64,000 bases of DNA from a candidate division WOR-1 bacterium RIFCSPHIGHO2_01_FULL_53_15 (GTDB taxonomy: Bacteria > Margulisbacteria > WOR-1 > O2-12-FULL-45-9 > XYB2-FULL-48-7). Under the pieces are notes generated by a model, which did not search any database, had not been told where the DNA came from, and worked only from the letters and a program-made list of their open reading frames with translations. This document shows, one piece after another, positions 1 through 64,000 of this stretch. The stretch spans positions 57,130-121,129 of the forward strand of contig METM01000021.1 in the NCBI GenBank assembly GCA_001772335.1, in the 5' to 3' direction. The translations under genes were made by a program, and so were the position numbers. Each line of letters begins with the position of its first letter. Position 1 is the stretch's first letter.

Positions 1-1
1 C

Positions 2-592
2 TTTGTCGAGATCTCCGACCGCTACACGACCGGCTCGTCCATCATGCCGCAGAAAAAGAACCCCGATATCGCCGAACTCTGCCGGGGCAAAACGGGCCGG
101 GTCTTCGGCAACCTGACGCGCCTGCTGACCATCTTAAAGGGCCTGCCGCTCGCCTATAACCGCGACCTGCAGGAAGATAAGGAAGCGCTCTTTGATACCG
201 TCGACACGGTCAAGAGCGTCCTCGCCATCTATTCGGAAATGCTGGCCGCGACAAAGTTCAACGCCGAGGTGATGACGGCGGCCGCCCGCAAGGGATATCT
301 CACCGCCACCGACGTGGCCTATTATCTCGTCGGGCGCGGCATCCCTTTTCGCGAGGCCCACGCGATCGTCGGCAAAATCGTGGCCTACTGCGAAGAATCG
401 AACATGCAGATCGAGTATCTCTCGCTCAACCAGTTAAAACAGTTCTCCGACGTCTTCACTTATGACGTGACGCGGGTGCTCTCCGCCGAGAGCTCTATCG
501 CGAACCGCGACATTCCCGGCGGGACGGCGGCCAGCCGGGTGAAAGAGGCGATCAAGCGTGCGAGAAAAGACCTGCTTCATGATAAAGCCTGA
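2..592 (+). CDS. argH: argininosuccinate lyase, C-terminal part (5' end lies outside the window)
   Basis: The frame is open from base 2. The translation FVEISDRYTTGSSIMPQKKNPD carries the fumarate-lyase signature GSSxMPxKxN. The downstream LPLAYNRDLQEDKE and the C-terminal helical region are typical of ArgH. Confidence 0.9.
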   Translation, partial: FVEISDRYTTGSSIMPQKKNPDIAELCRGKTGRVFGNLTRLLTILKGLPLAYNRDLQEDKEALFDTVDTVKSVLAIYSEMLAATKFNAEVMTAAARKGYLTATDVAYYLVGRGIPFREAHAIVGKIVAYCEESNMQIEYLSLNQLKQFSDVFTYDVTRVLSAESSIANRDIPGGTAASRVKEAIKRARKDLLHDKA

Positions 593-980
593 CGGAGTAG
601 CCCGCGGGTTAGAGAATGAGATATTTAAAAGAGTTGAAAACGCCGGCCTCAATGTCGAAGTCAGGCAAAAGATGAGTTTGACCGCCGAACAGGCGGCCGA
701 GCTCTACAAACCGCATCTGGACAAGCCGTTCTATCCCGGCTTGATCAAATTCATCACTTCCGGCGCGGTTGTCGCCTGCGTTGTTTCCGGCGAAAGCGCG
801 ATCGGCCGCCTGCGCGCCCTCATGGGGGCGACCGATCCGATGAAGGCCGAAGCCGGAACGATCAGGGGCGACCTGCGCGAAGAAATTGTCCTGAGCGAAT
901 ACGGCACGATCAAGAACCTTGTCCACGGCTCCGACTCGCCGGAGTCGGCCGAGCGCGAGATCGCCATCTTTTTTAAATGA
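558..980 (+). CDS. ndk: nucleoside-diphosphate kinase
   Basis: 140 aa with a GTG start. Contains FMIKPDGV, GATDP..A..GTIRGD and the active-site NLVHGSDS motif. Overlaps the argH 3' end by 35 nt. Confidence 0.9.
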   Translation: MREKTCFMIKPDGVARGLENEIFKRVENAGLNVEVRQKMSLTAEQAAELYKPHLDKPFYPGLIKFITSGAVVACVVSGESAIGRLRALMGATDPMKAEAGTIRGDLREEIVLSEYGTIKNLVHGSDSPESAEREIAIFFK

Positions 981-1708
981 AGCGGTTGCGGGTCGGTTTG
1001 TTAGTTAGTTTGTTGGTTGGTTTGTTGGTTGGCGGGGCGGCGGCGCAAAAATTTGAGCTGGTCGAGCCCAAAGACGCGCTCTCCGATTACGCCAATGTCG
1101 TGACGCCGGCCGCGGCGGAGAAAGTGAAAACCCTCTCCGATGACCTGCGCCGGATCACCTCGGTCAATTTTAAGGTCCTCGTCATCCGCCAGCTTGAGGG
1201 TGGGATCGAGGCTAAAACCTATGCCGAGCAGATCTACAAGCGCTGGGATGTCGGCCGCTCCGAAGGGGGCCTTGAGCACGGCGTCCTTTTGTTCATATCG
1301 GTGCTGGACCGCCGGGTCAAACTTGTCGTCGGCCGCCAGGTTTTATACGTCCTGCCGGCCAAGGCGCAGGAAGAGATCGAGTGGAGCGTCCTGGCCGAAT
1401 TGTCGAGGGGGAGATTTTCACAGGGGGTCGAGATCGGCTCGGCGGCGGTCGCCGACACCGTGCTGGCCGGCTGGGAAACCTACCGGCGGCCGGGGAGAGG
1501 GCGGCTTGATTGGCAGAAGATATCTGTCCCCGTCTTCAGCCTGTTCCTTGTTTCGGCGCTCCTGCCGATCGTTTTTGGCGGTTCGTTCATCATGGGCTTC
1601 AGCATCTTTATCGGCGGGCTCTTCGGCCTCGTCCTGCTTGATTATATTGGCATGGTGCTGGCCGCGGCGTTCGGATTCTTCCTAAATTGGAGGAGGGAAG
1701 GGAAATGA
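977..1708 (+). CDS. TPM-domain (YgcG-like) membrane protein
   Basis: N-terminal signal/TM segment (VGLLVSLLVGLLVGGAAA), a TPM-type core (GVLLFISVLDRRVKLVVG) and C-terminal hydrophobic segments. The start overlaps the ndk stop (ATGA). Confidence 0.7.
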   Translation: MKRLRVGLLVSLLVGLLVGGAAAQKFELVEPKDALSDYANVVTPAAAEKVKTLSDDLRRITSVNFKVLVIRQLEGGIEAKTYAEQIYKRWDVGRSEGGLEHGVLLFISVLDRRVKLVVGRQVLYVLPAKAQEEIEWSVLAELSRGRFSQGVEIGSAAVADTVLAGWETYRRPGRGRLDWQKISVPVFSLFLVSALLPIVFGGSFIMGFSIFIGGLFGLVLLDYIGMVLAAAFGFFLNWRREGK

Positions 1709-2568
1709 AAGTCGGTTTGTTGGTTTGTTGGTTAGTTGGTTTGTCGGTTTGTTGGTTTGTTGGTACGGCGGTGGCGGCGGAGCCAAAGTTCCCCGCTTAT
1801 TCGGGCTTTGTTAACGACTATGCTGGAATTCTTGACGGAACGACTAAAGACAAGCTTGAAGCGCTCTGCAAAGAGCTTGAAGCCAAAACCTCGGCCGAGT
1901 TGGCGGTAGCGATCGTGAAAAGTGTCGAGCCGCTTGATCCCAAAACCTACGCCGTCAAACTTTTTGAAAAATGGAAGATCGGGAAAAAGGGAAAAGACAA
2001 CGGTCTCCTGATCCTCCTGGCCATGGATGAGCGGCGGGTTGAGATCGAGGTCGGCTACGGCCTCGAGGGTGTCATCAACGACGCGAAAGCCGGCGAAATT
2101 TTGGATAAATTTGTCGTGCCGTTCTTCAAAGAAGGAAAGTTTGGCGACGGGCTTTACAATGGCGCCGCGGCTGTTGCTGCCGAGATCGCGCAGTCGGCGG
2201 GGCAGGAGATGGGCGAGGGTTTTAAGCCGGTTTATTCCGAAGAAGGATCGCCCTGGCTGATCGGTTTTGCTTCGGTCGCGCTCATTGTCTTCATCTGGCT
2301 GATCGTCTATGCCTCCGGTTTTGTCCCCGGCTTATTCGGCGCATTTTTCGGCGCGCTGGTCGGTCTGGCGTTCGCCGGCATCATCGGCGCCGTCCTTGGC
2401 GCGATCGCCGGTTTTGTGTTATCATATTTCAAATTGCCGGGCGGCTTTAGCGGCGCCGGCGGCAGTTGGGGCAGAGGAAGTTTTGGCGGTGGTTTCGGCG
2501 GCGGCGGCGGGGGCGGCGGGTTTGGCGGCGGGAGCAGCGGCGGCGGGGGATCCGGGCGAAGTTGGTAA
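1705..2568 (+). CDS. TPM-domain (YgcG-like) membrane protein with Gly-rich tail
   Basis: ATG 1705 follows GGAGG and overlaps the upstream stop (ATGA). Contains the TPM core NGLLILLAMDERRVEIEVGYGLEG, TM helices and a tail GGGFGGGGGGGGFGGGSSGGGGSG. The TTG at 1687 listed in the ORF track seems less likely. Confidence 0.75.
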   Translation: MKVGLLVCWLVGLSVCWFVGTAVAAEPKFPAYSGFVNDYAGILDGTTKDKLEALCKELEAKTSAELAVAIVKSVEPLDPKTYAVKLFEKWKIGKKGKDNGLLILLAMDERRVEIEVGYGLEGVINDAKAGEILDKFVVPFFKEGKFGDGLYNGAAAVAAEIAQSAGQEMGEGFKPVYSEEGSPWLIGFASVALIVFIWLIVYASGFVPGLFGAFFGALVGLAFAGIIGAVLGAIAGFVLSYFKLPGGFSGAGGSWGRGSFGGGFGGGGGGGGFGGGSSGGGGSGRSW

Positions 2569-2584
2569 AGAAGGAGGGCTTCAT

Positions 2585-3142
2585 ATGTGGCGATGGTTGG
2601 TCGGAATTTTAGTTGTTGTCTTATTGATCGGTTTCTGGACGGTGGGAATTTACAACGGGCTCGTTGGGAAAGACCAGAATGTGAAGCAGAATTGGGCGCA
2701 GATCGAAAATCAACTGCAGAGACGGTATGACCTGATTCCTAACCTGGTCGAAACGGTCAAGGGTTACGCCAAACACGAGAAGGAGTTGTTCGAGAACGTG
2801 GCCGCGGCTCGCTCAGCCTGGGCGGGGGCGAAAACAACCGGCCAAAGAGTCGCCGCCGCCAACCAGATCGAGGGTTTCCTCGGCCGGCTGATCGCGGTGG
2901 CCGAGAACTATCCTGTTTTGCGGGCGTCGGAAAATTTCCGCGGCCTGCAGGACGAGCTGGCGGGGACCGAGAACCGCGTGGCCGTCGCGCGCATGCGCTA
3001 TAACGACGCGGTCCAGGCCTACAACACGACAGCCAAGACCATCCCCACGGTCTTCTTTGTCAATCTCTTCGGTTTTGACAGAGACAAGGCATTCTTTGAA
3101 TCGGCCAAAGAGGCCAAAGAGGCGCCCAAGGTTAAATTCTAG
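2585..3142 (+). CDS. lemA: LemA family protein
   Basis: ATG 2585 follows AAGGAGG. One N-terminal TM segment is followed by NWAQIENQLQRRYDLIPNLVETVKGYAKHE and RMRYNDAVQAYN, both typical of LemA. The ORF-track start at 2309 lies inside the upstream gene in another frame. Confidence 0.85.
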   Translation: MWRWLVGILVVVLLIGFWTVGIYNGLVGKDQNVKQNWAQIENQLQRRYDLIPNLVETVKGYAKHEKELFENVAAARSAWAGAKTTGQRVAAANQIEGFLGRLIAVAENYPVLRASENFRGLQDELAGTENRVAVARMRYNDAVQAYNTTAKTIPTVFFVNLFGFDRDKAFFESAKEAKEAPKVKF

Positions 3143-3167
3143 CCTCACCCGCTGACGCAAACCGTCC

Positions 3168-3194
3168 CCCCTCTCCATCTTCGATGGAGAGGGG
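3168..3194 (+). promoter_or_regulatory. perfect 12-bp stem hairpin containing the pepA Shine-Dalgarno
   Basis: cccctctccatc / ttc / gatggagagggg. The right arm (GGAGAGGGG) is the only SD-like sequence before ATG 3200. No T-run follows, so it is not a canonical terminator. Confidence 0.35.
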
Positions 3195-3199
3195 AAAAA

Positions 3200-4699
3200 A
3201 TGATGGGAGTCGAGATGAAAATAAGAGTTGAACACAAATCTTTAGTTGATTTTAAATGCGATCTTTTGGCCGTTAATGTTTTTGAGGGCGAAAAGAAATT
3301 AGACGGCGCGGCGGCGGCCGCAGATAGGGCGCTGGGCGGCCTCGTTTCGCGCCTCGTCCGTTCGGGCGAGATCACCGGCAAGTTAGGTGAAACGACGCTT
3401 TTTCATTTGGGCGCCGGGCGGGCGAAAAAGGTCGTTATTGTTGGCCTCGGCAAAAGAGATAAATTTGATCTTGAAGCGGTCAGAACGGCTGCCTCCGCGG
3501 TCATCAAGAAAGCCCGTGAAGTCAGGGCAAAGATCGTTGCTTCGATCGTCCACGGCGCCTCTTGCGGCTGTCTTGACCAGCGCGATTCGGCCAAAGCCCT
3601 GGTCGAGGGTTCGGTCCTCGGCGTCTATAAATTTCCCGGTTACGCCAAAGAGAAAGAGACCCCTGATTTTCAGATCAGGGAACTTGTCCTCATCGATAGC
3701 GACGCGAAAAAGATCAAGCCGTTTTCCGCCGGCGCCAAACTCGGCCTCATCATTGCCGAAGCCGAGAATCACGCCCGCGACCTCGTTAACGAACCGTCGA
3801 ATAAGATGACGCCGACGGCTTTTGCTAAACTTGCACAGCATATCGCAAAGATCAACGGACTCAAATTCGTCTCGCTTGATCCGAAGAGAGAGGGGATGGA
3901 GGCGCTCTGGGCGGTGGCAAAGGGCTCGAGTGAGCCGCCGCGCCTGGTCGCCCTCGAATACCGGGGCAACCCGCGCTCAAAAGAAAAGATCGCTCTCATC
4001 GGCAAGGGGATCACGTTCGATTCGGGCGGCATCTCGCTCAAGTCGCCAAAGAGGATGGATGAGATGAAATCCGACATGGCGGGGGCGGCGGCGGTGCTGG
4101 GGACGATGAGTTTGCTGGCTGACCTTAAACCGAAAAAGAATGTCATCGGCGTCATTCCGTTAACGGAAAATATGCCCTCCGGCCACGCGACCAAGCCGGG
4201 CGATGTCGTGGGGTCGCTCTCCGGCTACACGATCGAGGTGACCAATACCGACGCGGAAGGCCGCATGATCCTGGCCGATGCCATTACTTACGCCAAGAAA
4301 CGCGGCGCGACGAAACTGATCGATGTGGCGACGCTGACCGGCGGCTGTATCACGGCGTTGGGGGATGCGGCGACGGGGATCATGGGCAACGATCAGGCGC
4401 TCCTCGACAGGATAATTGAGGTCGGCAACCGCTGCGGCCAGCGACTGTGGCAGCTGCCGATCTACGACGAGTATAAGAACGCGCTCAAGAGCGCCATTGC
4501 CGATATCAAGAACACTTCCGGCACCGGCAAGGCCTCGCCCTCAAGCGGCGCCTCGTTCCTGGCGAAATTTGTGGGCGAAACTCCCTGGGCGCACCTTGAT
4601 ATTGCCGGGACGGCGTTCCTCGACAAGGCGAGGGGTTATTTGCCCGAAGGCGCGACGGGGGTGCCGGTGCGCACGCTGATCGAGTTTCTTGTTTCCTGA
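3200..4699 (+). CDS. pepA: leucyl aminopeptidase (peptidase M17)
   Basis: 499 aa. Contains GKGITFDSGGISLK and the M17 signature NTDAEGRMILADAITYA. The start could also be ATG 3215. Confidence 0.9.
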   Translation: MMGVEMKIRVEHKSLVDFKCDLLAVNVFEGEKKLDGAAAAADRALGGLVSRLVRSGEITGKLGETTLFHLGAGRAKKVVIVGLGKRDKFDLEAVRTAASAVIKKAREVRAKIVASIVHGASCGCLDQRDSAKALVEGSVLGVYKFPGYAKEKETPDFQIRELVLIDSDAKKIKPFSAGAKLGLIIAEAENHARDLVNEPSNKMTPTAFAKLAQHIAKINGLKFVSLDPKREGMEALWAVAKGSSEPPRLVALEYRGNPRSKEKIALIGKGITFDSGGISLKSPKRMDEMKSDMAGAAAVLGTMSLLADLKPKKNVIGVIPLTENMPSGHATKPGDVVGSLSGYTIEVTNTDAEGRMILADAITYAKKRGATKLIDVATLTGGCITALGDAATGIMGNDQALLDRIIEVGNRCGQRLWQLPIYDEYKNALKSAIADIKNTSGTGKASPSSGASFLAKFVGETPWAHLDIAGTAFLDKARGYLPEGATGVPVRTLIEFLVS

Positions 4700-5817
4700 T
4701 GCGTAAAGTATTTCTATTTTCTATTTTTTGCTTTCTACTCTCTACTTTCTGTTTTGCCGAAGCCTCCATTAAATTCGAAGAACAATTCCGCATCAAGGTC
4801 TGGAACGAGGCGGGCGGGACAATAGAAGTCAGCGCCGACAAGGGAAAGAATTGGGAAACGGTCGGACATGTTGTCTATCCGACGGCGAGGGTGAATCCCG
4901 AGGGCTACACGGCTTCGCGCTGGGTGGCGGACGGCACGGTGGCGGCGACGGCGGTCAACGCGATCCATCTCAAAGTCACGACCGAAGCGACGACCGGCGG
5001 CGGCGTCATTTTTAGTTTACTGCCGAAGGAGTTTATCCAGCCGCCGAAGTTTTACAGGTCTTATTTGAGTCCCGACTCGTCGATCTACACCGATATCCCG
5101 GCGGGGACGAGCATCTTCGGTGACGGCTACTCTCCATATGTCGGCAATCCGGTCCTGCTCTCGCGCGGCGCCTACAAGCTCGTGCCGATGAGCGGCTACG
5201 CCCCGGCGGTCGGCGACAGGATCTATATCATTGTCGAAAAACCGCTCGATTATCCCAGGGAGATCGTCTTTGAGAACGCGGTCGGCGGCGATGTCACGAT
5301 AACTTATTTTTCCGGGATCGATAAAGTGATCGGGAAGGTCCTGCGGCCGGTCATCGGCGTCGGGCGCTTCGAAGGGACAAAGTACGCATCTGTGGGCCGT
5401 ATCCGTGCCGATCATGCCGGTGTCATCGATGTATCGACTTCGCGGCTGAGGCGGATCGGCGGCTTCCAGATCGTTCCATCAAAGCACGGCGCCGGCATGA
5501 AATATGTCCAAACCGCGACGCAGTGGCTGGTGGTTGGCCCGGTCGATGAGACAGCCGCGCTCGAAGGCCAGCCGCCGCTCTTTAAGTATTTCATCAAGCC
5601 GGTTTTTGGTGAAAATGACGCTTTAAGCGAAGAGTGGCGCGCCAAACTGCTGGACCGTTTCCTGGTCGAAGTCAAGCTTGACGGGCAGGAAAAATGGCAG
5701 ACGATGCCGGTCTTTGAATTTAACGAATTCGATCTCTCCGGCCGGGTGCCGGCCTGGGCCGACTCGGCGCTCGCCGACGTCGCCGCGCTCAGGATCTTGT
5801 TCCCGATCAAAGAATGA
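4699..5817 (+). CDS. hypothetical secreted protein
   Basis: 372 aa with a clear signal peptide (MRKVFLFSIFCFLLSTFCFAEA). I recognised no motif. The start overlaps the pepA stop (TGATG). Its last ~19 codons are duplicated as a relic at 11401-11457. Confidence 0.5.
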   Translation: MRKVFLFSIFCFLLSTFCFAEASIKFEEQFRIKVWNEAGGTIEVSADKGKNWETVGHVVYPTARVNPEGYTASRWVADGTVAATAVNAIHLKVTTEATTGGGVIFSLLPKEFIQPPKFYRSYLSPDSSIYTDIPAGTSIFGDGYSPYVGNPVLLSRGAYKLVPMSGYAPAVGDRIYIIVEKPLDYPREIVFENAVGGDVTITYFSGIDKVIGKVLRPVIGVGRFEGTKYASVGRIRADHAGVIDVSTSRLRRIGGFQIVPSKHGAGMKYVQTATQWLVVGPVDETAALEGQPPLFKYFIKPVFGENDALSEEWRAKLLDRFLVEVKLDGQEKWQTMPVFEFNEFDLSGRVPAWADSALADVAALRILFPIKE

Positions 5818-5978
5818 TCCGAAGCTTATGAGCCAGAAAACCCCGGACGCCCCGCGGAAAAGATCGCGCTCTTCCACTCACTCAAAAATGTACCTGGACA
5901 ACTGCTCTTTGGCGAATCTTGTCCGATACAGGATATCCGCCAGTTCGGCCCGGGTCAAACTGGCGTTGGGGAGGAAAG
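5761..5978. repeat. segment pair T (5761-5870) + S (5878-5978); a permuted copy lies at 11303-11510
   Basis: T aligns without gaps to 11401-11510 (about 82% identity, offset 5640). S aligns without gaps to 11303-11403 (about 78% identity, offset 5425). T covers the tail of the 4699 gene plus a relic of the AbiEi tail. S is the tail of the SLH outer-membrane gene. Confidence 0.85.
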
Positions 5979-7386
5979 CGTTGCCGCGGACAAATTCAAG
6001 GATGGCTTCCTTGCGCGCGGCCAGAACCGTCCGCAGTGACCAATGCCGCGTGGGGAGATCGCTGTACGGCGACTTTGACAAATCGCCCGCTTCACCGGTT
6101 GAGATGCCGGTAAAGCGGGCGAGGAAGGCGACCCCTTCGGCGCGGGTGGTGGAATTTCGCGGCTTGAAAGTGCCGTCCGGATAGCCGAGCGTTAATTTCT
6201 GTTCGGAGGCAATCTGGACATAATCGGCCGCCCAGAAGTTGAGCGGGACGTCGGAAAAAACCGCCCTCTTCTCAATTGGCGAGGGAAAAGCTTTCCCTCT
6301 GACCAAAAGCATAATGATTTCGGCGCGGCTGATCGGCCGGTCAGGGCGGAAAGTGCCGTCAGGGTAATAGCTAAGCTGGCCGGCAGTCGTTAACTGCTCG
6401 ATTTGTTTGCTGGCCCAGTGGCCGGCCGGCACATCGGGAAATTTCAACAGTTTAACTTTCTGGATGGCGACCGCTTCATAAGTCGCCCGGCGGGAAGGAC
6501 GGGGAGAAGCGTAGCCGAGGGAAAAGTAGTGAGAGATATTGGCAAAGGCGTTTCCCGGGCGGACGAGGGCGTAGTCGAAAGTGACGCCGGCGACATTGAG
6601 GCCGATCCCGCCGGAGAGGTCAGTGTAAGTTTCGCTGGCGCTTTTGACCGATTGTTTGGCGCCCAGGCGCAGGGCCAGGAATTCGACCGGCCACCATTCA
6701 AACCCGGCGTGAAGGAGGGATGGTTTACCGGCCAGCTTGCTGACATCAAGATTGAAGAGCGCTTCATTCCAGGGGAATTTAAAAGTGTTGCCAAGGAGAT
6801 AATTCCGTTTGATGGTTTGGGCGGTAGAGTCGGCGTACGCGATCTGACCGCCGAGGTCTTGTAGCGCCAAGCCGACACTCCACCAGCGATTGACCTGGTA
6901 GCGGGCGCCAAGGTCAAAAACGAACCCCTGACCTTTAGCGTTGGCGCCGCTTGATACATCAGGCGAAAAGCCTTCCGCCAGATACTTAAGATTGCCGCCG
7001 AGATCGAGTTGCGGCGTAATTTTTCGGGTGTAATTGACGATCCTCTGATGCTGGAGATGATCGGCGACCTCGGCGGAAATAATAACTCCGGATACGACAC
7101 TGGCATAATAACCGAAACCGACCGTACCGCCAAAATAGTCAGGCAGGATCAGGGCAAAAGAGGTGGAAGAGGCATTGGCGAGCGGCTGGGCATAGATACT
7201 GGTGAGCGAGAGCTTTGTCAGGCGGGCCAGACCGGCCGGGTTGATGAAAAGGGAAGCGGCATCTTCCCCCATACCGGCATAGGCGTCACCGAGGGCGAGG
7301 GGGCGGGCGCTGGTCAAGGTAAAGCCGTTAACAGATTGACAGAGGAGCGCCCCGAGCAGGGCGAAGAGAATAAGGTGGAATCTCAT
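5878..7386 (-). CDS. outer-membrane beta-barrel-like protein with three C-terminal SLH domains
   Basis: 502 aa with a signal peptide. The N-terminal LGDAYAGMGEDAASLFINPAGLARL motif resembles the PorV/PorQ/UPF0164 barrel families, followed by alternating-pattern strands. The C-terminus carries 3 SLH repeats (FPDVPAGHWASKQIEQL.., FSDVPLNFWAADYVQ.., YSDLPTRHWSLRTV..). Confidence 0.7.
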   Translation of the reverse strand: MRFHLILFALLGALLCQSVNGFTLTSARPLALGDAYAGMGEDAASLFINPAGLARLTKLSLTSIYAQPLANASSTSFALILPDYFGGTVGFGYYASVVSGVIISAEVADHLQHQRIVNYTRKITPQLDLGGNLKYLAEGFSPDVSSGANAKGQGFVFDLGARYQVNRWWSVGLALQDLGGQIAYADSTAQTIKRNYLLGNTFKFPWNEALFNLDVSKLAGKPSLLHAGFEWWPVEFLALRLGAKQSVKSASETYTDLSGGIGLNVAGVTFDYALVRPGNAFANISHYFSLGYASPRPSRRATYEAVAIQKVKLLKFPDVPAGHWASKQIEQLTTAGQLSYYPDGTFRPDRPISRAEIIMLLVRGKAFPSPIEKRAVFSDVPLNFWAADYVQIASEQKLTLGYPDGTFKPRNSTTRAEGVAFLARFTGISTGEAGDLSKSPYSDLPTRHWSLRTVLAARKEAILEFVRGNAFLPNASLTRAELADILYRTRFAKEQLSRYIFE

Positions 7387-10300
7387 CTCTCTTTGTATAT
7401 GCCCTGGACTTTTCGGGAGACCTCCGCCCCTTTATCGTTAACAAAAACCGATTCGAGGATATAGACCTTTTTTGCTTCAAGCTCTCTGCCGCTCGAGTCA
7501 GTCAGGGCCAGGGAATAGACGTTCCCGCCGGCGCTGGCCGGATATTCAGCAGTCATGAGCGACCTCGTCCCTTCCCGTTCATAGACAACCAGAATGATTT
7601 TCCCTGCAATTGGCGCTTCAAAATTGAGGTTGATCACCGCCGGGGCGCCCGGAGTCGTGGAGTAAGTGATGGTCGGAGGAGCGGCGGTAAAAGTTTCCGG
7701 CAGAGTAGTGGTGGTGGTGGTGGTCGTCGTCGTCGTCGTCGTCGTAGTAGTAGTAGTAGTAGGCACAATGGTGGCAATCTCGAACGTGAAGGAAGCGCTG
7801 TAACTCCCCCAGTTCCCCGCTTCATCTCTAGCTCTCACTTCCCAGGTGTGTATCCCTTCGGCCAAAATCCCGGTTGTGTAGCTGGTCGCGGCCCCCAGAG
7901 TCGCGGCGGTTATTCCGTCGATCCTTATTTCATAACTCGCCACATTCGTCAGATTATCTGTTGCCGCTTCCCAGGTCAGCTCCGGCGTGGAGTTGCTGGT
8001 CAAACTGCCGTTGGCAGGAGAGACTAAATTCGGGGCTGCTGGCCCGCCAGTATCCAATATGATTGACCCTTCAACCGTCGCTGATTCATTCAAGCCGGCG
8101 TCCCTTAATTTGTAATAGACCTCTTTCGTTCCATCCCCGCCGCTCAACTCAAATGTTGTCGGATTCTGATAACTTAGCCAGCTCGCTCCGGTAAAACTTG
8201 AACTTTCAGAAATCAGCATTTGAGATGGGTTGCCGGAGATCGCGGCCGCTTCAAGGGAAACAAGCCGGTCATCGCTATAACTGCCGCCGCTTGTCGCGTC
8301 TCTTAGACTAACCCCTGTCACGTTTGGCCCCACTGTGTCAACTTCAAAAGTAAAAGAGCCGCTGTAACTCCCCCAGTTCCCCGCTTCATCTCTAGCTCTC
8401 ACTTCCCAGGTGCGTATCCCTTCGGCCAATATTCCGGTTGGGTAGCTGGTCGCGGCCCCCAGAGTCGCGGCGGTTGTTCCGTCGATCCTTATCTCATAAC
8501 TCGCCACATTCGTCAGATTATCTGTTGCCGCTTCCCAGGTCAGCTCCGGCGTGGCATCGGCGATCAACGAGGCATTGCCTGGCGTTATCAGATTCGGCGC
8601 AGAAGGGCCGGTTGAATCGATTGTAAATTTAACATTGCTTTCATCCGTCCCCGGATTATTATTGATTGAATTGTCCAGAACGGTCACTTGAACTCTGGCT
8701 TCTGTGGTGTTAAGCGGCGGCAGTGTCCAGCTGTAGGGCGAGTTGACCGCGGTCTCCTGGGTCACTATCTCCGTGTAACTCCCGCCGTCATTTACTGAAT
8801 ACTTAATGAGCAGCGAATTGGCTTTGATCCCGCTTTCGTCGGCAGCCGAAAAGGCGACGTTCCGCGCCGCCCCTCCCGGCCACTTCTCCCCGCCGTTGGG
8901 CGTTTCGACCGTTACCGCCGGCGCTGTCACATCCGCCGTTGTCACCGAGGCATTAAGAGCAAATTCCGAGGTGTCCCCAGGACTGCTGTATTTGGTCGCC
9001 GTTGCGGTCGCCTTGTCCCCTGTGGTTAATCCGCTGACCGTGATCGTCCAGCTGCCGGAAGCCGCCGAAGCGGTTCCCAGATAATCTTTCCCTTCTCCCT
9101 GATTATCGCTGTCTACCGGCGACTCGCTCTTAAAGACCTCGATCGATACGACCCCGCTGGCTTCACACGTCCCCTGGATTACCGTCTGACCGGTCAAAGA
9201 ATTGTATTGAGCTGAAGTGACGGAGGGGTAGATCAAGCTTGAGTTGCCGCCGTTGATCAGCTTAATTCCTTTGCCGCTGTTGCCGTAGCTTGAGTTCCGG
9301 GTGACCCGGTTATACAGGGTGCCGCTCCAATCCACCCGCACCCCGTCGCTGTCATTGCCGGCGATGATATTATTCGGCCCGACGAAGTTGGATCGCGACC
9401 CTAAATAAATATAAACGCCGTAAAGCGTATTGCCCAGATCGGCCGTGCCGTTGGCGTCGGTCCCGATATAATTTCCCGTCACTTCGTTGCTGTCGGTGTT
9501 TGTGCCGTAAATAAAAATACCGGAAGAATTGTTCCCGGAAATGATATTCCTTTCTCCGGCGGTCGCGCCGCCGATGAGATTGTATTTCCCGCCGGTGATG
9601 AGAACGCCATAAGCCGTATTGCCCAGATCGGCCGTGCCGTTGACATCGGTCCCGATATAATTTCCCGCCACTTCGTTGCTGTGGGTGTTTGCGCCGGAAA
9701 TAAAAATACCGGAAGAGTCATTCCCGGAAATGATATTTCTCTCTCCGGCGGTTGCGCCGCCGATGAGATTGTATTTTGCGCCGCTATAGATATAAACGCC
9801 GTGAAGCGTATTGCCCAGATCGGCCGTGCCGTTGGCGTCGGTCCCGATATAATTTCCCGCCACTTCGTTGCTGTTGGTGTTTGCGCTGGAAATAAAAATA
9901 CCGGAAGAGTTATTCCCGGAAATGATATTTCTCTCCCCGGCGGTCGCGCCGCCGATGAGATTGTATTTTGCGGCGCTATAGATATAAACGCCGTAAAGCG
10001 TATTGCCCAGATCGGCCGTGCCGTTGACATCGGTCCCGATATAATTTCCCGCCACCTCGTTGCTGTCGGTGTTTGTGCCGGAAATAAAAATACCGGAAGA
10101 GTCATTCCCGGAGATGATGTTCCTTTCTCCGGCGGTCGCGCCGCCGATGAGATTGTATTTTGCGGCGTTAGAAATATAAACGCCGTAAAGCGTATTGCCC
10201 AGATCGGCCGTGCCGTTGACATCGGTCCCGATATAATTTCCCGTCACTTCGTTGCTGTTTGTGTTGGAAATATAAATACCGGAAGAGTCATTCCCGGAAA

Positions 10301-11351
10301 TGATATTTCTTTCTCCGGCGGTCGCGCCGCCGATGACGTTAAATAGCGCCCCGGCGGCGATATAAATTCCATTAGTTGTGTTCCCCAGATCGGCCGTGCC
10401 GTTGACATCGGTCCCGATATAATTCCCTTTCACCTCGTTGCTGTCGGTGTTTGTGTTGGCAATACAAACACCGAAATTGTTATTCCCGGAAATGATATTC
10501 CTTTCTCCGGCGGCCGCGCCGCCGATGAGGTTGTATTTCCCGCCGATGATATAAACGCCGGGAAGCGTATTGCCCAGATCGGCCGTGCCGTTGGCGTCGG
10601 TCCCGATATAATTCCCTTTCACTTCGTTGCTGTCGGTGTTTGTGCCGTAAAGATAAACACCGGAAGAATTGTTCCCGGAAATGATATTTCTTTCTCCGGC
10701 GGTCGCGCCGCCGATGAGATTGTATTTCCCGCCGGTGATATAAACGCCGTAAAGCGTATTGCCCAGATCGGCCGTGCCGTTGGCGTCGGTCCCGATATAA
10801 TTCCCTTTCACCTCGTTGCTGGCGGCGCTGGAGCCGGAAATGGTGACGCCGCTGCCGGTGACCGAGTTTATTGCCAGGCCTTTAATGGCGCAGTTTGAAA
10901 CATTATTTATATATAGGCCTCGACCCCGCAACTCAACTTCCGGTCCGTTGGCATTAGTGTTTCCCCGATTAGCTGTTTGGGTGGCGGCGTCAATTGTCGT
11001 CCCGCCATTAGTTAGCTGGGGCAGATCGGAAGTCGGCGAAATCCGCCAAAAGCTGACACTGGACTCGGTCGTATAACCTCCGTCAGTGTTTGGGACATTA
11101 AACTCAATCGTGTCTCCTCCGGCATGGGCGTTGGCGTCAGTGATCGCCTGGCGCAGCGAGCCGGCGCCGGAGTCGTTGCAGTTGATGACGGTGTAGGTGG
11201 CGGCGGAAGAGGGGAGGGCAAAAACTAAAAGGCAAAAGGCAACAATGGCGCATCTCGGGGTGAGGTGTGAGGTTTGTTTTTTTTCTTTTGAGTTTTGCGT
11301 TTTATTCAAAGATATGCCTGTACAGCCGCTCCTTGGTGAATCTCGTCCCAT
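7383..11351 (-). CDS. giant secreted right-handed beta-helix (PbH1-repeat) adhesin-like protein
   Basis: 1322 aa. It has a signal-like segment AIVAFCLLVFALPSSAA and a CSLREA-type N-terminal motif (GSLRQAITDANAHAGGDTIEF). Eight ~63-aa units follow (NEVxGNYIGTDxNGTADLGNT..GGATAGERNIISGN.SSG). Then come Ig/Fn3-like domains, including a duplicated one, a Thr17 linker and a ~105-aa C-terminal domain. The stop overlaps the downstream OMP start (ATGA). The true start is uncertain; TTG 11309 is possible. Confidence 0.8.
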   Translation of the reverse strand: MGRDSPRSGCTGISLNKTQNSKEKKQTSHLTPRCAIVAFCLLVFALPSSAATYTVINCNDSGAGSLRQAITDANAHAGGDTIEFNVPNTDGGYTTESSVSFWRISPTSDLPQLTNGGTTIDAATQTANRGNTNANGPEVELRGRGLYINNVSNCAIKGLAINSVTGSGVTISGSSAASNEVKGNYIGTDANGTADLGNTLYGVYITGGKYNLIGGATAGERNIISGNNSSGVYLYGTNTDSNEVKGNYIGTDANGTADLGNTLPGVYIIGGKYNLIGGAAAGERNIISGNNNFGVCIANTNTDSNEVKGNYIGTDVNGTADLGNTTNGIYIAAGALFNVIGGATAGERNIISGNDSSGIYISNTNSNEVTGNYIGTDVNGTADLGNTLYGVYISNAAKYNLIGGATAGERNIISGNDSSGIFISGTNTDSNEVAGNYIGTDVNGTADLGNTLYGVYIYSAAKYNLIGGATAGERNIISGNNSSGIFISSANTNSNEVAGNYIGTDANGTADLGNTLHGVYIYSGAKYNLIGGATAGERNIISGNDSSGIFISGANTHSNEVAGNYIGTDVNGTADLGNTAYGVLITGGKYNLIGGATAGERNIISGNNSSGIFIYGTNTDSNEVTGNYIGTDANGTADLGNTLYGVYIYLGSRSNFVGPNNIIAGNDSDGVRVDWSGTLYNRVTRNSSYGNSGKGIKLINGGNSSLIYPSVTSAQYNSLTGQTVIQGTCEASGVVSIEVFKSESPVDSDNQGEGKDYLGTASAASGSWTITVSGLTTGDKATATATKYSSPGDTSEFALNASVTTADVTAPAVTVETPNGGEKWPGGAARNVAFSAADESGIKANSLLIKYSVNDGGSYTEIVTQETAVNSPYSWTLPPLNTTEARVQVTVLDNSINNNPGTDESNVKFTIDSTGPSAPNLITPGNASLIADATPELTWEAATDNLTNVASYEIRIDGTTAATLGAATSYPTGILAEGIRTWEVRARDEAGNWGSYSGSFTFEVDTVGPNVTGVSLRDATSGGSYSDDRLVSLEAAAISGNPSQMLISESSSFTGASWLSYQNPTTFELSGGDGTKEVYYKLRDAGLNESATVEGSIILDTGGPAAPNLVSPANGSLTSNSTPELTWEAATDNLTNVASYEIRIDGITAATLGAATSYTTGILAEGIHTWEVRARDEAGNWGSYSASFTFEIATIVPTTTTTTTTTTTTTTTTTTTLPETFTAAPPTITYSTTPGAPAVINLNFEAPIAGKIILVVYEREGTRSLMTAEYPASAGGNVYSLALTDSSGRELEAKKVYILESVFVNDKGAEVSRKVQGIYKER
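7706..7762 (-). repeat. poly-Thr linker encoded by successive blocks of synonymous trinucleotide repeats
   Basis: The plus strand reads (agt)n (ggt)5 (cgt)7 (agt)5. This encodes T17 as blocks of ACT, ACG and ACC codons. Confidence 0.9.
7797..8554 (-). repeat. near-identical internal duplication of an Fn3-like domain (7797-7990 and 8361-8554)
   Basis: Two ~195-bp cores lie 564 bp apart. Both encode PELTWEAATDNLTNVASYEIRIDG.TAATLGAATSY.TGILAEGI.TWEVRARDEAGNWGSYS.SFTFE. Confidence 0.9.
9340..10820 (-). repeat. eight tandem 186-192-bp coding repeats (beta-helix units)
   Basis: The word tcccgatata recurs at about 9461, 9649, 9842, 10034, 10226, 10412, 10601 and 10790. Confidence 0.9.
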
Positions 11352-11510
11352 AAAGAATATCAGCCAGTTCGGCCCGAGTCAAGCCGGCGTTGAGGATGAA
11401 AAGTTGGCGCTCTCGGGGCTCGCCGCGGTCAGGCTATTATTCCCGATCAAAGAATAACGCGAAGCTTGTGAGCCAGAAAATCCTGGACGCCGCGCGGAAA
11501 AGATCGCGCG
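11303..11510. repeat. segment pair S' (11303-11403) + T' (11401-11510); permuted copy of 5761-5978
   Basis: S' read on the minus strand gives ..LTRAELADILYGTRFTKERLYRHIFE*, a relic of an SLH-protein tail. T' read on the plus strand gives ..LSGLAAVRLLFPIKE*, a relic of the tail of the 4699-type gene. T' also contains the functional AbiEi 3' end. Confidence 0.85.
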
Positions 11511-12055
11511 ACCTTTTTAATCATTTTTTTGTCCAGCCCTGCCAGATCAAATTCGTCCAGCGCGGGGACGCGGCGGCGATTCTTTAAATTGACGTATAAA
11601 TAATCGAGCAGGGCCTTCTCCGGGCCCGCGCGCAGTATCCCCCGGTCATTTTCAAAATTATTGAATAAGCCGGGACGCAGATGGTGAAAAACAATCTCGC
11701 CCAGCGGCGTCTTCAGGTTTTTCAGCTTCCGCGTGGTCGCGCAGGTCAGCACCTGCGGCGCCTGCGAGATCACGCCGCGCGCTTCCAGCGCGCTCTCAAA
11801 AGAAATATAACAGGGCTTGCCGTAAAACATGGCTGTTTCTTCGAGTGAAGGCGGGGAAAATTTGTTGGCGTACGTATTTTTATAGAGCTTGATCAGGTAT
11901 CCGTTCCGACTCAGGCGCTGGACGGCTTTTAATGTCGCCGCGCGGCTCAAGCCGCTGGCGCTCTGCAATGTCCGCGGGGAGAGGATCTTCTCTCTTTCTT
12001 TACCCAGTTTTTGCAAAAGCGCCAGCCAGACGGGGAAGGTGAAATATTTTTTCAT
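11447..12055 (-). CDS. AbiEi-family (type IV TA antitoxin-like) transcriptional regulator
   Basis: 202 aa. It has an N-terminal wHTH-like region (LQSASGLSRAATLKAVQRLSRNGYLIKLYKNTYA) and a C-terminal AbiEi-type domain. It overlaps the upstream AbiEii gene by 4 nt. Confidence 0.7.
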   Translation of the reverse strand: MKKYFTFPVWLALLQKLGKEREKILSPRTLQSASGLSRAATLKAVQRLSRNGYLIKLYKNTYANKFSPPSLEETAMFYGKPCYISFESALEARGVISQAPQVLTCATTRKLKNLKTPLGEIVFHHLRPGLFNNFENDRGILRAGPEKALLDYLYVNLKNRRRVPALDEFDLAGLDKKMIKKVARSFPRGVQDFLAHKLRVIL

Positions 12056-12921
12056 AACGCGCGCAGGCCTGCTTCGATCAGCGCCCGGGCTTCTTTCAGC
12101 AGGCCGGCATAGCCGTCGGCCTCGAACAGCCGCCGATATTTTTGGGGCAAAAATCTTTCCATTTCATTTTTGATGTCTGCCGCGGAGGCGAGCGCCAGGC
12201 CGCGGGCCAGATCGCCAGGCGGGGTGGCATAATCCTTGAGCTTTTTTCTCAAAAGATCGGCGTCGAGCTTGATCCCCTGTTGTTTTAACAGCCAGAGATC
12301 GAAATAGTCGCGTCCCTTGCAGAACGGGCGGCCGGCCACGGCGCCTAATTTGTCGGCCAGAATTTCTTCTAACTTTTCCGCCCGGACCAGGGTCAGCGGC
12401 AGGCCGGGGAGCTCTTTTTGCGGCCGCAGCGGCGCGATGTTGAGAGTATAAGCGGGATAGCGGGCAAATTCCAGGCTGACAAAGAACGAGTCGTGATAAT
12501 TGGCTTTTTCATTATGAATTCGATAGCGGATGAAAGTTGGCGTGGCCTTTTGTTTCTTGACGATGAATTTTCCGCCAAAGAGCGACTCCAGCCGCGCCAG
12601 GCCTTTAGAGAGAGCATTGACGATCCGGTCAATTTGACCGTCGCCGGCGGTGGTCACAAAATCAAGGTCTTCCGAGTAGCGCGCCCCGCCATAGATCAGC
12701 CGCAAACACGTCCCGCCCTGGAATGTCAGCAGATTTGAATCCGGCAGAGAGAACAGTTCGCTTAAAATATAGATTTGCAGGGCCTCTTTTTCGAGGATCT
12801 TAACTGGAAGCCCCTCTGCTTGAGCTTTTAAGGTCAGGTCGTCGTTAAGCAAGATTTTCGTCCCCCAAACAAGACAATATTGTCCTTCTTGTAAGATGAA
12901 TAATAGCGATTGCGCTAACAA
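12052..12921 (-). CDS. nucleotidyltransferase AbiEii/AbiGii toxin family protein
   Basis: Contains the hallmark TFQGGTCLRLIYGGARYSEDLDF and the later KGRDYFDLW motif. The TTG start is uncertain. Confidence 0.8.
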   Translation of the reverse strand: MLAQSLLFILQEGQYCLVWGTKILLNDDLTLKAQAEGLPVKILEKEALQIYILSELFSLPDSNLLTFQGGTCLRLIYGGARYSEDLDFVTTAGDGQIDRIVNALSKGLARLESLFGGKFIVKKQKATPTFIRYRIHNEKANYHDSFFVSLEFARYPAYTLNIAPLRPQKELPGLPLTLVRAEKLEEILADKLGAVAGRPFCKGRDYFDLWLLKQQGIKLDADLLRKKLKDYATPPGDLARGLALASAADIKNEMERFLPQKYRRLFEADGYAGLLKEARALIEAGLRAL

Positions 12922-12953
12922 AAGTCAAGAGGTATTTCATTTTCACGCTATTT

Positions 12954-12962
12954 TGCTATAAT
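12954..12962 (+). promoter_or_regulatory. extended -10 element TGcTATAAT, 6 nt before the metG ATG (leaderless configuration)
   Basis: tgctataat gcgcgt ATG. There is no SD-like sequence. Confidence 0.5.
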
Positions 12963-12968
12963 GCGCGT

Positions 12969-14471
12969 ATGGCCGAAAAATTTTACCTGACCACGCCCCT
13001 CTACTATGTCAACGATATCCCGCATATCGGCCATGCCTACACGACGATCGCGGCCGATGTTTTGGCCCGTTATAAAAGGGCGAAAGGTTTTGACGTGCGT
13101 TTTCTGACTGGTACCGACGAGCACGGGCAGAAGGTCTGGCAGGCGGCCGAGGGGCAGAACAAGCCGGCCCAGCAGTTTGTCGACGAGATCGTTGGGCGCT
13201 TTACGGCGGCCTGGGATAAACTGAATATCAGCTACGACGATTTTATCCGCACGACAGAAAAGCGGCACGAAATTACCGTTCAGAAGATATTCAGCCAATT
13301 ATTGAAGCAGGGCGACATCTATAAGGGCGAGTATGAGGGCTGGTACTGCGTCCACTGCGAGACCTACTGGGCGGCGGGGGAGACGAACGAGGATATGGAG
13401 GGTCGAAAACTCTGCCCCACCTGCGGCCGCCCGACCGATCTATTAAAAGAGGAGACCTATTTCTTTAAACAATCCAAGTTTCATGATCGGCTGTTGAAGC
13501 ACATCGAAGCGAACCCTGATTTTATCAAGCCCGACTCCCGGCGCAACGAAATCGTTCAATTCATTAAAAAAGGACTAAAAGATCTCTCGATCACGCGCAC
13601 GGCTTTTCCCTGGGGGATCATCGTCCCCGAAGACCCCAGGCATGTCATCTATGTCTGGTTTGACGCGCTCATCAACTATATTTCGGCGCTTGGCTATTTA
13701 AGCGCCGATGACGACATGTTCAAGAAATACTGGCCGGCTGACGTCCACCTGATGGGGAAGGAGATCGTCCGTTTCCATGCCGTCACCTGGCCCTGCCTCT
13801 TGATGGCGCTGGGCCTGCCGCTGCCGAAAAAGATCTTCGGCCACGGCTGGTGGACGGTTGAAGGCAAGAAGATGAGCAAGAGCAAGGGGAATGTTGTAGA
13901 CCCGTTGGCTTTGAGTTCGGAGTACGGAGTGGATGCCGTGCGCTATTTCATCCTGCGCGAAGTGCCGTTCGGGGTTGACGGCGATTTTTCAATAAACTCG
14001 TTCATTAACCGCTACAATGCCGACCTGGCCAATGATCTGGGGAATCTGTTGAGCCGGACGCTGACGATGGTGGAGAAGTATTTTCAGGGGCAAGCGCCCA
14101 GGGTCAAGGGTCAGGCAGAGGATGGTTTAAGTAAAGAGTTGGTCAGTTTATTAGCAGAGACGCCTAAAGTGTTTGATCGGGCTATGGATGAACTCGCTTT
14201 TTCGGAGGCGCTCTCGGCGGTCTGGCACCTGATTAGCCAGGCCAATATTTATATTGAAAAGCAGGCGCCGTGGTCGCTGGCCAAGAAAGGCGAGATGGAA
14301 CGATTGGCGATCGTCATGAACACTCTATATAATGTATTGAAGCTGACCGCCGACCTGATCGCTCCCTTCATGCCCGAGACCTCGCTCCGGCTGCTGGCCC
14401 AGTTGAACACCGGCGGGGATAAGGTAGCTAAGGGCGAGGCCCTTTTCCCCCGACTGGCGAAAACCGCTTAA
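12969..14471 (+). CDS. metG: methionine--tRNA ligase
   Basis: Contains a HIGH-type motif (PHIGHAYTT), a KMSKS motif (KMSKSKGN) and a Cys-rich knuckle (CVHCETYW...CPTCGRP). Confidence 0.95.
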   Translation: MAEKFYLTTPLYYVNDIPHIGHAYTTIAADVLARYKRAKGFDVRFLTGTDEHGQKVWQAAEGQNKPAQQFVDEIVGRFTAAWDKLNISYDDFIRTTEKRHEITVQKIFSQLLKQGDIYKGEYEGWYCVHCETYWAAGETNEDMEGRKLCPTCGRPTDLLKEETYFFKQSKFHDRLLKHIEANPDFIKPDSRRNEIVQFIKKGLKDLSITRTAFPWGIIVPEDPRHVIYVWFDALINYISALGYLSADDDMFKKYWPADVHLMGKEIVRFHAVTWPCLLMALGLPLPKKIFGHGWWTVEGKKMSKSKGNVVDPLALSSEYGVDAVRYFILREVPFGVDGDFSINSFINRYNADLANDLGNLLSRTLTMVEKYFQGQAPRVKGQAEDGLSKELVSLLAETPKVFDRAMDELAFSEALSAVWHLISQANIYIEKQAPWSLAKKGEMERLAIVMNTLYNVLKLTADLIAPFMPETSLRLLAQLNTGGDKVAKGEALFPRLAKTA

Positions 14472-14540
14472 TAACTGACGAAATTTCGCCACTTTTACCC
14501 ATTTCCTCCTTTTCCAAGCGTGGTAAAAGAATTGCTGTGT

Positions 14541-14561
14541 GGTATCACAGATTGTGATACC
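14541..14561. promoter_or_regulatory. perfect 9-bp-arm palindrome upstream of the ORF6N gene
   Basis: ggtatcaca gat tgtgatacc. It is followed at 14574-14590 by ggtcgcaa t ttgcggcc. Confidence 0.4.
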
Positions 14562-14615
14562 AAGAAAGGAGATGGTCGCAATTTGCGGCCACCTTTTTAT
14601 CTAAAGGAGGGGGAA

Positions 14616-15158
14616 ATGAGTAATTTGGTAAGTGTTTCAGAAATCAAGGGGATGATCATCGAATTGAGGGGACGGAGAGTGATACTTGATAGTGATTTGG
14701 CGATTCTTTATCAGGCGCCCACTAAAAGATTAATGGAACAGGTAAAAAGAAATATTAAAAGATTTCCACCCGATTTCCTGTTTCAATTAACAAGAGAAGA
14801 ATGGCTTTTTCTGAAGTCGCAAATTGCGACTTCTGGAAGAATTCATGTTTCAAAGAAAAAGATACCATTTGTTTTTACCCGTAATGGCGCAAATATGGTT
14901 TCCGCAGTATTAAAATCTCCAATTGCGGTTGCCCGTTCTATTCAGATCATGCGAGCCTTTACGGTTTTGGAAGAGATAATGGGCAAAAATAATAAAATGA
15001 TGTTTGAAAGTCCAGTCGTCTTAAATAAGCTTTCGACTCATTCCCGCGCGATTATGCATCTATTCCAAAGAGACAAAATAAACACAAAAGAGGTCGCAAA
15101 AGTTAAAGAAATCGTTTCTGAAATGATCGAAGTACTCCAGCGAATGGTGTTGAAGTGA
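14616..15158 (+). CDS. ORF6N-domain (KilA-N-related) protein
   Basis: ATG 14616 follows AAGGAGGGGG. IELRGRRVILDSDLAILYQAPTKRLMEQVKRNIKRFPPDFLFQLTREE is the typical ORF6N pattern. Confidence 0.65.
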   Translation: MSNLVSVSEIKGMIIELRGRRVILDSDLAILYQAPTKRLMEQVKRNIKRFPPDFLFQLTREEWLFLKSQIATSGRIHVSKKKIPFVFTRNGANMVSAVLKSPIAVARSIQIMRAFTVLEEIMGKNNKMMFESPVVLNKLSTHSRAIMHLFQRDKINTKEVAKVKEIVSEMIEVLQRMVLK

Positions 15159-15159
15159 G

Positions 15160-16179
15160 ATGTTAAATAAGCGCCAAACTGCCGTCTTTTGTTCCCAACT
15201 TAAGTCATTGTTGAGCTCTGGGATGCCATTATTGGAAGCCCTTAACATTATTAAAGACCTGCCACAAAACAAAAAAAACATTGCCCAAATTGCCGGCCTG
15301 ATCGATCAAATTATTGAAGGGCAACCTCTTAGCGAAGCCGCGGCCGGTTTCCTGCCGCCGATGGCTGTTGGCTCAATCAGCGCCGCGGAGAGGGCGGGGA
15401 ACCTCGAAGAGAATCTGGGCCGGCTGGCTGAATATTATAATAGCAAGGCCGAACTCGATGAAAAACTGATCAGCGCGCTGATCTATCCGGTTTTTGTCAT
15501 GATCTTGAGCTTCGTTTCCGTTCTCGTCTTAATCGTCTTCGTTATCCCGGGCCTCAAAGGGCTCTTCAGCGATATGGACAGCTCTCTGCCGCCGATCACC
15601 GGTTTTATTCTGGGAGCGAGCGACGCTGTTTCGCGCTTCTGGTTCGTGCCGGTTGCCCTGGTGGGGTTGGGCGGATTGATTTTAAAGCGGATAAAGAAAA
15701 ATGATCCGGCCAGATTGGAAAAGATGTTATTCAAAGTTCCCTTTGCCGGCAAGCTCTACAAGCAAGAGCTCGTCATTGCGGGCTTCGGGACTCTTGGCTC
15801 GCTGCTCAAGGGCGGCACGCCCATAGTTGAAGCGCTAAATATCACGGCCAGTGCTGCCAAAAGCATGATCTTCAAAACGATCGTTCTTCACTCGAAAGAA
15901 GAGATCGAAAACGGCAATAGATTAAGTTCGGCCTTAGAAACGAAGAACTTTTTCCCTCCCGACGCGATCCAGATGCTCAAAATCGGCGAGAGTACTGGGC
16001 AGCTTGACGAGATGCTGATAAATATCGCCGATTTCCAGGCGAAGGAGCGGGAACTGTTTCTCAAACGAGTCACGACATTGATCGAGCCGGCCATGACGCT
16101 CGGCGTCGGGCTTGTGGTCGGAATAGTCGTCCTGGCGATGTTCCTGCCGCTCGTGAATATGATTTCAAGTTTGCAATAG
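15160..16179 (+). CDS. type II secretion / type IV pilus platform protein (GspF/PilC family)
   Basis: 339 aa with two T2SSF-type repeats (..GMPLLEALNII.. and ..GGTPIVEALNIT..IQMLKIGESTGQLDEML) and 3 TM segments. No cognate GspE-type ATPase is nearby. Confidence 0.8.
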   Translation: MLNKRQTAVFCSQLKSLLSSGMPLLEALNIIKDLPQNKKNIAQIAGLIDQIIEGQPLSEAAAGFLPPMAVGSISAAERAGNLEENLGRLAEYYNSKAELDEKLISALIYPVFVMILSFVSVLVLIVFVIPGLKGLFSDMDSSLPPITGFILGASDAVSRFWFVPVALVGLGGLILKRIKKNDPARLEKMLFKVPFAGKLYKQELVIAGFGTLGSLLKGGTPIVEALNITASAAKSMIFKTIVLHSKEEIENGNRLSSALETKNFFPPDAIQMLKIGESTGQLDEMLINIADFQAKERELFLKRVTTLIEPAMTLGVGLVVGIVVLAMFLPLVNMISSLQ

Positions 16180-16209
16180 TTTGGAGTATAATCAGAGGAG
16201 GTGAGAAAT

Positions 16210-16617
16210 ATGAGAAAAGGTTTTACATTAGTCGAGATTCTGGTCGTGATCGGGATCATCGGGCTCCTGGCAGTATTCCTGGTCCCCAACCTGCTCGGGG
16301 CGCGCGATCGGGCGAAAGAAACGGCGGTCAAGGGGGTCATGCACTCGGTCCAGCTTGCGATCGAGGCCTACCAGATGGAGAACAACATCTACCCGGTCGG
16401 CTCAAACATCCCGCTCGAGTCGCTCTGCAAAAATTACCTGATGGCCGGCGGCTATATCGCGGGCGTGCCCAAGAACCCGTTCACCGGCAAAGAATATGTC
16501 GACGGTGATGCGACGGGCAAGGTCATTTACGATTACAATGACGCGACCGGGGCGTATGTGCTGACGGGATACAAGAGAAATGGAATGTCGAAAGTTCTCG
16601 AGCTTACTAATTTGTAG
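16210..16617 (+). CDS. prepilin-type N-terminal cleavage/methylation domain protein (pseudopilin)
   Basis: MRKGFTLVEILVVIGIIGLLAVFLVPNL is the classic G/FTLxE class III signal peptide. Confidence 0.8.
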   Translation: MRKGFTLVEILVVIGIIGLLAVFLVPNLLGARDRAKETAVKGVMHSVQLAIEAYQMENNIYPVGSNIPLESLCKNYLMAGGYIAGVPKNPFTGKEYVDGDATGKVIYDYNDATGAYVLTGYKRNGMSKVLELTNL

Positions 16618-18118
16618 TCTGCTCTTTTCGGCAACGGTCCTTGCCGCGGGAGTCGATTCCGAGGGAGTTCTCCGCTTCAGTTTAGGCGGCGAAGTCTCGG
16701 TCTTGAACCCGATCCTCTCAACCGACAGCGTCTCCTCGGCGGTGGAGGGCTCGATCTTCAGCGGCTTAGTCACGGTCAACGAGAAGCTCGAGATGGCGCC
16801 CGATCTCGCCGAGCGCTGGGATGTTTCCCGCGACGGCAAGGTCTGGACGTTTCACCTGCGCAAGAATGTTAAATGGCATGACGGGGCGCCTTTTACAGCC
16901 GACGACGTCAAGTTCACATTCGATTCGATCTTGAACCCGAAGGTCAATTCCGTCCGCCGCAGTGATTTTATTATTGACGGCCTGCCTATCAAGTTCAGGA
17001 TCGTCGGCAAATATACACTGCAGGCGATCCTGCCCAAACCTTTCGCGCCGTTCCTTGTTAACGCGGGGATCGGCATTATCCCGAAACACCTGCTGGCCGG
17101 TAAAGATATCAACACGGCCGATTTCAATCGCCAGCCGGTCGGCACCGGGCCTTTCATCTTCAAAGAATGGCGCGCGGGCGATCATGTCACGGTTGAGCGC
17201 AATCCCGACTATTATCTGGGCAAACCTCTGCTGTCAAAGATCGTCTATAAGGAGATCCCCGACGCTAACTCGCGTCTGGTCGCCCTCGAAGCCGACGAGA
17301 TCGACGAGACCGACATCCCGCCCAAGGACTATACGAGAATGAAATCGGTTAAAGGGGTCAATATTTATGAGTATGACGTCCTGCTCTATACATATCTCGG
17401 GTTTAACTTGGCTAACCCCAAGTTCGCCGACCGCCGCGTCCGGCAGGCGCTGGCCTACGCGACCGATAAAAAGCAATTGGTCAATTTAATTTACAGGGGA
17501 CTGGCTTCGCCGGCTTTTGCGCCGTCGGCGCCGGTCTCCTGGGCTTATTCCGACGCTGTGCCGAAGTTCGATTACGATCCTGAAAAGGCAAGGCAATTGC
17601 TCAAGGAAGCGGGCAAGGAAGATCTTGAGTTCACGATTCTGATCAATCAGGGGAACAAAGAGCGGGAAAAGGCGGCGGTCATTCTTCAACAGCAATACAA
17701 AAAGATCGGCGTCAAGGTCAACATTCGTGTTTTAGAGTGGTCGGCGCTCCTCAAGATCGTCAATGCCCCCAAGGCCCCCAAGGAATTTGAGGCGGTCATT
17801 ATGGGTTGGTCGCTGGGACTCGATCCCGACGCTTACTCGATCTGGCACTCCAGCCAATATCCGCGCGGCTTCAATTTTATCAATTACAATAATCCGAAAG
17901 TCGACAAACTGCTTGAGCGGGGGAGAGAAACGATCGGCCGGAGCGAACGGAAAAAGATCTACGCAAAACTCTGGCAGGCGATCGCCGCCGACCAGCCGTA
18001 TATCTTTCTCTGGTATCCCAAAGCGGTCGTCGGCATCCGGGACCGGGTGGGGGGGCTGTCGAAGCCCGGGCCGGCCGGCATGTTCCTGCGCCTCGAAAAG
18101 GTCTTCATCAAAAAATAG
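16580..18118 (+). CDS. ABC transporter substrate-binding protein, peptide/nickel family 5
   Basis: 512 aa with a signal peptide. Typical SBP_bac_5 blocks are present (WHDGAPFTADDVKFTF, GTGPFIFKEWRAGDHV, RQALAYATDK). Confidence 0.85.
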   Translation: MECRKFSSLLICSLLFSATVLAAGVDSEGVLRFSLGGEVSVLNPILSTDSVSSAVEGSIFSGLVTVNEKLEMAPDLAERWDVSRDGKVWTFHLRKNVKWHDGAPFTADDVKFTFDSILNPKVNSVRRSDFIIDGLPIKFRIVGKYTLQAILPKPFAPFLVNAGIGIIPKHLLAGKDINTADFNRQPVGTGPFIFKEWRAGDHVTVERNPDYYLGKPLLSKIVYKEIPDANSRLVALEADEIDETDIPPKDYTRMKSVKGVNIYEYDVLLYTYLGFNLANPKFADRRVRQALAYATDKKQLVNLIYRGLASPAFAPSAPVSWAYSDAVPKFDYDPEKARQLLKEAGKEDLEFTILINQGNKEREKAAVILQQQYKKIGVKVNIRVLEWSALLKIVNAPKAPKEFEAVIMGWSLGLDPDAYSIWHSSQYPRGFNFINYNNPKVDKLLERGRETIGRSERKKIYAKLWQAIAADQPYIFLWYPKAVVGIRDRVGGLSKPGPAGMFLRLEKVFIKK

Positions 18119-19033
18119 ATGCGTAAATATTTATTCAGGCGGCTGCTGCAGCTGGTCCCGCTTTTGATCGGCATCTCGCTCATCTCTTTCTTTGTCATGC
18201 ATCTGGCGCCGGGCGACCCGACGGCGCTCTTCATCGATCCCAACGTCAAGCCGGAGGAACTGGCGCGCGTGCGGGCGAACTGGGGGCTCGACCAGCCGAT
18301 CTATGTCCAGTATTTCCTCTGGTTGAAGAATGCTTGTCTTCTTGATTTTGGCCGGAGCTACACCACCGGCCAGCCGGTGATCAATGAAATCGGCCAGCGC
18401 CTGCCCGTCACGCTTCTCCTCATGGCGCCGTCATTTCTTTTGACACTCTTGATCACGATCCCGTTAGGCGTCATCTCCGCCGTCAGAAAGGGGAGCTGGT
18501 TCGACAACGCCGTCACTTTTCTTTCTTTTGCCGGCATGGCTATTCCCACATTCTGGCTGGGATTGATGCTGATGCTCCTATTCTCCGTCAAACTCCACTG
18601 GTTCCCGGCGGTCGGCAACATTATTTTGCCTCTGATCACGATGACGATCGGCAGCTTGGCCGGCCTGACGCGCTATCAGCGTGCTTCAATGCTTGAGGTC
18701 CTTAACCAGGATTTTATCCGGACTGCCCGGGCCAAGGGGTTGCCCGAACGGGTCGTCATCTTCAAGCACGCACTGCGTAACGCGCTCATCCCGACCGTCA
18801 CGATCCTTGGCCTGACGCTCCCCGACCTCTTCGGCGGCGCGTTCATCATTGAGACGATCTTTGCCTGGCCCGGGATGGGGCGGTTGGGGGTCCAGTCGAT
18901 CTTCCAGCGCGACTATCCCATTATCATGGGGATCGTCATGATCTCCGCGCTTTTGATCATAATCGGGAATTTGCTGGCCGATATAGGCTATGCTTTAGTG
19001 GATCCAAGGATAAGATATGAGAAGAGTAAATAG
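18119..19033 (+). CDS. ABC transporter permease (OppB/DppB type)
   Basis: 304 aa with multiple TM segments and the EAA-loop region FIRTARAKGLPERVVIFKHALRNA. Confidence 0.85.
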   Translation: MRKYLFRRLLQLVPLLIGISLISFFVMHLAPGDPTALFIDPNVKPEELARVRANWGLDQPIYVQYFLWLKNACLLDFGRSYTTGQPVINEIGQRLPVTLLLMAPSFLLTLLITIPLGVISAVRKGSWFDNAVTFLSFAGMAIPTFWLGLMLMLLFSVKLHWFPAVGNIILPLITMTIGSLAGLTRYQRASMLEVLNQDFIRTARAKGLPERVVIFKHALRNALIPTVTILGLTLPDLFGGAFIIETIFAWPGMGRLGVQSIFQRDYPIIMGIVMISALLIIIGNLLADIGYALVDPRIRYEKSK

Positions 19034-19820
19034 GCAGGCGTTATTTGGCGCCGCTTTGCTCGGTTTCTTTGTCATTCTTGCGATTATTGCTCCGCTTATC
19101 GCTCCCTACAATCCAGATGAAATCGTGGAATCGCAGACGCTTGCCCCGTCATTGAGCCATCTTTTCGGCACGGATGACCTGGGGCGCGATCTCTTCAGCC
19201 GCGCGCTCCACGGGGCGCGGATCTCGCTCACCGTCGGCTTCGTAGCCGTGCTCATTTCGGTCCTCATCGGCACGCTTTTCGGCGCAGTTTCCGGTTATTA
19301 CGGCGGCTTCCTGGATTCGGTCATCATGCGCTTCGTTGATGTTATGCTGGCTTTCCCTTCAATCTTTCTCATCCTTGCCATTCAATCTATGCTCACGCCC
19401 AATATATATAATGTAATGGCGGTGATCGGGCTGACCTCCTGGATGGGGGTGGCCCGCCTGGTGAGGGGGGAGTTCCTGCGCATCCGCGAGCTCCAGTATG
19501 TCGAGGCGGCGCGCGCCATCGGCTGTTCCGATCCGCGCATCATCTTCCGCCATATTCTGCCCAACGCGCAGTCGCCGATCATCGTGGCGGCTACTCTGGG
19601 CATGGCGGGCGCGATCCTGACCGAATCAGCCCTCTCATTTTTGGGGCTCGGCGTCCAGCCGCCGATGGCCTCCTGGGGCAATATGCTGATGGATTCGCAG
19701 GCCTATCTCTTTGACGCCCCCTGGATGTCGATCATTCCGGGCCTGCTCATACTGCTGACGGTGCTGTCGCTCTATTTTGTCGGTGAAGGGCTGAGGGAAA
19801 AACTTAATGTTAGAGGTTAG
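19017..19820 (+). CDS. ABC transporter permease (OppC/DppC type)
   Basis: 267 aa. Contains HLFGTDDLGRDLFSR at the N-terminus and the EAA loop YVEAARAIGCSDPRIIFRHILPNA. Confidence 0.85.
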   Translation: MRRVNRQALFGAALLGFFVILAIIAPLIAPYNPDEIVESQTLAPSLSHLFGTDDLGRDLFSRALHGARISLTVGFVAVLISVLIGTLFGAVSGYYGGFLDSVIMRFVDVMLAFPSIFLILAIQSMLTPNIYNVMAVIGLTSWMGVARLVRGEFLRIRELQYVEAARAIGCSDPRIIFRHILPNAQSPIIVAATLGMAGAILTESALSFLGLGVQPPMASWGNMLMDSQAYLFDAPWMSIIPGLLILLTVLSLYFVGEGLREKLNVRG

Positions 19821-20583
19821 AAACCTATCGGTCGTTTACCCTGATGTCACCGCTGTTGAGGGGGTGGGTTTGACGGTTGCGTCGGGGGAATCGTTAGGCG
19901 TTGTAGGGGAATCGGGATCCGGAAAGTCAACTCTCGCGCTCGCGATCATGCGCTTGATTCAGCCGCCCGGTAGGGTCGTCTCCGGCGAGGTCATTTTTGA
20001 CGGCCGCGATCTCCTGAAACTCCCGGAGCCGGAGATGGTCAAAGTCCGCGGCGCCCGCATCTCGATGATCTTCCAGGACCCGTTCACTTCGCTCAACCCG
20101 GTCTTTACGGTCGGGGAACAGATCGCCGAAACGATCCGCCTGCATCAGGGAATGAATAGAGTCGATGCCTGGGCGGGGGCGGTCAGGATGCTTGAGACGG
20201 TACATATAAAAGAAGCCGCCAAACGGGCGCATGATTATCCTCATCAATTCTCCGGCGGAATGCGCCAGCGGGTGATGATCGCCATGGCGCTTGCCTGCCG
20301 GCCGGAGATCCTGATCGCCGATGAGCCGACGACCGCGCTTGACGCGACGATCCAGGCGGAAGTGGTGCGCCTCCTGCGCGAAGTCCAGGCCGAATTTAAT
20401 TTGGGCATCATTTATATCACGCACAGCTTTGACATCATCAAAGCCCTCTGCCGGCGCGTGATCGTCATCAATAAGGGGAGAGTCGTGGAAGCGGGCGAAA
20501 CGGAAAAGATCTTGAGCGAGCCGGCGCAGAATTACACAAAGAAACTGATCAACAGTTTGAGGGAGCTGCATGCCGCTCATTGA
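19807..20583 (+). CDS. ABC transporter ATP-binding protein (OppD/DppD type)
   Basis: Walker [10 protein letters not shown], signature FSGGMRQR and Walker [13 protein letters not shown]. Confidence 0.9.
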
Positions 20584-21271
20584 AATAAAAGATCTGAAGA
20601 AATATTTTGGCGCCGTTAAAGCGGTTGATGGGGTGAGTTTGTCGGTCGCGTCGGGAGAAACGTTGGGCGTCGTGGGCGAGTCAGGGTCCGGGAAATCCAC
20701 GCTCGCCCGCCTGATCCTCAAGCTGATCGAGCCGACCTCCGGTTCAATTGATTATGACGGCATCACCGATATCCGCCGGCAGTGCCAGATCGTCTTCCAG
20801 GACCCGCAGACGTCGCTTAACCCGAGGATAAGGATAGGCGAAGCGATTGCCGAACCGATGCTGATACACAAAATCGAAAATAGGGTTGGGGAGCTTTTGG
20901 AAATGGTCAAGCTTCCGGCCGGCTACGCAAAGCGATACCCCCACGAACTCTCGGGCGGGGAGAGGCAGAGGGTGGGGATCGCGCGGGCCTTAGCGCTTAA
21001 TCCTCAATTCTTAATTCTTGACGAGCCGGTCTCGGCGCTGGATGTCACGGTGCAGGTCGAAATCCTCAAACTGCTCAAGCAGATCAAGGCCGAGCTTGGC
21101 CTGACCTACCTCTTCATCGCGCATGACCTGACGGTGATCGGCTACATGTGCGACCGGATCGCAGTGATGAGGGAAGGGAGAATAATTGAGCTTGGCTCAA
21201 AAAAAGAAATTATGTCAGCCCCCAGAGAGGCCTTTACGCGCCAGCTCATAGAATCATCTTTCATAATTTAG
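20570..21271 (+). CDS. ABC transporter ATP-binding protein (OppF/DppF type)
   Basis: Walker [10 protein letters not shown], signature LSGGERQR and Walker B FLILDEPVSALD. Confidence 0.9.
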   Translation: MPLIEIKDLKKYFGAVKAVDGVSLSVASGETLGVVGESGSGKSTLARLILKLIEPTSGSIDYDGITDIRRQCQIVFQDPQTSLNPRIRIGEAIAEPMLIHKIENRVGELLEMVKLPAGYAKRYPHELSGGERQRVGIARALALNPQFLILDEPVSALDVTVQVEILKLLKQIKAELGLTYLFIAHDLTVIGYMCDRIAVMREGRIIELGSKKEIMSAPREAFTRQLIESSFII

Positions 21272-21366
21272 TGTTTTCTTTGTGTCTTTGCGGCGAATTC
21301 CTTTTTAACCGCCGCTTCGAGAGACAGCCCGCGAGTTTCCCCAAACCCCCTATTTCAAAAATAGAG

Positions 21367-21394
21367 TGAAATTTTTTCAAACAGCTTCCGATAA
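21367..21394 (+). promoter_or_regulatory. promoter-like motif copy 1: TGAAAT-N16-CGATAA
   Basis: tgaaat tttttcaaacagcttc cgataa, 74 nt upstream of the OFOR operon ATG (21468). It shares an extended GAGTGAAATTTTT..GATA.GAAA pattern with copy 2. Confidence 0.45.
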
Positions 21395-21467
21395 GAAACT
21401 TGGAAGACGAAACTCAAATATTAAAAGACTCGGCGAAGTCTTATTCTTGAGAAAGGGGAAAAAATTC

Positions 21468-22688
21468 ATGAGAACTGGGGCCGCGCCGAAAATAGATCTA
21501 AGAATTGTCTCTCCAGTGCATCAGGCACTTCGGACTGGCGTCATCACTCAGGGCAGAAGATTAATCCTCTCCGGCAATGATGCGATCGTCAGAGGGGCGA
21601 TAGATGTCGGCGCGAGAGGTTATTTCGGCTATCCAATAACACCTTCAACCGAAATCGAGGAAGGCGCGGCGCGGTACTTGCTCGGCATGGGCGGTGTTTT
21701 CCTGCAAACGGAAGATGAGATCGCTGCCATTGGGGCAGCGATCGGCGCTTCGCTTGCCGGCTTGAAAGTGTTTACCGCGAGTTCCGGCCCGGGTATCTCT
21801 CTCAAACAAGAGCTTATTGGTTTTGCCGCTATCACCGAAGTTCCACTCGTGATCATTAACGTCCAAAGAGCGGGACCGTCAACGGGCGGACCGACCGATG
21901 TGGGTCAATCAGATGTCATGCAGGCGCGCTGGGGAACCCACGGCGATCATCCCATTATTGTGATCGCGCCTAATTCACCGCAAGAATGCTACGAAGAGAC
22001 TATCCGCGCCTTCAATCTCTCCGAAAGATATCGCATGCCGGTGATCATTCTCTCTGATGCCAAAGTCGGCCAGATGAAAGAACCAGCGATCCTCCCTCCT
22101 TTGGCAAGTATTCCGATCGTCAATCGACGTAAACCCGTCGGTTCTCCGCGCGACTATGAACCTTTCGGGCTGACGGAAGACGGCGTCCCGCCGCTGGCGG
22201 GCTTCGGCGATGGTTTTCGGGCGCATTTTACCGGCCTGTATCATGGGCGAAATGGCTTGCCGACCAAGGATCCAGCGATGGTTGACGAGCAGTTGCGCCG
22301 TATCCATGCCAAGTTAGAAACTGCCGAAGCTAAGGCGGATATCTTAAAAACTGAAGAATTTGTCACTGATGACGCTGATGTGGTCGTGGTCGCGTTCGGC
22401 ATTACCTCGCGCGCCGCTAAAGATGCGGTAATTCTGGCCAGGCAAGCGGGTATCAGAGCCGGCCTTTTACGGCCGATAACGCTCTGGCCTTCGGATGAAG
22501 TGACTATTCTCCGGGTGCTTGGCCGGGCGAAGAAAGTCATCGTCCCGGAACTTAATCTCGGCCAATACGGGCTGGAGATCGATCGATTGGCCGGTCATTT
22601 ATCGCCAAAACCGCAAGTAGTGGGAATCAACAAAGTGGACACAGCGTTGATCTCACCGGCAGATATATTGAGGGAGATAAAGATATGA
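21468..22688 (+). CDS. 2-oxoacid:ferredoxin oxidoreductase, alpha subunit
   Basis: ATG 21468 follows GAAAGGGG. Contains GNDAIVRGAIDVGARGYFGYPITPSTEI and a Kor/Por alpha-type core. The ORF-track GTG at 21366 would put the promoter-like motif inside the gene. Confidence 0.85.
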   Translation: MRTGAAPKIDLRIVSPVHQALRTGVITQGRRLILSGNDAIVRGAIDVGARGYFGYPITPSTEIEEGAARYLLGMGGVFLQTEDEIAAIGAAIGASLAGLKVFTASSGPGISLKQELIGFAAITEVPLVIINVQRAGPSTGGPTDVGQSDVMQARWGTHGDHPIIVIAPNSPQECYEETIRAFNLSERYRMPVIILSDAKVGQMKEPAILPPLASIPIVNRRKPVGSPRDYEPFGLTEDGVPPLAGFGDGFRAHFTGLYHGRNGLPTKDPAMVDEQLRRIHAKLETAEAKADILKTEEFVTDDADVVVVAFGITSRAAKDAVILARQAGIRAGLLRPITLWPSDEVTILRVLGRAKKVIVPELNLGQYGLEIDRLAGHLSPKPQVVGINKVDTALISPADILREIKI

Positions 22689-24181
22689 GGATCAGAATTG
22701 GTCCATTTATGCGGCCAGCCATGAAAAAAAGCATCTGGTGCGAAGGGTGCGGGTTAGGGAACATGTCAAGTATTATCACCAGCGCATTAGTCAGCACCGT
22801 TTCCAAACGCTTGGAAGTTGATCCTAATACCAGAGAAGGGTTAGAACGAATCAAGAACAATATCGCTTTTGTCAGCGGCATTGGCTGTACATCGCGCATG
22901 CCCGGTCAATTGGATTTTAATACTTTGCACACCGCCCATGGCCGCTCGCTGGCCTTTGCCACCGGGATAAAGCTGGCGCGGCCGGAGCTGACCGTCGCGT
23001 TGGCGGCCGGCGACGGAGATATTTTTGCGATCGGCGGCAACCATTTTATTCACACTGCCCGCCGCAACATCGACATGACTCTGATCGTTTATAATAACAA
23101 ATCGTACGGCATGACCGGGGCCCAGCATTCGCCCACTTCTCCGCTGGGGGAGATAGGGACTTCCGCTCCCTACGGCGTGTTTGAGCCGCCCTTCAATGTG
23201 GTCAATTTGGCATTGGGGGCGGGCGCGACTTTTGTCGCCCAGGGAGCGCTGACAACTTCGCAGGAGCATCTGGATCAAGCCGAAGCTTTGATCGTCGCCG
23301 CCCTGGGACACAAGGGCTTTTCCCTGGTCAACCTGATCGGGACCTGCCACACCGGCTGGGGAGCCCGTAACCGCCGCGCCGAAGCTTTTCGCTATCGCAG
23401 GTATCTTGAAGAAAAAGTTATGAAGTTAGAAAGCTGGAAAGCGTTGCCGCCTGACGAACAGGGGAAATATTTTCCGCTCGGGATCATTCACCAGGATGAC
23501 AGCCGGCCGGATTTTCAGAGCAGCAAGCCATATCTTGACGCGATCGAAAGAGCCAAAAAGGCCGTTGCCGGCACACAGGAGCTGTTGGAAGATATTACCC
23601 TTGTGGAACAAGATCCGCTGGCGGTCTATCCCCGCACCAGCGTGCGTTTTGCCGGTTCGGGCGGGCAGGGCGTGCTCACCGCCGGAGAAACGGACCTCTA
23701 CGCGGCTTTCCTTTCGGGGAAAAGCGGGGTTTTTATTAAAAACTATGGGCCGGAGGCGAGGGGTGGCGGGGCTTATTCTCAAGTGACGATCAGCGATGGC
23801 GAGATCCATTTTCCGCAGGCGGAAAATCTGGAGGTCCTTGTTGCCCTGACCCAGGAAGCTTATGACAAATATCGCGGTGAGGTCTCTGCGCAAGGCAAAA
23901 TAATTGTGAACTCAACCGCGGTCAAAGAATTTTACGGCGACGCGAGGGTGATCGCTTCTCCCATCGGCGACCTGCTGGCCCGTGAAGTCCGCCCGCCGAA
24001 GAAAGAGCAGGGGATAAATGTTCTTGCTTTGGCTCTGACGATGGGGCTTTTCAACCTGGCTCCCAGGGGATCGGTTGAAACGGCGGTCAAGAAATATTTC
24101 AGCGATAAAAATCTTAAGATGAATCTTAGGGCTCTGGATGTCGGCTATAAAGAGGCGGAGCGTCAGAGGGGGTTAATCTAA
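22685..24181 (+). CDS. 2-oxoacid:ferredoxin oxidoreductase, beta subunit fused to a gamma domain
   Basis: The N-terminal half has WCEGCGLG and the TPP motif GDGDIFAIGGNHFIHTARRNIDMTLIVYNNKSYGMTGAQ. The C-terminal half has the gamma-type VRFAGSGGQGVLTAG...YGPEARGGGAYSQVTIS. Confidence 0.85.
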   Translation: MRIRIGPFMRPAMKKSIWCEGCGLGNMSSIITSALVSTVSKRLEVDPNTREGLERIKNNIAFVSGIGCTSRMPGQLDFNTLHTAHGRSLAFATGIKLARPELTVALAAGDGDIFAIGGNHFIHTARRNIDMTLIVYNNKSYGMTGAQHSPTSPLGEIGTSAPYGVFEPPFNVVNLALGAGATFVAQGALTTSQEHLDQAEALIVAALGHKGFSLVNLIGTCHTGWGARNRRAEAFRYRRYLEEKVMKLESWKALPPDEQGKYFPLGIIHQDDSRPDFQSSKPYLDAIERAKKAVAGTQELLEDITLVEQDPLAVYPRTSVRFAGSGGQGVLTAGETDLYAAFLSGKSGVFIKNYGPEARGGGAYSQVTISDGEIHFPQAENLEVLVALTQEAYDKYRGEVSAQGKIIVNSTAVKEFYGDARVIASPIGDLLAREVRPPKKEQGINVLALALTMGLFNLAPRGSVETAVKKYFSDKNLKMNLRALDVGYKEAERQRGLI

Positions 24182-25608
24182 TGTCTGTCCAGAATTTGTC
24201 ACGATCGGTAATTGCCCGGGGCCGTCTGTTGCAGCCATCCGAAGCGTTAGTTGGGAGATTGCACAACCTGGTCAAGCTGGCGCAAAACAGCGGTTTTCGG
24301 GTTGATGGCCTTCACCTGGCCAAGGCCTTTCTGAATGAGGTTACTCTGGCGCGGATGGAACAGCTGGTCTTCAATCCCAGGGCGCTGGAGATCTTTAGAG
24401 CCCGGGCCGGCCGGATCGAGTTCATTGTTGAAGGGCCAGTGCCGGCAGAGCTTTTGCGCGAATCGCCGCTCAAACAAGAAGCGATCTTTCGCCAGGCCGT
24501 TGCTTACGATCTTTGCAAGTCCTGCAGTCTGTGCATCAATGTTTGTCCAAAGGATGTTTATGTTGACGACAGGTTTGGGAAGCCGGACAAGGATCAGCGC
24601 CGGGATGAGGAGTGCACGGGAACGAATCAATGCGGCAAGTGCGTTGATGTCTGCCCGGAAAACGCCATTGAAATTACCCTGGCCGACCCCGCCTTTGCTT
24701 CAACCCTGTTTTTACTCCTGGATAATCCCTTTGCCACTGCGCTCTTGGAAGCGGAAGCCGGCGGAGATTTCTATCTGGCTAATCCGCTGGAAACCGGTAG
24801 ACCGCTGAATATCCGAGGGGAAGTCAGTCCCAATGATCTTCTCTTGAGCAATCGAGTCCTGGATGAATCGAATTTTCACCCGGTTTTTGAAATCAATGGC
24901 GCCCACCGGCATTTCGTTGATTCGCCGCGGCCGGCGGAAGACCTAAAAACCTGGGCGCGGGAAAATCATCGTGAGCCGGAATTAGTTTTGGCCGCGATCA
25001 AAGCGCTTTATGCGCATCTGCCGCGCCTCTCCGGCTTAAAAGAGGGGAAATACGCGCTGGGTGAAATGCTCCACCGGATCGCTGATGAGATCATCCTGGC
25101 GGAAGTTGACCTGGCGGCCGATGCCGGTCTCGAGCTACTGAAAAAGATCATTGATGAGAGTTATGTGGCCGAGGCCTTCTTTGGCGCCAAGCGCCGCCCG
25201 ATTGGCGGGCTGCTCCCGCCGGGAACGTCGCCCGCCTGGAAAACCCCTTACGGGAATATGGTCCCGGCTTATGTCCATGCGGAAAAGTGTCTTGGCCCCG
25301 AATGCGCGCTCTGTGTGACCAATTGTCCGGAGGGCAGCGGGGGAGAAACCGCCGCCATCAGAATGGTGCCCCAGGTGCCGCTCGGCACCATTCCTTCACT
25401 GGTGAGAGGGCTGGAAGTTTTTGTCTTGAAATTAGACGGCTCTCATTCCCGGCCGGAAGAAATGGAGAATTTGACCGGTCAGACACCCTTTAAATTTGCC
25501 GTGAATCCCGACTATTGTAAATCATGCGGCACCTGCCTGACCTGCTGTCCGCACGGAGTGATCGAGCCAACAGTGAGGCAGTTTAATTTAGGGGGGACGC
25601 AACAATGA
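24181..25608 (+). CDS. 475-aa iron-sulfur protein with two 2x[4Fe-4S] ferredoxin-like modules (oversized delta-like subunit)
   Basis: Cys motifs CKSCSLCINVCP, CTGTNQCGKCVDVCP, CLGPECALCVTNCP and CKSCGTCLTCCP. The start and stop overlap the flanking OFOR genes. Confidence 0.7.
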   Translation: MSVQNLSRSVIARGRLLQPSEALVGRLHNLVKLAQNSGFRVDGLHLAKAFLNEVTLARMEQLVFNPRALEIFRARAGRIEFIVEGPVPAELLRESPLKQEAIFRQAVAYDLCKSCSLCINVCPKDVYVDDRFGKPDKDQRRDEECTGTNQCGKCVDVCPENAIEITLADPAFASTLFLLLDNPFATALLEAEAGGDFYLANPLETGRPLNIRGEVSPNDLLLSNRVLDESNFHPVFEINGAHRHFVDSPRPAEDLKTWARENHREPELVLAAIKALYAHLPRLSGLKEGKYALGEMLHRIADEIILAEVDLAADAGLELLKKIIDESYVAEAFFGAKRRPIGGLLPPGTSPAWKTPYGNMVPAYVHAEKCLGPECALCVTNCPEGSGGETAAIRMVPQVPLGTIPSLVRGLEVFVLKLDGSHSRPEEMENLTGQTPFKFAVNPDYCKSCGTCLTCCPHGVIEPTVRQFNLGGTQQ

Positions 25609-27875
25609 GCGCTAGAACATTATCTTTGGGAGGTCATCCATTGATCTTGACCGGACGTTCGGGCGACCCGCTTCTCCTGGCGCGGCAAATTCAGCGGGCC
25701 AGTCATGGTCGAGTCGCGGTAACTGCCCAAGGAATACGTCTGGGCGACCTAAACGCAGAAAGATTCAGGGGTTTGGGGATGGATGCCGCGCGGGTGGAGG
25801 GGGTCCTTTCCCAGGTCATTGAGGTTTCATTGAGGCCGGGGGACTACCCGATTGAAACTTTGTTGGATTTGACCAGTCGGGGCTTGGTGATCAGGGATGC
25901 TTTGAATGAACTTTATCGGACCCATCTGCCTTTCATTGTTCAAGATATTGTTCCCGGAATCGAAGCCCGCCAGTTAAAAGTCTTGCTTGAGGGCGGCGCG
26001 GGGTCGGGCGTGGTTTCGGCGGTGCAGGATATAGTAACCGCGTTTTGCAGCGCCGGCTATTATGGCCGCGCCTTCCCGCTGTTCGATCCTTCCAAGAAGG
26101 GCGCGCCGGTCGAGGGCTACGGGATCGTCAGCCGGGAGCCGATCTTAAGCCACGCTCCATTTGAGACGCCGGACATGGTCCTGCTTTTTGACCCTAAACT
26201 CTTTCCGCGCCTGCGGAACCAACTCGGCCGCTATGCCAACGCTGATCCGCGGGGGATGGTCATCCTGGTCAATACGCCGATGACACCGGAGGAATTTCGG
26301 GCGGCGGCCGGCTTTGACGATCCTTTTCTGCTTCATACGCTCAGTGCCGCGGCGATCCTGAAAGGCAAGCGTATCCCGCCCAACTATGCCATGATCGGCG
26401 GCATGCTCGGGATATTAGGGAGAGAGGCGGTCGATCCCGCGGCCTTTGCCGAAGTTGTGCGTGTTTCGTTGACGGAGAAGTTCGGCGGTGGAGAAAATGT
26501 TGAGGCCAATCTCCGAGCCCTAGAAGAAGCGCAGGGCCGGATCATGGGAGAAAGTCCTCATCCTTACGCCCGCGGGTTAAGCGCTCTGGGTAAGGTTTCC
26601 GCTCCGGCGGTGCCCGAGGGGCAGGTAATATTATGCGAGGACGGCAACCGCGCGATCGCGCGGGCGATCGCGATGGTGCTGAATTTATTTCCCTCGGTGG
26701 TGGCCGCTTATCCTATCACGCCCCAGACCCAGATCGTCGAATGGCTCGCCAAGATGATCGCCGATGGAATATTATCGGCCGAAGGGGTAACGCCGGAATC
26801 GGAGCATGGGGCGGGCGCCGCGGTCATGGGGGCGGCTCGCGATCGGGTGCTGGCTTTTACCGCCACCAGCTCGCAAGGTTTAGCGCTGATGTCGGAAAAT
26901 CTTCATTCCTTAGCTGGTATGCGGATGGGTAACGTAGTGCTTTCTAACGTGGTCCGTTCGCTCAATTCGCCGCTGGATGTGGAAAACGATCACGGCGACC
27001 TCTATAAGGTTTTGCTGGATGCGGGCTTCATTATAATGATGAGCCGGGATGTCCAGCAGGCGGCGGATTTCCATCTGATGTCTTACCTGATCGGCATGTA
27101 CGCTGAATATCGGAAAAAAAATGGCCAGCTGGAAATGATCCCGGACAAATCGGTCATGCTGCCCACGGTCGTCGCTTCGGAAGGTTTTGAGGTCAGCCAC
27201 GCTCCGGAGCGCTATGTCGCGTTGACCGATGCGGTGGTAAAACGGTTTTACGATGATTCTTTCTTCAGTTACGTGAAAACATTTGTTGACACGCCCAATC
27301 TTAGCATTACCGGAGCGCTCCAGTTGAGCAACTCCCGCCAGGATACCGATTACCAGCGGCACCTGGCCATGCAGGTAGCTTACCGTGTATTAAAGGAAAT
27401 ATTCGCCAGGTTCGAGCGATACACGGGCAGAAAATACGATTTTATCAGTTCCTACAACGTGCAGGAATCGGATGTTGTTTTTGTGGTCGCGGGCGCCGCC
27501 AACGGGACATTCGAAGAAGTGGCCCGGGAATTCAAGCGGCATGGGATAAACGTCGGCGTAGCGCACCCCAATGTCATTCGGCCTTTTCCTGCCGAGGAAT
27601 GGGCACAGCTCCTGAAGGGAAAAAAGGTCATAGTTTACGACCGCGATGACGCCTATGGCGCCGTCGGCGGTCGGCTTTACACCGAACTGGCGGGCGTGGT
27701 CAATGAACATAAATTAGCGGAGACCGGCACCGACCTCTTTTCCCGGATCTATGGTCTGGGCGGGAGAACGCCGTCGCTTCCCTTTGTTCGAGATGAGATG
27801 CATCAGGCGCTGGCATCACTGGACGGCACCCGGGAGCTCTCAAGATCAAAACAATATAGCGGGGTGAAAATCTAA
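25605..27875 (+). CDS. OFOR gamma-alpha fusion subunit
   Basis: 756 aa. A gamma-like segment (LLEGGAGSGVVSAV...KKGAPVEGYGIVS) is followed by a PorA-like core (GNRAIARAIAMV..VVAAYPITPQTQIVEWL...ESEHGAGAAVMGAA...TATSSQGLALM). Confidence 0.75.
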   Translation: MSARTLSLGGHPLILTGRSGDPLLLARQIQRASHGRVAVTAQGIRLGDLNAERFRGLGMDAARVEGVLSQVIEVSLRPGDYPIETLLDLTSRGLVIRDALNELYRTHLPFIVQDIVPGIEARQLKVLLEGGAGSGVVSAVQDIVTAFCSAGYYGRAFPLFDPSKKGAPVEGYGIVSREPILSHAPFETPDMVLLFDPKLFPRLRNQLGRYANADPRGMVILVNTPMTPEEFRAAAGFDDPFLLHTLSAAAILKGKRIPPNYAMIGGMLGILGREAVDPAAFAEVVRVSLTEKFGGGENVEANLRALEEAQGRIMGESPHPYARGLSALGKVSAPAVPEGQVILCEDGNRAIARAIAMVLNLFPSVVAAYPITPQTQIVEWLAKMIADGILSAEGVTPESEHGAGAAVMGAARDRVLAFTATSSQGLALMSENLHSLAGMRMGNVVLSNVVRSLNSPLDVENDHGDLYKVLLDAGFIIMMSRDVQQAADFHLMSYLIGMYAEYRKKNGQLEMIPDKSVMLPTVVASEGFEVSHAPERYVALTDAVVKRFYDDSFFSYVKTFVDTPNLSITGALQLSNSRQDTDYQRHLAMQVAYRVLKEIFARFERYTGRKYDFISSYNVQESDVVFVVAGAANGTFEEVAREFKRHGINVGVAHPNVIRPFPAEEWAQLLKGKKVIVYDRDDAYGAVGGRLYTELAGVVNEHKLAETGTDLFSRIYGLGGRTPSLPFVRDEMHQALASLDGTRELSRSKQYSGVKI

Positions 27876-30652
27876 TGGCTGTTCAGGCGATAAATAGATC
27901 AAGCTTCTTTACTCCGCGCGTGACGAACCGGTCCGCAGCTCTGCCCGTAGCCGAAAAGTTGATCAAAAGCGCTCGAGCCGTTCAACCGGGGGCCACCCTG
28001 CTTCTTTCTGAAGGATCACTGGCTGTCAATGCCGCCCGGCTCGAACCGGATCGCCTGCTTAACCTGATCGCGCCGGAAAACATGAACCTGGCGGCGGAAG
28101 TCGCGGCATTCGCTTCGCTTTTGGGAACGGAAGTGAGGGATGGAGAATATCAGCTTCAGGGCCTGATGGATGCGGTGAGCAAAAGCCCTTCATTCTCCCA
28201 GCCCACCCGCGGTCAGTTCAACGAATTGAACGATCTCCGGCAGAAGGGGGTCAATTTTACCGATCTGCCCGAGTCGATCGACGAGGCCATGACGGCTCTC
28301 GGGGATTTCTCGCGAGATCTGAACATTTCTATTGAATACCTCACCGGCAACCTGGAGAAAGTCCTGCGGTTGATGAAACTGCTGGGCGTAAGGAACAAAA
28401 CGACAAATTTAAACGCCATCTTCCATAATTTTCAAAACGGATTTTATGAGCTAAGTTTGGCGGAAACCAATGAGCTCGCCTCGTTGGAAATGATCGAAAG
28501 AGCCGGGAAATTGGTGTCCCGGGGCGTGAACTTAGAAATATATGCCACAGGAGCGTTTAACCGGCCGCTGACGTCGTTGAGCGCGGAGCAACTCGACGCC
28601 GCGATCTCGTCGCTGGCGCTTAATTACCAGACGACCGAGGCGGCAGTACGGAAGTTTGTCGGCGCGTTGATCGCCAGCGAGGAAAAACGCATGTCAGCCT
28701 CGCCCGCCCTTTCCTTAAGAGAGCTGCTCGCGGCTTTTAGATTTTCCGATCAGGATGAGAGCGCGGTCGCCATCCCGCCCATGGCCCAGATAGAAGACCC
28801 GACCAGATGGCAGGAAACCGAGCTTGGTCAAGCTCTCCGGGCCCTGCGCCCAAATCTTAACTGGCTGGCAATTTCGGCCGGGGTCAGGGCGGCCGGCGAC
28901 CTGGCTGATTTGAAGGAGAACCCGCGCATCAAGGCCAGACTGCTTAAAATAAAAGAGATGTTGGCCGGCCACTCGATAAATATTTCTTCCGGCCGCAGCG
29001 GCCGGGCGGAAAGCAAATCGATCGGTGAATTGAGCGAAGCGGAGCTTCTATTTGACCTCTACTGCCTGGCCGTGATCAATAAACGGACACTGGCTGAAAC
29101 GATCAAAGCGGCTTTTGAGGCGCTGCATTTTATTGTCAAGCTCGGCAACAGCGATCCGATCGTTTATCTTGACGAACTGATCGAGGGGCGGCTGAAGGGG
29201 GAATCGTTCGCGACCTTGCTTGGCACGCAGGGTTTGATACTGCGCGACTCGCCTATCGGCGCCGCGCTCGAAAAATTGCGATCAGTGGCCGATAAAGTCG
29301 AACTGACCGTTGCAGACAGCCGCGGCAATCCGGTTTCACTCAAAGATACCGGCATTGATGAGTTCCGGCGAGCGATCATCCTGATGGGGCGCGGCTTCCG
29401 GGAGCCGCATTCGCCGGAAAGAGTGCTATCAGCCATCGGCGACAGGGTTGTGCCGGAGATCACCAGACTGCCGCAGGCGGTGGTCGCTCCCGGCGCTCAC
29501 GATCTGGCTCGGTTGGTGGAATTGGCGATCGCGGGAATACCGGCGCGCTATCCTCTGCGCCGCCCGTGGGACAGAGTGAACCTTGACGGCATGGCTTTTA
29601 TGGGGAGCGGGCTGGAACCCGGCATCCGCAACTGCCTGGGCTGTCCGGTTAACGTCCTTTACGGCACTGTGATCAAAGCGGCGCTGGCCAGCGGGTTTTC
29701 TGACATAACGACTTATGAGGCGACGGGCTGTTTTGAGGTCTACGGCGGGATCTGGCCCTATACCGGAAAAAAAATCCCTACACTGCATGGGGTTTTTGGC
29801 GGCGTCGCGTCTGAAATGCTCGGGGGACTCGCGGCCAAGCGCGCGCGTCTCAAGTACGCATTGAAGACCGCCGGGGAGATCGCGCAAACCCTGAAAATAC
29901 TGCATCTGGGTTGGGGTGGTGATGGCGCCACGTTTGATATCGGTTTCGGAAATTTATCCGGTCTGTTCTCCCGCCTGCAGAAGCTCGTGGGTGATGAGCT
30001 AACGCGATATCTGGTCCAGAGAGCCCTGTATGTCTGTGTTGATAACGAGGGTTATCAGAATACCGGCAATCAATGGTCAGCGGCTACGCCGCCGGGGGGA
30101 AATACCACAACTTATCCCGAGGGAAAAGAACGGCCAATGGGCAGTGATATCCGCAAAAAGCCGATCGTTGAGATCATCGCCAATCACGGAGTTGGGTTTG
30201 CCGCCCGGACGGGGATCCACCGCCCCGAGCATATCAGCCGGATCGTGGCGCGCGCCCTGGAGGACGGAGAAAGGGGCGCCTTTCTCCATTTTCTTCAACC
30301 CTGCACGACCGGCTGGAAGTTCAAAGCCGATAATATTGCCTATGACCTGGCCTTCTTGGCGGAGGCGGGCGGGCTTTTCCCGCCGCTGACCATCGAGCAT
30401 GGCATTCCCTATCTGGAGGTTTATCCTACGCCGCGCAATCCGGGGGAAGCGTTTTTGGGGATGCAGGCGCGCTTTAAACATTTAATGGGCGCCGGCGCCG
30501 CTACCAGAGAGAATGTTAATACAGTAATGGAATATTATCGCTCGGAATGGATAAGGAACGTTCAACTTGCCGGTTATGACGGGGAAATTTCCGAGTCAGA
30601 TCGTTTTCGTTACCTTGGGGAAGAACACCGTCTGCCCAGGATCAACGTTTAG
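27875..30652 (+). CDS. OFOR beta (TPP-binding) subunit with ~570-aa N-terminal extension of unknown function
   Basis: 925 aa. From about nt 29600 it is PorB-like: NCLGCPVN, ATGCFEV, and the TPP motif GWGGDGATFDIGFGNL...YVCVDNEGYQNTGNQWSAATPPG. The N-terminal ~570 aa is helical-looking with no motif I recognise. Confidence 0.75.
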   Translation: MAVQAINRSSFFTPRVTNRSAALPVAEKLIKSARAVQPGATLLLSEGSLAVNAARLEPDRLLNLIAPENMNLAAEVAAFASLLGTEVRDGEYQLQGLMDAVSKSPSFSQPTRGQFNELNDLRQKGVNFTDLPESIDEAMTALGDFSRDLNISIEYLTGNLEKVLRLMKLLGVRNKTTNLNAIFHNFQNGFYELSLAETNELASLEMIERAGKLVSRGVNLEIYATGAFNRPLTSLSAEQLDAAISSLALNYQTTEAAVRKFVGALIASEEKRMSASPALSLRELLAAFRFSDQDESAVAIPPMAQIEDPTRWQETELGQALRALRPNLNWLAISAGVRAAGDLADLKENPRIKARLLKIKEMLAGHSINISSGRSGRAESKSIGELSEAELLFDLYCLAVINKRTLAETIKAAFEALHFIVKLGNSDPIVYLDELIEGRLKGESFATLLGTQGLILRDSPIGAALEKLRSVADKVELTVADSRGNPVSLKDTGIDEFRRAIILMGRGFREPHSPERVLSAIGDRVVPEITRLPQAVVAPGAHDLARLVELAIAGIPARYPLRRPWDRVNLDGMAFMGSGLEPGIRNCLGCPVNVLYGTVIKAALASGFSDITTYEATGCFEVYGGIWPYTGKKIPTLHGVFGGVASEMLGGLAAKRARLKYALKTAGEIAQTLKILHLGWGGDGATFDIGFGNLSGLFSRLQKLVGDELTRYLVQRALYVCVDNEGYQNTGNQWSAATPPGGNTTTYPEGKERPMGSDIRKKPIVEIIANHGVGFAARTGIHRPEHISRIVARALEDGERGAFLHFLQPCTTGWKFKADNIAYDLAFLAEAGGLFPPLTIEHGIPYLEVYPTPRNPGEAFLGMQARFKHLMGAGAATRENVNTVMEYYRSEWIRNVQLAGYDGEISESDRFRYLGEEHRLPRINV

Positions 30653-30681
30653 GATTAAACCCGGCCAGGCCGATGTATTTG
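30646..30681 (-). pseudogene. 36-bp relic of the enolase 3' end (duplicate of 32232-32267)
   Basis: On the minus strand it reads SKYIGLAGFNPK, against the real eno tail [13 protein letters not shown]. About 30 of 36 nt are identical. It overlaps the stop codon of the 27875 gene. Confidence 0.75.
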
Positions 30682-30732
30682 CTTGACCGCTTACCGCGTG
30701 GCCATATTCCTATGTGGCGCCATTTTCCCCCA

Positions 30733-30761
30733 TTGACATCGAAAAACACTCGTAGTATATT
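30733..30761 (+). promoter_or_regulatory. sigma-70-like promoter TTGACA-N17-TATATT for the AbiE-2 module
   Basis: ttgaca tcgaaaaacactcgtag tatatt. It is followed at 30770-30790 by the inverted repeat aaagcaaca taaa tgttgtttt, a possible AbiEi autoregulation site. Confidence 0.5.
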
Positions 30762-30810
30762 GTTTCTCTAAAGCAACATAAATGTTGTTTTGCGGAAATA
30801 GGAGTTAACA

Positions 30811-31435
30811 ATGCGCTACGAAGAATTCAGGCAAAAAGTCAAAGGCCTGCCGCTCATCACCAGCCAGTTCATGGCCCTCTTGGCCGGCGCCGATAGAAGC
30901 GTTTTGGTCCAGTTCCGCCGTTGGGTCAAAGCCGGTAAGATCATTAAACTAAGAAAAGGACTGTACCTGTTGAACCAGAGTGACCGGCGGATCAATCCCT
31001 CACGGCTGTTTATCGCCAATGAGATCTATTCGCCTTCTTACGTCAGCCTGGAATATGCCCTGTCATTTTACGGGCTGATCCCCGAAAAAGCCGTCGATGT
31101 GACCTGCGTTACTTCAAAAAAAACAGCCAACTACAAAAACAGCCTGGGGCAATTTATCTACCAGCATATTAAGGAGCGCTGTTTTACCGGTTTCGAAGAA
31201 TTTAAAGATGAGGCGGGGTTAGTATATTTCATGGCCACGCCGGAAAAAGCAGCGGTCGATTTTCTTTACCTCAATCAGGATCGATTTAAGTCAGATTATG
31301 ATAAGCTGTTGGCCGGTTCTTTTCGTTTCCAGGACAAGGGATCTCTAAATGCAAAGAAATTGATGAGTTACGCGAAATTATTCAATTCCCGAAAATTGGA
31401 ACGCATTGTGAAAGCGCTGTCACGAGATTATAAAA

Positions 31436-31443
<8 letters not shown>
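30811..31443 (+). CDS. AbiEi-family (type IV TA antitoxin-like) regulator
   Basis: 210 aa. The N-terminus VLVQFRRWVKAGKIIKLRKGLYLL and the later SYVSLEYALSFYGLIPE are typical AbiEi_4 patterns. An AGGAG SD is present. Confidence 0.7.
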
Positions 31444-33645
<2,202 letters not shown>

Positions 33646-33659
33646 TTAACTAACGACTA

Positions 33660-33713
33660 ACGACACGCTCGTCCCGCCTCCGGCGGAACTCGCTACAACT
33701 AACAACTAACGAC
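33660..33713. repeat. 54-bp direct repeat, left copy (partner 34120-34173)
   Basis: acgacacgctcgtcccgcctccggcggaactcgctacaactaacaactaacgac. It matches its partner at 47 of 54 positions with no gaps and contains a small GC hairpin. Confidence 0.85.
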
Positions 33714-34065
33714 TTTTTAGGGCTTGCCGAAAAGCGGACAACTGTTTAACGATGCTCTCGGCTTGCGATATTATTATAGCGCAATTTACTTGATCGATAA
33801 AGCTCCTTTCGAGGGCGATATCGAAGATCGCGACCGTTTCGTTCACCGAGCCGATGGACATCTGGATGAAGCGTTTAAAATCCGCATCCGACCCGCGATC
33901 CGACCCTTCGGCCAAATTCAAGGCGATTGAGGTAGCGGCTCGACGGAGTTGGTTGGTCAGCCCGAATTGCTCATCTTTGGGGAATTTAGAGGAAAGCGAA
34001 TAAATGTTCCCGATATATTTTTTTATATCTTTGTAAACCGGGAAATTTAGGAATCTAAATGACAA
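33706..34065 (-). CDS. four-helix-bundle protein (family of 23S rRNA intervening-sequence proteins)
   Basis: 119 aa with a TTG start. FPKDEQFGLTNQLRRAATSIALNLAEGSDRGSDADFKRFIQMSIGSVNE matches the family pattern as I recall it. Confidence 0.7.
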   Translation of the reverse strand: MSFRFLNFPVYKDIKKYIGNIYSLSSKFPKDEQFGLTNQLRRAATSIALNLAEGSDRGSDADFKRFIQMSIGSVNETVAIFDIALERSFIDQVNCAIIISQAESIVKQLSAFRQALKSR

Positions 34066-34119
34066 TTTAACACGCTCACTTTGTTCGCTACAGCTAACAA
34101 CTAATCGGGGCTACAACTT

Positions 34120-34193
34120 ACGACACACTCGTCCCGCCGGAGGCGGGACTCGCTACAACTGACAACTTACGACTGGCAAGTTGTTAGTCGTAG
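34120..34193. repeat. 54-bp direct repeat, right copy (34120-34173), running into a 16-bp-stem palindrome (34153-34193)
   Basis: acgacacactcgtcccgccggaggcgggactcgctacaactgacaacttacgac. The palindrome is ctacaactgacaactt / acgactggc / aagttgttagtcgtag. A degenerate inverted copy with the gtcccg..cgggac hairpin follows up to about 34245. Confidence 0.8.
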
Positions 34194-34260
34194 GTCGACG
34201 AAGTCGGCCGAGTCGTAGTCCCGCTCCGGGACGTGTTGTCAGTCATTTTACCAAATTGAG

Positions 34261-34288
34261 TGAAATTTTTCAAATGGCGGTTCGATAG
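34261..34288 (+). promoter_or_regulatory. promoter-like motif copy 2: TGAAAT-N16-CGATAG
   Basis: tgaaat ttttcaaatggcggtt cgatag, upstream of the TIM-like/PPDK genes. Confidence 0.45.
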
Positions 34289-34323
34289 AGAAATGGCGGC
34301 TCAAGAGATCGAACGAGATTCAG

Positions 34324-34354
34324 AAGCCCCGGAAAATTGTTCGGGGCTTTTTTT
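34324..34354 (+). terminator. intrinsic terminator-like hairpin in the leader of the TIM-like gene
   Basis: aagccccg / gaaaattgtt / cggggctt, followed by a run of T (7 T in total). There is no plus-strand gene upstream, so this is either an attenuator or the 3' end of a small RNA. Confidence 0.65.
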
Positions 34355-34420
34355 GTAAAAGTTTCTCGACTGAGTTCGAGACAATTTCTCGACAAGCTCG
34401 AAATAAAGGGGGAAAAGAAA

Positions 34421-35182
34421 ATGGCGATCGGCAGAACAAATATCATCGCGGCTAATTTAAAACTTACTTCTGGTTTGGGCAGGAAGGATGTGCGCGGCTA
34501 TCTTGGCCAATTGGGGACGCATCCGGCCCTTCAGTCTTCGAGTACGAGGGTTCGCGTTTATGCCTCTTTCGGAGTTTTACAAGGGCTGAAAAATGACGCG
34601 GCGGGGAGGGTCGCTCTGGGGGTTAAGAATTTTCATCTTGATAATACCCACCCATCGGTCGAAGATCTGCGGCAAATGAAGATCTGGCACGCACTGATCG
34701 GCCGGTCCGGTACGGAGCACGGAGTAACCGATGCGGCTGTGGCCCAAAAGCTGAAGGCCGCACTGGCCATGGACATCTTTGCCACGGTCTGCGTGGGCGC
34801 CAAAACTCATGATGATCTGGCCGAGCAGGTCCGCGAGGGGATAATCCCGGCTTTAAACACCCAAAGCCGCAAGCTTAGCGGGAAAGGGCCCGACCATCGA
34901 TTTGATATCGCTTATCTGCCGGGCCGGCAGCCGTTCCAAATGACCGACATAGAAGCCGCCTTCGCGGTTATCAAAGAAATTCTTTGGGAAGGGGGACACC
35001 AAAGTATAGTTGACCATGGGGATTTTCTATTTGGATTAGGCGGAAGCGTGAAGCCCGAAAATGCCCCGGAACTGCTTCGTCAGCCCTTCATCCACGGCCT
35101 TCTGGTTCGCACAGCTTCCCGAAGTGCGAATAATTTGATCGAAATGATCGATCTGGCGGAGAGGATCGGGAGTAGCGCGTAA
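34421..35182 (+). CDS. triosephosphate-isomerase-fold protein lacking the catalytic His and Glu (TIM-like, probable non-TIM function)
   Basis: ATG 34421 follows AAGGGGG. By-eye alignment to TpiA gives IIAANLKL~GNWKMN (Asn/Lys kept), ALIGRSGTEHG~IIGHSERR (His to Arg), TVCVGAK~LCIGE, IAYLPGRQPF~IAYEPVWAIG (Glu to Leu, loop 6 replaced) and GLGGSVKPENAPELLRQPFIHGLLVRTAS~YGGSVKPENAAEL..DIDGALVGGAS. Confidence 0.6.
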   Translation: MAIGRTNIIAANLKLTSGLGRKDVRGYLGQLGTHPALQSSSTRVRVYASFGVLQGLKNDAAGRVALGVKNFHLDNTHPSVEDLRQMKIWHALIGRSGTEHGVTDAAVAQKLKAALAMDIFATVCVGAKTHDDLAEQVREGIIPALNTQSRKLSGKGPDHRFDIAYLPGRQPFQMTDIEAAFAVIKEILWEGGHQSIVDHGDFLFGLGGSVKPENAPELLRQPFIHGLLVRTASRSANNLIEMIDLAERIGSSA

Positions 35183-35206
35183 GTATTTTTCAAGGAGGAA
35201 AGGAAA

Positions 35207-38200
35207 ATGGTTTACAGAGTAAAGGCCAGAACGGTGGAAGGAAGACGGGTGGCGGGCTTATTGAGTACAGACAAATTCACAACGGCTAGGTTGATGGAGG
35301 CGAGGGCGGCAGAGAGAATCGGGTTCGGCGCTGGGGCTTTAAGTGTGGCGGCTTCGCTCCAGGTGCAACGGCTGGAAACGGCGGCGAAAAGGTCTTTTGA
35401 TGTCCTGCCGGCCTATTTTTTCGGCGACGGCAGATCGGAATTCAGGCCGGATGGCGGTTTTAAGCCGGATAAAGATACTTTAGGCGGCAAAGGCGCAAAT
35501 CTGCACAGCATGACCGAAGCGGGCATCTCGGTACCCCCTGGTTTTACCATTCCGACGACCGAAACCAACAGATACTTTGTTCAGGATAACGGCCAATTAC
35601 CGGATGGCTTAATGGATGTTGTTATGCAAAAAGTGGAAATGGTCGAGGCGGCCACGGGCAATAAGTTCGGCGATGAAGACCGGCCGCAGCTCTTCTCTGT
35701 CCGTTCCGGAGCTAAATTCTCCATGCCGGGGATGATGGACACTATTTTAAATCTTGGCCTGAATAATAAGACTGTCCTGGGCCTGGCCAAAGCGGCAAAT
35801 AATGAACGCTTTGCCTGGGACAGCTACCGGAGATTCATCCAGATGTTCAGCAACGTTGTCCTCGGCGTCAAAAAAGATGTGTTAGAGGAAATATTGAGCG
35901 AGAAGAAGGTCAGCCGTGGCGTGAAGAACGACACTGAATTAACTGTTGATGACTTGAAAGAGCTGGTGGCCGAATATAAGGCGAAATTGAAAGAATTGGG
36001 AGCCGAGGTCCCCCAGGACGAGCGGCGTCAATTGGAACTGGCCATTGAAGCGGTCATGAAATCTTCCAATAATGAGCGGGCCATCGTTTACAAGAGGGAC
36101 TTTAACATTCCCAAGGAGATCGTTTCAGCGGTCAATGTCCAGGCCATGGTCTTCGGCAATATGGGAGAGGACAGCGCGACCGGCGTGGGCTTTACGCGCA
36201 ATCCGGAGACCGGCGCCAATGAATTTTATGGCGAGTTCCTGTCGAACGCGCAGGGCGAAGACGTGGTGGCCGGCGTCCGGACCCCGCTCAAGCTCAAACG
36301 TCTGGCCGAGGTGATGCCCGAGGCCTATGCCCAGCTCAGGGAGGTCACCACGCGGCTCGAAAAATTCTTTCGCAATGTTCAGGATTTTGAGTTCACCATT
36401 GAAAGAGGCAAGCTGTATATGCTGCAGACCCGGGATGGAAAACGGTCCGCCCAGGCGGCCGTAAACATCGCGGTCGATCTGGTTGAGGAGGGGGCGATCA
36501 CAATTGAAGAAGCCCTCATGATGATCGAGCCGGAGCAGATGTCGCACCTGCTTCACCCGGTGTTTGATCCGGAGGAAAAGAAAGTGGCGATCAAGGCGGG
36601 GAGATTGCTGGGCCAGGGGATCAATGCTTCTCCGGGGGCGGCGGTCGGCCGCATAGAATTTACCGCGGAGGCGGTCGTTTTGGCAACCGCCAATGACACA
36701 AAAGACAAAAAAACAAAAGTTATTCTGGTGAGAAAAGAGACGAACCCGGACGATATCTCCGGGATGAAAGCCGCGCAGGGCATTTTGACGGCGACGGGCG
36801 GGGCAACCTCGCACGCCGCCCTGGTTGGCCGGCAGATGGGAAAGCCGGCGGTGGTTGGTTTTAGCGCCGCGGAAGTCGATGAGAAGGCAAGAACGATACG
36901 GATCGGGGATCGGGTCTTCAAAGAAGGGGATATTTTATCAATTGACGGCACGACGGGCGAAGTGTTCGCGGGGGAGATCATGACGCTCCCTTCCGAGATC
37001 AAGCGGGTCGTCGAAGGCCAGCTGAAGGCCGAGGACTCGCCGGTTTATCAACGCTACATGAAAGTCCTGGGCTGGGCGAAAGAGGCGGCTGAGCTGGAAG
37101 TTTGGGCGAACGCGGATACCGCCAAAGATGTCAAAATTGCCGATGCTTTTGAAGCGCAGGGGGTCGGGTTGGCCAGGACAGAGCACATGTTTTTCGGCGA
37201 CGACCGCATTCCTTACATGGTGGCGATGATCCTGTCGGAAACCCCGGCGGAGAAACAGCCGTTCCTTGACAAAATATTGGCAATGCAGAGGTCTGATTTT
37301 ATCTCTCTGTTTGAGGTGATGAAGGGGCGGCCGGTGACCATCCGAACGATCGACCCGCCTCTGCATGAGTTCCTGCCCAAAACCGACGCTGATATCGACA
37401 AACTGCTCTCTTCTATCCATTCGGTTGCCCTGGTGGAACAACTCGAGCGCAAGCTGGGGATTTCAAAAGAGGGGGTTACACGAGATGAATTGGGTGAAGA
37501 GCTCTGGCTGGCGCTCAGGGAAAAAGTGAAGCGGCGTTCCGCCGAATTGCATGAGGCCAACCCCATGATGGGGCATCGCGGCACCCGCCTCGGCATCACC
37601 AATCCGGAAATTACCGCCATGCAGGCGCGCGCGATCTTTGAAGCGGCGTTCGCGGTTGCCCGCAAAGGGATCCCCGTTAAACCAAAGATCATGATCCCGC
37701 TGGTCGGTTTTGCGGCCGAATTGAAAGACCAGGCCACGATAGTGAGGGAAGTCCATGCTGAATTGGAAAAAGAGCACGGCCCGATCGCTTTCCAGCTTGG
37801 CACGATGATCGAGGTGCCCCGGGGCGGTTTAACCGCGGACGAGATCGCCCTCCTGGCGGAATTCTTCTCTTTCGGGACCAATGACCTGCATCAATATACG
37901 CTGGGCTTCAGTCGTGACGACGCCGGCAAGTTTATCGCTCCCTACATTGACAAGGGGATCATTCCCGCGGACCCGACCCAGAAGATCGATCAGCCCGGCA
38001 CCGGCAAGCTGATGTGGCTGGCGGTCCAGCTGGGGAGAGAAACCCGGCCGGATCTGGAGATCGGAATTTGCGGCGAACATGGCGGGGAGCCGACTTCAGT
38101 GGAATTCTGCCACGCGCTTGGCCTGAACTATGTCAGCGCATCTCCTTACCGCATCCCGGTGGCGCGAATGGCCGCGGCGCAAGCCTGGATAAAAGAGAGG

Positions 38201-38257
38201 AGAATAGAAGACGAATTGAGAAAGTCGGCGAAGGTTCTGCAGGAAGCAAGCAAATAG
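35207..38257 (+). CDS. ppdK: pyruvate, phosphate dikinase (with ~65-aa N-terminal extension)
   Basis: 1016 aa with all three domains. ATP-grasp: LGGKGANLHSMTEAGISVPPGFTI and FSVRSGAKFSMPGMMDTILNLGLN. Swivel: GGATSHAALVGRQMGKPAVVG, with the His codon at 36812. PEP/pyruvate barrel: GLARTEHMFF, FSFGTNDL and GICGEHGGEP. Confidence 0.9.
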   Translation: MVYRVKARTVEGRRVAGLLSTDKFTTARLMEARAAERIGFGAGALSVAASLQVQRLETAAKRSFDVLPAYFFGDGRSEFRPDGGFKPDKDTLGGKGANLHSMTEAGISVPPGFTIPTTETNRYFVQDNGQLPDGLMDVVMQKVEMVEAATGNKFGDEDRPQLFSVRSGAKFSMPGMMDTILNLGLNNKTVLGLAKAANNERFAWDSYRRFIQMFSNVVLGVKKDVLEEILSEKKVSRGVKNDTELTVDDLKELVAEYKAKLKELGAEVPQDERRQLELAIEAVMKSSNNERAIVYKRDFNIPKEIVSAVNVQAMVFGNMGEDSATGVGFTRNPETGANEFYGEFLSNAQGEDVVAGVRTPLKLKRLAEVMPEAYAQLREVTTRLEKFFRNVQDFEFTIERGKLYMLQTRDGKRSAQAAVNIAVDLVEEGAITIEEALMMIEPEQMSHLLHPVFDPEEKKVAIKAGRLLGQGINASPGAAVGRIEFTAEAVVLATANDTKDKKTKVILVRKETNPDDISGMKAAQGILTATGGATSHAALVGRQMGKPAVVGFSAAEVDEKARTIRIGDRVFKEGDILSIDGTTGEVFAGEIMTLPSEIKRVVEGQLKAEDSPVYQRYMKVLGWAKEAAELEVWANADTAKDVKIADAFEAQGVGLARTEHMFFGDDRIPYMVAMILSETPAEKQPFLDKILAMQRSDFISLFEVMKGRPVTIRTIDPPLHEFLPKTDADIDKLLSSIHSVALVEQLERKLGISKEGVTRDELGEELWLALREKVKRRSAELHEANPMMGHRGTRLGITNPEITAMQARAIFEAAFAVARKGIPVKPKIMIPLVGFAAELKDQATIVREVHAELEKEHGPIAFQLGTMIEVPRGGLTADEIALLAEFFSFGTNDLHQYTLGFSRDDAGKFIAPYIDKGIIPADPTQKIDQPGTGKLMWLAVQLGRETRPDLEIGICGEHGGEPTSVEFCHALGLNYVSASPYRIPVARMAAAQAWIKERRIEDELRKSAKVLQEASK

Positions 38258-38286
38258 GCCAGGGCGGTCAGGTCTCTGTGAAGAAA

Positions 38287-40965
38287 TCAGCGTTCAGGGA
38301 AGGGGACTCCGTTTCTTTCGCAAAGTTCTATTAGGCGTTGTACATCCCAGTTGGCGTAAAAATCGTAGAACTTGGTGTAAGGCTGGGCCAGCAGACCAAG
38401 AACTTCAGCGACATACCGATCGCTCTTCGGGGGAATGGCCTTTTTCACATCGGCCAGACTGATTCCGGTCAATTTTAATGTCATGAATTCGCGGACATTG
38501 CCGGTGTGCAGGAAAAGTGAATTGTCTTTCAGCCCCGTCTTTTCGATCTCCTTGCGCGCCCGATTAACCTCTCGCTCGCCGACCATCTCCAGCAAGCCGC
38601 GATATTTTTGGCACAAGACCCATTCATTAATGAGCTGAGCGATTTCCTTCGGGGAAAATACCCGCCAGAAAGCGACCGGCATTTCACCCGCCAGAAAGCG
38701 GCCGAGCATGAACGAGCCGGCGCTGTAGCCGGAGCGTTTTTCTTTTTCACAGCGGGCAAGGGCGATCTTATAAAATTTGAGCTTTTTATCCAAAGTTAAA
38801 TAATCAAAGATCACGAACTGGCTGTGGTGGTCCCCCAGGCCGGCGGCCAGGACGCCGTCAACATATGCCTCGGGATTGGCTTCGAACCAGGCGTTGGCCA
38901 ACGCGGCTTTTTTCTCCTCTTTTTTTTCGTTTCTCATCTCGACCAGGATCAGCCGGATCAGCGAGCCGAGATCAAGAATATTGGAGGCCTCTGACGCGCC
39001 GCCGGCCAGTTTTTGATATTTTCTGTAGGCGGCGGCGAGCGACTTAAAGAGCGATTCTTCGGCCGCTGTCAGATCAATTTTTTCACCCTCGAGATAGCGC
39101 ATGAAGCGGGCGGGGGTGAATTTGGCTTGCCCGAGCAGCAACACGGCGTGTTTGCTGGAGAGGGTGACCCAGTCACCCTCGTTGATCATTTGGCCGTCGG
39201 CTGACTTTAGCTTCTTGTTTCTGGCGTCCAGTGAAACGCCGCTCTCTTCAAGATTGAGGAGCGCTGGTATTCCGTGACCCCGCGAGGTTTGAACGACGTG
39301 GATCGCCGCCGGCGTCAGGCTGACGAGGCCGTCGACCCGGCTAAGAACAGGGGTGTCGGTCGGCGCAAATGTTTCTTTAGCCAGAATGACCTTTTCGCCA
39401 TTTTCTTTGGCGGTCACGGCGGCCGAGGCGGAGAAATAGACGCGTCCGCTGACGGCGCTCCTGGGCAGGACCGAAGCCCCTCGCGCGAAGAACGGCAGTT
39501 TGGCCAGCGATCCCGGATCGATCGCTTCCGACTCGACCTGCCTGATGTGATATGGTTTGATCAGTTCTCTGATCCGCGCCTCGGCGATCGTTCCCTGCCG
39601 GAACAACTCCATGACCGAGAGCAGGGTCCCGATACCGGTCAGTTCGGCCGGGTTGAGCTGGAGGAGGGCAAAGAGGTCGCTTTCGGCGGCGAACTCGACC
39701 GTGACCGGCGCCCGCAGGTATTTCTCAAGCGCGATGAGCTGCGGAGCGAAATGATAGACGGCGGGGAATTTTTCCCTGATCTCGGCCCGGCCAAGAAAAT
39801 CGGTCGTCTCGGGAGTGAGCACGCCTCCCGTCATGATCTCCTCGCCAAAGACGGAGCGGGCGCTCTCAAGCGACATGCCGGTCCCGGTCCGGGCGTGGCG
39901 GCTGAGCAGAACCCCGGCGTAGGAGCGCCGGCTGAGCGCGCTGCAGACCATCTTCTGGAAGATCATCGTCGGATACTGCTCCTCGCCGCGCATAAAGGTG
40001 CGCAGGAGGTCCAGGTTGTCGCCATAATCTTCGTAGGCCCTGGCCAGGAAGAAGACGACCTGATAATAAGGATCGGTGATGAGCCGCGGGTCCTTCCGCC
40101 TGATCATCGTCATCAGCTCATCAACCAGGGTCTGGTTGTCTTTGTGGCCGAGATCGGGCCTGACTTTGTGGCGGATCTTCTCGTATCCGGCCGGATCAAG
40201 CGCCCGCAGGATATTGCGGAGATTGTTCAGGATGATCCGGACGGCCGCTTCGTTGCCGTACCGCCGGGTCAGCGCGTCATAAGCGCTTTCGACGACGCCG
40301 GCGTTAAGATAAGTCGGCATGACGCCGGGGATGTAGGCCGGCATGGCGCAGCGCATCGCCGCCAGGAGAGGGTCTTCGGAGTGGCCGAATTGCTGGCCGG
40401 TCAGCTGTTCCAGGTTATACACCGCGTCGTGGATGTGCTTTTCGCGCTCTTTCAGGGTGAGCCGATATGCCCTGGCCGTCAGGAAACTAAAATCAGGAAC
40501 AGGATAGCCCTGCTTGATGAGGGCAAGGAGGACGGCGCCCTTGTTGCTGATCAGCTCTTCAGGATAGGCGGCGTCGGTCGTCGACGGGATGACGAATTCG
40601 TTCTCAGTGAAACGTACGCCGGAGAAATGAGGCGAGATCGCCGCCAGGGCGGTCTCTGCCTTGCTCCGGAGCTCTTTGTGCGCGCCAGTGTCGCCCTCTT
40701 TGGCTTTCAGTATCAGATCGAGATGGTCAAGCGCTCCCTGCGCTTGGTCGAATTCGGCGGAATCAAAATAGCGCAAAAAAGGGATGTCGGTGTCGCGGAC
40801 GCTGACGGCGGCCGGTCGGCCGGCATTATTAATGTAATCGACCTCGGCCGGCAGGTGGCCCGGCAGGGCGGCCGGTATCCGCCCGGCTGATCTCGTCGCT
40901 AATCTGTCATATAATGTACGGCGATTGACATAGCCGCCGCGCACCTGCAGGATCTGCCTGATCAT
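38287..40965 (-). CDS. PPDK-derived protein: ATP-grasp + phosphohistidine-swivel-like domains, with the PEP/pyruvate barrel replaced by an unrelated C-terminal region
   Basis: 892 aa. NKGAVLLALIKQGYPVPDF~GGKGANL..G.PVPPGF. PLLAAMRCAMPAYIPGVMPTYLNAGV~FSVRSGA..MPGMMDT.LNLGL. FGEEIMTGGVLTPET~GEDVVAGVRTP. SLTPAAIHVVQTSRGHGIPALL~GGATSHAALVGRQMGKPAVV, with the His codon at 39300-39298. None of the RTEHMF, GTNDL or CGE motifs is present. Confidence 0.65.
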   Translation of the reverse strand: MIRQILQVRGGYVNRRTLYDRLATRSAGRIPAALPGHLPAEVDYINNAGRPAAVSVRDTDIPFLRYFDSAEFDQAQGALDHLDLILKAKEGDTGAHKELRSKAETALAAISPHFSGVRFTENEFVIPSTTDAAYPEELISNKGAVLLALIKQGYPVPDFSFLTARAYRLTLKEREKHIHDAVYNLEQLTGQQFGHSEDPLLAAMRCAMPAYIPGVMPTYLNAGVVESAYDALTRRYGNEAAVRIILNNLRNILRALDPAGYEKIRHKVRPDLGHKDNQTLVDELMTMIRRKDPRLITDPYYQVVFFLARAYEDYGDNLDLLRTFMRGEEQYPTMIFQKMVCSALSRRSYAGVLLSRHARTGTGMSLESARSVFGEEIMTGGVLTPETTDFLGRAEIREKFPAVYHFAPQLIALEKYLRAPVTVEFAAESDLFALLQLNPAELTGIGTLLSVMELFRQGTIAEARIRELIKPYHIRQVESEAIDPGSLAKLPFFARGASVLPRSAVSGRVYFSASAAVTAKENGEKVILAKETFAPTDTPVLSRVDGLVSLTPAAIHVVQTSRGHGIPALLNLEESGVSLDARNKKLKSADGQMINEGDWVTLSSKHAVLLLGQAKFTPARFMRYLEGEKIDLTAAEESLFKSLAAAYRKYQKLAGGASEASNILDLGSLIRLILVEMRNEKKEEKKAALANAWFEANPEAYVDGVLAAGLGDHHSQFVIFDYLTLDKKLKFYKIALARCEKEKRSGYSAGSFMLGRFLAGEMPVAFWRVFSPKEIAQLINEWVLCQKYRGLLEMVGEREVNRARKEIEKTGLKDNSLFLHTGNVREFMTLKLTGISLADVKKAIPPKSDRYVAEVLGLLAQPYTKFYDFYANWDVQRLIELCERNGVPFPER

Positions 40966-40974
40966 AGCACTTTC

Positions 40975-41002
40975 TTATCGGCCAAACCGGCGGGAAATTT
41001 CA
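40975..41002 (-). promoter_or_regulatory. promoter-like motif copy 5 (minus strand): TGAAAT-N16-CGATAA
   Basis: The minus strand reads tgaaat ttcccgccggtttggc cgataa gaaagtgct ATG. The -10-like element ends 9 nt before the start codon at 40965, so the transcript would be nearly leaderless. Confidence 0.45.
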
Positions 41003-41035
41003 TTCAGAAGCGCTCGAGAAACGCCGAACTTTACT

Positions 41036-41063
41036 TGAAATTTTGTTTTATGGCCGCAGATAT
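41036..41063 (+). promoter_or_regulatory. promoter-like motif copy 4: (T)TGAAAT-N16-AGATAT
   Basis: cttgaaat tttgttttatggccgc agatat, 15 nt before ATG 41079. Confidence 0.4.
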
Positions 41064-41078
41064 ATAGCTGGGAGAAAC

Positions 41079-43589
41079 ATGATAAAGATCATTGAGCAGT
41101 CCCGGCCATATTTTTCGCGGAGCGCCATGTTGCGCGGCCTCAGCGAGCGGCTGGCGGGGAGAAAGACACCGGCAGCGAGCTTCGCGTTCTCGGTGCGCTT
41201 TGAGGGCGGCCGGGCTGGCGCTGCTGAGGTTAACCTGCGGGCTTACGACGCGCTCTATTTCAGCAACCCATATTCTCCCGAGGCGGCCGAACACCTCGAC
41301 CTTATCCTGCAGGCGCGGCGGGGCAATAACCGGGCTCAAGCGGCCCTGCGCAAAATGGACCAAGAGGCGCTTGACCGGCTGGGCCAGGCGAAGCCGGAGA
41401 GATCCCGGCCGAATAGGTTTGACGAATTTCTGCTTTCTTCCGGCGCTCCTCACGAGAGCAGCCGTCAGGAGGCGGGGAACAAGGGTTATAACCTCCTGGC
41501 TCTCAGCGCGCAGGGCTTTCCGGTCCCGTCTTTTTGCATTATCAAGGCCGGCTACCGGAAGGCGTTTATTGGGATCAACTGGTCAAAAAGAAACGCCGTC
41601 AGGCAATCAGCCCTGACGAAGCTGGAAGCCCTGACCGGCAAAAAATATGATAATGACGCCAGGCCGCTGCTGTTTGCCATTCGCTCCTGCTTGCCGGAAA
41701 GCTTGCCCGGGATCTTGCCGACCTATCTGGCGGTCGGCGCGACGCAAAGATCGCTCCCCGGCCTGGTCCGGCTTTACGGCGAGCGGACTGCCTATGAGCT
41801 GCGCGCCAATCATTTAATGAGTTTGCTGCTGGCGGCCGAGCCCATCCGCTATCAGCCGTTGCTTGACGGGCTGGGACAGGAAAGGAGCGGCATTCGGGCG
41901 CTGGTTTTTCGGCTCGAAAGGCTGGCCGAAGCGGACGAGCGGAGCCGTTTTTTTACCCCGGAGAGATGCGTAAATTTCTTGATCGACAGGATCGAACTGT
42001 TCTGCGGCGATAATCAGGAGATGCTGCGCTCACTGATGGACGGGGCGCAAACCGAACCGGCGATCATCCTGCAAGAGATGGTCGTGGGGAAAATAGCCGT
42101 CAATTCTTTTGCCGGTGTTTTTAACACGCGGGAGCCGGGCGGCGGGGAAAGGCGCCAGCTGCAGGTCCGCCCCGACGCTTTTGGCGAGGAGATCATGACC
42201 GGCGGCGCCGAGGTTGAAGAGATAACTTTTGCCGAGAGAGCCGTACTGCGGAAAAGGCACAGGGAGATCTACGAGATCATTGACTGTCTGATCGCTCTGG
42301 AGGCGGCCGAGGGCGCGCCGCTGACTTTTGAACTGACTTCCGAGCGCGGCATGATTGCCGTACTCCAGATGGATAAGACCTCATTGTCCGGTGTCGCCGC
42401 GCTCAGGTCGGCGGTCCGTCTCCTGCGGGAGGGCAAGATCAAGCGGAGCGGCCTGCTGGAGATCGTCAAGCCGTTCCATTTGCGCCAGCTCTTCTCCGAC
42501 ACGGTCGAAGGCAAGGACTCGCTGCGGCCTTTTGCCGGCGGCCTGAGCATTTTACCGCGCGGCGAGGTCTGCGCCCGGGCGTATTTTTCCGCGGCCAGCG
42601 CCCTGGCGGCGCGTGAGCGGGGAGAGAAAGCGATCATGATCCGGGAGATTTTTCAGCCAGCGGATGTCGAGGCGATGGTCGAGATGAGCGGGCTGGTGAG
42701 CGTCTCCAGGTCGCCGGTGCACGTGGCGCAGATCGCCAGGAAATACGGTATCATTGCCCTGGTCGGGCTCTCTGACAGCGGAGCGGTCCCGGTGATCAGG
42801 GAAAATGAACTTGTTTTGCCGGATGGCCGCCGGATCGGCGAAGGCAACTTTGTTGTCATCTCGAGCGAAGAGCAGAGGTTGTACCTTGGCGAAGCGAAAA
42901 CCGTCCCTTCAGGCATGACGGAGAGCAAAGAGCTCTGGCCGGAGCTTGTTTACTTCAAGGATGAGCTTACGCGTTTTGCGGCGGCGGAGGTCGCTGACGG
43001 CCAGGCGCTGGACAATCTGGTTGATCTGCTCTTGATATTCGGCGAAACGGAAGCGGCGCGGCAGCTGGTTAACCGCTGGTTCAGGGAAAGGACGGAAAGT
43101 TTCCTGTCGTATTTTGCGGCCACTCGGATCGGCCGCCACCGCAGCCGCCTCCAGCTTTTCAGCCTGCTTGATTTTCCCTTCAACCAGGCGGAGCTGATCA
43201 GGCGGTTGTCCGGGCGGCCAAAGAATGCGGACGCCGAAGGCATGTTCATCATCGGCCGGGCGATGGTCTGGGTCGAAGAAAAGCTTGGTGAGTCCGCCCT
43301 CAACCGGCTCTGCAGCGGTTTTTCCGGCGAGTTGACCCGGGCTATTCGGGCTGAGATGAAGCGGGCCAGGGAATATCTCGGCGTCGCGCGCGCCGAAAAG
43401 CCGGCGACCGATGGCCGGGCTTTAGGTAATTCGATGGAAAGAATTCTTCGGGCGGTTTTGGAAAGAAAAGAATCGGGCCTTTCAGAGGAAGAGGCGGACC
43501 AGGTGATCTGGCTCGCCATGCAGGACATCGATCCATTGCACAAGCCGCACAAGACGATCGCGCGCGCTCTCGGCGAATTAAAAAAATAA
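41079..43589 (+). CDS. PPDK-derived protein, paralogue of 38287-40965 (ATP-grasp + swivel-like, no PEP/pyruvate barrel)
   Basis: ATG 41079 follows GGGAG. Contains NKGYNLLALSAQGFPVPSF, PLLFAIRSCLPESLPGILPTYLAVGA, FGEEIMTGGAEVEE and VSVSRSPVHVAQIARKYGIIALVG (His codon at 42720). Its N-terminal extension shares HLDLIL.A..G with its paralogue. The C-terminal ~290 aa is unrecognised. Confidence 0.65.
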   Translation: MIKIIEQSRPYFSRSAMLRGLSERLAGRKTPAASFAFSVRFEGGRAGAAEVNLRAYDALYFSNPYSPEAAEHLDLILQARRGNNRAQAALRKMDQEALDRLGQAKPERSRPNRFDEFLLSSGAPHESSRQEAGNKGYNLLALSAQGFPVPSFCIIKAGYRKAFIGINWSKRNAVRQSALTKLEALTGKKYDNDARPLLFAIRSCLPESLPGILPTYLAVGATQRSLPGLVRLYGERTAYELRANHLMSLLLAAEPIRYQPLLDGLGQERSGIRALVFRLERLAEADERSRFFTPERCVNFLIDRIELFCGDNQEMLRSLMDGAQTEPAIILQEMVVGKIAVNSFAGVFNTREPGGGERRQLQVRPDAFGEEIMTGGAEVEEITFAERAVLRKRHREIYEIIDCLIALEAAEGAPLTFELTSERGMIAVLQMDKTSLSGVAALRSAVRLLREGKIKRSGLLEIVKPFHLRQLFSDTVEGKDSLRPFAGGLSILPRGEVCARAYFSAASALAARERGEKAIMIREIFQPADVEAMVEMSGLVSVSRSPVHVAQIARKYGIIALVGLSDSGAVPVIRENELVLPDGRRIGEGNFVVISSEEQRLYLGEAKTVPSGMTESKELWPELVYFKDELTRFAAAEVADGQALDNLVDLLLIFGETEAARQLVNRWFRERTESFLSYFAATRIGRHRSRLQLFSLLDFPFNQAELIRRLSGRPKNADAEGMFIIGRAMVWVEEKLGESALNRLCSGFSGELTRAIRAEMKRAREYLGVARAEKPATDGRALGNSMERILRAVLERKESGLSEEEADQVIWLAMQDIDPLHKPHKTIARALGELKK

Positions 43590-43592
43590 CCT

Positions 43593-43620
43593 GAAATTTC
43601 TTAAACGGCCTATCGAAAGA
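43593..43620 (+). promoter_or_regulatory. promoter-like motif copy 3: TGAAAT-N16-CGAAAG
   Basis: tgaaat ttcttaaacggcctat cgaaag, immediately after the upstream stop codon and 27-42 nt before the next start. Confidence 0.4.
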
Positions 43621-43646
43621 AAAGAGGGACATAGAACAGGAATTGC

Positions 43647-46600
43647 ATGGGAGGAAAGACAATGATTAGAGTTGGAGAACGAGTTGACCGTCTGGCGACC
43701 AGGGTGATGACGCCTATCGTTTCTAAAATGGCGGGCAACCGCACGCTTGGCAATTTAGCAATGAGCGCCTCTTACCGGACAGCCCTGGCGGCTGATCTCG
43801 CTGGCTTCAGATCGTGGCAGATGGGGAGCGCCCTGCAAAGAGCGGCCGATCTGCAAGGGGTCGAAAACTATTCCGCCCTCATGAACCGTTATGCGCCTTT
43901 ATCATCGTCTTTCCTCCCGGGACCGCTGCAGCCTGCCAGCGGGTCGTACCTGGAAAGAGGCTGGGTCATAGCCAACCACAAATTAGTTTCTTTTCATGCC
44001 GCTTTTATTTCTTCGGTCTTGAGTTTGTCTGATGATGTCCAGGGGAAACTGGAAACCCTGAAATTCATGTTCCTCAGCACCGAAACGGTCGTTTCATCGG
44101 CCATGCTTTATCTTTCCTGGCACGCCGGCATTGCTATCCACGAAATGGGCCACTACCTGACCGCGGCTAAATTGACGGCGCTGAACAAGGCTTCTCAAGA
44201 AGCAGCTGATAGCATGAAAGACAAAGGGTTGTTGTCGAAAGTCGGCTGGTACTCGAAAATGTTCATGACCATCCCCTGGGGAAAATTTGAAGGCGTCAAA
44301 AATGACGGCGGCAATTATTCGCCGGATTCGCCTTACAACCTCGCGGTCTCCGCGGCGGGCCCGAGATGGAGTTCATACCTGGCGCTTGTCGCCCTGCCGG
44401 CCGCGACCGCGGCGATCTCGGCCGGGCTTATCTTTGGCAGTGAGACAGCCACATACATTGGCCGGTTCCTTCTGGGGCCTGGCGTGGTTGGCTTGCTCGA
44501 CCGGCTCCTGGCCGATCCCGGAAAATTGAAGGAATTTAACACCCGCGAGGAGCGGGCGAAGGTGGCGGCGGCAGAAGCAACGCGCCGAGCGGCCGAAATG
44601 GGCGACCTGGCCGAGGAACTAAGCAATATCAGGCAGACGCTGATAAATTCCCGCATGGTCACGATTACTCTGGCCGACGGATCGAAAGTTTCCGCCCCCT
44701 GGCAGTGGAGGAATTGCGCGATGGGCGGCCGCCACACCGAGAAGGAATATCCGGAGAGCAATATCAGCATGCAGGAAAGCATGTTCATCCCCCTCTCGGC
44801 CAAAACTTATGAGGATGCCCAGGAAATGACCCTAAAACTGCAAACCAGATTAAAAGAGATCATTGAAAAGTCGCCCGGCGGCAAGGTCATGGGGATCGGG
44901 TTGGAGGGCGGGATAGCGCCTTATCTTGAGAAAGAAGCGGGCGACAAGGTGCCGGAGCAAAGATTATGGAGGTTGATGAAGCAGGCGATCCTTGATTGCG
45001 GCTACATCCCGGGCAAAGATGTCGCCATCGCGCTTGACCCGGCCGCTTCGGAGCTGGAAAATGCCTATCGCAAACAGAACAAAATGCCCGATTCGGTCGG
45101 CAGGTATTATTTCTGGCGCGGCAAAGAGAATATCTCCATGTCGCGGGATGAAATGCTGGCGCTTTACAAAGAGGCGATCGAAAAAGACGGCGTGCCGATC
45201 ATTTCCATTGAAGACGGTTTTGGTGAAAGGGACCATGAGGGCTGGGGATTGTTGATGAAGGAAATGGGGGACCGGCTCTTTGTCATCGGCGACGACCTGG
45301 TGACGACCAATGACGCCATCATCGAAGAGGGAGCGCGCAAAGGCCTCATCAACGCGGTTCTGGTCAAACTCAACCAGATCGGCACGGTTTCCGAAGCGGT
45401 CCTGGCCATGCTGACCGGTATGGCTTACGGGGCGGAGATGATCATTTCTCACCGCTCCAAATCACCCAACGATCCGTTTGAAGCCGACGTCTCAACGGCC
45501 ATGAACGCAGTCGGCCAGAAAACCGGCGGCGGCGCCAACACGGAGCGTTTGCAAAAATACGGCCGGGTCGTCGAAATATTATCGTTTGCCGAAAACACCG
45601 GCCGGCCTTTGACCGGATCGGAAAAACAGGAATCCCTCAGATTGCTGCAGGAACTGGTCAATGAATTGACCGGTCGGACTGACGTCTCCGTTCTGCCTGA
45701 GATGGCCGATCGCGACATTTCTGAATTAATGTTCCGCTTGCTGGCGATCGAATCGGTGATCGGCACAGAAGAGCCGACTAACGCCGGCATCCCATCCGCC
45801 AAAGCCACGCTCTTATTGAGCCGCAGCGGGGGCGTCCGCTTTACCGGTTCAACTCCGCTCGGGACCTCGGCCGGTGAAACCGAAGCGATCCATCTGGTTG
45901 ACAGCATCATCGCGCCGGATGAGGTCACGGCTAAATATCCCGACCTGTTCAATGTCGTTCCCGAAGATAAGACGCTCCGCTTTAAGAAGGATGTCAGGCG
46001 GGGGTATGTTATCGCCAAAAATGACGCGGCTTTACTGGTCATGTTTGATCGGGCCAAACGCTATGACGGCAAGGGTTGTCTGACTGCCGCCGGCAACATT
46101 GAGACCATTTTGGCCAAAGCTTTCAAGGGCAAGCGGGTCTCCAGCCTGGGCAGCCTGGCCGAGATCGACGCCGAGCTTCTGCGGCTGGAGAAAGAACAAG
46201 CTGTGGCCAGGGGAATATTGGCTGCGGATGCGCCAGTTGACGATCAGATCCATGTCATGCAGCGGAAGGGAACGATCGGCATGAATGCCATCCTTTCCAT
46301 GTCGCTGGCTCTTGGCCGGGCATTAGCGGCCAGCCAGGGCAAGGAATTGTGGCAGTTGATCCGTGAAAGCGCAATGGATGTGATGGCCAAATTTGTAGCC
46401 GCCCATTCGGCCGACCCGGCCAAAAAAGATGTCCGGGCCCTGAAAGCGATGAATATTGACGATCTGCGAGTACTTTTCCGCGAAACTGCAAAGCGGTTAA
46501 TTGCCGAGGGCAAAGAAATCCATGGCGTCCTGCGCGAGCTCCTGCCCGTTTATGCCTTGCCGGAAGACGTCCGGGCGCGCGCCATTTTTACCGACCGGCT

Positions 46601-47180
46601 CGTCATTAGCCAGCTGGGCAAACTGAGCCAGCGGCGGATGGCAATTCTCAATAAGATTTTTGAGATCGAAGGTTCGCTCGTGTATAACGTTGAGTTGCGC
46701 AATCTGGGCGAAAAAGAGGTTCCCTATCTTCATGTCCGGCCCGGCTCAAAACAGGGCTTGGGTTCCGCCTATGTCTCACGGGCGGATGCGGGCTTTACTG
46801 CCGCCTCTACCCACAAGGCCGATACAATCATTCAATCCGGCATTTGGATCAGCAACCTGGGCCTTGATGGGCAAAGCGAAGCATTTGGCAATCGTCACTA
46901 CGTGGCCATTCCGCACAGAACGGGAGACAAAACCGGTGAGATCACCTTGTTATTTGGCCGCTTCAGGAAAAATGTGTCATTGGCGGAGCGGAAGGAATTG
47001 TTTGCCGATGAGATCGGGAGTGTTTTACGTTTTATCGGAGACGAGAAGATCGACATAACCGATCCGATCATGCGTGAAAAGATTGATGCGGCATTATTGC
47101 TGATCCCGCTCCACGAGTTTTTCGAGCGCGATAAAAAGGGCCTTTACGTTAAATATGTTAAGCCGGCGCTGACAAGCTAA
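43647..47180 (+). CDS. 1177-aa multidomain protein: hydrophobic HExxH N-terminal region + circularly permuted enolase + unknown C-terminal domain
   Basis: The N-terminal third has LSWHAGIAIHEMGHYLTA (HExxH in a hydrophobic stretch) and a later LLGPGVVGLLDRL, both reminiscent of M50. The enolase barrel comes first: AMGGRH (from 44715), MQESMF, GLEGGIAP, LDPAASE (D at 45036), SIEDG (E at 45210), IGDDL (45291), VKLNQIGT (K at 45366), SHRS (H at 45450) and QKTGGGANTER (K at 45519). The enolase N-domain follows: PLGTSAGETEAIHLVD (S at 45867), RYDGKG and GMNAILSMSLALGRA. The start may be ATG 43662, which follows GGAGG. Confidence 0.75.
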   Translation: MGGKTMIRVGERVDRLATRVMTPIVSKMAGNRTLGNLAMSASYRTALAADLAGFRSWQMGSALQRAADLQGVENYSALMNRYAPLSSSFLPGPLQPASGSYLERGWVIANHKLVSFHAAFISSVLSLSDDVQGKLETLKFMFLSTETVVSSAMLYLSWHAGIAIHEMGHYLTAAKLTALNKASQEAADSMKDKGLLSKVGWYSKMFMTIPWGKFEGVKNDGGNYSPDSPYNLAVSAAGPRWSSYLALVALPAATAAISAGLIFGSETATYIGRFLLGPGVVGLLDRLLADPGKLKEFNTREERAKVAAAEATRRAAEMGDLAEELSNIRQTLINSRMVTITLADGSKVSAPWQWRNCAMGGRHTEKEYPESNISMQESMFIPLSAKTYEDAQEMTLKLQTRLKEIIEKSPGGKVMGIGLEGGIAPYLEKEAGDKVPEQRLWRLMKQAILDCGYIPGKDVAIALDPAASELENAYRKQNKMPDSVGRYYFWRGKENISMSRDEMLALYKEAIEKDGVPIISIEDGFGERDHEGWGLLMKEMGDRLFVIGDDLVTTNDAIIEEGARKGLINAVLVKLNQIGTVSEAVLAMLTGMAYGAEMIISHRSKSPNDPFEADVSTAMNAVGQKTGGGANTERLQKYGRVVEILSFAENTGRPLTGSEKQESLRLLQELVNELTGRTDVSVLPEMADRDISELMFRLLAIESVIGTEEPTNAGIPSAKATLLLSRSGGVRFTGSTPLGTSAGETEAIHLVDSIIAPDEVTAKYPDLFNVVPEDKTLRFKKDVRRGYVIAKNDAALLVMFDRAKRYDGKGCLTAAGNIETILAKAFKGKRVSSLGSLAEIDAELLRLEKEQAVARGILAADAPVDDQIHVMQRKGTIGMNAILSMSLALGRALAASQGKELWQLIRESAMDVMAKFVAAHSADPAKKDVRALKAMNIDDLRVLFRETAKRLIAEGKEIHGVLRELLPVYALPEDVRARAIFTDRLVISQLGKLSQRRMAILNKIFEIEGSLVYNVELRNLGEKEVPYLHVRPGSKQGLGSAYVSRADAGFTAASTHKADTIIQSGIWISNLGLDGQSEAFGNRHYVAIPHRTGDKTGEITLLFGRFRKNVSLAERKELFADEIGSVLRFIGDEKIDITDPIMREKIDAALLLIPLHEFFERDKKGLYVKYVKPALTS

Positions 47181-47221
47181 ATTGTTTAGAAACTGTTCCA
47201 AATAACATGGGAGGGGAAAAA

Positions 47222-47428
47222 ATGCTAAAGGAATTCCGCTGCAAATTCTGCCACCGCCTGCTGGCCAAAGTCGGCGAGGGATCGAAAGTCGAGATCAAGT
47301 GCCCCAAATGCAAAACGCTGAGCCTCTATAATGAAGAAACGGTCGTCGTCTACGAAGTGCCCGAGAACAACGTCACCAAAAAGATCATCGAGCGCGGCTG
47401 GGTCAAGTACGACGTGATCCAGAACTGA
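47222..47428 (+). CDS. Com-family zinc-ribbon protein
   Basis: ATG 47222 follows GGGAGGGG. FRCKFCHRLLAKVGEGSKVEIKCPKCKTLSLY matches the Mu Com pattern RCxxCxKLL.....EI.CP.CK. Confidence 0.55.
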   Translation: MLKEFRCKFCHRLLAKVGEGSKVEIKCPKCKTLSLYNEETVVVYEVPENNVTKKIIERGWVKYDVIQN

Positions 47429-47446
47429 GTGGAAGAAAGATGAAAA

Positions 47447-48748
47447 ATGAGCATTAAGCTAAATCCGACCCATTTAAGGCATTTTCGACCGATAAACACC
47501 ATATCAATCGGTCGGGGAGCGACCGTTGCGTTAAAGGTTGATTTTAACGTGACGATAAAAGACGGGAAGATTCAGAACCCGGAGAAAATTAGAGCCGCTT
47601 TTAGGACTATTGACCATTTACTGGCGTCGGGCGCAAATATTGTAATTTATACTCATCTGGGCCAGCCCAAGAAGGGCTGTGAGGCAAAGACATCCCTGAA
47701 CCTCGTGGCTGATTTCTTGGCCGAAAAATACGGCAGGGACACGGTTATTAACGGGGAATCGTTAATTACGCCGGATGAAAACGGTTTTCTGCCGACGGAA
47801 CAATATATTAATAAGGCCGTGCGAGAAGCCGCGGTCGGCCTGGGCGGCAAGGCCAGGATATTGTTGATGCCGAACGTGAGATGGGCGGCTTATGAACAGG
47901 CCAAACCGACCGATCCCGGTCATCAAGCACTGGCTCAAGCCATGCTGGGACTCTCCGATGGCTTTGCAGTTTTTGACGCCGCGGCGGTCTGGAATAAGGA
48001 GCATGCTTCGATCACAACCATGCTCCGGCTGGCCGGCCTGAACAATATCGCCTGGGGTTTCCATGCTCATGAAATGGCTGAACTGCTGGTGAGAAGGTTT
48101 ACCGGCGACATACCGCGGCCGTATGTTCTGCACATTTCCGGCACAAAGGCGGATAAAATGGGTTATATCCTTGATTTTCTGGGTAACCCGCAAATTGACT
48201 CCATTTTAGTTTCGGGCAATATCGCCAACGGTTTGATGGAGGTTTTGGGCAGGTCTGTCGGCGCCGCGGCGGGAACCTACGGCGCGCCCGAGTTGGAAAA
48301 AGCGAGAAGAATCGTAAACCATCCGCGCTTCGGCGGTGCGGTTTCCCTGCCGGTTGATTTTATTATTGCCAGACCGGACGGGTCTGACCGCCGGTATTTG
48401 GCTCAAGGAGAAATTATCCCCGAAGGCTTCAGGCAGTTTGATATCGGCAGAGAGACCGCTTCTCTCTACGCGAAAATACTGGCTACGGCCGGCCTGGCTG
48501 TTAACTCCGGTGTCCCGGGCGCTTTTGACTTTGGCAACCCGCCGTTTGAAGAGGGGACAAAGGTTGTCCTGCCCGGCTTTGCAAGAGCCAAGCAGAGCAT
48601 TAATCTCGGCGGTGACGGCGGGATCGCCGCGGAAAAATACCTGACGCCGGAAGAGCTGGCGCGGACCGAAGTTTTAGTCGCGGGCGGTTCTTTCCTGCAC
48701 GCCATGGCGCACCAGACCTTCCCCGTGGCCGAAGTATTCTTAAATTAA
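47447..48748 (+). CDS. phosphoglycerate-kinase-fold protein, strongly divergent (PGK-like)
   Basis: 433 aa. ALKVDFNVTIKDGKIQNPEKIRAAFRTIDHLLASGANIVIYTHLGQPKKG~RVDFNVP..G.I..D.RI.A.LPTI..L...GA.V...SHLGRP. Also PNVRW~ENVRF, DAAAVWNKEHAS~DAFGTAHRAHAS, ISGTKADK~GGSKVSDK, NSGVPGAFDF~WNGPMGVFE, LGGDGG~GGGDT and VAGGSFLHAM~STGGGA.LE. Confidence 0.7.
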   Translation: MSIKLNPTHLRHFRPINTISIGRGATVALKVDFNVTIKDGKIQNPEKIRAAFRTIDHLLASGANIVIYTHLGQPKKGCEAKTSLNLVADFLAEKYGRDTVINGESLITPDENGFLPTEQYINKAVREAAVGLGGKARILLMPNVRWAAYEQAKPTDPGHQALAQAMLGLSDGFAVFDAAAVWNKEHASITTMLRLAGLNNIAWGFHAHEMAELLVRRFTGDIPRPYVLHISGTKADKMGYILDFLGNPQIDSILVSGNIANGLMEVLGRSVGAAAGTYGAPELEKARRIVNHPRFGGAVSLPVDFIIARPDGSDRRYLAQGEIIPEGFRQFDIGRETASLYAKILATAGLAVNSGVPGAFDFGNPPFEEGTKVVLPGFARAKQSINLGGDGGIAAEKYLTPEELARTEVLVAGGSFLHAMAHQTFPVAEVFLN

Positions 48749-48828
48749 AAAACTGACAAGTTAATCAAAAGTCGATTGGAATTACGGCTTTTATTTTTTG
48801 GGGAAAATAAAAAAAGGAGGAAAAGAAA

Positions 48829-49896
48829 ATGAGCGGAGTTGGAAAGGCAACGGTTAATTTGATGAGGTTGGGCAGGAACGGGCTGCACGCGCCGGGGCTA
48901 AGATCTGCGGTGATCAAGAATAATTTTAAGGCCGCGCTGGATAGATCGAGGGGCAACGCGACGACTTATCCGATCGATCATATCGAGGAGCACGGGCCGG
49001 CCCACTATTTTGTCCGGGGCATGCTGCGCAGTTTTGATCCGGGCGCGGTAGTCGAAGTCGCCCGCGAGGGGGGCGTTATGGCCATGGCGGTGTTGCCGGG
49101 GCTGGGCCAGCAGATCGGCCAGCTGACCAAAGGCGACATGCCGCTGATCTGGAAGCTTAACCGCGGTTCGGGCGCGAAGGTCAATGGCGATGCTACCACC
49201 GTCAGACTTTACAGTGACGTTGATAAAGCGATGAGCGTTGCCGTTGATAACGGCGCCAGGTTCTGGGGCGCGACTTTTTACAACGGCTCGGCCAATGTTC
49301 CCGACATGATCCAGCAGCTGGCTGAAATGGACGAAGCCGGCGCGCGCCACGGCCTGGGCGGCGTGGTTTGGAATTATCCGAGGGGGAGCGAGATTCCGAA
49401 AGGGCATGACGCGGATATCATGTATCAATTAGAGGGTTTTGAGCGGATAATCAACGCTTGTCCGGGCAGCCTGGTTCTGGTCAAGGAGAAGGTTTCCACC
49501 CTGCCCGGGACGGTCGCGGATTGGGAGGCGGGAGAGATAGAAAAGGTTGGCCGGGGCGAAGGCGCCTGGGGCAAACCCGGGACAAAAGGGGTTAAGGACG
49601 AGGTTGTCCGAACCTTTCTGGCCATGAATCGCGCCGTCCATATCGCCTTTATGGTCGAGCTTCAGCACAATCAGGGGATTGCCAGCTTGATGTCGGGCGG
49701 AGCGCCGCAGGAACGCGAAAAATTCGAAGCCGATCTAAATGACGGTATCGGCCCTGATCGGCATGTCGCGTTCATCGCCGGCCGTTCGACCACCAATGAA
49801 ATAAAGTACCAGGTTGACGAATATGATATTTCCGGCGCGGTCAGACACATGCACATGTTGAGGGACGCGGCGCCGAAAGTTGTCATAGAAGGATAA
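48829..49896 (+). CDS. class I aldolase-fold protein (FbaB/DhnA-like), divergent
   Basis: 355 aa with an AAGGAGG SD. TYPIDHIEEHGP~ILPVDQGVEHSA. GATFYNGSANVPDMIQQLAEMDEAGARHGLGGVVWNYPRG~[47 protein letters not shown]~ADIVKQK (Schiff-base Lys kept). SLMSGGAP and FIAGRS~ILGRK. The E. coli FbaB sequence was recalled from memory. Confidence 0.55.
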   Translation: MSGVGKATVNLMRLGRNGLHAPGLRSAVIKNNFKAALDRSRGNATTYPIDHIEEHGPAHYFVRGMLRSFDPGAVVEVAREGGVMAMAVLPGLGQQIGQLTKGDMPLIWKLNRGSGAKVNGDATTVRLYSDVDKAMSVAVDNGARFWGATFYNGSANVPDMIQQLAEMDEAGARHGLGGVVWNYPRGSEIPKGHDADIMYQLEGFERIINACPGSLVLVKEKVSTLPGTVADWEAGEIEKVGRGEGAWGKPGTKGVKDEVVRTFLAMNRAVHIAFMVELQHNQGIASLMSGGAPQEREKFEADLNDGIGPDRHVAFIAGRSTTNEIKYQVDEYDISGAVRHMHMLRDAAPKVVIEG

Positions 49897-49929
49897 GTTT
49901 GCGATAAGTCAGCAGGAGGGATTTTGGCC

Positions 49930-51420
49930 ATGGCGGGCATATTAGGAGCAAGGAGATTAAATATCGGTCCCGAGATCCGGGCTCGGGCCAGCGCGCTCAC
50001 GGCGCATAACAGGCAGGGGACAGTTCCCCTCCCGGCTTATATCGGACGACCCGGCATGGTCTTGATCTCCGATTCACACGGCGCAGTTGACACTTATCTT
50101 AAGCTTTACGAAGCGCTGCCTTCCACAGTAAGATTCGGCATTGATTTGGGCGACAAAGTTGACCGCGGACCAAGCCCCATTGAAATGAATTATGTCCTGC
50201 AAACTTTACGGGTGAGGCGCGTCCTCGGCAACCACGATGCCATGTGGGTCGCGGCCGGGCTGGGCGTGCCGGCGCAATCCATTGAATTGGTCCGTTGGTT
50301 AATGCGCTATAACGAAGTCGATTTTTTGACATCCGCGCTCGGGGTTGACTTGAAGCCATTGACGCAATTTGCCGGAAGCAGGTTTTCCGAAGGCGCGCAT
50401 CGTATCGATGTGAAATCGAAGCGGTTCAAGAGCGAAGAAGCTGCTGCGACATATTTAAAGATCATTGCTGAAGCAGGGGTTAGGTTCCCAGAACATCGCT
50501 CAACCGAACTTAGTCCTTCTGATCTAAGGATCAGGGAAGCCCTGTTCTTAAAAGGTTCAGCAGAGGCATTAGCGCCTTCTGAAAGGGACATTTTTAACAG
50601 GCTTACAGGCGATGCGCCGTTGAGCGGGGATGACCAATCCTATTTTTATCGTTTGATGGGAGGACTAAAAGTTCTTCAGCCCGAAGAACAAGCAGTTGTG
50701 AATCACTTTGCAAATGAATTCAGAAACAATTATGCGTTTTACCAATTTGTAAAATGGATGGCCGGGGAGGGAGATCTTTATCTTAATTTCCGGATCAGAC
50801 AGGGCTATTCTAGCGACATTCTGGCCTTGCACGCGACGGTTCCGCTCACCGCCGACGGTGAATTGGCTGAATTTGACGGCCGATACGGCAGGGAAGCGCT
50901 GCTGCATTTGAAAGACCGAATACAGCTGGGGCTCGAGGCCTGGAGGCAAATGTTGGAACACGATGATCAGGGACTGCTGGAAATGCATCAAAACGATATA
51001 AGTGTTTTAGGTTTGCTGCCCTGGGACAGGCGATCGCCTATTTACGCGAGGCAAATGCAGACTGCGGCCCGGGCCGTGCTCAATGAAAAGACCGGAACCT
51101 GGGAAGAGCCCAAAGAACCATTCTTTTCTGTTTTTGAGAAAGGGGAAGATCTTCAGGCGCTGGCAAACGCCCGCAGGAATATTGCCGCGTCATTTGGCTT
51201 TAGGAATCCCAATAATTTTGTCATTGTGCGCGGGCATGAGCCAAGCAAGGACGGCATGTTCCAGGTGTTCGCCGGTGGCACTGTCATTAACATAGATGGA
51301 GGCATGGCTGAAAAATACGGCGGCAAAGGCGGCGCACTTGTTATGGGGTCGGCCGGCGCGGCCTGGCTTGCCTACCCAAGCATGAATTACACAAGAGTTC
51401 CCTTGCCGGAATCGGTTTAA
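49930..51420 (+). CDS. metallophosphoesterase of the class 3 fructose-1,6-bisphosphatase type (FBPase-III-like), divergent and shorter
   Basis: ISDSHG, GDKVDRGPSP, LGNHDAMWVAAGLG...LMRYNEVDFL...GVDLKPLTQFA, VRGHEP and INIDGGMAEKYGGKGG follow the order of motifs in Bacillus-type Fbp. The start is ATG 49930, or TTG 49924 as in the ORF track. Confidence 0.55.
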   Translation: MAGILGARRLNIGPEIRARASALTAHNRQGTVPLPAYIGRPGMVLISDSHGAVDTYLKLYEALPSTVRFGIDLGDKVDRGPSPIEMNYVLQTLRVRRVLGNHDAMWVAAGLGVPAQSIELVRWLMRYNEVDFLTSALGVDLKPLTQFAGSRFSEGAHRIDVKSKRFKSEEAAATYLKIIAEAGVRFPEHRSTELSPSDLRIREALFLKGSAEALAPSERDIFNRLTGDAPLSGDDQSYFYRLMGGLKVLQPEEQAVVNHFANEFRNNYAFYQFVKWMAGEGDLYLNFRIRQGYSSDILALHATVPLTADGELAEFDGRYGREALLHLKDRIQLGLEAWRQMLEHDDQGLLEMHQNDISVLGLLPWDRRSPIYARQMQTAARAVLNEKTGTWEEPKEPFFSVFEKGEDLQALANARRNIAASFGFRNPNNFVIVRGHEPSKDGMFQVFAGGTVINIDGGMAEKYGGKGGALVMGSAGAAWLAYPSMNYTRVPLPESV

Positions 51421-51497
51421 CGCCCCGCCCCACCTCTGCCGCCTCGACGGCTTTGCCGTAGGCCATGCGGCCCGGCGGCCTCCCGATAGTTTCATGC

Positions 51498-51526
51498 TTG
51501 ACAAGTAGAGAATTATCGGATATTAT
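51498..51526 (+). promoter_or_regulatory. sigma-70-like promoter TTGACA-N17-TATTAT for the ATPase gene
   Basis: ttgaca agtagagaattatcgga tattat, 30 nt before GTG 51557. Confidence 0.45.
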
Positions 51527-51556
51527 TCTATTCGTCAATTCTAAAGAGGTAAAGCC

Positions 51557-52729
51557 GTGTTATTCCCGAGAGAATCGCTGGAAAAAATTAAAAGGGTCTT
51601 GCCGAGGGAAGAGTTTATCGTCTTAACGGGGGCAAGGCAAACAGGGAAAACTTCCCTGTTGATGCTGTTGAAGGATCATCTGGAAAAAACCGGCCAGACC
51701 GGCCATTATTTGAACCTGGAAAACGCGGAAACGCTTAAAGCCTTGAACGAGCACCCCCTTAATCTTTTTGAGCTGATCCCGGCCGGCAAAACAAAAATGA
51801 ACGTTTTTATCGATGAAATCCAGTATCTTGACAGCCCGACTAATTTTTTGAAACTGCTTTACGATGAAAACAGGGAGCGGGTGAAGATCATCGCCTCCGG
51901 CTCCTCGGCTTTTTACATTGATGAAAAATTTAAAGACAGCCTGGCCGGCCGCAAATTTCTGTTCGAGCTTTACCCATTGAATTTTCATGAATTCCTGGTT
52001 TTTAAGCAAGCCAGCGGATTACTTGGGCAAAAGCTTTCTGTTTATAGCAAAAAAAGAAAAATAAAGCTCTGGACGGAATATATAATTTACGGCGGATACC
52101 CAAAAATTGTTTTAACCGAAGAAGAAGAGCTTAAAAAAATCTTATTGGAGGAGATCGGATCCGCGTATGTAAAAAAAGATATTGTCGAGGCGGGCATAAA
52201 AAATACCGATAAGTATTTCGCTTTATTAAAAATACTGGCGGAACAAACCGGCTGTCTGGTCAATTCCCAGGAGCTGGCGAATACTCTTAATCTGGCGCAT
52301 AAGACCATTGAAGACTATTTGCATGTCATGAAAAAATCTTATCAAATAGCTTTCGTCCGGCCGTTTTATAAAAATCTGCGCAAGGAATTGACCAAGATGC
52401 CCAAGGCGTATTTTTATGATCTGGGATTGAGGAATTTCTTTATGAATGATTATTCAAAACCGGAGCGGCGCCCGGATAAGGGCGCCTATCTGGAAAATGT
52501 TGTTTTTCGCGAATTATTGGGGCGAACAACGGATCGCGATAATATCAAATATTGGCGGACGCAGGAAAAAAATGAGGTGGATTTTGTGGCCGGGAGTCAG
52601 GCCTTTGAGGTGAAATTTGATCTGAAGGGCCTCAAGCGGAAAAAATACAGCCAATTTCAAAAAGAATACCCGGCGATCGAGCTGACATTTTTGGCTTACG
52701 ATACATTGATGGAGTATTTTTACCCTTAA
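51557..52729 (+). CDS. AAA-family ATPase with DUF4143-type C-terminal domain
   Basis: 390 aa. Walker A GARQTGKTSLL and Walker B-like VFIDEIQY. The C-terminal region (KYWRTQEKNEVDFV) is typical of the ATP-binding protein / DUF4143 family. Confidence 0.7.
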   Translation: MLFPRESLEKIKRVLPREEFIVLTGARQTGKTSLLMLLKDHLEKTGQTGHYLNLENAETLKALNEHPLNLFELIPAGKTKMNVFIDEIQYLDSPTNFLKLLYDENRERVKIIASGSSAFYIDEKFKDSLAGRKFLFELYPLNFHEFLVFKQASGLLGQKLSVYSKKRKIKLWTEYIIYGGYPKIVLTEEEELKKILLEEIGSAYVKKDIVEAGIKNTDKYFALLKILAEQTGCLVNSQELANTLNLAHKTIEDYLHVMKKSYQIAFVRPFYKNLRKELTKMPKAYFYDLGLRNFFMNDYSKPERRPDKGAYLENVVFRELLGRTTDRDNIKYWRTQEKNEVDFVAGSQAFEVKFDLKGLKRKKYSQFQKEYPAIELTFLAYDTLMEYFYP

Positions 52730-54367
52730 ATGAACAATCGATTGGCGCCCGTCTATCTCTGCATCCTCGATGGCTTTGCGGTCGGAGAGAACGGCCCCAA
52801 AAACGCGATCTTCGATGCCATCAATTCCGGCAAAGCTCCTTTTATCGCCGATCTTTTTTCAAAACAGCCTTACGCGAAGCTTGAGTGTTCGGGTCTGGCT
52901 GTCGGTTTACCCGAAGGGACAATGGGCAACTCCGAGGTCAATCACCTCAATATGGGGGCGGGCCGGATCGTTTACCAATCGATCGAGCGGATCAACGCGG
53001 CGATCGAAGACGGCAGTTTTTTTACTAACGAAGCCTTAACGGCCGCCGTCAAAAACGCCAGGCAAAATGCTTCCTCCCTTCACTTAATGGGAATATTACA
53101 GGGGCACGGCGGCACCGTCCACGGCAGTATCAAACACCTTTTCGCCCTGTTAGAACTCGTCAAAAGAGCCGAACTCAACACGGTCTATATCCACCTCTTT
53201 ACCGACGGGCGCGATACGAATCCGAAAGCGGCCGGAGAGATCTATTTGAAGATGCTGGAAGATGAGATAGGAAGGCAGGGATTGCAGGGAGTAGCAAGGA
53301 TCAGCACGGTTATGGGCAGGGAAATAGCGATGGACCGCGATACGGCGTGGGATAAGACCCTGATCGGTATGAGGTGTGTGGTAAGGGGCGTGGGGGAATA
53401 TAAGGCCGCGACTGCCCGCGAGGCGATCGAAAATTCCTATGCGCGAGGCCAGACCGACGAATTTATCCGGCCAACCATTATCGGCGGCTACACCGGCATG
53501 GGGCCGGTCGATTCTGTCATTTACTTCAACTTCCGCCAGGACAGGACGATCCAGCTGACGACGGCGTTCTGCGAGACCGATAAACAATACTTTAACTATA
53601 AAAAGGGGACAAAGCCAATTGATGAAGATGTTTATAAACAGATACAAGGTATGAGGGAAGGGGTAAGGGGTATGACGTTTGTCGCCATGACAGAATATTA
53701 TCCGGGTCTGCACGGCCTGACCGCTTTCCCGGAAAAGGAGATCCCCGACACCGTCGGCGAGATCGTTTCGCTCTCCGGGCTCAAGCAGCTGCGCTTGGCG
53801 GGGCCGGAAAAGTTCGCCCACGTGACTGGCTGGTTCTCCGGCCGCCGGACGGAGCCGTTTGAAGGCGAGGACCGCCATTTGGCGCAGGATATTTCGCTCA
53901 AGGAAAAGACCGAAGGCGGCAAACACTACGATTGGGCGCCGGAGATGACCGCTTTTCTTGAAACCGATTTTTCGCTTGGCGCCATCGCCGGCGGCAAATA
54001 TTCGCTTATCGTCCACAACTTCCAGAACTGCGACATGGTCGGCCACACCGGCAATCTTAAAGCGGCGACCGAAGCAATCGTTGATATTTCGTCCTGCCTG
54101 GAAAAGCTCGTGCCGGCCTGGACTTCGAGCGGCGGCCTCTTTATCATCACCGCCGATCACGGCAACGCCGACGAAATGACGCTTGAGAGCGGCGGCAAGG
54201 AAGTCGTCAGCACACAGCACTCCCTCAATCCGGTGCCGTTCTGGGTTCTCGGTAAAGAGATTAAGTTATCAGCTGAGGGTAAAATTCCTGATGTTGGGGT
54301 TACTGTTTTGAAATTGATGGGATTGCCGGTTCCTAAGGCGATGACGGCCAAGTCGCTGATTGCTTAA
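52730..54367 (+). CDS. gpmI: 2,3-bisphosphoglycerate-independent phosphoglycerate mutase
   Basis: 545 aa. Contains ILDGFAVGE, GLPEGTMGNSEVNHLNMGAGRIVYQ, HLFTDGRDT, NFQNCDMVGHTGN and ITADHGNADEM. The ATG immediately follows the upstream TAA. Confidence 0.9.
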   Translation: MNNRLAPVYLCILDGFAVGENGPKNAIFDAINSGKAPFIADLFSKQPYAKLECSGLAVGLPEGTMGNSEVNHLNMGAGRIVYQSIERINAAIEDGSFFTNEALTAAVKNARQNASSLHLMGILQGHGGTVHGSIKHLFALLELVKRAELNTVYIHLFTDGRDTNPKAAGEIYLKMLEDEIGRQGLQGVARISTVMGREIAMDRDTAWDKTLIGMRCVVRGVGEYKAATAREAIENSYARGQTDEFIRPTIIGGYTGMGPVDSVIYFNFRQDRTIQLTTAFCETDKQYFNYKKGTKPIDEDVYKQIQGMREGVRGMTFVAMTEYYPGLHGLTAFPEKEIPDTVGEIVSLSGLKQLRLAGPEKFAHVTGWFSGRRTEPFEGEDRHLAQDISLKEKTEGGKHYDWAPEMTAFLETDFSLGAIAGGKYSLIVHNFQNCDMVGHTGNLKAATEAIVDISSCLEKLVPAWTSSGGLFIITADHGNADEMTLESGGKEVVSTQHSLNPVPFWVLGKEIKLSAEGKIPDVGVTVLKLMGLPVPKAMTAKSLIA

Positions 54368-54555
54368 TATTTTTCTCGAATTTTATCGCTAATCACTATC
54401 ACGAAACTTCTCGAAAGATTGTTCACGAATTGCTGCCCATATCTTACGAATGTTTCTCGAATAATTATAGTAATTCGTGAGAAATTAGTGAAGATTAGTG
54501 AAATGATACGGGATTAATATTTAGTGATAATTAGCGATCGTGATTGGTGATAAGA
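54368..54555. repeat. AT-rich 188-bp spacer built from degenerate words with dyad symmetry
   Basis: The left half has the words TTCTCGAA, TTCACGAA and CTTACGAA. Their complements (TTCGTGAGAA) and ATTAGTGA lie in the right half. The end segment 54383-54405 (ttatcgctaatcactatcacgaa) is an imperfect inverted match of 54521-54554. Confidence 0.6.
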
Positions 54556-55809
54556 TTAGTGTTCAAAAATATGCAAGCTTTTCTTTAGCGCGCTCAGCGC
54601 TGCCTCCTGCAGGCCTTCGGGATAACTGGGGTGCGCCTGGGTCGTGATCGCCAACTGATCGACGGTTAAGCTATTCCTGATGGCCAGAGCGGCCGAACCG
54701 ATGAGAGTATTGGCATCGGGCCCGATGATGTGGACGCCCAAAACCTTGCCTTTTTTGTCAGCCATGACTTTGATGAAGCCTTCAATCTCACCAGCGGCGG
54801 CGGCAATCCCCAGCGCGGCGAATGGGAATTTACCGACTTTTATGTTCGTGTGTTTCTCCCGCGCTTCTTTTTCTGTCAAACCGACGCCGGCGATCTCCGG
54901 CGAAGTGTAGATGGTGTAGGGGACGCAGTTGTAGTCAAACGTCCGATTGCCGCCCATGGCGTTCTCGGAAGCGACGATCCCTTGCTCGTAGGCGACGTGC
55001 GCGAACATCTTTTGGCTGATGAGGTCGCCGACGGCGTAGACGCCGGGAGTTTCGGTTTCCATTTTTTCATTTACTTTGATGTTCTTATCAGCCGGGGTGC
55101 GGCCGACGCAGACAAGAGTTTTGCCGGAGGACAGTGCCGGATCGAACCGGGTGCCGGTCAGAATCTTGATCTTGCGGCGGGAGAGTATCCTCTTAATAAG
55201 CACAATGACTTCTTCATCAATGCCAGGGAGTATTTCCGGCAGGGCTTCGTAGATCGTGACTTCGGTCCCCAGCGAGCTGAACATAAAGGCAAAGTGGAGG
55301 CCGATGACCCCGCCGCCAACCACGTCCAATTTCTTCGGTACTTCTACGCAGTTAAGTATATCGTCGCTTGAGAGAAACTTTTCGCCATCAAAGGAGACGC
55401 CGGGGATGCAGGCGGGGGTAGAACCTGTTGCGAGGATTGTCGCCCGCGCCGGGATGTCGCCGACTTTGCCGACACCATGAATAATTTCCACGCCGTTCTT
55501 CTCCAGGAGAAACTCGACCCCTTTGACGATCTTGGCGACAATCCTGTCTTTGCGTTCGACGACTTTGCCGAGGTCGATCGAAACATCCTTGGCGCTGATG
55601 CCGAAGGTCTCCGCCTTCTGGAATTTCTCAAAGAGAGAGGTGCAGGCCAGCAGCGCCTTGGTCGGGATACAGCCGCGATTGAGGCAGGCGCCGCCGACTT
55701 TGTCTTTTTCGATCAGGGCGACTTTGGCGCCGAGCTGGGCGGCGCGGATCGCCGCGACGTATCCCCCCGGGCCGCCGCCGATAACCGCGACATCAAATTT
55801 ATCTGACAT
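54556..55809 (-). CDS. lpdA: dihydrolipoyl dehydrogenase-like class I pyridine nucleotide-disulfide oxidoreductase
   Basis: 417 aa. FAD motif GGGPGGYVAA, redox disulfide GGACLNRGCIPTK, NAD motif VVGGGVIGL, and a dimerisation domain with HAHPSYPE. It is shorter than a typical Lpd. Confidence 0.8.
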   Translation of the reverse strand: MSDKFDVAVIGGGPGGYVAAIRAAQLGAKVALIEKDKVGGACLNRGCIPTKALLACTSLFEKFQKAETFGISAKDVSIDLGKVVERKDRIVAKIVKGVEFLLEKNGVEIIHGVGKVGDIPARATILATGSTPACIPGVSFDGEKFLSSDDILNCVEVPKKLDVVGGGVIGLHFAFMFSSLGTEVTIYEALPEILPGIDEEVIVLIKRILSRRKIKILTGTRFDPALSSGKTLVCVGRTPADKNIKVNEKMETETPGVYAVGDLISQKMFAHVAYEQGIVASENAMGGNRTFDYNCVPYTIYTSPEIAGVGLTEKEAREKHTNIKVGKFPFAALGIAAAAGEIEGFIKVMADKKGKVLGVHIIGPDANTLIGSAALAIRNSLTVDQLAITTQAHPSYPEGLQEAALSALKKSLHIFEH

Positions 55810-56431
55810 ATCTCTCCTCGTAGTAGGGCCTCACCCTGAATTTTACACCCAGATCGGCGGCAATACTTGCGCATTTTTCTTTGTCGACAGTGGGCATGTC
55901 AACGATCGAGGCTTCGACGTCGGGAATGTATTTCTTGGCCTCTTTAATGAATTCAACAACTGCCGGGTAGGCCTTTTGGCCATAAAAAGAATGGCAGATC
56001 TTGTCGTAGACTTCCGAGCTTTCGGCGTTCAGGCTGACAGAAACAAAATCGATCAGCCCCTTCAATTCCGGCAAGATGTTCCTGCCCCAGAAAAGATTTG
56101 CCAGTCCGTTTGTGTCAATTCTAATATTAATACATTGTTTGGATTTTGATATTTGGATTTTGGATTTCAATTCGGCGGCAATAGCTTTGACGACGTCAAG
56201 CCGAATTGTTGGTTCTCCATATCCGCAGAAAACGATCTCCTTATATTTAGACGGCTTCTCTCCGATCGCTGCCATCAGCTCTTCCACTGTTGGTTCCTGT
56301 TCCAGCCAGAGGAGATATTTCTGGTTGAATCCCCGGCTCTTGTAGCGAACGCAGAACGGGCACTGGTTGGAACATCGGTTGGTGATGTTGAGATAGAGAT
56401 TTTCGCCAACAGGGTAGGCGATAGCGTCCAT
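55799..56431 (-). CDS. small radical SAM protein (TatD-associated-type family)
   Basis: 210 aa. CSNQCPFC (CX3CX2C) lies near the N-terminus in LYLNITNRCSNQCPFCVR. It overlaps the lpdA-like start by 11 nt. Confidence 0.7.
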   Translation of the reverse strand: MDAIAYPVGENLYLNITNRCSNQCPFCVRYKSRGFNQKYLLWLEQEPTVEELMAAIGEKPSKYKEIVFCGYGEPTIRLDVVKAIAAELKSKIQISKSKQCINIRIDTNGLANLFWGRNILPELKGLIDFVSVSLNAESSEVYDKICHSFYGQKAYPAVVEFIKEAKKYIPDVEASIVDMPTVDKEKCASIAADLGVKFRVRPYYEERYVR

Positions 56432-56437
56432 ATTAAA

Positions 56438-56446
56438 ATTATATCA
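56438..56446 (-). promoter_or_regulatory. extended -10 TGaTATAAT, 6 nt before the radical-SAM ATG (leaderless configuration)
   Basis: The minus strand reads tgatataat tttaat ATG. Confidence 0.5.
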
Positions 56447-56458
56447 TGAGTTTCGTAA

Positions 56459-56518
56459 CCCCACACTAAAGTGTGGGGAATATATATTGAGGATAATTCC
56501 CCATACTTCAGTATGGGG
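56459..56518. repeat. two related 8-bp-stem hairpins 40 bp apart in a divergent promoter region
   Basis: ccccacac taaa gtgtgggg (56459-56478) and ccccatac ttca gtatgggg (56499-56518). Confidence 0.8.
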
Positions 56519-56535
56519 ATTCTCACCTTATCATC

Positions 56536-56563
56536 TGAAATTCTCTGCGGAAAGAGGCGAAGA
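56536..56563 (+). promoter_or_regulatory. promoter-like motif copy 6: TGAAAT-N16-CGAAGA
   Basis: tgaaat tctctgcggaaagagg cgaaga, 48 nt before GTG 56612. Confidence 0.4.
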
Positions 56564-56611
56564 ACATTCGTGGTAATAACAACGCCTTAAGTTCAGCGCG
56601 CGGTCAGCCGG

Positions 56612-58174
56612 GTGATTGAGCGGATCCGACACGGCCGGCCTCTGCGCGAGGTCATAACTCGTAAATCGCAGCTCAACCTGGAATTTGTTGCCTCTTTTCG
56701 ACCGACCGAAGCGCGGGCCTTCCTGAAAAATATTCTGCGCCTCGATCATCTGGCGATTCCGATCGAAAGAATAGCCATTCCTCAAAATCTTGGAAAGTTC
56801 GAAAATCTTGATGTGTTGCAAGAATTGGGCCGGACGAGATTCGTCGTCGCGCTGATGGATCGCGCGGGCGGGTTGGATGCGCGCCAGGCCGGTTTAAGGA
56901 ACAAGCCTGGGTACCGCGATCTGACGCCGAAATATCAATTTCATTCTCCGGCCGACCTAGAATTGATGCTGGCTGACGCGAGTGCCGCCGCGCGCCTCCT
57001 TGATGGACGGCTGGAGAAAGGATCAGGGACGAATAACTCGCCCTTGAAGCTTGAGCCGGCATCGGGCAGACCGGGAGCCTGGCAAATACGGCAGAAAGTT
57101 TATCGCAGGACGGCTTCCGGCGAGATCAGGGAAGAAATTGAGGGCCGCCGGGTGGCGACTGGCCGGATCACCGCTATGCTTCGGCACGAGATCGAGAGCA
57201 TCGAGGAAGAGATCGAAAAAAATATTGGATTTCTTTTGGCGCTTTCGAAAGCCGCCGCGGCGCCGGCCGAGGTCCACTGGGATGAGTTATTCGATCTCTA
57301 CCTCGAGTTCACTGGCTTCCTTGTTCCGCGCAAGAGGAAAGCGGCGATCGAGATCGAATGGGCGCTCCAGCTCCTGCCGGTCGGCACGGATGATGCACTG
57401 CGGCAGGCCGGGTATCTTTTGCGCCAGGCGGTTGAGGATATCGGCCTGCGCCAACGGGACCTCCTCGTCCAGAAAGACAGAATAACGTTCCTCAAGACAG
57501 AGGCCGGGCAGAGGATCAGCGGAGAGCTCCGGAAATTCGCCGAAGAGACCTGCTCGGCGCTCGCCAGCCATGATGTGCTGACCGAGCCTGAACGCCTGCG
57601 GAAAATATACAGAAATCTGGGGATTTTCCTGGGGACTTTTTTAAGAGGTGAGATGAGAGAGCCCTGGCTGCAGCGGGCAAAGAGCCGGGTTTACGGACTA
57701 AAGAAGATATTGCCGGCAATGATCGTTATCGTTAACGAAAGAAACGCGATGATCGATAATGTGAACAAACTCAGGATTCAATATCAGGCCTGGTGGCGAG
57801 AAGCCGCGGCAGGGCCTGGATCAGCCGCGGCAATAGAGGCCCGGATCGCTAAAAAAGAAGGAGAGGTTTTGAGCTCGGTCAAAGAGGCGCTGGAATTATT
57901 GCGTGAGTTGAGCGACCGGCTGATCGGGGGGTTGCGCAAGGGCGGGGAACATATTTTGCGTCTGGAAAATGATCTGACTTTTGGGGCTGAAGGAAAAAGG
58001 ATGTCAGCGGAGATCATGGACGTTGTTTTGCATGATAAGCTGGCCCGCTTTGACCGGTTGAAGGATTATGTCTCTGCCTGGGGTAAGAAAGGGGAACCGC
58101 TCGGCCGGGCGCTGCGTGTCGATGCCTTGAAGATGGGGCTGATCTTTAAGGCCTCCGGGGGCGGAAAAAGCTAA
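56612..58174 (+). CDS. hypothetical protein, largely helical
   Basis: 520-aa ORF with no recognisable motif. The start is uncertain (GTG 56612, or ATG 56855). A promoter-like motif lies upstream. Confidence 0.4.
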   Translation: MIERIRHGRPLREVITRKSQLNLEFVASFRPTEARAFLKNILRLDHLAIPIERIAIPQNLGKFENLDVLQELGRTRFVVALMDRAGGLDARQAGLRNKPGYRDLTPKYQFHSPADLELMLADASAAARLLDGRLEKGSGTNNSPLKLEPASGRPGAWQIRQKVYRRTASGEIREEIEGRRVATGRITAMLRHEIESIEEEIEKNIGFLLALSKAAAAPAEVHWDELFDLYLEFTGFLVPRKRKAAIEIEWALQLLPVGTDDALRQAGYLLRQAVEDIGLRQRDLLVQKDRITFLKTEAGQRISGELRKFAEETCSALASHDVLTEPERLRKIYRNLGIFLGTFLRGEMREPWLQRAKSRVYGLKKILPAMIVIVNERNAMIDNVNKLRIQYQAWWREAAAGPGSAAAIEARIAKKEGEVLSSVKEALELLRELSDRLIGGLRKGGEHILRLENDLTFGAEGKRMSAEIMDVVLHDKLARFDRLKDYVSAWGKKGEPLGRALRVDALKMGLIFKASGGGKS

Positions 58175-59637
58175 GAGGCGAGATTTTTCTTCAACAACTG
58201 ATTGGCCAGCGCCGGGTTGGCCCGGCCTTTTGAGAGTTTCATGACCTGGCCGACCAGGAACATCATGACCGTTTCTTTGCCCGCCTTGAACTGCTCGACC
58301 TGCTTCGGATTGTTCTTTATCACTTCCTGAATAATTTTATTTAATTCATTTTCATTGCTGATCTGGGTCAGGCCCGACTCGGCGATCACGTCCTTGACCT
58401 GTTTGCCGGTCTTTAAGACCTCAAGAAGCACGGTTTTTGCGATCTTGTTGCTTAGCGTCCCGTCTTCGATCAGCTTGAGGATCTCGGCCAACTGGGCCGG
58501 CGTCAGCTCGAGTTGCGAGAAGGACTTTTTGTTCTCATTCAGGAACGCGGCGATGTCGCCGACGAGCCAGTTGGCAATGGCCGTAGCTTTGGGATAGAGT
58601 TTGACCGTTTCTTCCAAGAAGTCGGCGGTCGATTTGCTCGCCACGAGCAAACCGGCGATCTCGGGCTGGAGGCCGAGATCGCCGACAAAGCGCTCCTTTC
58701 TTGCGGCGGGCAGTTCGCCCAAACTTTTCCTTATCTCTGCCACCCATTCCGACTCCGGCTCGAGCGGCACGAGGTCCGGCTCGGGGAAATATCTGTAGTC
58801 ATGGGCGTATTCTTTGCCGCGCATTCCCGTCGTCGTCTCCGTTATGTCATCAAAGAATCGCGTCTCCTGGATTATCCTGCCGCCTTCTTCAACCACTTCG
58901 ATGTGGCGCTTTTCTTCAGCGAGGAGCGCTTTGTCGACTGCTTTAAATGAATTCATGTTCTTGACTTCGGTTTTTACTCCGAACTCCTTGCTTCCAACCG
59001 GCCGTATCGAGATATTCGCGTCACAGCGCAGGGACCCTTCCTCCATTCTCGCATCACAAACCCCGATATACTGCAGGAGGTTGGCCAGGGTCTGCATATA
59101 AACCGCGGCTTCTTTCGGCGAGCGGAGGTCGGGCTCGGAGACGATCTCCATGAGAGGGGTGCCTGTCCGGTTGTAATCGACGAGTGATTCTTCGGAGCCC
59201 ATGATCCGGCCTGCCTGCCGGCCAGGCAGGGCGGCGCCGACGTGGACGAGCTTGCCGGCGTCTTCTTCAAGATGGACGCGCGTGATGCCGATCCGCTTTT
59301 TTTGGCCGTCGACTTCGATTTCGAGATGACCTTTGGTCGCCAGCGGCAATTCATACTGCGAGATCTGGTAATCCTTGGGCAGGTCAGGATAAAAATAGTG
59401 TTTGCGGGCAAAGATCGAGGAGGGCTCGATCTTGCAATTGAGCGCGATCGCCGTCTCGATCGCCAGCTCGACTGCCTTCTTGTTAGTCACGGGCAGGGAG
59501 CCGGGCTGTCCCGTGCAGATCGGGCAGATGTTGGTGTTGGGGGGCGCCCCGAACTTCGTCGGGCAGGCGCAGAACATCTTGCTCTGTGTCAGGAGTTGGG
59601 CGTGGGTTTCGAGCCCGATGACCGTTTCGTATTTCAT
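58171..59637 (-). CDS. gatB: Asp-tRNA(Asn)/Glu-tRNA(Gln) amidotransferase subunit B
   Basis: Contains YETVIGLETHAQL, ICPICTGQPGSLP, RKHYFYPDLPKDYQISQ, GITRVHLEEDAGK and a C-terminal YqeY-like tail. Confidence 0.95.
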   Translation of the reverse strand: MKYETVIGLETHAQLLTQSKMFCACPTKFGAPPNTNICPICTGQPGSLPVTNKKAVELAIETAIALNCKIEPSSIFARKHYFYPDLPKDYQISQYELPLATKGHLEIEVDGQKKRIGITRVHLEEDAGKLVHVGAALPGRQAGRIMGSEESLVDYNRTGTPLMEIVSEPDLRSPKEAAVYMQTLANLLQYIGVCDARMEEGSLRCDANISIRPVGSKEFGVKTEVKNMNSFKAVDKALLAEEKRHIEVVEEGGRIIQETRFFDDITETTTGMRGKEYAHDYRYFPEPDLVPLEPESEWVAEIRKSLGELPAARKERFVGDLGLQPEIAGLLVASKSTADFLEETVKLYPKATAIANWLVGDIAAFLNENKKSFSQLELTPAQLAEILKLIEDGTLSNKIAKTVLLEVLKTGKQVKDVIAESGLTQISNENELNKIIQEVIKNNPKQVEQFKAGKETVMMFLVGQVMKLSKGRANPALANQLLKKNLAS

Positions 59638-60773
59638 TTCTTCTTTTTCACTCCGACCGGCCGCTCGATCAATTCTTTGAGGTCTTCATCGGAGAGTCCC
59701 TTCAGGTTAAGCCACTGCTTTTCGACCGGGATATAGATCTCGGCCGAATATTTACCCTGTTTTTCCTTGACCGCCAGGAGCTTGCCCTCGCTGAATTCCC
59801 AGACATATAAATATTCAAAGGTGCGGGGGCCCGGCATGGGGAGCTTCGCGATAGCTTCCTTGAGCGCTCTCTCCTTTTCCTCCGCCTCGGCCTTTTGCCT
59901 CTCCAATTCTTTTTCCTTGAGCGCTAACAGTTCTTCCTGCGCCGCCAACAGGCGCTCTTTCTCCTTGATCGCCGCCAGCCGCTCCCGCTCTTTCTCTTCC
60001 TTCGCTTTTTGTTTTGCTGACTCTCTTTCTTTTTCTCTGGCGGCCAACAATTCTTTCTGCGCCGCTAACAGATGCTCTTTCTCTTTGATCGCCGCCAGAC
60101 GCCGGCGTTCTTTCTCTTCCTTTTCTTTTTGCACCGCCAGCTCCCTGACTTTTTCCCGGGCCGCTGCTAATTCTTTCTCTTTTTGAATCGCTTCCTGTTT
60201 TGCTTTTTCCCGGGCCGCCAATAACCGTTCTTTCTCTCTTTGCGCGGCCAGTTGTCGTTCTTTTTCTTTCTGCGCGGCAAGTTGACGAGCTCTTTCCCTG
60301 GCTCTTAGCGTTTCCGGGCTGACGGCCGGTTTCTTCTTGCGGGCGGTGGTTTTCCGGGCGGCTTTGACCTCGGCGATCGATTTTTCTATCTTCTCCTTCG
60401 GCACGAAGACCTTAAAGACGTTGACCTCCGACTTGCGCACGATCAGATATTTCTTGATGACGCGCAGGCCCTCGTAGTTGATCGTCAGAGTCAGGTATTT
60501 TTCGCCGGCGGCCAGTTTGACCGGAGCGCGGAAGTTCCCGCCAGCGTCGAAAGCGACCGGCTTGCCGTTGACGGAGACCGAGCGCACGCCCGGCGCCGCC
60601 TGGCCGTAGATATCGCCGGAGACCGGAGGGTACTTCTTTATGTCCGCCTGGGTAGCCGCAAGAGCGGCCAGGCAAATGACAAATGACAAATGACAAATGA
60701 CAAATGCGATCAGGAAACCGGCGAATAAACTTCGCGGTTTCCTGATCGTCTCAGATTTCCAAAACTCAAACAT
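59634..60773 (-). CDS. membrane-anchored repetitive coiled-coil protein inserted between gatA and gatB
   Basis: It has an N-terminal TM/signal segment ([25 protein letters not shown]), a beta-rich region, then a Lys/Glu/Ala/Arg-rich repeat region ([17 protein letters not shown]) with a 120-bp DNA duplication (59939-60010 against 60059-60130). The start is ATG 60773, or the upstream ATG 60809. Both ends overlap the gat genes. Confidence 0.5.
60673..60706. repeat. tandem heptanucleotide repeat (CAAATGA) x 4.9 inside the 5' part of the coiled-coil CDS
   Basis: caaatga caaatga caaatga caaatga caaatg. On the coding strand it reads TCATTTG and encodes [12 protein letters not shown]. Confidence 0.9.
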
Positions 60774-62223
60774 TTGGTTTGGCCTTGTGCCAATCCGTGT
60801 TCTGCTCATAAGTAAAAGCCGCTCGGAGAATTATTTCTTCGGCGAAGGCCCGACCGATGATCTGCAGGCCGATAGGGAGTTTGTTCGAAAAGCCGCAGGG
60901 GAGCGAGATCGCCGGCAGACCGGCCAGGTTGACCGGAATCGTGGCAATATCCGAGAGATACATCGAGAGCGGGTCGGCCGTTTTTTCGCCGAGCTTAAAG
61001 GCGATGGTGGGCGCGGTTGGCGAGATAAGGATATCGCAGGCGCCGAGCGCTTTTTCAAAGTCCTGTTTGATCAGTGTCCTGACCTTGAGCGCCTTGAGAT
61101 AATACGCGTCGTAATAGCCGGCGGAGAGGGCGTAGGTGCCGAGCATTATTCTTCTCTTGACTTCCGGGCCGAAACCTTCGCGCCGCGTATTGTAATACAT
61201 CGTCAGAATATCTTTCGCCGCCTTGCTGCGGCGCCCGAACTTGACGCCGTCAAAGCGCGCCAGGTTTGAGCTGGCCTCGGCGGTGGCGATCAGATAATAG
61301 GTTGCCACGGCGTATTCAAAAGAGGGAAGGGAGACCTCGATCATTTCAGCTCCCAGGTTGGCAAAAGTATCGGCCGCTTTCTTGACCGCCGCTTTGACCT
61401 CCGGATCGATCCCTTGCCCCATCAGTTCCTTGATCAGGCCGACTCTCATTTTTTTGACGTTATTGACGAGCGCCTTGCGGTAGTCGGGGACCGGCAGGTC
61501 GACGGAAGTCGAATCGAGCTCATCGCGGCCTGCCATCACGTTCATCATGATGGCGGCATCGGTCATGTCTTTGGTGATCGGGCCGATCTGGTCAAGGGAA
61601 GAAGCAAAGGCGACGAGGCCGTAGCGCGAGACGCGGCCGTAGGTCGGTTTGAGCCCGACGACGCCGCAAAAAGCGGCCGGCTGGCGGATCGAGCCGCCGG
61701 TGTCGGAGCCGGTCGCGAGAATGGCTTCAGCGGCGGCAATAGCGGCGGCGGAACCGCCGGAGGAGCCGCCGGGAACGGCCTCTAAATTCCAAGGATTGCG
61801 CGTCACATGGTTGGCCGAATTTTCGGTTGAAGAGCCCATGGCAAACTCGTCAAGATTGGTCTTCCCGATGATCACGGCGCCGGCCTCTTTTAATTTTGTC
61901 ACGACGGTCGCGTCATAGGGCGGGATATAATTTGAGAGTATCTTTGACGAGCAGGTGGTCAGGATCCCCTTCGTGCACATATTGTCCTTGACCGCGACAG
62001 GGATGCCGGTGAGTTGGGATATTGGGATATCGGGGGATCGGGAGATTTGGCGATCCGCTGCGCGGGCCTGTTCGAGCGCTTCTTCCTTATTGAGCGTGAC
62101 GTAAGCCCTGATCTTGTCTTCGGCTTTTTCGATCCGGGCAAAGACCGCCTGCGTGATCTCGACGGAGCTTGTCTTTTTATTGATCAGGAGATTATGGAGT
62201 TCATGGGCCGTTTTCCCGTGCAT
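60766..62223 (-). CDS. gatA: Asp-tRNA(Asn)/Glu-tRNA(Gln) amidotransferase subunit A
   Basis: Carries the amidase signature [13 protein letters not shown] and surrounding blocks ([22 protein letters not shown]). Confidence 0.95.
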
Positions 62224-62501
62224 TATTCAATGATCCTCGGGACCCTGAACATGTGGTTGGCTTCTTCCGGCGCGTTGGCCATGATTGCCTCGATGTCGGA
62301 GCAGGGGATGACCTTGTCCTCCCGGTAGACATTCTTGAGGGCGATGGCGTGCGAAGTCGGCGGCACGCGTTCCGTGTCCAATTTTTTCAGGTTATCAGCA
62401 TAGTCGAGGATAGCGGAGAGCTGTTTTTCAAAAAGTGTTTTTTCTTCTTCACTCAAGCCAAGCCGGGCGAGCTTGGCCACGTGGTCAACATCAATCTTCA
62501 T
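62223..62501 (-). CDS. gatC: Asp-tRNA(Asn)/Glu-tRNA(Gln) amidotransferase subunit C
   Basis: 92 aa. [36 protein letters not shown] is typical of GatC. Its stop overlaps the gatA start. Confidence 0.9.
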
Positions 62502-62507
62502 GCGGCT

Positions 62508-62536
62508 ATTATATCAAGTCGAGAGGGGAAGGGCAA
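62508..62536 (-). promoter_or_regulatory. sigma-70-like promoter TTGCCC-N17-(TGa)TATAAT, with the -10 element 6 nt before the gatC ATG (leaderless configuration)
   Basis: The minus strand reads ttgccc ttcccctctcgacttga tataat agccgc ATG. Confidence 0.5.
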
Positions 62537-62562
62537 AGCCTCTCACGAGCCGGTCGTTAGCG

Positions 62563-64000
62563 TTAAAGCCAGCCGACCAGCCAGGAACGCAGCAGCGGGT
62601 CGCCGTAGCGAAGAGCCAAGTGCCGGTACGCCTCAATTTTTAAATGGAGATGAAAACCGGGGAAGCGCCGCTTGATTTCTTGGTTATGCAATAATTCGAC
62701 CAGCGCCGCATCGGTTAACTGACTCGGATCAAACCTATTTTTGCTATCAAGGTCAAAAACGAAATGGCGCCAGCGGGCCTCCCCAGCCGGGCGCGCTGTC
62801 AAAAAGGCGGTTTTCAGCGGCCGATCACCCCGCTCAAAAGCCGCCCGGTCAGGATAAAAATCGGCCAATTTAAACTTGCTGAGCGAGCCAATTTCCCGCG
62901 CGACGCAAAAAACTTCCGCCGGCAGAGGGGCAAGCGGCAAATGAGAAAGCATGACGCGCTGACCGCGAAGCGATTTTAAAAATTCCACCGTGGCTCCCTG
63001 GGAATGGCGTTTCGTCGCCGCCCAGGTTGAAAATAACAGCGCATCTCCCTGGTCGGCAAACAAAGCCGATCCATGCTGAACGGTCGCGGCATGTTTGCTC
63101 CGCAAGGCGGCATTTCGGGTTTTCACCAGTTGCCAGGCGCCGGCGCGGCGTTCAGCCACCAGCAGCCCTTCGGCTTTAAGCGGCGGCTTGTTTTCCTGGA
63201 AGGCCGCGCGGCTCTCATGCAGCCAGGCGAATTTTTGGTCCCCGCTTTGCTTCAATACGCCGAATATTTTTTGGCCGCGCCGCCGGGCGCCGACATACAG
63301 CACAAGGCTGCCGCCGTCAAAATAGATCTGCAAGCAGCCGTTTGAACTAACTTTCCACTCTGGCATTTCCAGACAAGCGTTCGGCGCCTGGTCAGTGAGC
63401 AAAAAATTTTTGAGCGCGGCTATGGGCGCCCGGTGCGCCGCCTGGCCACCGGCCCGACTAAGAACGACGAACGGCTCTAACAGCTGCCACTGCTTTAGAG
63501 CTTTGACGGCGACGCGGTAGGCGCCCAGCGGCTCTCCGGCCGTTTGATCTTCATCAGCGTACACGGACATGATTTTTTCCGGCCGCTTGGTTTTGGGATT
63601 AATCTGTTCGTGTATGATAACAAAGACCTGATCATAGGCGGCGTAACCGCTCAGCAACTGCGGCCGCGCGCTCCCGGGAACAAATAAATAGCCAGTGTGT
63701 AAACCGCGGCGCTGTTCGGTCCCCGGGTGATAAACTGTCCAGTATCGTTTGTGGGTGCGTTCGCCGGCATCCTGAAGCAAAAAGTCAATCATCCGCCGGT
63801 TGGCGCGCTTTTTTTCTTGCAGCGGGCTCTGGGAGGTCTGCGTTACCGGTTTATCGCACACGACCCAGGCCCCGCCAACTTTTCGTGCCACGATGTACTC
63901 GATCGCGGCATATTCAATTTCACCCCAATATCTTTTGTCGCTCCAGCCGTAAAGCTTTTTGACCAGGTGCCTGGTTGCGACGTCTGTTTCCTCGCGGATG
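62563..64000 (-). CDS. hypothetical protein (5' end probably outside the window)
   Basis: The ORF track starts it at GTG 63891. The same frame stays open to base 64000 (..HLVKKLYGWSDKRYWGEIEYAAIEYIV-ARKVGG..). I recognised no motif. Confidence 0.4.
   Translation of the reverse strand, partial: IREETDVATRHLVKKLYGWSDKRYWGEIEYAAIEYIVARKVGGAWVVCDKPVTQTSQSPLQEKKRANRRMIDFLLQDAGERTHKRYWTVYHPGTEQRRGLHTGYLFVPGSARPQLLSGYAAYDQVFVIIHEQINPKTKRPEKIMSVYADEDQTAGEPLGAYRVAVKALKQWQLLEPFVVLSRAGGQAAHRAPIAALKNFLLTDQAPNACLEMPEWKVSSNGCLQIYFDGGSLVLYVGARRRGQKIFGVLKQSGDQKFAWLHESRAAFQENKPPLKAEGLLVAERRAGAWQLVKTRNAALRSKHAATVQHGSALFADQGDALLFSTWAATKRHSQGATVEFLKSLRGQRVMLSHLPLAPLPAEVFCVAREIGSLSKFKLADFYPDRAAFERGDRPLKTAFLTARPAGEARWRHFVFDLDSKNRFDPSQLTDAALVELLHNQEIKRRFPGFHLHLKIEAYRHLALRYGDPLLRSWLVGWL

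Follow-up and report, generated by a model that had tools for sequence, protein, structure and literature searches.

A probable second promoter class, TGAAAT-N16-CGATA, upstream of central carbon metabolism genes in Saganbacteria

In cyanobacteria the group 2 sigma factor SigE reportedly controls sugar catabolism (the account is that of Osanai et al. 2005), and group 2 sigma factors read sigma-70-type -10 elements. For sigma-28 (FliA/SigD/WhiG, group 3), the E. coli consensus is TAAAGTTT-n11-GCCGATAA, and a change of TAAA to CAAA in the E. coli aer promoter lowers activity about ten-fold, a loss of about 90% (PMC2859248); the core of the sigma-28 -10 element is CGATA (PMC2859248, PMC12784957). 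As solved in complex with the sigma-28 holoenzyme, the fliC promoter of P. aeruginosa carries (-36)TCTAAAG(-30) and (-15)GCCGATAA(-8), and the factor reads A-11, not -7 (PMC12784957). Among the ECF factors of Bacillus subtilis, sigmaW recognizes TGAAAC-N16-CGTA, sigmaX uses CGAC and sigmaV has tGAAACnTTTt, with AAC as the hallmark (PMC5758882).

The DNA analysed here, referred to as the window, is a 64,000-nt stretch from candidate division WOR-1 (Saganbacteria), in which gene starts were taken from ORF calls made in this analysis, the start of the enolase-fusion gene thereby differing from the annotated one. To our knowledge, nothing is known about the transcription signals of the uncultivated Saganbacteria/Margulisbacteria, a sister lineage of Cyanobacteria, and our literature search found nothing on the sigma factors or promoters of Saganbacteria; a well-defined second promoter class would allow regulons to be predicted directly from MAGs. 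The motif TGAAAT-N16-CGAWAR has four exact matches in the window, compared with a mean of 0.11 in dinucleotide shuffles, none of which reaches four. An earlier note on this DNA had listed six copies, all with 16-nt spacing and all intergenic and oriented to the adjoining gene; this description of spacing, position and orientation is correct for all six, while only four are exact, a fifth is a credible variant and the last scores at background.

Site 1 (GTGAAATTTTTTCAAACAGCTTCCGATAA, 21367-21394, + strand; exact match, PWM score 32.9) lies 74 nt upstream of the ATG (21468) of a five-gene 2-oxoacid:ferredoxin oxidoreductase (OFOR) operon (21468-30652, +), with a predicted start at about 21401-21402. 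Pfam hits in this operon follow the order POR_N/PFOR_II, TPP_C+POR, Fer4, POR+POR_N and TPP_C-like, and a five-gene OFOR operon is likewise present in L012 and L014. Site 2 (GTGAAATTTTTCAAATGGCGGTTCGATAG, 34261-34288, +; exact match, PWM score 36.8) precedes a TIM-like gene (34422-35182, +; Pfam TIM, E=5.5e-15) and PPDK (35207-38257, +; Pfam PPDK_N, PEP-utilizers and PEP-utilizers_C); T-G-G is found at its predicted start, G34295. A longer pattern, GAGTGAAATTTTT...CGATA.(A)GAAA, is common to sites 1 and 2, as had been noticed before. Site 3 (TGAAATTTCCCGCCGGTTTGGCCGATAA, 40975-41002, - strand; exact match) faces PPDK-like 1 (38287-40965, -), and since its predicted start at 40968 falls 3 nt ahead of the ATG, the mRNA would be almost leaderless. 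Site 4 (41036-41063, +; one mismatch, PWM score 26.6), the variant with -10 AGATAT, has T-G-G at its predicted start (41069-41071) and stands before PPDK-like 2 (probable ATG 41079, end 43589, +). Site 5 (CTGAAATTTCTTAAACGGCCTATCGAAAG; exact match, PWM score 30.7) is found at 43592-43619 (+), one base from the 43593-43620 recorded earlier. It is followed on the same strand by five genes assigned by Pfam, namely, the enolase-fusion (43647-47180), the Com-like Zn-ribbon (47207-47428), PGK (47447-48748), the DeoC-type aldolase (48829-49896) and FBPase_2 (49924-51420) genes, and because the gaps are short and no other promoter match occurs, the whole stretch downstream of site 5 (43647-51420) probably comprises one or two transcription units. 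The sixth site (TGAAATTC...CGAAGA, 56536-56563, +; one mismatch), before a 520-aa hypothetical gene, is a weak and doubtful member of the set: it has neither the TTT tract nor the start-site context, its full-model PWM score is 12.9, and its leave-one-out value is among the two lowest (0.5 and 1.3), which is background. The 520-aa gene has no homologue in L001 by tblastn.

We pooled the window with related loci from about nine related genomes, 209 kb in all. This set contains 23 exact N16 matches, compared with 0.47 in shuffles (maximum 3), and the enrichment is confined to N16, as the other spacings within N12-N21 give 0-2 matches each. As to the comparison of intergenic with intragenic matches that the earlier note had proposed, 22 of the 23 exact matches are intergenic and oriented to the next gene, with an intergenic share of about 4% of the DNA in the first 153 kb analysed, and all intergenic matches with at most one mismatch are likewise oriented to the next gene. 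A search of genome contigs with PPDK-like 1 yielded nothing but proteins of unrelated phyla with 22-26% identity (L005-L011), and these loci served only as negative controls; the N16 motif has no match in 149 kb of unrelated genomes. As the related loci were retrieved via cluster or OFOR genes, the apparent composition of the regulon is skewed towards those genes. The unbiased portion, namely, the window outside the cluster together with 20 kb of flanking DNA, has only two strong sites, before the OFOR operon and before a 682-aa hypothetical gene (hyp682) just beyond the window end in the source genome, and two weak ones.

The motif also recurs at orthologous positions, where the earlier note had proposed to look for it. 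Among genomes with protein identities of 47-71% and G+C contents of 43 to 55%, it is retained ahead of orthologues, namely, before the enolase-fusion gene in seven genomes, PPDK-like 1 in six, the Zn-ribbon gene in three and the OFOR operon in two. The motif or a one-mismatch variant stands upstream of the enolase-fusion orthologues of L001, L002, L003, L015, L022 and L023 (the last assigned to the same phylum by its EF-G) and of the PPDK-like 1 orthologues of L001, L002, L003, L004 and L022; an exact copy lies ahead of the orthologous OFOR operon at 5037-5063 of L012. Across eight further genomes of this phylum, it precedes enolase-fusion, PPDK-like, Zn-ribbon, iPGM-like and PFK genes, and in relatives it also precedes a conserved 92-99-aa gene, a Ser/Thr kinase and several hypothetical genes. 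Thus the regulon shared by the OFOR operon and the cluster, as the earlier note had suggested, is borne out in the window and in relatives, but it extends further than these two. The enolase-fusion homologue in a Phycisphaerales genome (L024) lacks the motif upstream, and we rejected the idea that it travels with this gene across phyla; conservation of the OFOR promoter beyond the phylum was likewise rejected, as the motif was not found before the OFOR operon of L014. On sequence grounds, we take the motif to be genuine and to mark a promoter type specific to the Saganbacteria/Margulisbacteria lineage. A metagenome scan with the C-terminal extension of the enolase-fusion protein yielded a single locus, L015.

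Other genes in the window show a different promoter type, in agreement with what had been reported before. The sigma-70-type extended -10 element TGCTATAAT (12954-12962, +) lies 6 nt before the ATG of MetRS, implying a leaderless mRNA, and TGATATAAT is found 6 nt before the ATG of gatC (62508-62516, -) and at a radical SAM gene (56438-56446, -); TTGACA-N17-TATATT occurs at 30733-30761 and TTGACA-N17-TATTAT at 51498-51526. In the loci carrying the motif, TGnTATAAT or TTGACA-N17-TATAAT serves MetRS, gatCAB, the radical-SAM gene, ftsZ, ddl and icd, and housekeeping genes with TGnTATAAT are often leaderless.

A logo built from 25 sites shows where the constraint lies. In the -35 element, the G before AAA and the T after it are invariant (25/25 each), this T (position 6) being present in all eight later sites as well. 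In the -10 element, C23 is found in 21, G24 and A25 in all 25, T26 in 20 and A27 in 22 of the sites, and the variant CGACA occurs in two sites; the last base of the CGATAN hexamer and the GC upstream of CGATA are unconserved. A start signature, T-R-G, follows 6-8 nt past CGATAN, at the distance at which transcription would be expected to begin (T34 20/25, purine35 24/25, G36 18/25), and T34-R35 is also present in five of seven sites outside the logo. None of the predicted starts falls past a plausible start codon, and two lie on or just ahead of an ATG, those of hyp682 (L016 7891) and of the window at 40968.

We consider it quite probable, judging from these sequence patterns, that TGAAAT-N16-CGATA represents a second class of core promoter, read by an alternative sigma factor of the sigma-70 family and co-regulating central carbon metabolism; an alternative sigma factor is the most likely reader. 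By contrast, it is highly improbable that the motif lacks a core-promoter function and is instead bound by a repressor or another regulator, or forms a small element of a repeated or mobile kind. The motif is indeed short, conserved and intergenic, and sites 2-4 have a further repeated word, TTTCTCGA, nearby, but the strict orientation to the downstream gene, the fixed distance to the Y-R start-site signature, the near-leaderless cases with the motif immediately ahead of the start codon, the lack of flanking repeat structure and the retention of the motif at orthologous positions amid diverged intergenic DNA all speak against such a reading. A CcpA cre-like or CRP-like palindrome was rejected, as the halves are asymmetric and 16 nt apart, and sigma-54 was rejected for lack of the GG/GC pair. 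A housekeeping-sigma promoter with a TTGAAA-like -35, a weak GATAAG -10 and a long spacer, in which TGAAATTT and CGATA would be contacted by an activator that brings in the polymerase, also appears improbable. Here nTGAAA stands where TTGACA would, 17 nt from CGATAN, and many sites of the metabolic class contain an imperfect TGAAA-TTTCA inverted repeat. However, at 17 nt the hexamer is CGATAN, with neither A-11 nor T-7 of sigma-70, and at 18 nt it becomes GATANA, in which 16 of the 25 sites have A and not T at -7. The earlier sigma-70 reading, with a TTGAAA -35, an 18-nt spacer and a GATAAG -10, also fails because T precedes TGAAAT in just three of 25 sites, and because the strongest constraint in the -10 element falls on C23 and G24, both outside that hexamer. 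Moreover, the two halves of the motif are neither direct nor inverted repeats of one another, the TGAAA/TTTCA spacing differs from site to site, and good TGnTATAAT promoters occur in the same loci.

The nature of the sigma factor is a closer question. We tentatively favour a group-3, sigma-28-like factor, at somewhat short of an even chance, over an ECF factor. The -10 core CGATA(A) is identical to that of sigma-28, with the full GCCGATAA at site 3, and so is the distance from AAA to CGA, the first A and the C being 20 nt apart in TGAAAT-N16-CGA. With +1 set at position 36, on T-R-G, AAA occupies -33/-31 and CGATA -13/-9, matching the fliC open complex of P. aeruginosa, and the free last base of the hexamer fits a sigma-28 that does not read -7. 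The motif differs from sigma-28 promoters in that an invariant G replaces the T of TAAA and AAA is followed by T, not G, so that TAAA(G) is absent, and in that the GC of GCCGATAA, its extended -10, is unconserved. Unlike in sigma-28 regulons, with their flagellar, chemotaxis or developmental genes, no flagellar or chemotaxis target was seen in the approximately 210 kb examined, the targets being glycolysis/gluconeogenesis, OFOR, kinase and hypothetical genes instead. Flagellins and homologues of FlgV, which is co-conserved with sigma-28, have been reported in Margulisbacteria (PMC7018530, PMC11607428), making a sigma-28-family gene plausible in the phylum. An ECF (group 4) promoter, at which a sigmaW/X/V-like factor would read TGAAAT plus the T-tract and CGAT at -10, is possible but on balance unlikely. 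The comparison with SigW made earlier was apt as to the 16-nt spacing and the T-tract behind the -35 element, and five of the six -35 bases, the opening CG of the -10 element and its invariant third-base A, as in sigmaX (CGACA occurring in two sites), agree as well. Yet the ECF-defining AAC is AAT at every site, and the -10 conservation runs through TA over five bases (CGATA), as in sigma-28, in place of the short ECF core CGT(A/C), which lies 16-17 nt from the -35 element. Further, the motif precedes genes of central metabolism rather than of envelope functions, and no sigma/anti-sigma operon carrying the motif was seen in the sequence examined. We found no Sigma70-domain gene in the window or in the gene tables of about 145 kb of related loci, and no sigma, anti-sigma or FlgM domain by Pfam in ten hypothetical proteins adjoining motif sites. 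In the sister lineage of Margulisbacteria, cyanobacterial SigE would offer a purely functional parallel as an alternative sigma factor devoted to glycolysis and sugar catabolism, with no CGATA-like element involved.

Under the favoured alternative-sigma reading, region 4 of sigma would contact (G/C)TGAAATTT at about -35/-28, and region 2 would contact CGATA at -13/-9, flipping out A-11, with transcription starting at the conserved purine of T-R-G, 7-8 nt past the CGATAN hexamer; binding would probably be aided by an upstream A/T-rich stretch and by the T-tract and AAA of the spacer. The predicted targets in the window are the OFOR operon, the TIM-like-PPDK pair, both PPDK-like genes and the enolase-fusion/PGK/aldolase/FBPase operon, so that the pyruvate node may be co-regulated with lower glycolysis/gluconeogenesis; in relatives, they would also include PFK, the iPGM-like gene, the Com-like Zn-ribbon gene and several hypothetical genes. 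Through the motif, the highly divergent PPDK-like and enolase-fusion proteins are associated with OFOR, PFK, FBPase, PGK and iPGM, which supports their assignment to a single central carbon pathway. A sigma-28-type -10 element at metabolism genes bears on the evolutionary re-use of sigma specificities, and the predicted start sites, point mutations and candidate leaders provide concrete targets for metatranscriptomics and heterologous in vitro transcription.

Behind several cluster promoters lies a short leader with an intrinsic terminator, which points to attenuation as a second level of control. In one joint reading, which we regard as speculative and rather doubtful, a sigma-28-family (group 3) factor would have been taken over from motility as the dedicated sigma of a PPi-type glycolysis/gluconeogenesis and pyruvate/2-oxoacid:ferredoxin oxidoreductase regulon, its -35 specificity having changed from TAAA to GAAA, and the conserved Com-like zinc-ribbon protein of the cluster would act as an RNA-binding anti-terminator or translational activator on the terminator-containing leaders. 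At the leaders, all Rfam families stay below their gathering scores, the sole above-threshold match in the window being a tRNA. Sequence and fold place a hairpin followed by a U-run (AGAAGCCCCGG-loop-CGGGGCTTTTTTT, 34322-34354, +) between site 2 and the start codon of the TIM-like gene (34422), which makes it a candidate attenuator. Equivalent leader terminators are found in L001, L002, L003 and L004, and the changes in their stems are compensatory.

An exact pattern search of the window for the promoter-like motif TGAAAT-N16-CGAWAR returned four copies, at 21367 (+) before the 2-oxoacid:ferredoxin oxidoreductase (OFOR) operon, 34261 (+) before the TIM-like and PPDK genes, 40975-41002 (-) before PPDK-like 1 and 43592 (+) before the enolase-fusion operon, against 0.11 in dinucleotide shuffles, none of which reaches four. 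Relaxing the C to M gives no extra match in the window. The earlier note had listed six copies, all intergenic and facing the adjacent gene, an arrangement that the gene map bears out. Four of them are the exact copies, although the fifth coordinate was off by one base (43592 is the position found), and the copy at 41036 before PPDK-like 2 is a one-mismatch variant (AGATAT). The motif is real, with one of the six sites doubtful, namely that at 56536, which reads CGAAGA in a poor flank and is at background level under a 37-nt position weight matrix; this matrix found no additional strong site. In the pooled 209 kb of Saganbacteria/Margulisbacteria sequence, the N16 spacing gives 23 exact matches versus 0.47 in shuffles (maximum 3), the other spacings within N12-N21 give 0-2 matches each, and 149 kb of unrelated control genomes contain no N16 match. 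Intergenic DNA makes up 4% of the first 153 kb analysed and contains 14 of the 15 exact matches, all 14 gene-facing, and when up to one mismatch is allowed, 22 of 32 matches are intergenic, each of these facing its downstream gene.

The enolase-fusion protein matches one from candidate division WOR-1 bacterium RIFCSPHIGHO2_01_FULL_53_15 (Saganbacteria) at 100% identity. By Pfam annotation, the window carries an OFOR operon of five genes (21468-30652), a canonical enolase gene along with a tRNA gene, and a cluster encoding TIM-like, PPDK, two PPDK-like, 1177-aa enolase-fusion, Com-like Zn-ribbon, PGK, DeoC aldolase, FBPase_2 and iPGM proteins. The enolase fusion (43647-47180) has the domain order Enolase_C then Enolase_N, and its C-terminal extension of roughly 200 aa is confined to the Saganbacteria-type proteins. 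Among Planctomycetes (Phycisphaerae), a version of about 900 aa is very common, and there are also doubled ones with 1666-1888 aa.

Loci for comparison were collected by homology to the enolase fusion, to OFOR-alpha and to two genes at the window ends. The motif is conserved before the orthologous enolase-fusion, PPDK-like 1 and OFOR genes of related loci (L001-L004, L012, L015, L022 and L023). In 20.5 kb of a Saganbacteria MAG (L001) there are six exact copies, each in intergenic DNA and facing a gene, and the related contigs L002-L004 carry copies, exact or with one mismatch, preceding orthologous genes. Exact copies precede the orthologous OFOR operon and an iPGM-like gene in the related contig L012, and in the metagenome contig L015 the motif precedes the enolase fusion and a 505-aa ORF. 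In a Ca. Margulisbacteria locus (L022) it precedes PFK, and two divergent copies stand back to back, one facing PPDK-like 1 and one the enolase fusion; L023, assigned to the same phylum by EF-G, has three exact copies, at the Zn-ribbon, enolase-fusion and PPDK_N-like genes. Two flanks of the source genome add an exact copy before a 682-aa hypothetical gene (L016) and a TGTAAT variant before a 66-aa gene (L019). In an unrelated organism (L014), the OFOR operon has no motif in front of it, and none lies near the enolase-fusion homologue that stands alone in a Phycisphaerales genome (L024).

Numbering from the first base of TGAAAT, positions T1 G2 A3 A4 A5 T6 are invariant and T7 T8 nearly so, the DNA upstream is A/T-rich, and the spacer contains a pyrimidine tract and an AAA. 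In a 25-site logo, the -10 half has C23 in 21, G24 and A25 in all 25, T26 in 20 and A27 in 22 sites, with position 28 free, and further on T34 occurs in 20, R35 in 24 and G36 in 18. The T34-R35 step also appears in 5 of 7 sites outside the logo, and such a pyrimidine-purine step 7-8 nt past the hexamer looks like a transcription start, which would place the starts in the window at 21401/21402, 34295, 40968 (-), 41070 and 43626. The predicted start fits a 99-aa ORF in L002 if it begins at its second Met, as in its orthologues, and the predicted mRNAs of the 682-aa hypothetical gene and of PPDK-like 1 in the window are leaderless or nearly so. Two sub-types can be told apart, (A)GTGAAATTTTT...AAA...CGATA(A) at most of the metabolic genes and CTGAAATTTCCCC...AAAT...CGATATATATAG at other genes, which may mean two related sigma factors or an extra factor.

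As the earlier note had stated, other genes use a different promoter type: in the same loci, TGnTATAAT or TTGACA-N17-TATAAT is found at MetRS, gatCAB, a radical-SAM gene, icd, ddl, ftsZ, IGPS and others. Since housekeeping genes there use sigma-70-type promoters, the motif represents a second promoter class rather than the general one. The sigma-70-type -10 often lies only 6-9 nt ahead of the start codon, with TGnTATAAT close to it at 12954-12962 (+), 56438-56446 (-) and 62508-62516 (-) in the window and many times in L001, L002, L012 and L016, so that leaderless mRNAs seem to be common among the sigma-70-type promoters of this lineage.

From these sequence features we conclude that the motif would be an alternative sigma-70-family promoter with a sigma-28-like -10 and geometry and an ECF-like -35. 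The E. coli sigma-28 consensus is TAAAGTTT-n11-GCCGATAA (PMC2859248), and the P. aeruginosa sigma-28 open complex at the fliC promoter has (-36)TCTAAAG(-30) and (-15)GCCGATAA(-8), with A-11 flipped out and -7 unread (PMC12784957). With +1 at position 36, AAA falls at -33/-31 and CGATA at -13/-9, a register that matches sigma-28, as does the lack of constraint on the last hexamer base; however, our motif has G for T before AAA and T for G after it, and has no conserved GC ahead of CGATA. Bacillus ECF promoters, with tGAAACnTTTt and CGTA, CGTC or CGAC (PMC5758882), share the -35 look, T-tract and spacing, which sustains part of the ECF-like reading in the earlier note, but their AAC hallmark is AAT in every site. 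The other reading offered there, a sigma-70 promoter with a TTGAAA -35, an 18-nt spacer and a GATAAG -10, fails on A-11/T-7 and on the invariant CG, and the promoter is better described as dependent on a sigma-28-like/ECF-like alternative sigma. Pfam annotation detected no sigma factor gene in the window. Flagellins and FlgV homologues have been reported in Margulisbacteria, and FlgV is co-conserved with sigma-28, which makes a group-3 sigma in the phylum plausible.

The genes preceded by the motif comprise OFOR, TIM-like/PPDK, the PPDK-like genes, the enolase-fusion operon (with PGK, aldolase and FBPase), PFK, the iPGM-like and Com-like Zn-ribbon genes, a gene for a conserved 92-99-aa helical protein adjoining a histidine kinase, a Ser/Thr kinase and hypothetical genes. 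The metabolic targets cover pyruvate/2-oxoacid through sugar phosphate and would fit a co-regulated, possibly PPi-dependent reversible, glycolysis/gluconeogenesis. The core of the proposed regulon linking OFOR to the cluster holds, the motif being present at both, but the regulon is wider, including kinase and hypothetical genes. As cluster and OFOR genes served to retrieve the loci, this sample of the regulon is biased; the unbiased part of the source genome has two strong sites in roughly 60 kb, which points to tens of promoters in the regulon, a figure with wide error limits. The helical protein (L001 1504-1782, L002 4641-4940, L003 6233-6517) always has a motif promoter and matches no Pfam family; its gene lies ahead of that for an ABC ATPase and, in two of the loci (L001 and L003), comes after the histidine kinase, and it is possibly a regulatory partner.

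About 27 nt past the predicted start at 34295 lies a strong hairpin with a U-run (34322-34354), about 70 nt upstream of the TIM-like ATG. The same promoter-leader-terminator layout is found ahead of the enolase fusion in L001, L002 and L003 and of PPDK-like 1 in L004, and the terminator element recurs in L002, between the Zn-ribbon gene and FBA, and in L001, ahead of FBPase (leaders at window 34295-34421; L001 6923-7035 and 11743-11830; L002 9866-9915 and 14716-14770; L003 9906-9962; L004 84-160). The leaders bear GGCUCAGAAGC repeats, their stems show compensatory changes among loci, and on the 5' side of the stem GGCTCAGAAGC-like words are repeated. The window, before TIM-like, and L002, before FBA, have a nearly identical 26-nt stretch; GAGATCG(A/T)AC(G)AGATTCAGA(A/G)GCC is common to window and L002. 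No Rfam family matches the leaders, which are candidate attenuators or cis-regulatory RNAs. Since they are missing from several orthologous promoters (window site at 43592, L015, L022, L023), they would form an optional second tier of control, possibly attenuation. The Com-like gene (window 47207-47428 (+); L001 11539-11742; L002 14478-14687; L015 4364-4570; L023 7061-7267) is conserved within the cluster, often with its own motif promoter, and encodes a 67-73-aa Mu Com-like zinc ribbon (PF10122 in the window, L001, L002 and L023; the 68-aa ORF of L015 is counted by position only). As Mu Com is an RNA-binding translational activator, one may speculate that the leader hairpins are a target of the Com-like protein.

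A sigma-70-type promoter (TTGAAA-N17-TAAAAT with TG) at 34245-34273 (-) overlaps the -35 and spacer of the site at 34261 on the opposite strand and faces a 23S_rRNA_IVP-family gene (33706-34065). This gene is flanked by 62-nt direct repeats (33653-33714 and 34113-34174; 85% identical), each with a GC-rich palindrome, and so looks like a cassette; similar AACGACTAACAAC words are present in L001. Between it and the canonical enolase lies the tRNA gene (33570-33642 (-), Rfam 67.9 bits), and since the long enolase ORF call overlaps it, the true enolase start should be further downstream. The convergent intergenic region past iPGM (54368-54555) is dense in repeats, with ATTTTTCTCGAAT three times and TTAGTGA.. 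twice. In addition, TTTCTCGA and its complement occur at 34362-34400, past the terminator that follows the site at 34261, and at 41010-41020, between the sites at 40975 and 41036; this may be a word bound by a regulator. In the gene for a 1322-aa Ig-like protein (7383-11351 (-)), CCGATAT occurs eight times, every 186-192 nt, within 9463-10798, which points to tandem repetition of a unit of about 63 aa in this surface protein. Two AbiEii toxin genes and an AAA_14/DUF4143 ATPase lie between the metabolic operons (11447-12921 (-), 30811-32227 (+), 51557-52729 (+)). Each AbiEii gene adjoins a small upstream gene, of which the one at 11447 has no Pfam match and the one at 30811 matches AbiEi weakly, below threshold. 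Strong TTGACA-N17-TATAtT promoters precede the 30811 unit and the ATPase gene, and the latter sits between FBPase and iPGM, the iPGM-like gene of L012 having a motif promoter of its own.

Follow-up and report, generated by a model that had tools for sequence, protein, structure and literature searches.

Genes of the locus and their conservation

The window, i.e., the whole stretch of DNA analyzed, comprises 64,000 nucleotides from Saganbacteria HO1A (WOR-1), a bacterium of Rifle aquifer groundwater. It contains the following features:

21366..30652, + strand: two 2-oxoacid:ferredoxin oxidoreductase gene sets (POR_N, PFOR_II, TPP_enzyme_C, POR and Fer4 domains)
32224..33501, - strand: canonical enolase, eno (Pfam Enolase_C 423 bits, Enolase_N 197 bits)
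34421..35182, + strand: TIM-fold protein, 253 aa (PF00121, 56 bits)
35207..38257, + strand: canonical pyruvate phosphate dikinase, ppdK (TIGR01828 1173 bits, cutoff 843; three Pfam domains)
38287..40944, - strand: PPDK-derived protein 1, 885-892 aa (TIGR01828 125 bits; BLASTP against ppdK, E 1e-25)
41079..43589, + strand: PPDK-derived protein 2, 836-848 aa, a paralog of the 892-aa protein (TIGR01828 138 bits)
43662..47180, + strand: M50-like membrane domain plus domain-swapped enolase, 1172-1177 aa (Enolase_C 173 bits, Enolase_N 37 bits)
47222..47428, + strand: Com-type zinc-ribbon protein, 68 aa (PF10122, 41 bits)
47447..48748, + strand: highly diverged PGK-family kinase (PF00162, 167 bits, full length)
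48829..49896, + strand: diverged class I (DhnA/FbaB-type) aldolase-fold protein (DeoC 39 bits; NF006704 66 bits, cutoff 277)
49930..51420, + strand: short class-III-FBPase-type metallophosphoesterase (FBPase_2 111 bits, plus Metallophos)
51557..52729, + strand: inserted AAA_14/DUF4143 ATPase (Pfam)
52730..54367, + strand: canonical cofactor-independent phosphoglycerate mutase, gpmI (TIGR01307 466 bits, cutoff 331)

All genes listed in the original prediction lie where it placed them, with the same starts in gene calls on identical metagenome contigs. Its family assignments agree with the Pfam and NCBIfam profile scores and, for the 892-aa protein, with the top structural match described below. 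The ordinary eno that it had noted 0.9 kb upstream is present; its start is placed near 33501 because the extension of the listed ORF to 33627 overlaps a tRNA-Gly. The conventional ppdK bears an N-terminal extension of ~85 aa. With canonical eno and ppdK alongside, the enolase-like and PPDK-derived genes are extra copies, as had been proposed, and they are the only members for which this is proven. A profile search revealed no GAPDH gene among the window ORFs scanned; the original prediction had seen none either. The upstream 2-oxoacid:ferredoxin oxidoreductases are a possible source of pyruvate for the locus.

The genes between 41079 and 51420 share one orientation, are separated by gaps of 18-80 bp and have no terminator-like site between them in the window sequence. 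The inserted ATPase is outside the pathway. It matches the PADLOC candidate defense family PDC-S01 (310 bits), the best promoter-like site of the region (51498-51526) lies upstream of it, and in two other Saganbacterial loci (L099 and L103) no such gene separates gpmI from the FBPase-like gene.

The full 10-gene composition occurs in this lineage only, with the same layout on contigs that carry an identical PGK-like protein. Other Saganbacteria keep only the backbone eno … Com – (aldolase) – FBPase-like – gpmI, to which some add the PPDK-like/enolase-like pair. Conservation of gene order in relatives, a check proposed with the original prediction, extends to this backbone and not to the rest of the set. 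Divergence was measured for the locus genes against the same relatives. Identities are 82-84% for eno (to other Saganbacterial loci) and 79-81% for gpmI (to the L099 and L103 copies); they are 56-61% for the enolase-like, 46-48% for the PPDK-like, 44-47% for the FBPase-like and 46-67% for the PGK-like proteins. Com matches eno and gpmI in conservation across Saganbacterial loci, at 75-84% identity in L009, L010, L098, L100, L101 and L103; in L011 and L013 the value is 57-58%.

A compact run of lower-glycolysis genes is also known from Bacillus, where the order is cggR-gapA-pgk-tpiA-pgm-eno. Unlike clusters of this type, the HO1A locus lacks gap, includes genes for the gluconeogenic direction (ppdK, fba and fbp), has several extremely diverged members and contains an embedded, unrelated two-gene module. 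Literature searches found no described system with this composition, in line with the original prediction.

Diverged TIM-, PGK-, aldolase- and FBPase-like genes

The diverged HO1A genes pass the Pfam gathering scores of their families, i.e., class III FBPase (PF06874), the archaeal-type class I FBP aldolase (T. tenax FBPA, 1ojx), PGK and TIM, but none reaches the NCBIfam equivalog cutoff. In contrast to known PGK and TIM, they have few relatives: 7 for the PGK-like and 4 for the TIM-like protein (E <= 1e-10).

The TIM-like protein carries the changes H95R, E97G and E165L and a deletion of loop 6, whereas N10, K12 and the phosphate-binding GGS loop remain. Proteins P0362-P0365 are its closest relatives and include a Saganbacterial protein annotated as TIM; they are intact at H95, E97, E165 and loop 6. 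The gene stems from the Saganbacterial TIM lineage and, judged by these residues, is catalytically decayed, the sole such member of the cluster.

The remaining members are different. In the PGK-like protein K215, K219, N336 and D374 are retained, and the only changes are replacements of 3-PG-site arginines by Lys or Gln: R21K, R38K and R170K are found throughout the family, and R65Q only in the HO1A copy. The FBPase-like motifs DxH, GDxxDR, GNHD and GH are all invariant. When the aldolase-like protein is aligned with T. tenax FBP aldolase, Asp51 falls on the catalytic Asp and Tyr183 on Tyr146; Lys219 is a candidate Schiff-base lysine by motif and spacing only, as this part is not alignable. 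The original prediction had stated that all members except ppdK and gpmI depart from consensus at invariant residues. This is true of the TIM-like gene, which lost its catalytic His and Glu and its lid loop, and does not apply to the PGK-like, FBPase-like and alignable aldolase-like positions above or to the enolase-like protein discussed below.

The same residues bear on the possibility that the diverged members form a non-catalytic set of metabolite sensors or scaffolds. The TIM-like protein, with its phosphate-binding loop but without the catalytic His and Glu, would suit such a role, as would PPDK-like proteins without a PEP/pyruvate domain. However, the catalytic residues of the enolase-, PGK- and FBPase-like proteins (and of the aldolase-like protein where alignable) are kept, and the PPDK-like family shows no variation at its phospho-carrier histidine and ATP-grasp residues. 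This explanation is highly improbable for the set and fits the TIM-like gene alone.

A second alternative holds that the PGK-, aldolase- and FBPase-like proteins, the enolase fusion and the PPDK-like dikinases process non-standard phosphorylated substrates in parallel with an ordinary route encoded elsewhere. The compact, co-oriented arrangement at 41079-51420 is in its favor. In addition, the Arg-to-Lys changes conserved in the PGK-like family may, together with R65Q, point to another substrate. The position beside Com and the FBPase-like gene holds aldolases that are strongly diverged whichever class they belong to (in L010 and L098 a diverged class II enzyme, 33 bits in L010), as might also be expected of a dedicated non-FBP aldolase.

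GAPDH, PGK and TIM are listed as present in the published annotation of the HO1A genome, which is 1.56 Mb and 98% complete (PMC6349859 Supplementary Data 2). The PGK and TIM entries rated "reliable" there could be the window genes or other ones (PMC6349859 Supplementary Data 2); in the second case, a parallel route would gain support. However, neither of the two tabulated FBA classes (class I and class II) is reported for this genome, and the only FBPase listed is an FBPase III flagged "check_length" (PMC6349859 Supplementary Data 2). No PFK is listed (PMC6349859 Supplementary Data 2).

Several further observations argue against a parallel route. The full composition is restricted to one lineage, and the genes for the 7 PGK-like relatives (46-99% identity; canonical PGKs come next at ~30%) are solitary, amid housekeeping genes. 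In L103 the syntenic position of the FBPase-like gene is occupied by a more canonical class III enzyme (FBPase_2, 161 bits), and the substrate-contacting residues of the fusion are all of the 2-PG/PEP type. With a Saganbacterial protein annotated as TIM among the nearest TIM-like kin, the coherent set of parallel-pathway paralogs put forward in the original prediction is unsupported, and we consider such a route unlikely.

The PGK-, aldolase- and FBPase-like genes are most likely the fast-evolving working enzymes of this lineage, as suggested by their intact alignable catalytic motifs. A fast-evolving, lineage-specific gluconeogenic cluster had been the third reading offered by the original prediction. 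It fits pgk, fba and fbp because the layout is lineage-limited, the PGK-like kin are solitary, no other FBA of the two tabulated classes or other FBPase is reported and no PFK is listed; it does not cover the decayed TIM-like gene or the cross-phylum pair described below.

The PPDK-derived proteins and the M50-like/enolase fusion

The two PPDK-derived proteins are 32% identical over 820 aa. The 892-aa protein consists of an N-terminal domain, an ATP-grasp domain, a swiveling His domain (His556) and a C-terminal domain that, in an AF2 model (pLDDT 87), is all-helical and replaces the PEP/pyruvate barrel. Foldseek searches with this model gave PPDK (1kbl) as the best match (E 6e-32) and rifampin phosphotransferase (RPH) as the second. 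Residues K142, R205, E424, Q436, H556, H713 and K831 are invariant in the family alignment A2, and these columns are also present in the 848-aa protein. Relatives of the 892-aa protein occur in at least 227 GTDB species. In locus L100, a relative of the second protein is immediately upstream of the enolase-like gene.

Both proteins have the ATP-grasp and swiveling phosphohistidine domains of PPDK (TIGR01828; 1kbl) and its conserved Lys, Arg, Glu, Gln and His. They differ from PPDK in having ~260 aa of all-helical domain instead of the PEP/pyruvate TIM barrel, in an added N-terminal domain of ~130 aa and in scores (125-138 bits) that stay below the cutoff of 843. In RPH the histidine domain is C-terminal, so the domain order differs, and RPH (5hv1) matches the 892-aa model at only E 1e-7 and TM 0.18. 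The RPH profile NF041857 gave no match to the 892-aa protein at E <= 0.01 and only 15.8 bits with the 848-aa protein (cutoff 999). The likeness lies in the components, as RPH is described as having ATP-grasp, swiveling histidine and helical substrate-binding domains (PMC4844700), the last standing where PPDK has its PEP barrel. If they work like RPH, the PPDK-derived proteins would be ATP-dependent dikinases.

The fusion protein next to them has four parts:

43944..44516, + strand: M50/site-2-protease-like domain, aa 100-290, four hydrophobic helices (motifs, hydropathy profile)
44679..45596, + strand: enolase TIM barrel, aa 345-650, active site complete (hhalign probability 99.9)
45747..46361, + strand: enolase N-terminal domain, aa 701-905, after the barrel (Pfam Enolase_N at 790-905)
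46569..47177, + strand: C-terminal extension, aa 975-1177, in Saganbacterial/Margulisbacterial versions only

Because the barrel precedes the N-domain, the order of the enolase domains is swapped. The family has >1000 homologs, and a Phycisphaerales protein is 64% identical over residues 92-973. Planctomycete and Acidobacterial homologs stop near residue 907-973, and Pfam and PDB searches with the C-terminal extension gave no informative match. Double-length versions (1666-1888 aa) also exist; of these, P0006 was checked and contains two barrel + N-domain units. The structure model of the fusion is poor (pLDDT 65).

The barrel is 35% identical to the window's own eno. Across 31 family sequences, Q376, E377, E420, D464, E522, D550, K574, H602, R603, S604 and K625 are invariant, as are S741 and E746 in the N-domain, which is collinear with that of canonical enolase, has the catalytic-loop serine (GTSAGE) and contains an insertion of ~45 aa. 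The fusion carries every catalytic, metal-binding and 2-PG-binding residue of enolase (phosphopyruvate hydratase, TIGR01060) and appears catalytically complete. It differs from that family in its swapped order, its membrane HExxH domain and, in Saganbacteria, the added C-terminal domain, and its score of 218 bits falls short of the cutoff, 300.

The membrane domain has the motifs HEMGH (165-169), AAGP (237-239) and LLD (283-285), with H165, E166, H169, P239 and D285 invariant in the 31 sequences. The Pfam Peptidase_M50 match is under the gathering score; 17 of 31 family members match this profile weakly (best E 2.6e-5). In site-2 proteases (Peptidase_M50; RseP, SpoIVFB), too, HExxH, AGP and LD motifs lie within hydrophobic helices, and the membrane core is joined to a cytoplasmic domain. 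In SpoIVFB this appended position is occupied by CBS domains, which couple the ATP level to the protease. The literature searches turned up no site-2 protease with enolase as the appended domain.

A PPDK-like/enolase-fusion pair in several phyla

Among the 80 best species loci, the enolase fusion lies within 10 kb of a PPDK-like gene in 34, with a gap of <300 bp in 29 of these. The paired loci belong to Acidobacteriota, Elusimicrobiota, Deltaproteobacteria, Binatia and Saganbacteria. No third conserved neighbor was found in the flanks of paired loci, and a search of the non-Saganbacterial pair loci for Com and for TIM-, PGK-, aldolase- and FBPase-like genes found none. The original prediction had not singled out the pair, and a literature search found no description of it. 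It is an independent, widespread and undescribed module, whose function can be suggested from its parts.

One suggestion is a split PPDK-like machine at the membrane, in which the enolase barrel would be the PEP site for the PPDK-like protein and the pair would interconvert 2-PG/PEP and ATP via the swiveling histidine. The recurrence of the adjacency in at least 5 phyla, with no further conserved partner, is consistent with this idea; moreover, the domain missing from the PPDK-like protein is exactly the PEP/pyruvate domain, and the PEP/2-PG site of its neighbor is intact. However, in 33 of the 34 loci the genes converge tail-to-tail and so form no operon, and each also occurs alone in many taxa (10-kb flanks). 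Enolase removes the C2 proton, a chemistry whose geometry is wrong for phosphotransfer to pyruvate enolate. In the helical C-domain of the PPDK-like protein, His713 and Lys831 are invariant, which suggests that this domain has a substrate site of its own. Such a machine is, in our view, quite unlikely.

We prefer to view the fusion, with its putative site-2-protease-like zinc domain joined to a domain-swapped enolase, as a membrane-tethered true enolase that may link the 2-PG/PEP node to intramembrane proteolysis, much as the CBS domains of SpoIVFB do for the ATP level. The other partner, one or two PPDK-derived proteins, retains the ATP-grasp domain and phospho-carrier histidine and has a helical domain that stands in for the PEP barrel.

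Overall, with a probability of about 0.55, the locus is the central-carbon (gluconeogenic) neighborhood of HO1A and a composite, not one new system. Around its conventional eno, ppdK and gpmI and the syntenic Saganbacterial backbone, the route would run from pyruvate to PEP (PPDK), 2-PG (enolase) and 3-PG (GpmI), then to 1,3-BPG (PGK-like) and GAP (GAPDH being encoded elsewhere), and finally to FBP (aldolase-like) and F6P (FBPase-like). The newest content of the locus is the cross-phylum pair of a PPDK-like protein and an M50-like/enolase fusion.

Composition and surroundings of the locus

The locus is best read as a composite, i.e., a gluconeogenic neighbourhood that includes one decayed TIM gene and an embedded, widespread gene pair. 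The pair consists of a gene for a PPDK-like protein and a gene in which an M50-like membrane domain is fused to a barrel and an enolase N-domain (the enolase fusion). All genes named in the original prediction were present where it had placed them, and its family assignments held in Pfam and NCBIfam profile searches.

Genes of the locus and its surroundings. Positions are window coordinates; percentages are identities between the window copy and its relatives in Saganbacteria.
11447-12055: ORF adjoining the second AbiEii toxin gene; no match in Pfam
12052-12921 (-): second AbiEii toxin gene
21366-30652 (co-oriented): 2-oxoacid:ferredoxin oxidoreductase, two sets in five genes, upstream of the locus
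30811-31443: AbiEi-like antitoxin gene (weak match), partner of the next gene
31436-32227 (+): AbiEii toxin gene, directly upstream of canonical eno
32224 to ~33501 (-): canonical eno; 82-84%
33570-33642 (same strand as eno): tRNA-Gly(GCC)
33706-34065: 23S-rRNA-IVS protein gene, after tRNA-Gly/eno
34421-35182 (+): TIM-like gene
35207-38257 (+): canonical ppdK
38287-40944 (-): PPDK-like gene, 892 aa; 46-48%
41079-43589 (+): PPDK-like gene, 848 aa
43662-47180 (+): enolase fusion (enolase-like); 56-61%
47222-47428 (+): Com; 75-84% (loci L009, L010, L098, L100, L101, L103)
47447-48748 (+): PGK-like gene; 46-67%
48829-49896 (+): aldolase-like gene
49930-51420 (+): FBPase-like gene; 44-47%
51557-52729: AAA_14/DUF4143 ATPase gene, inserted between the FBPase-like gene and gpmI; PADLOC PDC-S01, 310 bits
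52730-54367 (+): gpmI; 79-81%
Downstream of the locus: genes for a pyridine-nucleotide disulphide oxidoreductase and a radical-SAM protein, gatB, gatA

The Saganbacteria HO1A genome is 1.56 Mb in size, with 54% GC, and is 98% complete (PMC6349859). Several groundwater assemblies contain contigs with an identical PGK-like protein and the same layout of genes. Upstream, the 2-oxoacid:ferredoxin oxidoreductase sets may supply pyruvate for the adjoining ppdK; a 925-aa protein encoded among these genes (27875-30652) had only a weak TPP-domain match. The longest eno ORF (32224-33627, with a TTG start at 33627) overlaps tRNA-Gly(GCC), and the true start is therefore downstream of 33627, near 33501. 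A scan of the window for RNA elements found nothing beyond this tRNA. Further upstream, an SLH-domain outer-membrane-like protein (502 aa) adjoins a protein of 1322 aa that contains Big_13 and NosD-like repeats, and this region (5878-11351) is probably a cell-surface locus.

A terminator and promoter scan of the + strand from 41079 to 51420 detected no intergenic terminator-like site. The AAA_14/DUF4143 ATPase gene, which has the region's best sigma-70-like site (51498-51526) directly upstream, is missing at the corresponding position in two homologous loci (L099 and L103). This ATPase matches a candidate defence family (PDC-S01); it was the sole PADLOC match, and a defence island was ruled out. 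A prophage, suggested by the Com ribbon, was also ruled out by the chromosomal housekeeping neighbours and by the synteny of Com across Saganbacteria.

Diverged glycolytic genes within Saganbacteria

Only ppdK (1173 bits versus a cutoff of 843) and gpmI (466 versus 331) reached NCBIfam equivalog cutoffs. Scores were 218 bits versus 300 for the enolase-like protein (TIGR01060), 125 and 138 versus 843 for the two PPDK-like proteins (TIGR01828), 66 versus 277 for the aldolase-like protein (NF006704), 41 versus 293 for the TIM-like protein, and 137 versus 883 for the PGK-like protein, which matched the bifunctional PGK/TIM model only; the FBPase-like protein had no relevant NCBIfam match. Each diverged gene still scored above the Pfam gathering score of its own family. 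It had been proposed that every member except ppdK and gpmI departs from its family at invariant residues. For most of them, this did not hold: the enolase-, PGK- and FBPase-like proteins keep their catalytic residues.

The exception that fits a pseudoenzyme, another reading offered originally, is the TIM-like gene; this reading does not extend to the other genes. TIM relies on catalytic His95 and Glu165 and on the loop-6 lid, and the window protein carries H95R, E97G and E165L (GRSG for GHSE and YLP for YEP) and has lost loop 6. Four relatives at E <= 1e-10 (P0362-P0365) emerged when 1.84 billion representatives were searched exhaustively; one is annotated as a Saganbacterial TIM, and all four retain N10, K12, H95, E97, E165 and loop 6.

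The PGK-like protein has a full-length fold (Pfam, 167 bits over profile positions 7-376 of 379), and its family retains K215, K219, N336 and D374. Within the basic 3-PG site of PGK (Arg38, His62, Arg65, Arg122 and Arg170), H62 and R122 are retained; R21K, R38K and R170K are family-wide changes, and R65Q is private to the window copy. Among 5.8 billion clusters, only seven relatives were found, and the next matches are canonical PGKs at ~30% identity. The relatives at 46-67% identity are solitary genes amid housekeeping genes.

In the aldolase-like protein, Asp of the DH motif and the equivalent of Tyr146 (YPRG motif) align with the Thermoproteus tenax FBP aldolase. The HMM alignments end before the strand of the Schiff-base Lys (Lys177 in T. 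tenax), and a candidate for this residue, Lys219 in LVKEK, lies 36 residues past the Tyr, as judged from motif and spacing only. The FBPase-like protein (PF06874, 111 bits versus a threshold of 27) has invariant metallophosphoesterase motifs DxH, GDxxDR, GNHD and GH. At 496-498 aa, it is shorter than the full-length class III FBPase architecture (~640 aa), with its best stretch at profile positions 364-572 of 639. Its syntenic counterpart in L103 is a more canonical FBPase_2 (161 bits).

Homologous Saganbacterial loci share the backbone eno(-) ... (PPDK-like, enolase-like), Com, (aldolase), FBPase-like, gpmI ... oxidoreductase(-). The aldolase slot holds the PGK-like gene and the class I-type aldolase in the window. 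In two other loci (L010, 14894-16426; L098, 8330-9799), the place between Com and the FBPase-like gene is taken by a very diverged class II aldolase-fold protein of 510 aa (PF01116, 33 bits; 79% identity between the two). The Com-type zinc ribbon, a protein of 68 aa that may be a small regulator, is conserved on par with eno and gpmI across Saganbacteria; in most loci examined, its gene directly precedes the aldolase or FBPase-like gene, and in the window, the PGK-like gene.

The lower identities of the diverged genes indicate that these genes are fast-evolving within the lineage too. The Arg-to-Lys changes conserved across the PGK-like family and the strong divergence of the aldolases of either class in this slot would fit a parallel pathway served by the diverged genes, a reading that we consider unlikely. 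Rather, the pgk-, fba- and fbp-type genes are probably fast-evolving yet functional.

A widespread pair of PPDK-like and enolase fusion genes

In the enolase fusion, the barrel (residues 345-650) precedes the N-domain (701-905), which carries the catalytic-loop serine. Since the N-domain comes first in canonical enolases, the domain order is swapped. The barrel is 35% identical to the window eno by BLASTP (hhalign probability, 99.9). We considered the catalytic residues of enolase (yeast numbering: Lys345 and Glu211), its metal ligands (Asp246, Glu295 and Asp320), its substrate residues (Gln167, Glu168, His373, Arg374, Ser375 and Lys396) and loop Ser39. All catalytic, metal and substrate residues are invariant in an alignment of 31 sequences from Saganbacteria, Margulisbacteria and Planctomycetota, with Q376, E377, E420, D464, E522, D550, K574, H602, R603, S604, K625 and S741 unchanged throughout.

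Residues 100-290 form four hydrophobic helices with invariant HEMGH, AGP and LLD motifs. Weak matches to Peptidase_M50 (PF02163) were detected in 17 of the 31 family members (best E value, 2.6e-5); the window protein scored 11.5 bits versus a gathering score of 27.2, and the AF2 model is of low confidence here. As the AF2 model of the whole protein was poor (pLDDT 65; Foldseek gave enolases only), the membrane domain was assigned from the sequence. A 911-aa Phycisphaerales homologue is 64% identical over fusion residues 92-973, and the conserved core therefore consists of the M50-like domain, barrel and N-domain. The last 200 residues are an extra piece of the Saganbacterial and Margulisbacterial versions, with no informative Pfam or PDB sequence match. 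The enolase fusion would act as a true enolase that is tethered to the membrane and coupled to a zinc site of the site-2-protease type.

The enolase fusion family has >1000 members, including double-length versions of 1666-1888 aa (P0003, P0008 and P0009 among them). The sole double-length version checked, P0006 (locus L008; JGI Ga0378408_0000011, 10001-15001), has the Pfam order Enolase_C, Enolase_N, Enolase_C, Enolase_N, i.e., two barrel and N-domain units per chain. Its contig also carries a canonical eno and a gap gene.

The 892- and 848-aa PPDK-like proteins are paralogues with 32% identity. BLASTP matched the 892-aa protein to the N-terminal two-thirds of ppdK (E value, 1e-25), and its confident AF2 model (pLDDT 87) gave PPDKs as the best structural matches (Foldseek E value, 6e-32), followed by rifampin phosphotransferase. 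The ATP-grasp and phosphohistidine swivel domains of PPDK are present, with invariant K142, R205, E424, Q436 and H556. His556 is the phospho-carrier; His713 and Lys831, in the new C-terminal domain, are likewise invariant. Residues 634-885 are all-helical in the model with high confidence, so that the protein lacks the PEP barrel, and Pfam gave no match to the C-terminal PEP/pyruvate-binding TIM barrel (PF02896) in the PPDK-like proteins. Their N- and C-terminal domains had no informative Pfam or PDB sequence match. Relatives of ~890 aa with 41-48% identity occur in at least 227 GTDB species of many phyla. We propose that these proteins act as ATP-dependent phosphotransferases of the histidine-swivel type, equipped with a new substrate domain; the PPDK scaffold is likewise rebuilt around a new substrate domain in rifampin phosphotransferase. 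Ahead of its TIGR01828 match, the canonical PPDK carries ~85 extra N-terminal residues (35207-35460), which faintly resemble residues 601-660 of the 892-aa protein (E value, 0.017).

The enolase fusion was found within 10 kb of a PPDK-like gene in 34 of the 80 best loci, with a gap of <300 bp in 29 and a tail-to-tail arrangement in 33 of these 34. Linked pairs span Acidobacteriota, Elusimicrobiota, Deltaproteobacteria, Binatia and Saganbacteria, and, judged from the 10-kb flanks examined, each gene of the pair is also found alone. ORF clustering over 35 loci returned both pair genes and overlapping shadow ORFs, and no third conserved partner. In the loci from outside Saganbacteria, neither Com nor any TIM-, PGK-, aldolase- or FBPase-like gene was detected. 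The enolase fusion of the window shares more identity with Phycisphaerae proteins (64%) than with Acidobacterial ones (~45%). Among the listed matches of the PPDK-like protein, there was no Planctomycete name, and Acidobacteria lead the non-Saganbacterial ones. With such different nearest relatives, the two partners may have separate transfer histories.

A literature search for the M50-enolase fusion or the PPDK-like family found nothing relevant. We tentatively suggest, with roughly one chance in four, that the pair is an undescribed multi-phylum system linking the 2-PG/PEP node to ATP-dependent phosphotransfer, intramembrane proteolysis, or both, and that, in Saganbacteria, a dedicated variant pathway is built around it, with a kinase, an aldolase and a phosphatase of its own.

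Implications for metabolic reconstruction

The published table for HO1A (PMC6349859) contains neither PFK nor an FBA of class I or II, flags FBPase III as 'check_length', and reports PGK, TIM, GAPDH, iPGM, enolase, PPDK and pyruvate kinase as present. It records presence and absence without gene identifiers, and its PGK and TIM entries may or may not be the window genes.

The pair brings together two large cross-phylum families without described function, i.e., the enolase fusions (>1000 members) and the PPDK-like proteins (at least 227 species). A site-2-protease-like domain joined to an apparently fully competent enolase would be a new link between metabolism and membrane proteolysis. In the Saganbacterial lineage, the aldolase-like gene was missed by standard annotation, the FBPase-like gene was merely flagged for length, and the TIM-fold gene has lost its catalytic residues. 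The practical lesson for metagenome-based metabolic reconstruction is that calls on pathway completeness in candidate phyla can err in either direction.

Follow-up and report, generated by a model that had tools for sequence, protein, structure and literature searches.

A triosephosphate isomerase paralogue from Candidatus Saganbacteria with both catalytic residues replaced and the lid loop deleted

Triosephosphate isomerase (TIM) is the standard example of a perfect enzyme and of catalysis gated by a loop. In the closed enzyme the lid is latched by Tyr208 and the glutamate of the CxGE motif, and Thr75 of one subunit touches Asn10 and Glu97 of the other. Canonical TpiA proteins, such as those of E. 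coli (4iot, 4k6a) and T. thermophilus (1yya), belong to Pfam family PF00121. The closest engineered relatives of the protein described here are monoTIM and its derivatives from the Wierenga laboratory, which are reportedly monomeric or loop-deleted TIMs that keep the catalytic His and Glu and show low activity. Among natural proteins, the trypanosome AdoMetDC prozyme is an example of a catalytically dead paralogue that serves an active enzyme as partner or regulator (PMC6221367). No description of a natural catalytically dead TIM, or TIM pseudoenzyme, was found in the literature searched.

The gene considered here, TIMx, is located at 34421..35182 on the plus strand of the window, meaning the whole 64,000-nucleotide stretch of DNA that was analysed. 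From its ORF translation, Pfam, alignments, an AlphaFold2 model and a phylogenetic tree, it encodes a 253-aa degenerate member of a small divergent clade of triosephosphate isomerases, which is unnamed in databases and is called TIM2 here. As in the monoTIM-type proteins, in which interface loop 3 is said to be shortened and the active-site loops remodelled while the barrel stays otherwise intact, the scaffold is retained and the loops are altered; unlike them, TIMx has neither the catalytic His nor the catalytic Glu. Like the AdoMetDC prozyme (PMC6221367), it would be a duplicated metabolic enzyme that is maintained despite the loss of its catalytic residues, but for TIMx any pairing with an active TIM would be hypothetical.

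The ORF is stop-free over 253 codons, and its codon-position base composition is normal for a coding gene in the host genome. Translation likely starts at the ATG at 34421 rather than at an upstream TTG at 34337, because homologues begin with MAIGK and the ATG is preceded, at a distance of 7 nt, by a GGGGGA run that resembles a Shine-Dalgarno sequence (AAGGGGGA, 34407..34414, plus strand, as read from the sequence). The same gene was found on five other contigs from independent assemblies at 99.7–100% identity, which establishes that the sequence is real and rejects an assembly artefact. Four of these contigs are identical to the window wherever they overlap it. The remaining one differs at 8 positions over 2,794 bp, and one of these differences is a silent change in TIMx. 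With that one synonymous change among the five contigs, the population data gave no dN/dS signal. The runs that contain TIMx (SRR3989338, SRR3989344 and SRR2090153) resemble what we take to be the Rifle aquifer series.

TIMx matches the Pfam TIM model PF00121 with 56.5 bits (cut-off 20.1) over positions 2–243 of 245, and no other family in the Pfam search matched it. An HMM built in this work from 52 TIMs, with the query excluded, gave 120 bits. The match is nonetheless a distant one. The Pfam score is the lowest among full-length TIM matches in 41 genomes, and the NCBIfam TIM equivalogs score it at 20–41 bits against cut-offs of 255–883; the best of them reaches 41.1 bits against a cut-off of 293, below the level that marks a functional TIM. 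The AlphaFold2 model, made from a 53-sequence alignment, has eight strands and eight helices with a pLDDT of 87.3 and a pTM of 0.88, a confidence that partly mirrors the family alignment. In a Foldseek search of the PDB with this model, all 50 best matches listed were TIMs (TM 0.65–0.82), including the top matches at 0.75–0.82. By its sequence and its predicted structure, TIMx is a TIM-family (beta/alpha)8 barrel over its full length. A sequence-only reading of this DNA had assigned it to the family and had proposed structure prediction as a check; the Pfam match, Foldseek and the tree bear out that assignment, and the same three analyses reject a different TIM-barrel family.

Catalytic columns were located with three independent alignments: phmmer against the solved TIMs 3kxq, 4nvt and 1yya; MAFFT with 16 relatives; and the 52-TIM HMM made without the query. 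All three pair GHSE with GRSG in TIMx (His95 to Arg95, Glu97 to Gly97) and AYEP with AYLP (Glu165 to Leu, Leu166 in TIMx numbering). In each of them, iiGHSE corresponds to LIGRSG and iaYEPvwAigtg to IAYLP-----G. The motifs quoted in the sequence-only reading (AANLK, IGRSGTEHG, AYLPGRQPFQM, LGGSVKPENAPEL and GLLVRTAS) all occur in the translation, and its central observation, a TIM-family protein with both catalytic residues replaced, is confirmed by these concordant alignments, the family HMM included. The chemistry of TIM has probably been lost from TIMx, as that reading had also judged; with both the base and the electrophile replaced, the sequence would support the stronger wording of almost certainly.

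The changes extend well beyond these two residues. TIMx is collinear with canonical TpiA over its full length and shares with it Asn10 and Lys12 (N12 and K14 in the AANLK motif, both in invariant columns), Ser96, Cys126, and the loop-7 GGS with the KPEN helix start that follows. Unlike canonical TpiA, it has lid loop 6 deleted, a loss of 5 aa relative to canonical TIM and of 11–13 aa relative to TIM2. In loop 3, which interdigitates in the dimer and carries Thr75, a 5-aa deletion removes the WxEDGSF/GAFTGE part. After loop 4 two residues are missing, and eight are missing after CVG, which removes the conserved glutamate of CxGE (Glu129). Tyr208 is replaced by Phe (Phe204), and the near-invariant glycine of loop 8 has become Arg230 (LVRTAS versus LVG(G/T)AS). 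Loop 7 keeps its GGS with a 2-aa insertion ahead of it and is the only one of the three phosphate-gripping loops to survive. The earlier view that the fold and the phosphate site are both retained thus stands for the fold and is only partly supported for the phosphate site, where loop 6 is deleted and the loop-8 glycine is an arginine. That view had also missed the loop 3 and CxGE deletions, the Tyr208 replacement, the TIM2 origin and the probable tpiA elsewhere in the genome. Given the latch and dimer roles known from TIM enzymology, the losses group into two coherent units, one made up of the lid and its latch, the other of the dimer loop and its partner residue.

The origin of TIMx is best seen from its clade. 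A word-indexed homologue search with TIMx alone returned only TIMx, and HMMER, run exhaustively against 1.84 billion cluster representatives, yielded just four proteins with E < 1e-10, TIMx itself included. No relative more than 44% identical to TIMx was found among 1.8 billion cluster representatives, which stand for 15 billion proteins. A TIM2 profile, built from five sequences with TIMx among them, scored about 14 TIM2 clusters at 350–467 bits, TIMx at 319 bits and canonical TIMs at 190 bits at most. The TIM2 members (P0136 from Candidatus Saganbacteria DeMMO3_43, P0138, P0002, P0003 and P0139–P0146) form a monophyletic group in the IQ-TREE phylogeny with 100/100 support, and TIMx falls inside it. 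With this clade TIMx shares the MAIG start, the DI at 176–177, GLL-x-TAS and a C-terminal MIxxAERxG, and it keeps the TIM2-specific residues D176-I177, L227, T231, P143 and A246. All 14 other TIM2 proteins retain N-x-K and, in contrast to TIMx, also GHSE with Glu97, (Y/W)EP and an extended lid, EPxxAIxGFA (AI(A/E/R)GFA), which is deleted in TIMx alone.

TIM2 is the sole TIM in four genomes of 0.7–1.0 Mb that are labelled Patescibacteria, Parcubacteria or Saccharibacteria, from which it follows that it is a working isomerase there and that the ancestor of TIMx was a real isomerase. In three Saganbacteria (G001, G044 and G046), TIM2 is a second copy beside a canonical TpiA that scores 320–350 bits; G001 is the DeMMO3_43 genome and is congeneric with the organism of the window, which makes the latter, an uncultured groundwater bacterium, a Saganbacterium as well. 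The terminal branch of TIMx in the tree measures 1.31 substitutions per site, six times the median of 0.22 and 2.4–4 times the branches of its nearest clade-mates, P0136 (0.55) and P0138 (0.33), and evolution in this lineage has clearly been accelerated. The degenerate catalytic state was found in none of the other TIM2 members or genomes searched, making TIMx a single-species outlier. Two further Saganbacteria genomes, G032 and G033, carry another weak TIM paralogue of about 303 aa in which the catalytic residues are kept; in G032 it sits between PGK-like and FBA-II-like genes.

TIMx opens a co-oriented run of genes. A bona fide pyruvate phosphate dikinase paralogue of 1016 aa, PPDK2 (35207..38257, plus strand), begins 24 nt past the TIMx stop codon with its own AGGAGG and is the probable operon partner of TIMx, as judged from gene order and spacing. 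It is recognised by its Pfam domains and by TIGR01828 (1172.6 bits against a cut-off of 843), and a second PPDK of the genome, on contig C16, is 57% identical to it. The run continues with two PPDK-derived proteins and a 1177-aa protein whose enolase domains are in reverse order. Proteins resembling PGK (167 bits), class I aldolase (weakly) and FBPase come next, then an AAA_14/DUF4143 gene (PADLOC PDC-S01) and a normal iPGM. At two positions where arginines bind 3-phosphoglycerate, the PGK-like protein carries Gln and Glu (THLGQP and NKEHAS). In G001 the flanks of the corresponding region are about 90% identical, with eno on one side and the AAA gene and iPGM on the other. The interior there is entirely different, comprising a malic-enzyme-like protein, a PGK-like protein of 484 aa, an intact TIM2, a 360-aa protein and a PFK-like protein. 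Conserved flanks around a differing interior mark this region as an island of variable content, made up of divergent versions of central-carbon enzymes. The idea that the island is a defence system was rejected, since PADLOC matches only the AAA_14/DUF4143 gene and none of the glycolytic look-alikes.

Whether the cell has another TIM bears directly on what TIMx does. The host assembly comprises 1.56 Mb in 33 contigs and is 85% complete, and TIMx is its sole PF00121 match. GpsA, which needs DHAP, is present, and no tpiA follows the gap-pgk pair of contig C29. Class II FBA, PFK, secA and prfA are also absent from this 85%-complete assembly (secA was confirmed with its Pfam model); a Pfam search for class I FBA gave no match in the assembly, and the control genomes were silent too. 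A canonical TIM is encoded by 23 of 24 high-quality relatives, with scores of 317–350 bits, and in G001 it sits next to pyruvate kinase and FBA, in addition to the one TIM2. The genes that flank canonical tpiA are poorly conserved among relatives, and neither the gap-pgk region of C29 nor the C22 region shows a tpiA.

A search with the G001 TpiA recovered P0255, a TpiA 90% identical to it; orthologues in the host (G000) and G001 are 88–93% identical (enolase 88%, iPGM 90%, the AAA gene 93%). The gene order of the P0255 locus is pyruvate kinase, a CoA-binding protein, TpiA, class II FBA and two PFK genes, with secA 4 kb and prfA 6 kb away. The locus shares three assemblies with TIMx: ERZ28563803 (scaffold_304 and scaffold_318), ERZ4903072 and SRR2090153. 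All 21 of its genes, the essential secA and prfA among them, lack a counterpart in the host assembly, and so do the genes of an 11-kb contig that overlaps it. Its tetranucleotide composition correlates with that of the host genome at 0.986, compared with a mean of 0.964 (sd 0.032) for the genome's own 20-kb chunks, 0.93–0.95 for G001 loci and 0.24–0.42 for unrelated TIM2 loci. A different NCBI bin, GCA_001771345.1, includes a contig with one gene of the region. The tie between this locus and the host is circumstantial, consisting of co-occurrence, complementarity and composition. The host very probably encodes an ordinary TpiA elsewhere in its genome. Most simply, a whole scaffold with tpiA, fba, pfk, pyk, secA and prfA escaped binning, which would explain the apparent TIM gap.

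That TIMx is instead the cell's only triosephosphate isomerase, working through non-canonical residues, is highly improbable. Its being alone in matching PF00121 in the assembly, the presence of GpsA with its requirement for DHAP, the lack of a tpiA after gap-pgk on C29 and its place among gluconeogenic genes (PPDK, enolase, iPGM and the aldolase-like and FBPase-like genes) would all fit such a role. However, the base, the electrophile and the lid are all missing, and a single replacement of Glu165 or His95 in TIM costs orders of magnitude in kcat. The assembly lacks secA, prfA, class II FBA and PFK as well, and these missing genes cluster with a canonical tpiA on a scaffold of matching composition from the same samples. 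Beside a canonical TpiA, a TIM2 copy would be redundant, and TIMx could then be a relic that has drifted and so far escaped deletion or interruption. Such decay would account for a protein found in a single species, for the longest branch in the TIM2 clade, for the lowest Pfam score and for the joint loss of several functional loops. Against it, the expected marks of drift are missing. About 4% of random single-base changes in sense codons produce a stop, by our own estimate, and a neutral branch of about 1.3 substitutions per site would be expected, as a rough estimate, to leave some ten or more stops in 253 codons; TIMx has none. All five TIMx-specific indels are multiples of three. In the other 14 TIM2 proteins, 73 columns reach a conservation of 92% or more; TIMx keeps 44 of them and has lost 29. 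The losses affect 24 of the 39 columns in loops of the catalytic face and 5 of the 34 outside these loops (Fisher p = 4.6e-5, with loop classes assigned after the alignment had been viewed), while the scaffold and the clade-signature residues persist. A good Shine-Dalgarno sequence and tight spacing to an intact PPDK also speak against a relic. The lack of stops, the in-frame indels and the clustering of losses on the catalytic face together argue that reading frame and scaffold have been protected, and from this sequence evidence we conclude that TIMx is probably a protein maintained by selection rather than a drifting pseudogene. With the degenerate state confined to one species and the closest relative 44% identical, conservation of that state, and with it of a new function, would be conjectural, and because no second genome has this state, decay keeps a small share of the probability.

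A protein kept by selection could also have acquired a new active site and catalyse another reaction on an anionic substrate, as one step of a pathway outside glycolysis whose genes lie in the island. New chemistry evolves readily on TIM barrels, the scaffold of TIMx has been kept by selection, and the island holds other paralogues with altered substrate sites, such as the PGK-like protein, along with the weak class-I-aldolase-like and FBPase-like proteins. Yet the aligned active-site columns offer no candidate acid/base pair to replace His and Glu, the TIMx state is found in no other genome, unlike most real enzyme families, and the complete difference in island content between two congeneric genomes weighs against one fixed pathway. 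A new enzyme is accordingly considered unlikely. The reading favoured here, with somewhat better than even confidence, is that TIMx is an extra TIM paralogue kept by selection and non-catalytic for the TIM reaction, a natural pseudo-TIM.

TIMx descends from the TIM2 clade, whose members elsewhere are working isomerases, and in one Saganbacteria species it has lost the base (Glu165 to Leu) and the electrophile (His95 to Arg). The whole lid module, loop 6 with the CxGE glutamate and Tyr208, has gone with them, as has the pair of loop 3 and Glu97 that forms the dimer interface of classical TIM. What remains is the (beta/alpha)8 scaffold with Asn10/Lys12 and the GGS loop. The housekeeping isomerase would most probably be the canonical tpiA of the tpiA-fba-pfk locus missing from the assembly. 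Sequence mapping places the gained basic residues K69, R95, R230 and R234 near K14 on the open, lid-less C-terminal face, which suggests, if weakly, that TIMx may bind an anionic metabolite or a partner. On a best guess, its role would be to assist or regulate the presumably co-transcribed PPDK2, or the surrounding island of divergent glycolytic paralogues, without turning over triose phosphates. Both the basic pocket and the PPDK-accessory role derive from sequence mapping and gene order.

A more speculative proposal, given a low probability, concerns the island as a whole. Saganbacteria may maintain between eno and iPGM a fast-turnover island of repurposed copies derived from TIM, PGK, aldolase, FBPase, PFK, PPDK and enolase that together form a non-glycolytic system, in which TIMx would be a lid-less, probably monomeric ligand-binding subunit working with PPDK2. 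Such a system might be a new phosphometabolite pathway or a sensing or regulatory module for the PEP/pyruvate node. If this proposal is true, TIMx would be the first natural case of a pseudoenzyme that arose from TIM, the perfect enzyme of the textbooks. TIMx itself is less intriguing than the wider island of divergent glycolytic paralogues.

A barrel kept by selection without its base, electrophile, lid and latch, and dimer loop would show to what uses the scaffold can be put, and nature would thereby match what decades of engineering on monoTIM and loop deletions have produced, with the caveat that the degenerate state is confined to one species. There is also a practical side for annotation. 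Relatives of TIMx are automatically named triosephosphate isomerase, and reconstructions may credit this genome with a TIM by way of TIMx or wrongly infer an aberrant TIM. The real tpiA most likely lies in an assembly gap, which serves as a warning.

Upstream of TIMx, a terminator-like hairpin followed by U7 is predicted by RNA folding at 34323..34354 on the plus strand, with an 11-bp stem (34323–34333 paired with 34340–34350) and a 6-nt loop. It ends 66 nt upstream of the TIMx ATG, and no plus-strand gene lies ahead of it. The sequence-only reading had described TIMx as the first gene behind a promoter-like motif and a leader terminator. Its first place in the co-oriented run and the hairpin are upheld, and the promoter was not called: the consensus scan listed no plus-strand promoter in the leader, nor did it list the hairpin. 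Compared with shuffled sequence, the full leader shows no unusual stability (z = -0.89), and Rfam returned only sub-threshold noise for it, besides a tRNA at 33570–33642. By its sequence, the leader is a possible attenuator. Between the hairpin and the start codon are two exact copies of TTTCTCGAC, 23 nt apart (34362..34393, plus strand), which form a possible operator. When one mismatch is allowed, the window has 19 matches to this word where 20.6 would be expected, and thus no enrichment; it holds one other exact copy besides the leader pair.

The gene TIMx (window 34421–35182, plus strand), which encodes a TIM-family protein without the catalytic residues, sits in a variable island between the eno and iPGM genes. 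Two congeneric Saganbacteria, the assembly that holds the window (G000) and Candidatus Saganbacteria bacterium DeMMO3_43 (G001), have flanks that are about 90% identical, with eno on one side and an AAA_14/DUF4143 gene and iPGM on the other. The interiors (window 33643–51420 versus positions 1870–9177 of locus L025 on G001 contig C58) are wholly different, each carrying a distinct set of divergent central-carbon paralogues. The G000 interior encodes TIMx, the pyruvate phosphate dikinase paralogue PPDK2, two PPDK-like proteins, an enolase fusion, and PGK-like, aldolase-like, and FBPase-like proteins; that of G001 encodes a malic-enzyme-like protein, a PGK-like protein, an intact member of the divergent TIM2 clade to which TIMx belongs, a 360-aa protein, and a PFK-like protein. 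The flanking AAA_14/DUF4143 ATPase (window 51557–52729) scores 310 bits against PDC-S01, a candidate defence family in PADLOC, is 93% identical between the two genomes, and is followed immediately by iPGM in both.

In the PGK-like protein of the G000 interior (window 47447–48748; PF00162, 167 bits), Gln and Glu (THLGQP, NKEHAS) replace two arginines known from solved PGKs to bind 3-phosphoglycerate; its nucleotide-domain motifs are retained. A canonical gap–pgk pair is located on contig C29. A second PPDK of the same assembly (contig C16, 33989–36622) is 57% identical to PPDK2, and the PPDKs of relatives share 48–55% identity with PPDK2, which is therefore without a close orthologue among 14 relatives.

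The closest TIM2 relative, P0138, is intact. In its neighbourhood (5044–7916 of L020, its contig), a Com-type zinc ribbon comes before it, and the next gene after it is a 495-aa FBPase_3 (FBP aldolase/phosphatase-type) gene. The Saganbacteria genomes G032 (locus L035 on C13, 96–3709 region) and G033 (locus L034 on C17, 1441–2352) have a third, weak TIM paralogue (72–77 bits), about 303 aa long. It retains FNLK, NHSE, and AYEP, but its lid, RFAIQVGD, is unusual. Its neighbours in G032 are a PGK-like gene of 472 aa on one side and an FBA-II-like gene of 365 aa on the other.

Canonical tpiA, secA, class II FBA, and PFK are all absent from the whole G000 assembly, as is prfA, for which there is only an RF2-like match and a 47-aa fragment on C13. 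All of them occur together on one scaffold type, which is present in the same metagenomes and matches G000 in tetranucleotide composition. A metabolic reconstruction built on this MAG will under-call upper glycolysis.

At the eno edge of the island, the listed 467-aa enolase ORF (window 32224–33627, TTG start) overruns a minus-strand tRNA (33570–33642; Rfam, 67.9 bits). The true start of the enolase must lie downstream of the tRNA; the Pfam Enolase_N match begins at residue 43 of the listed ORF.
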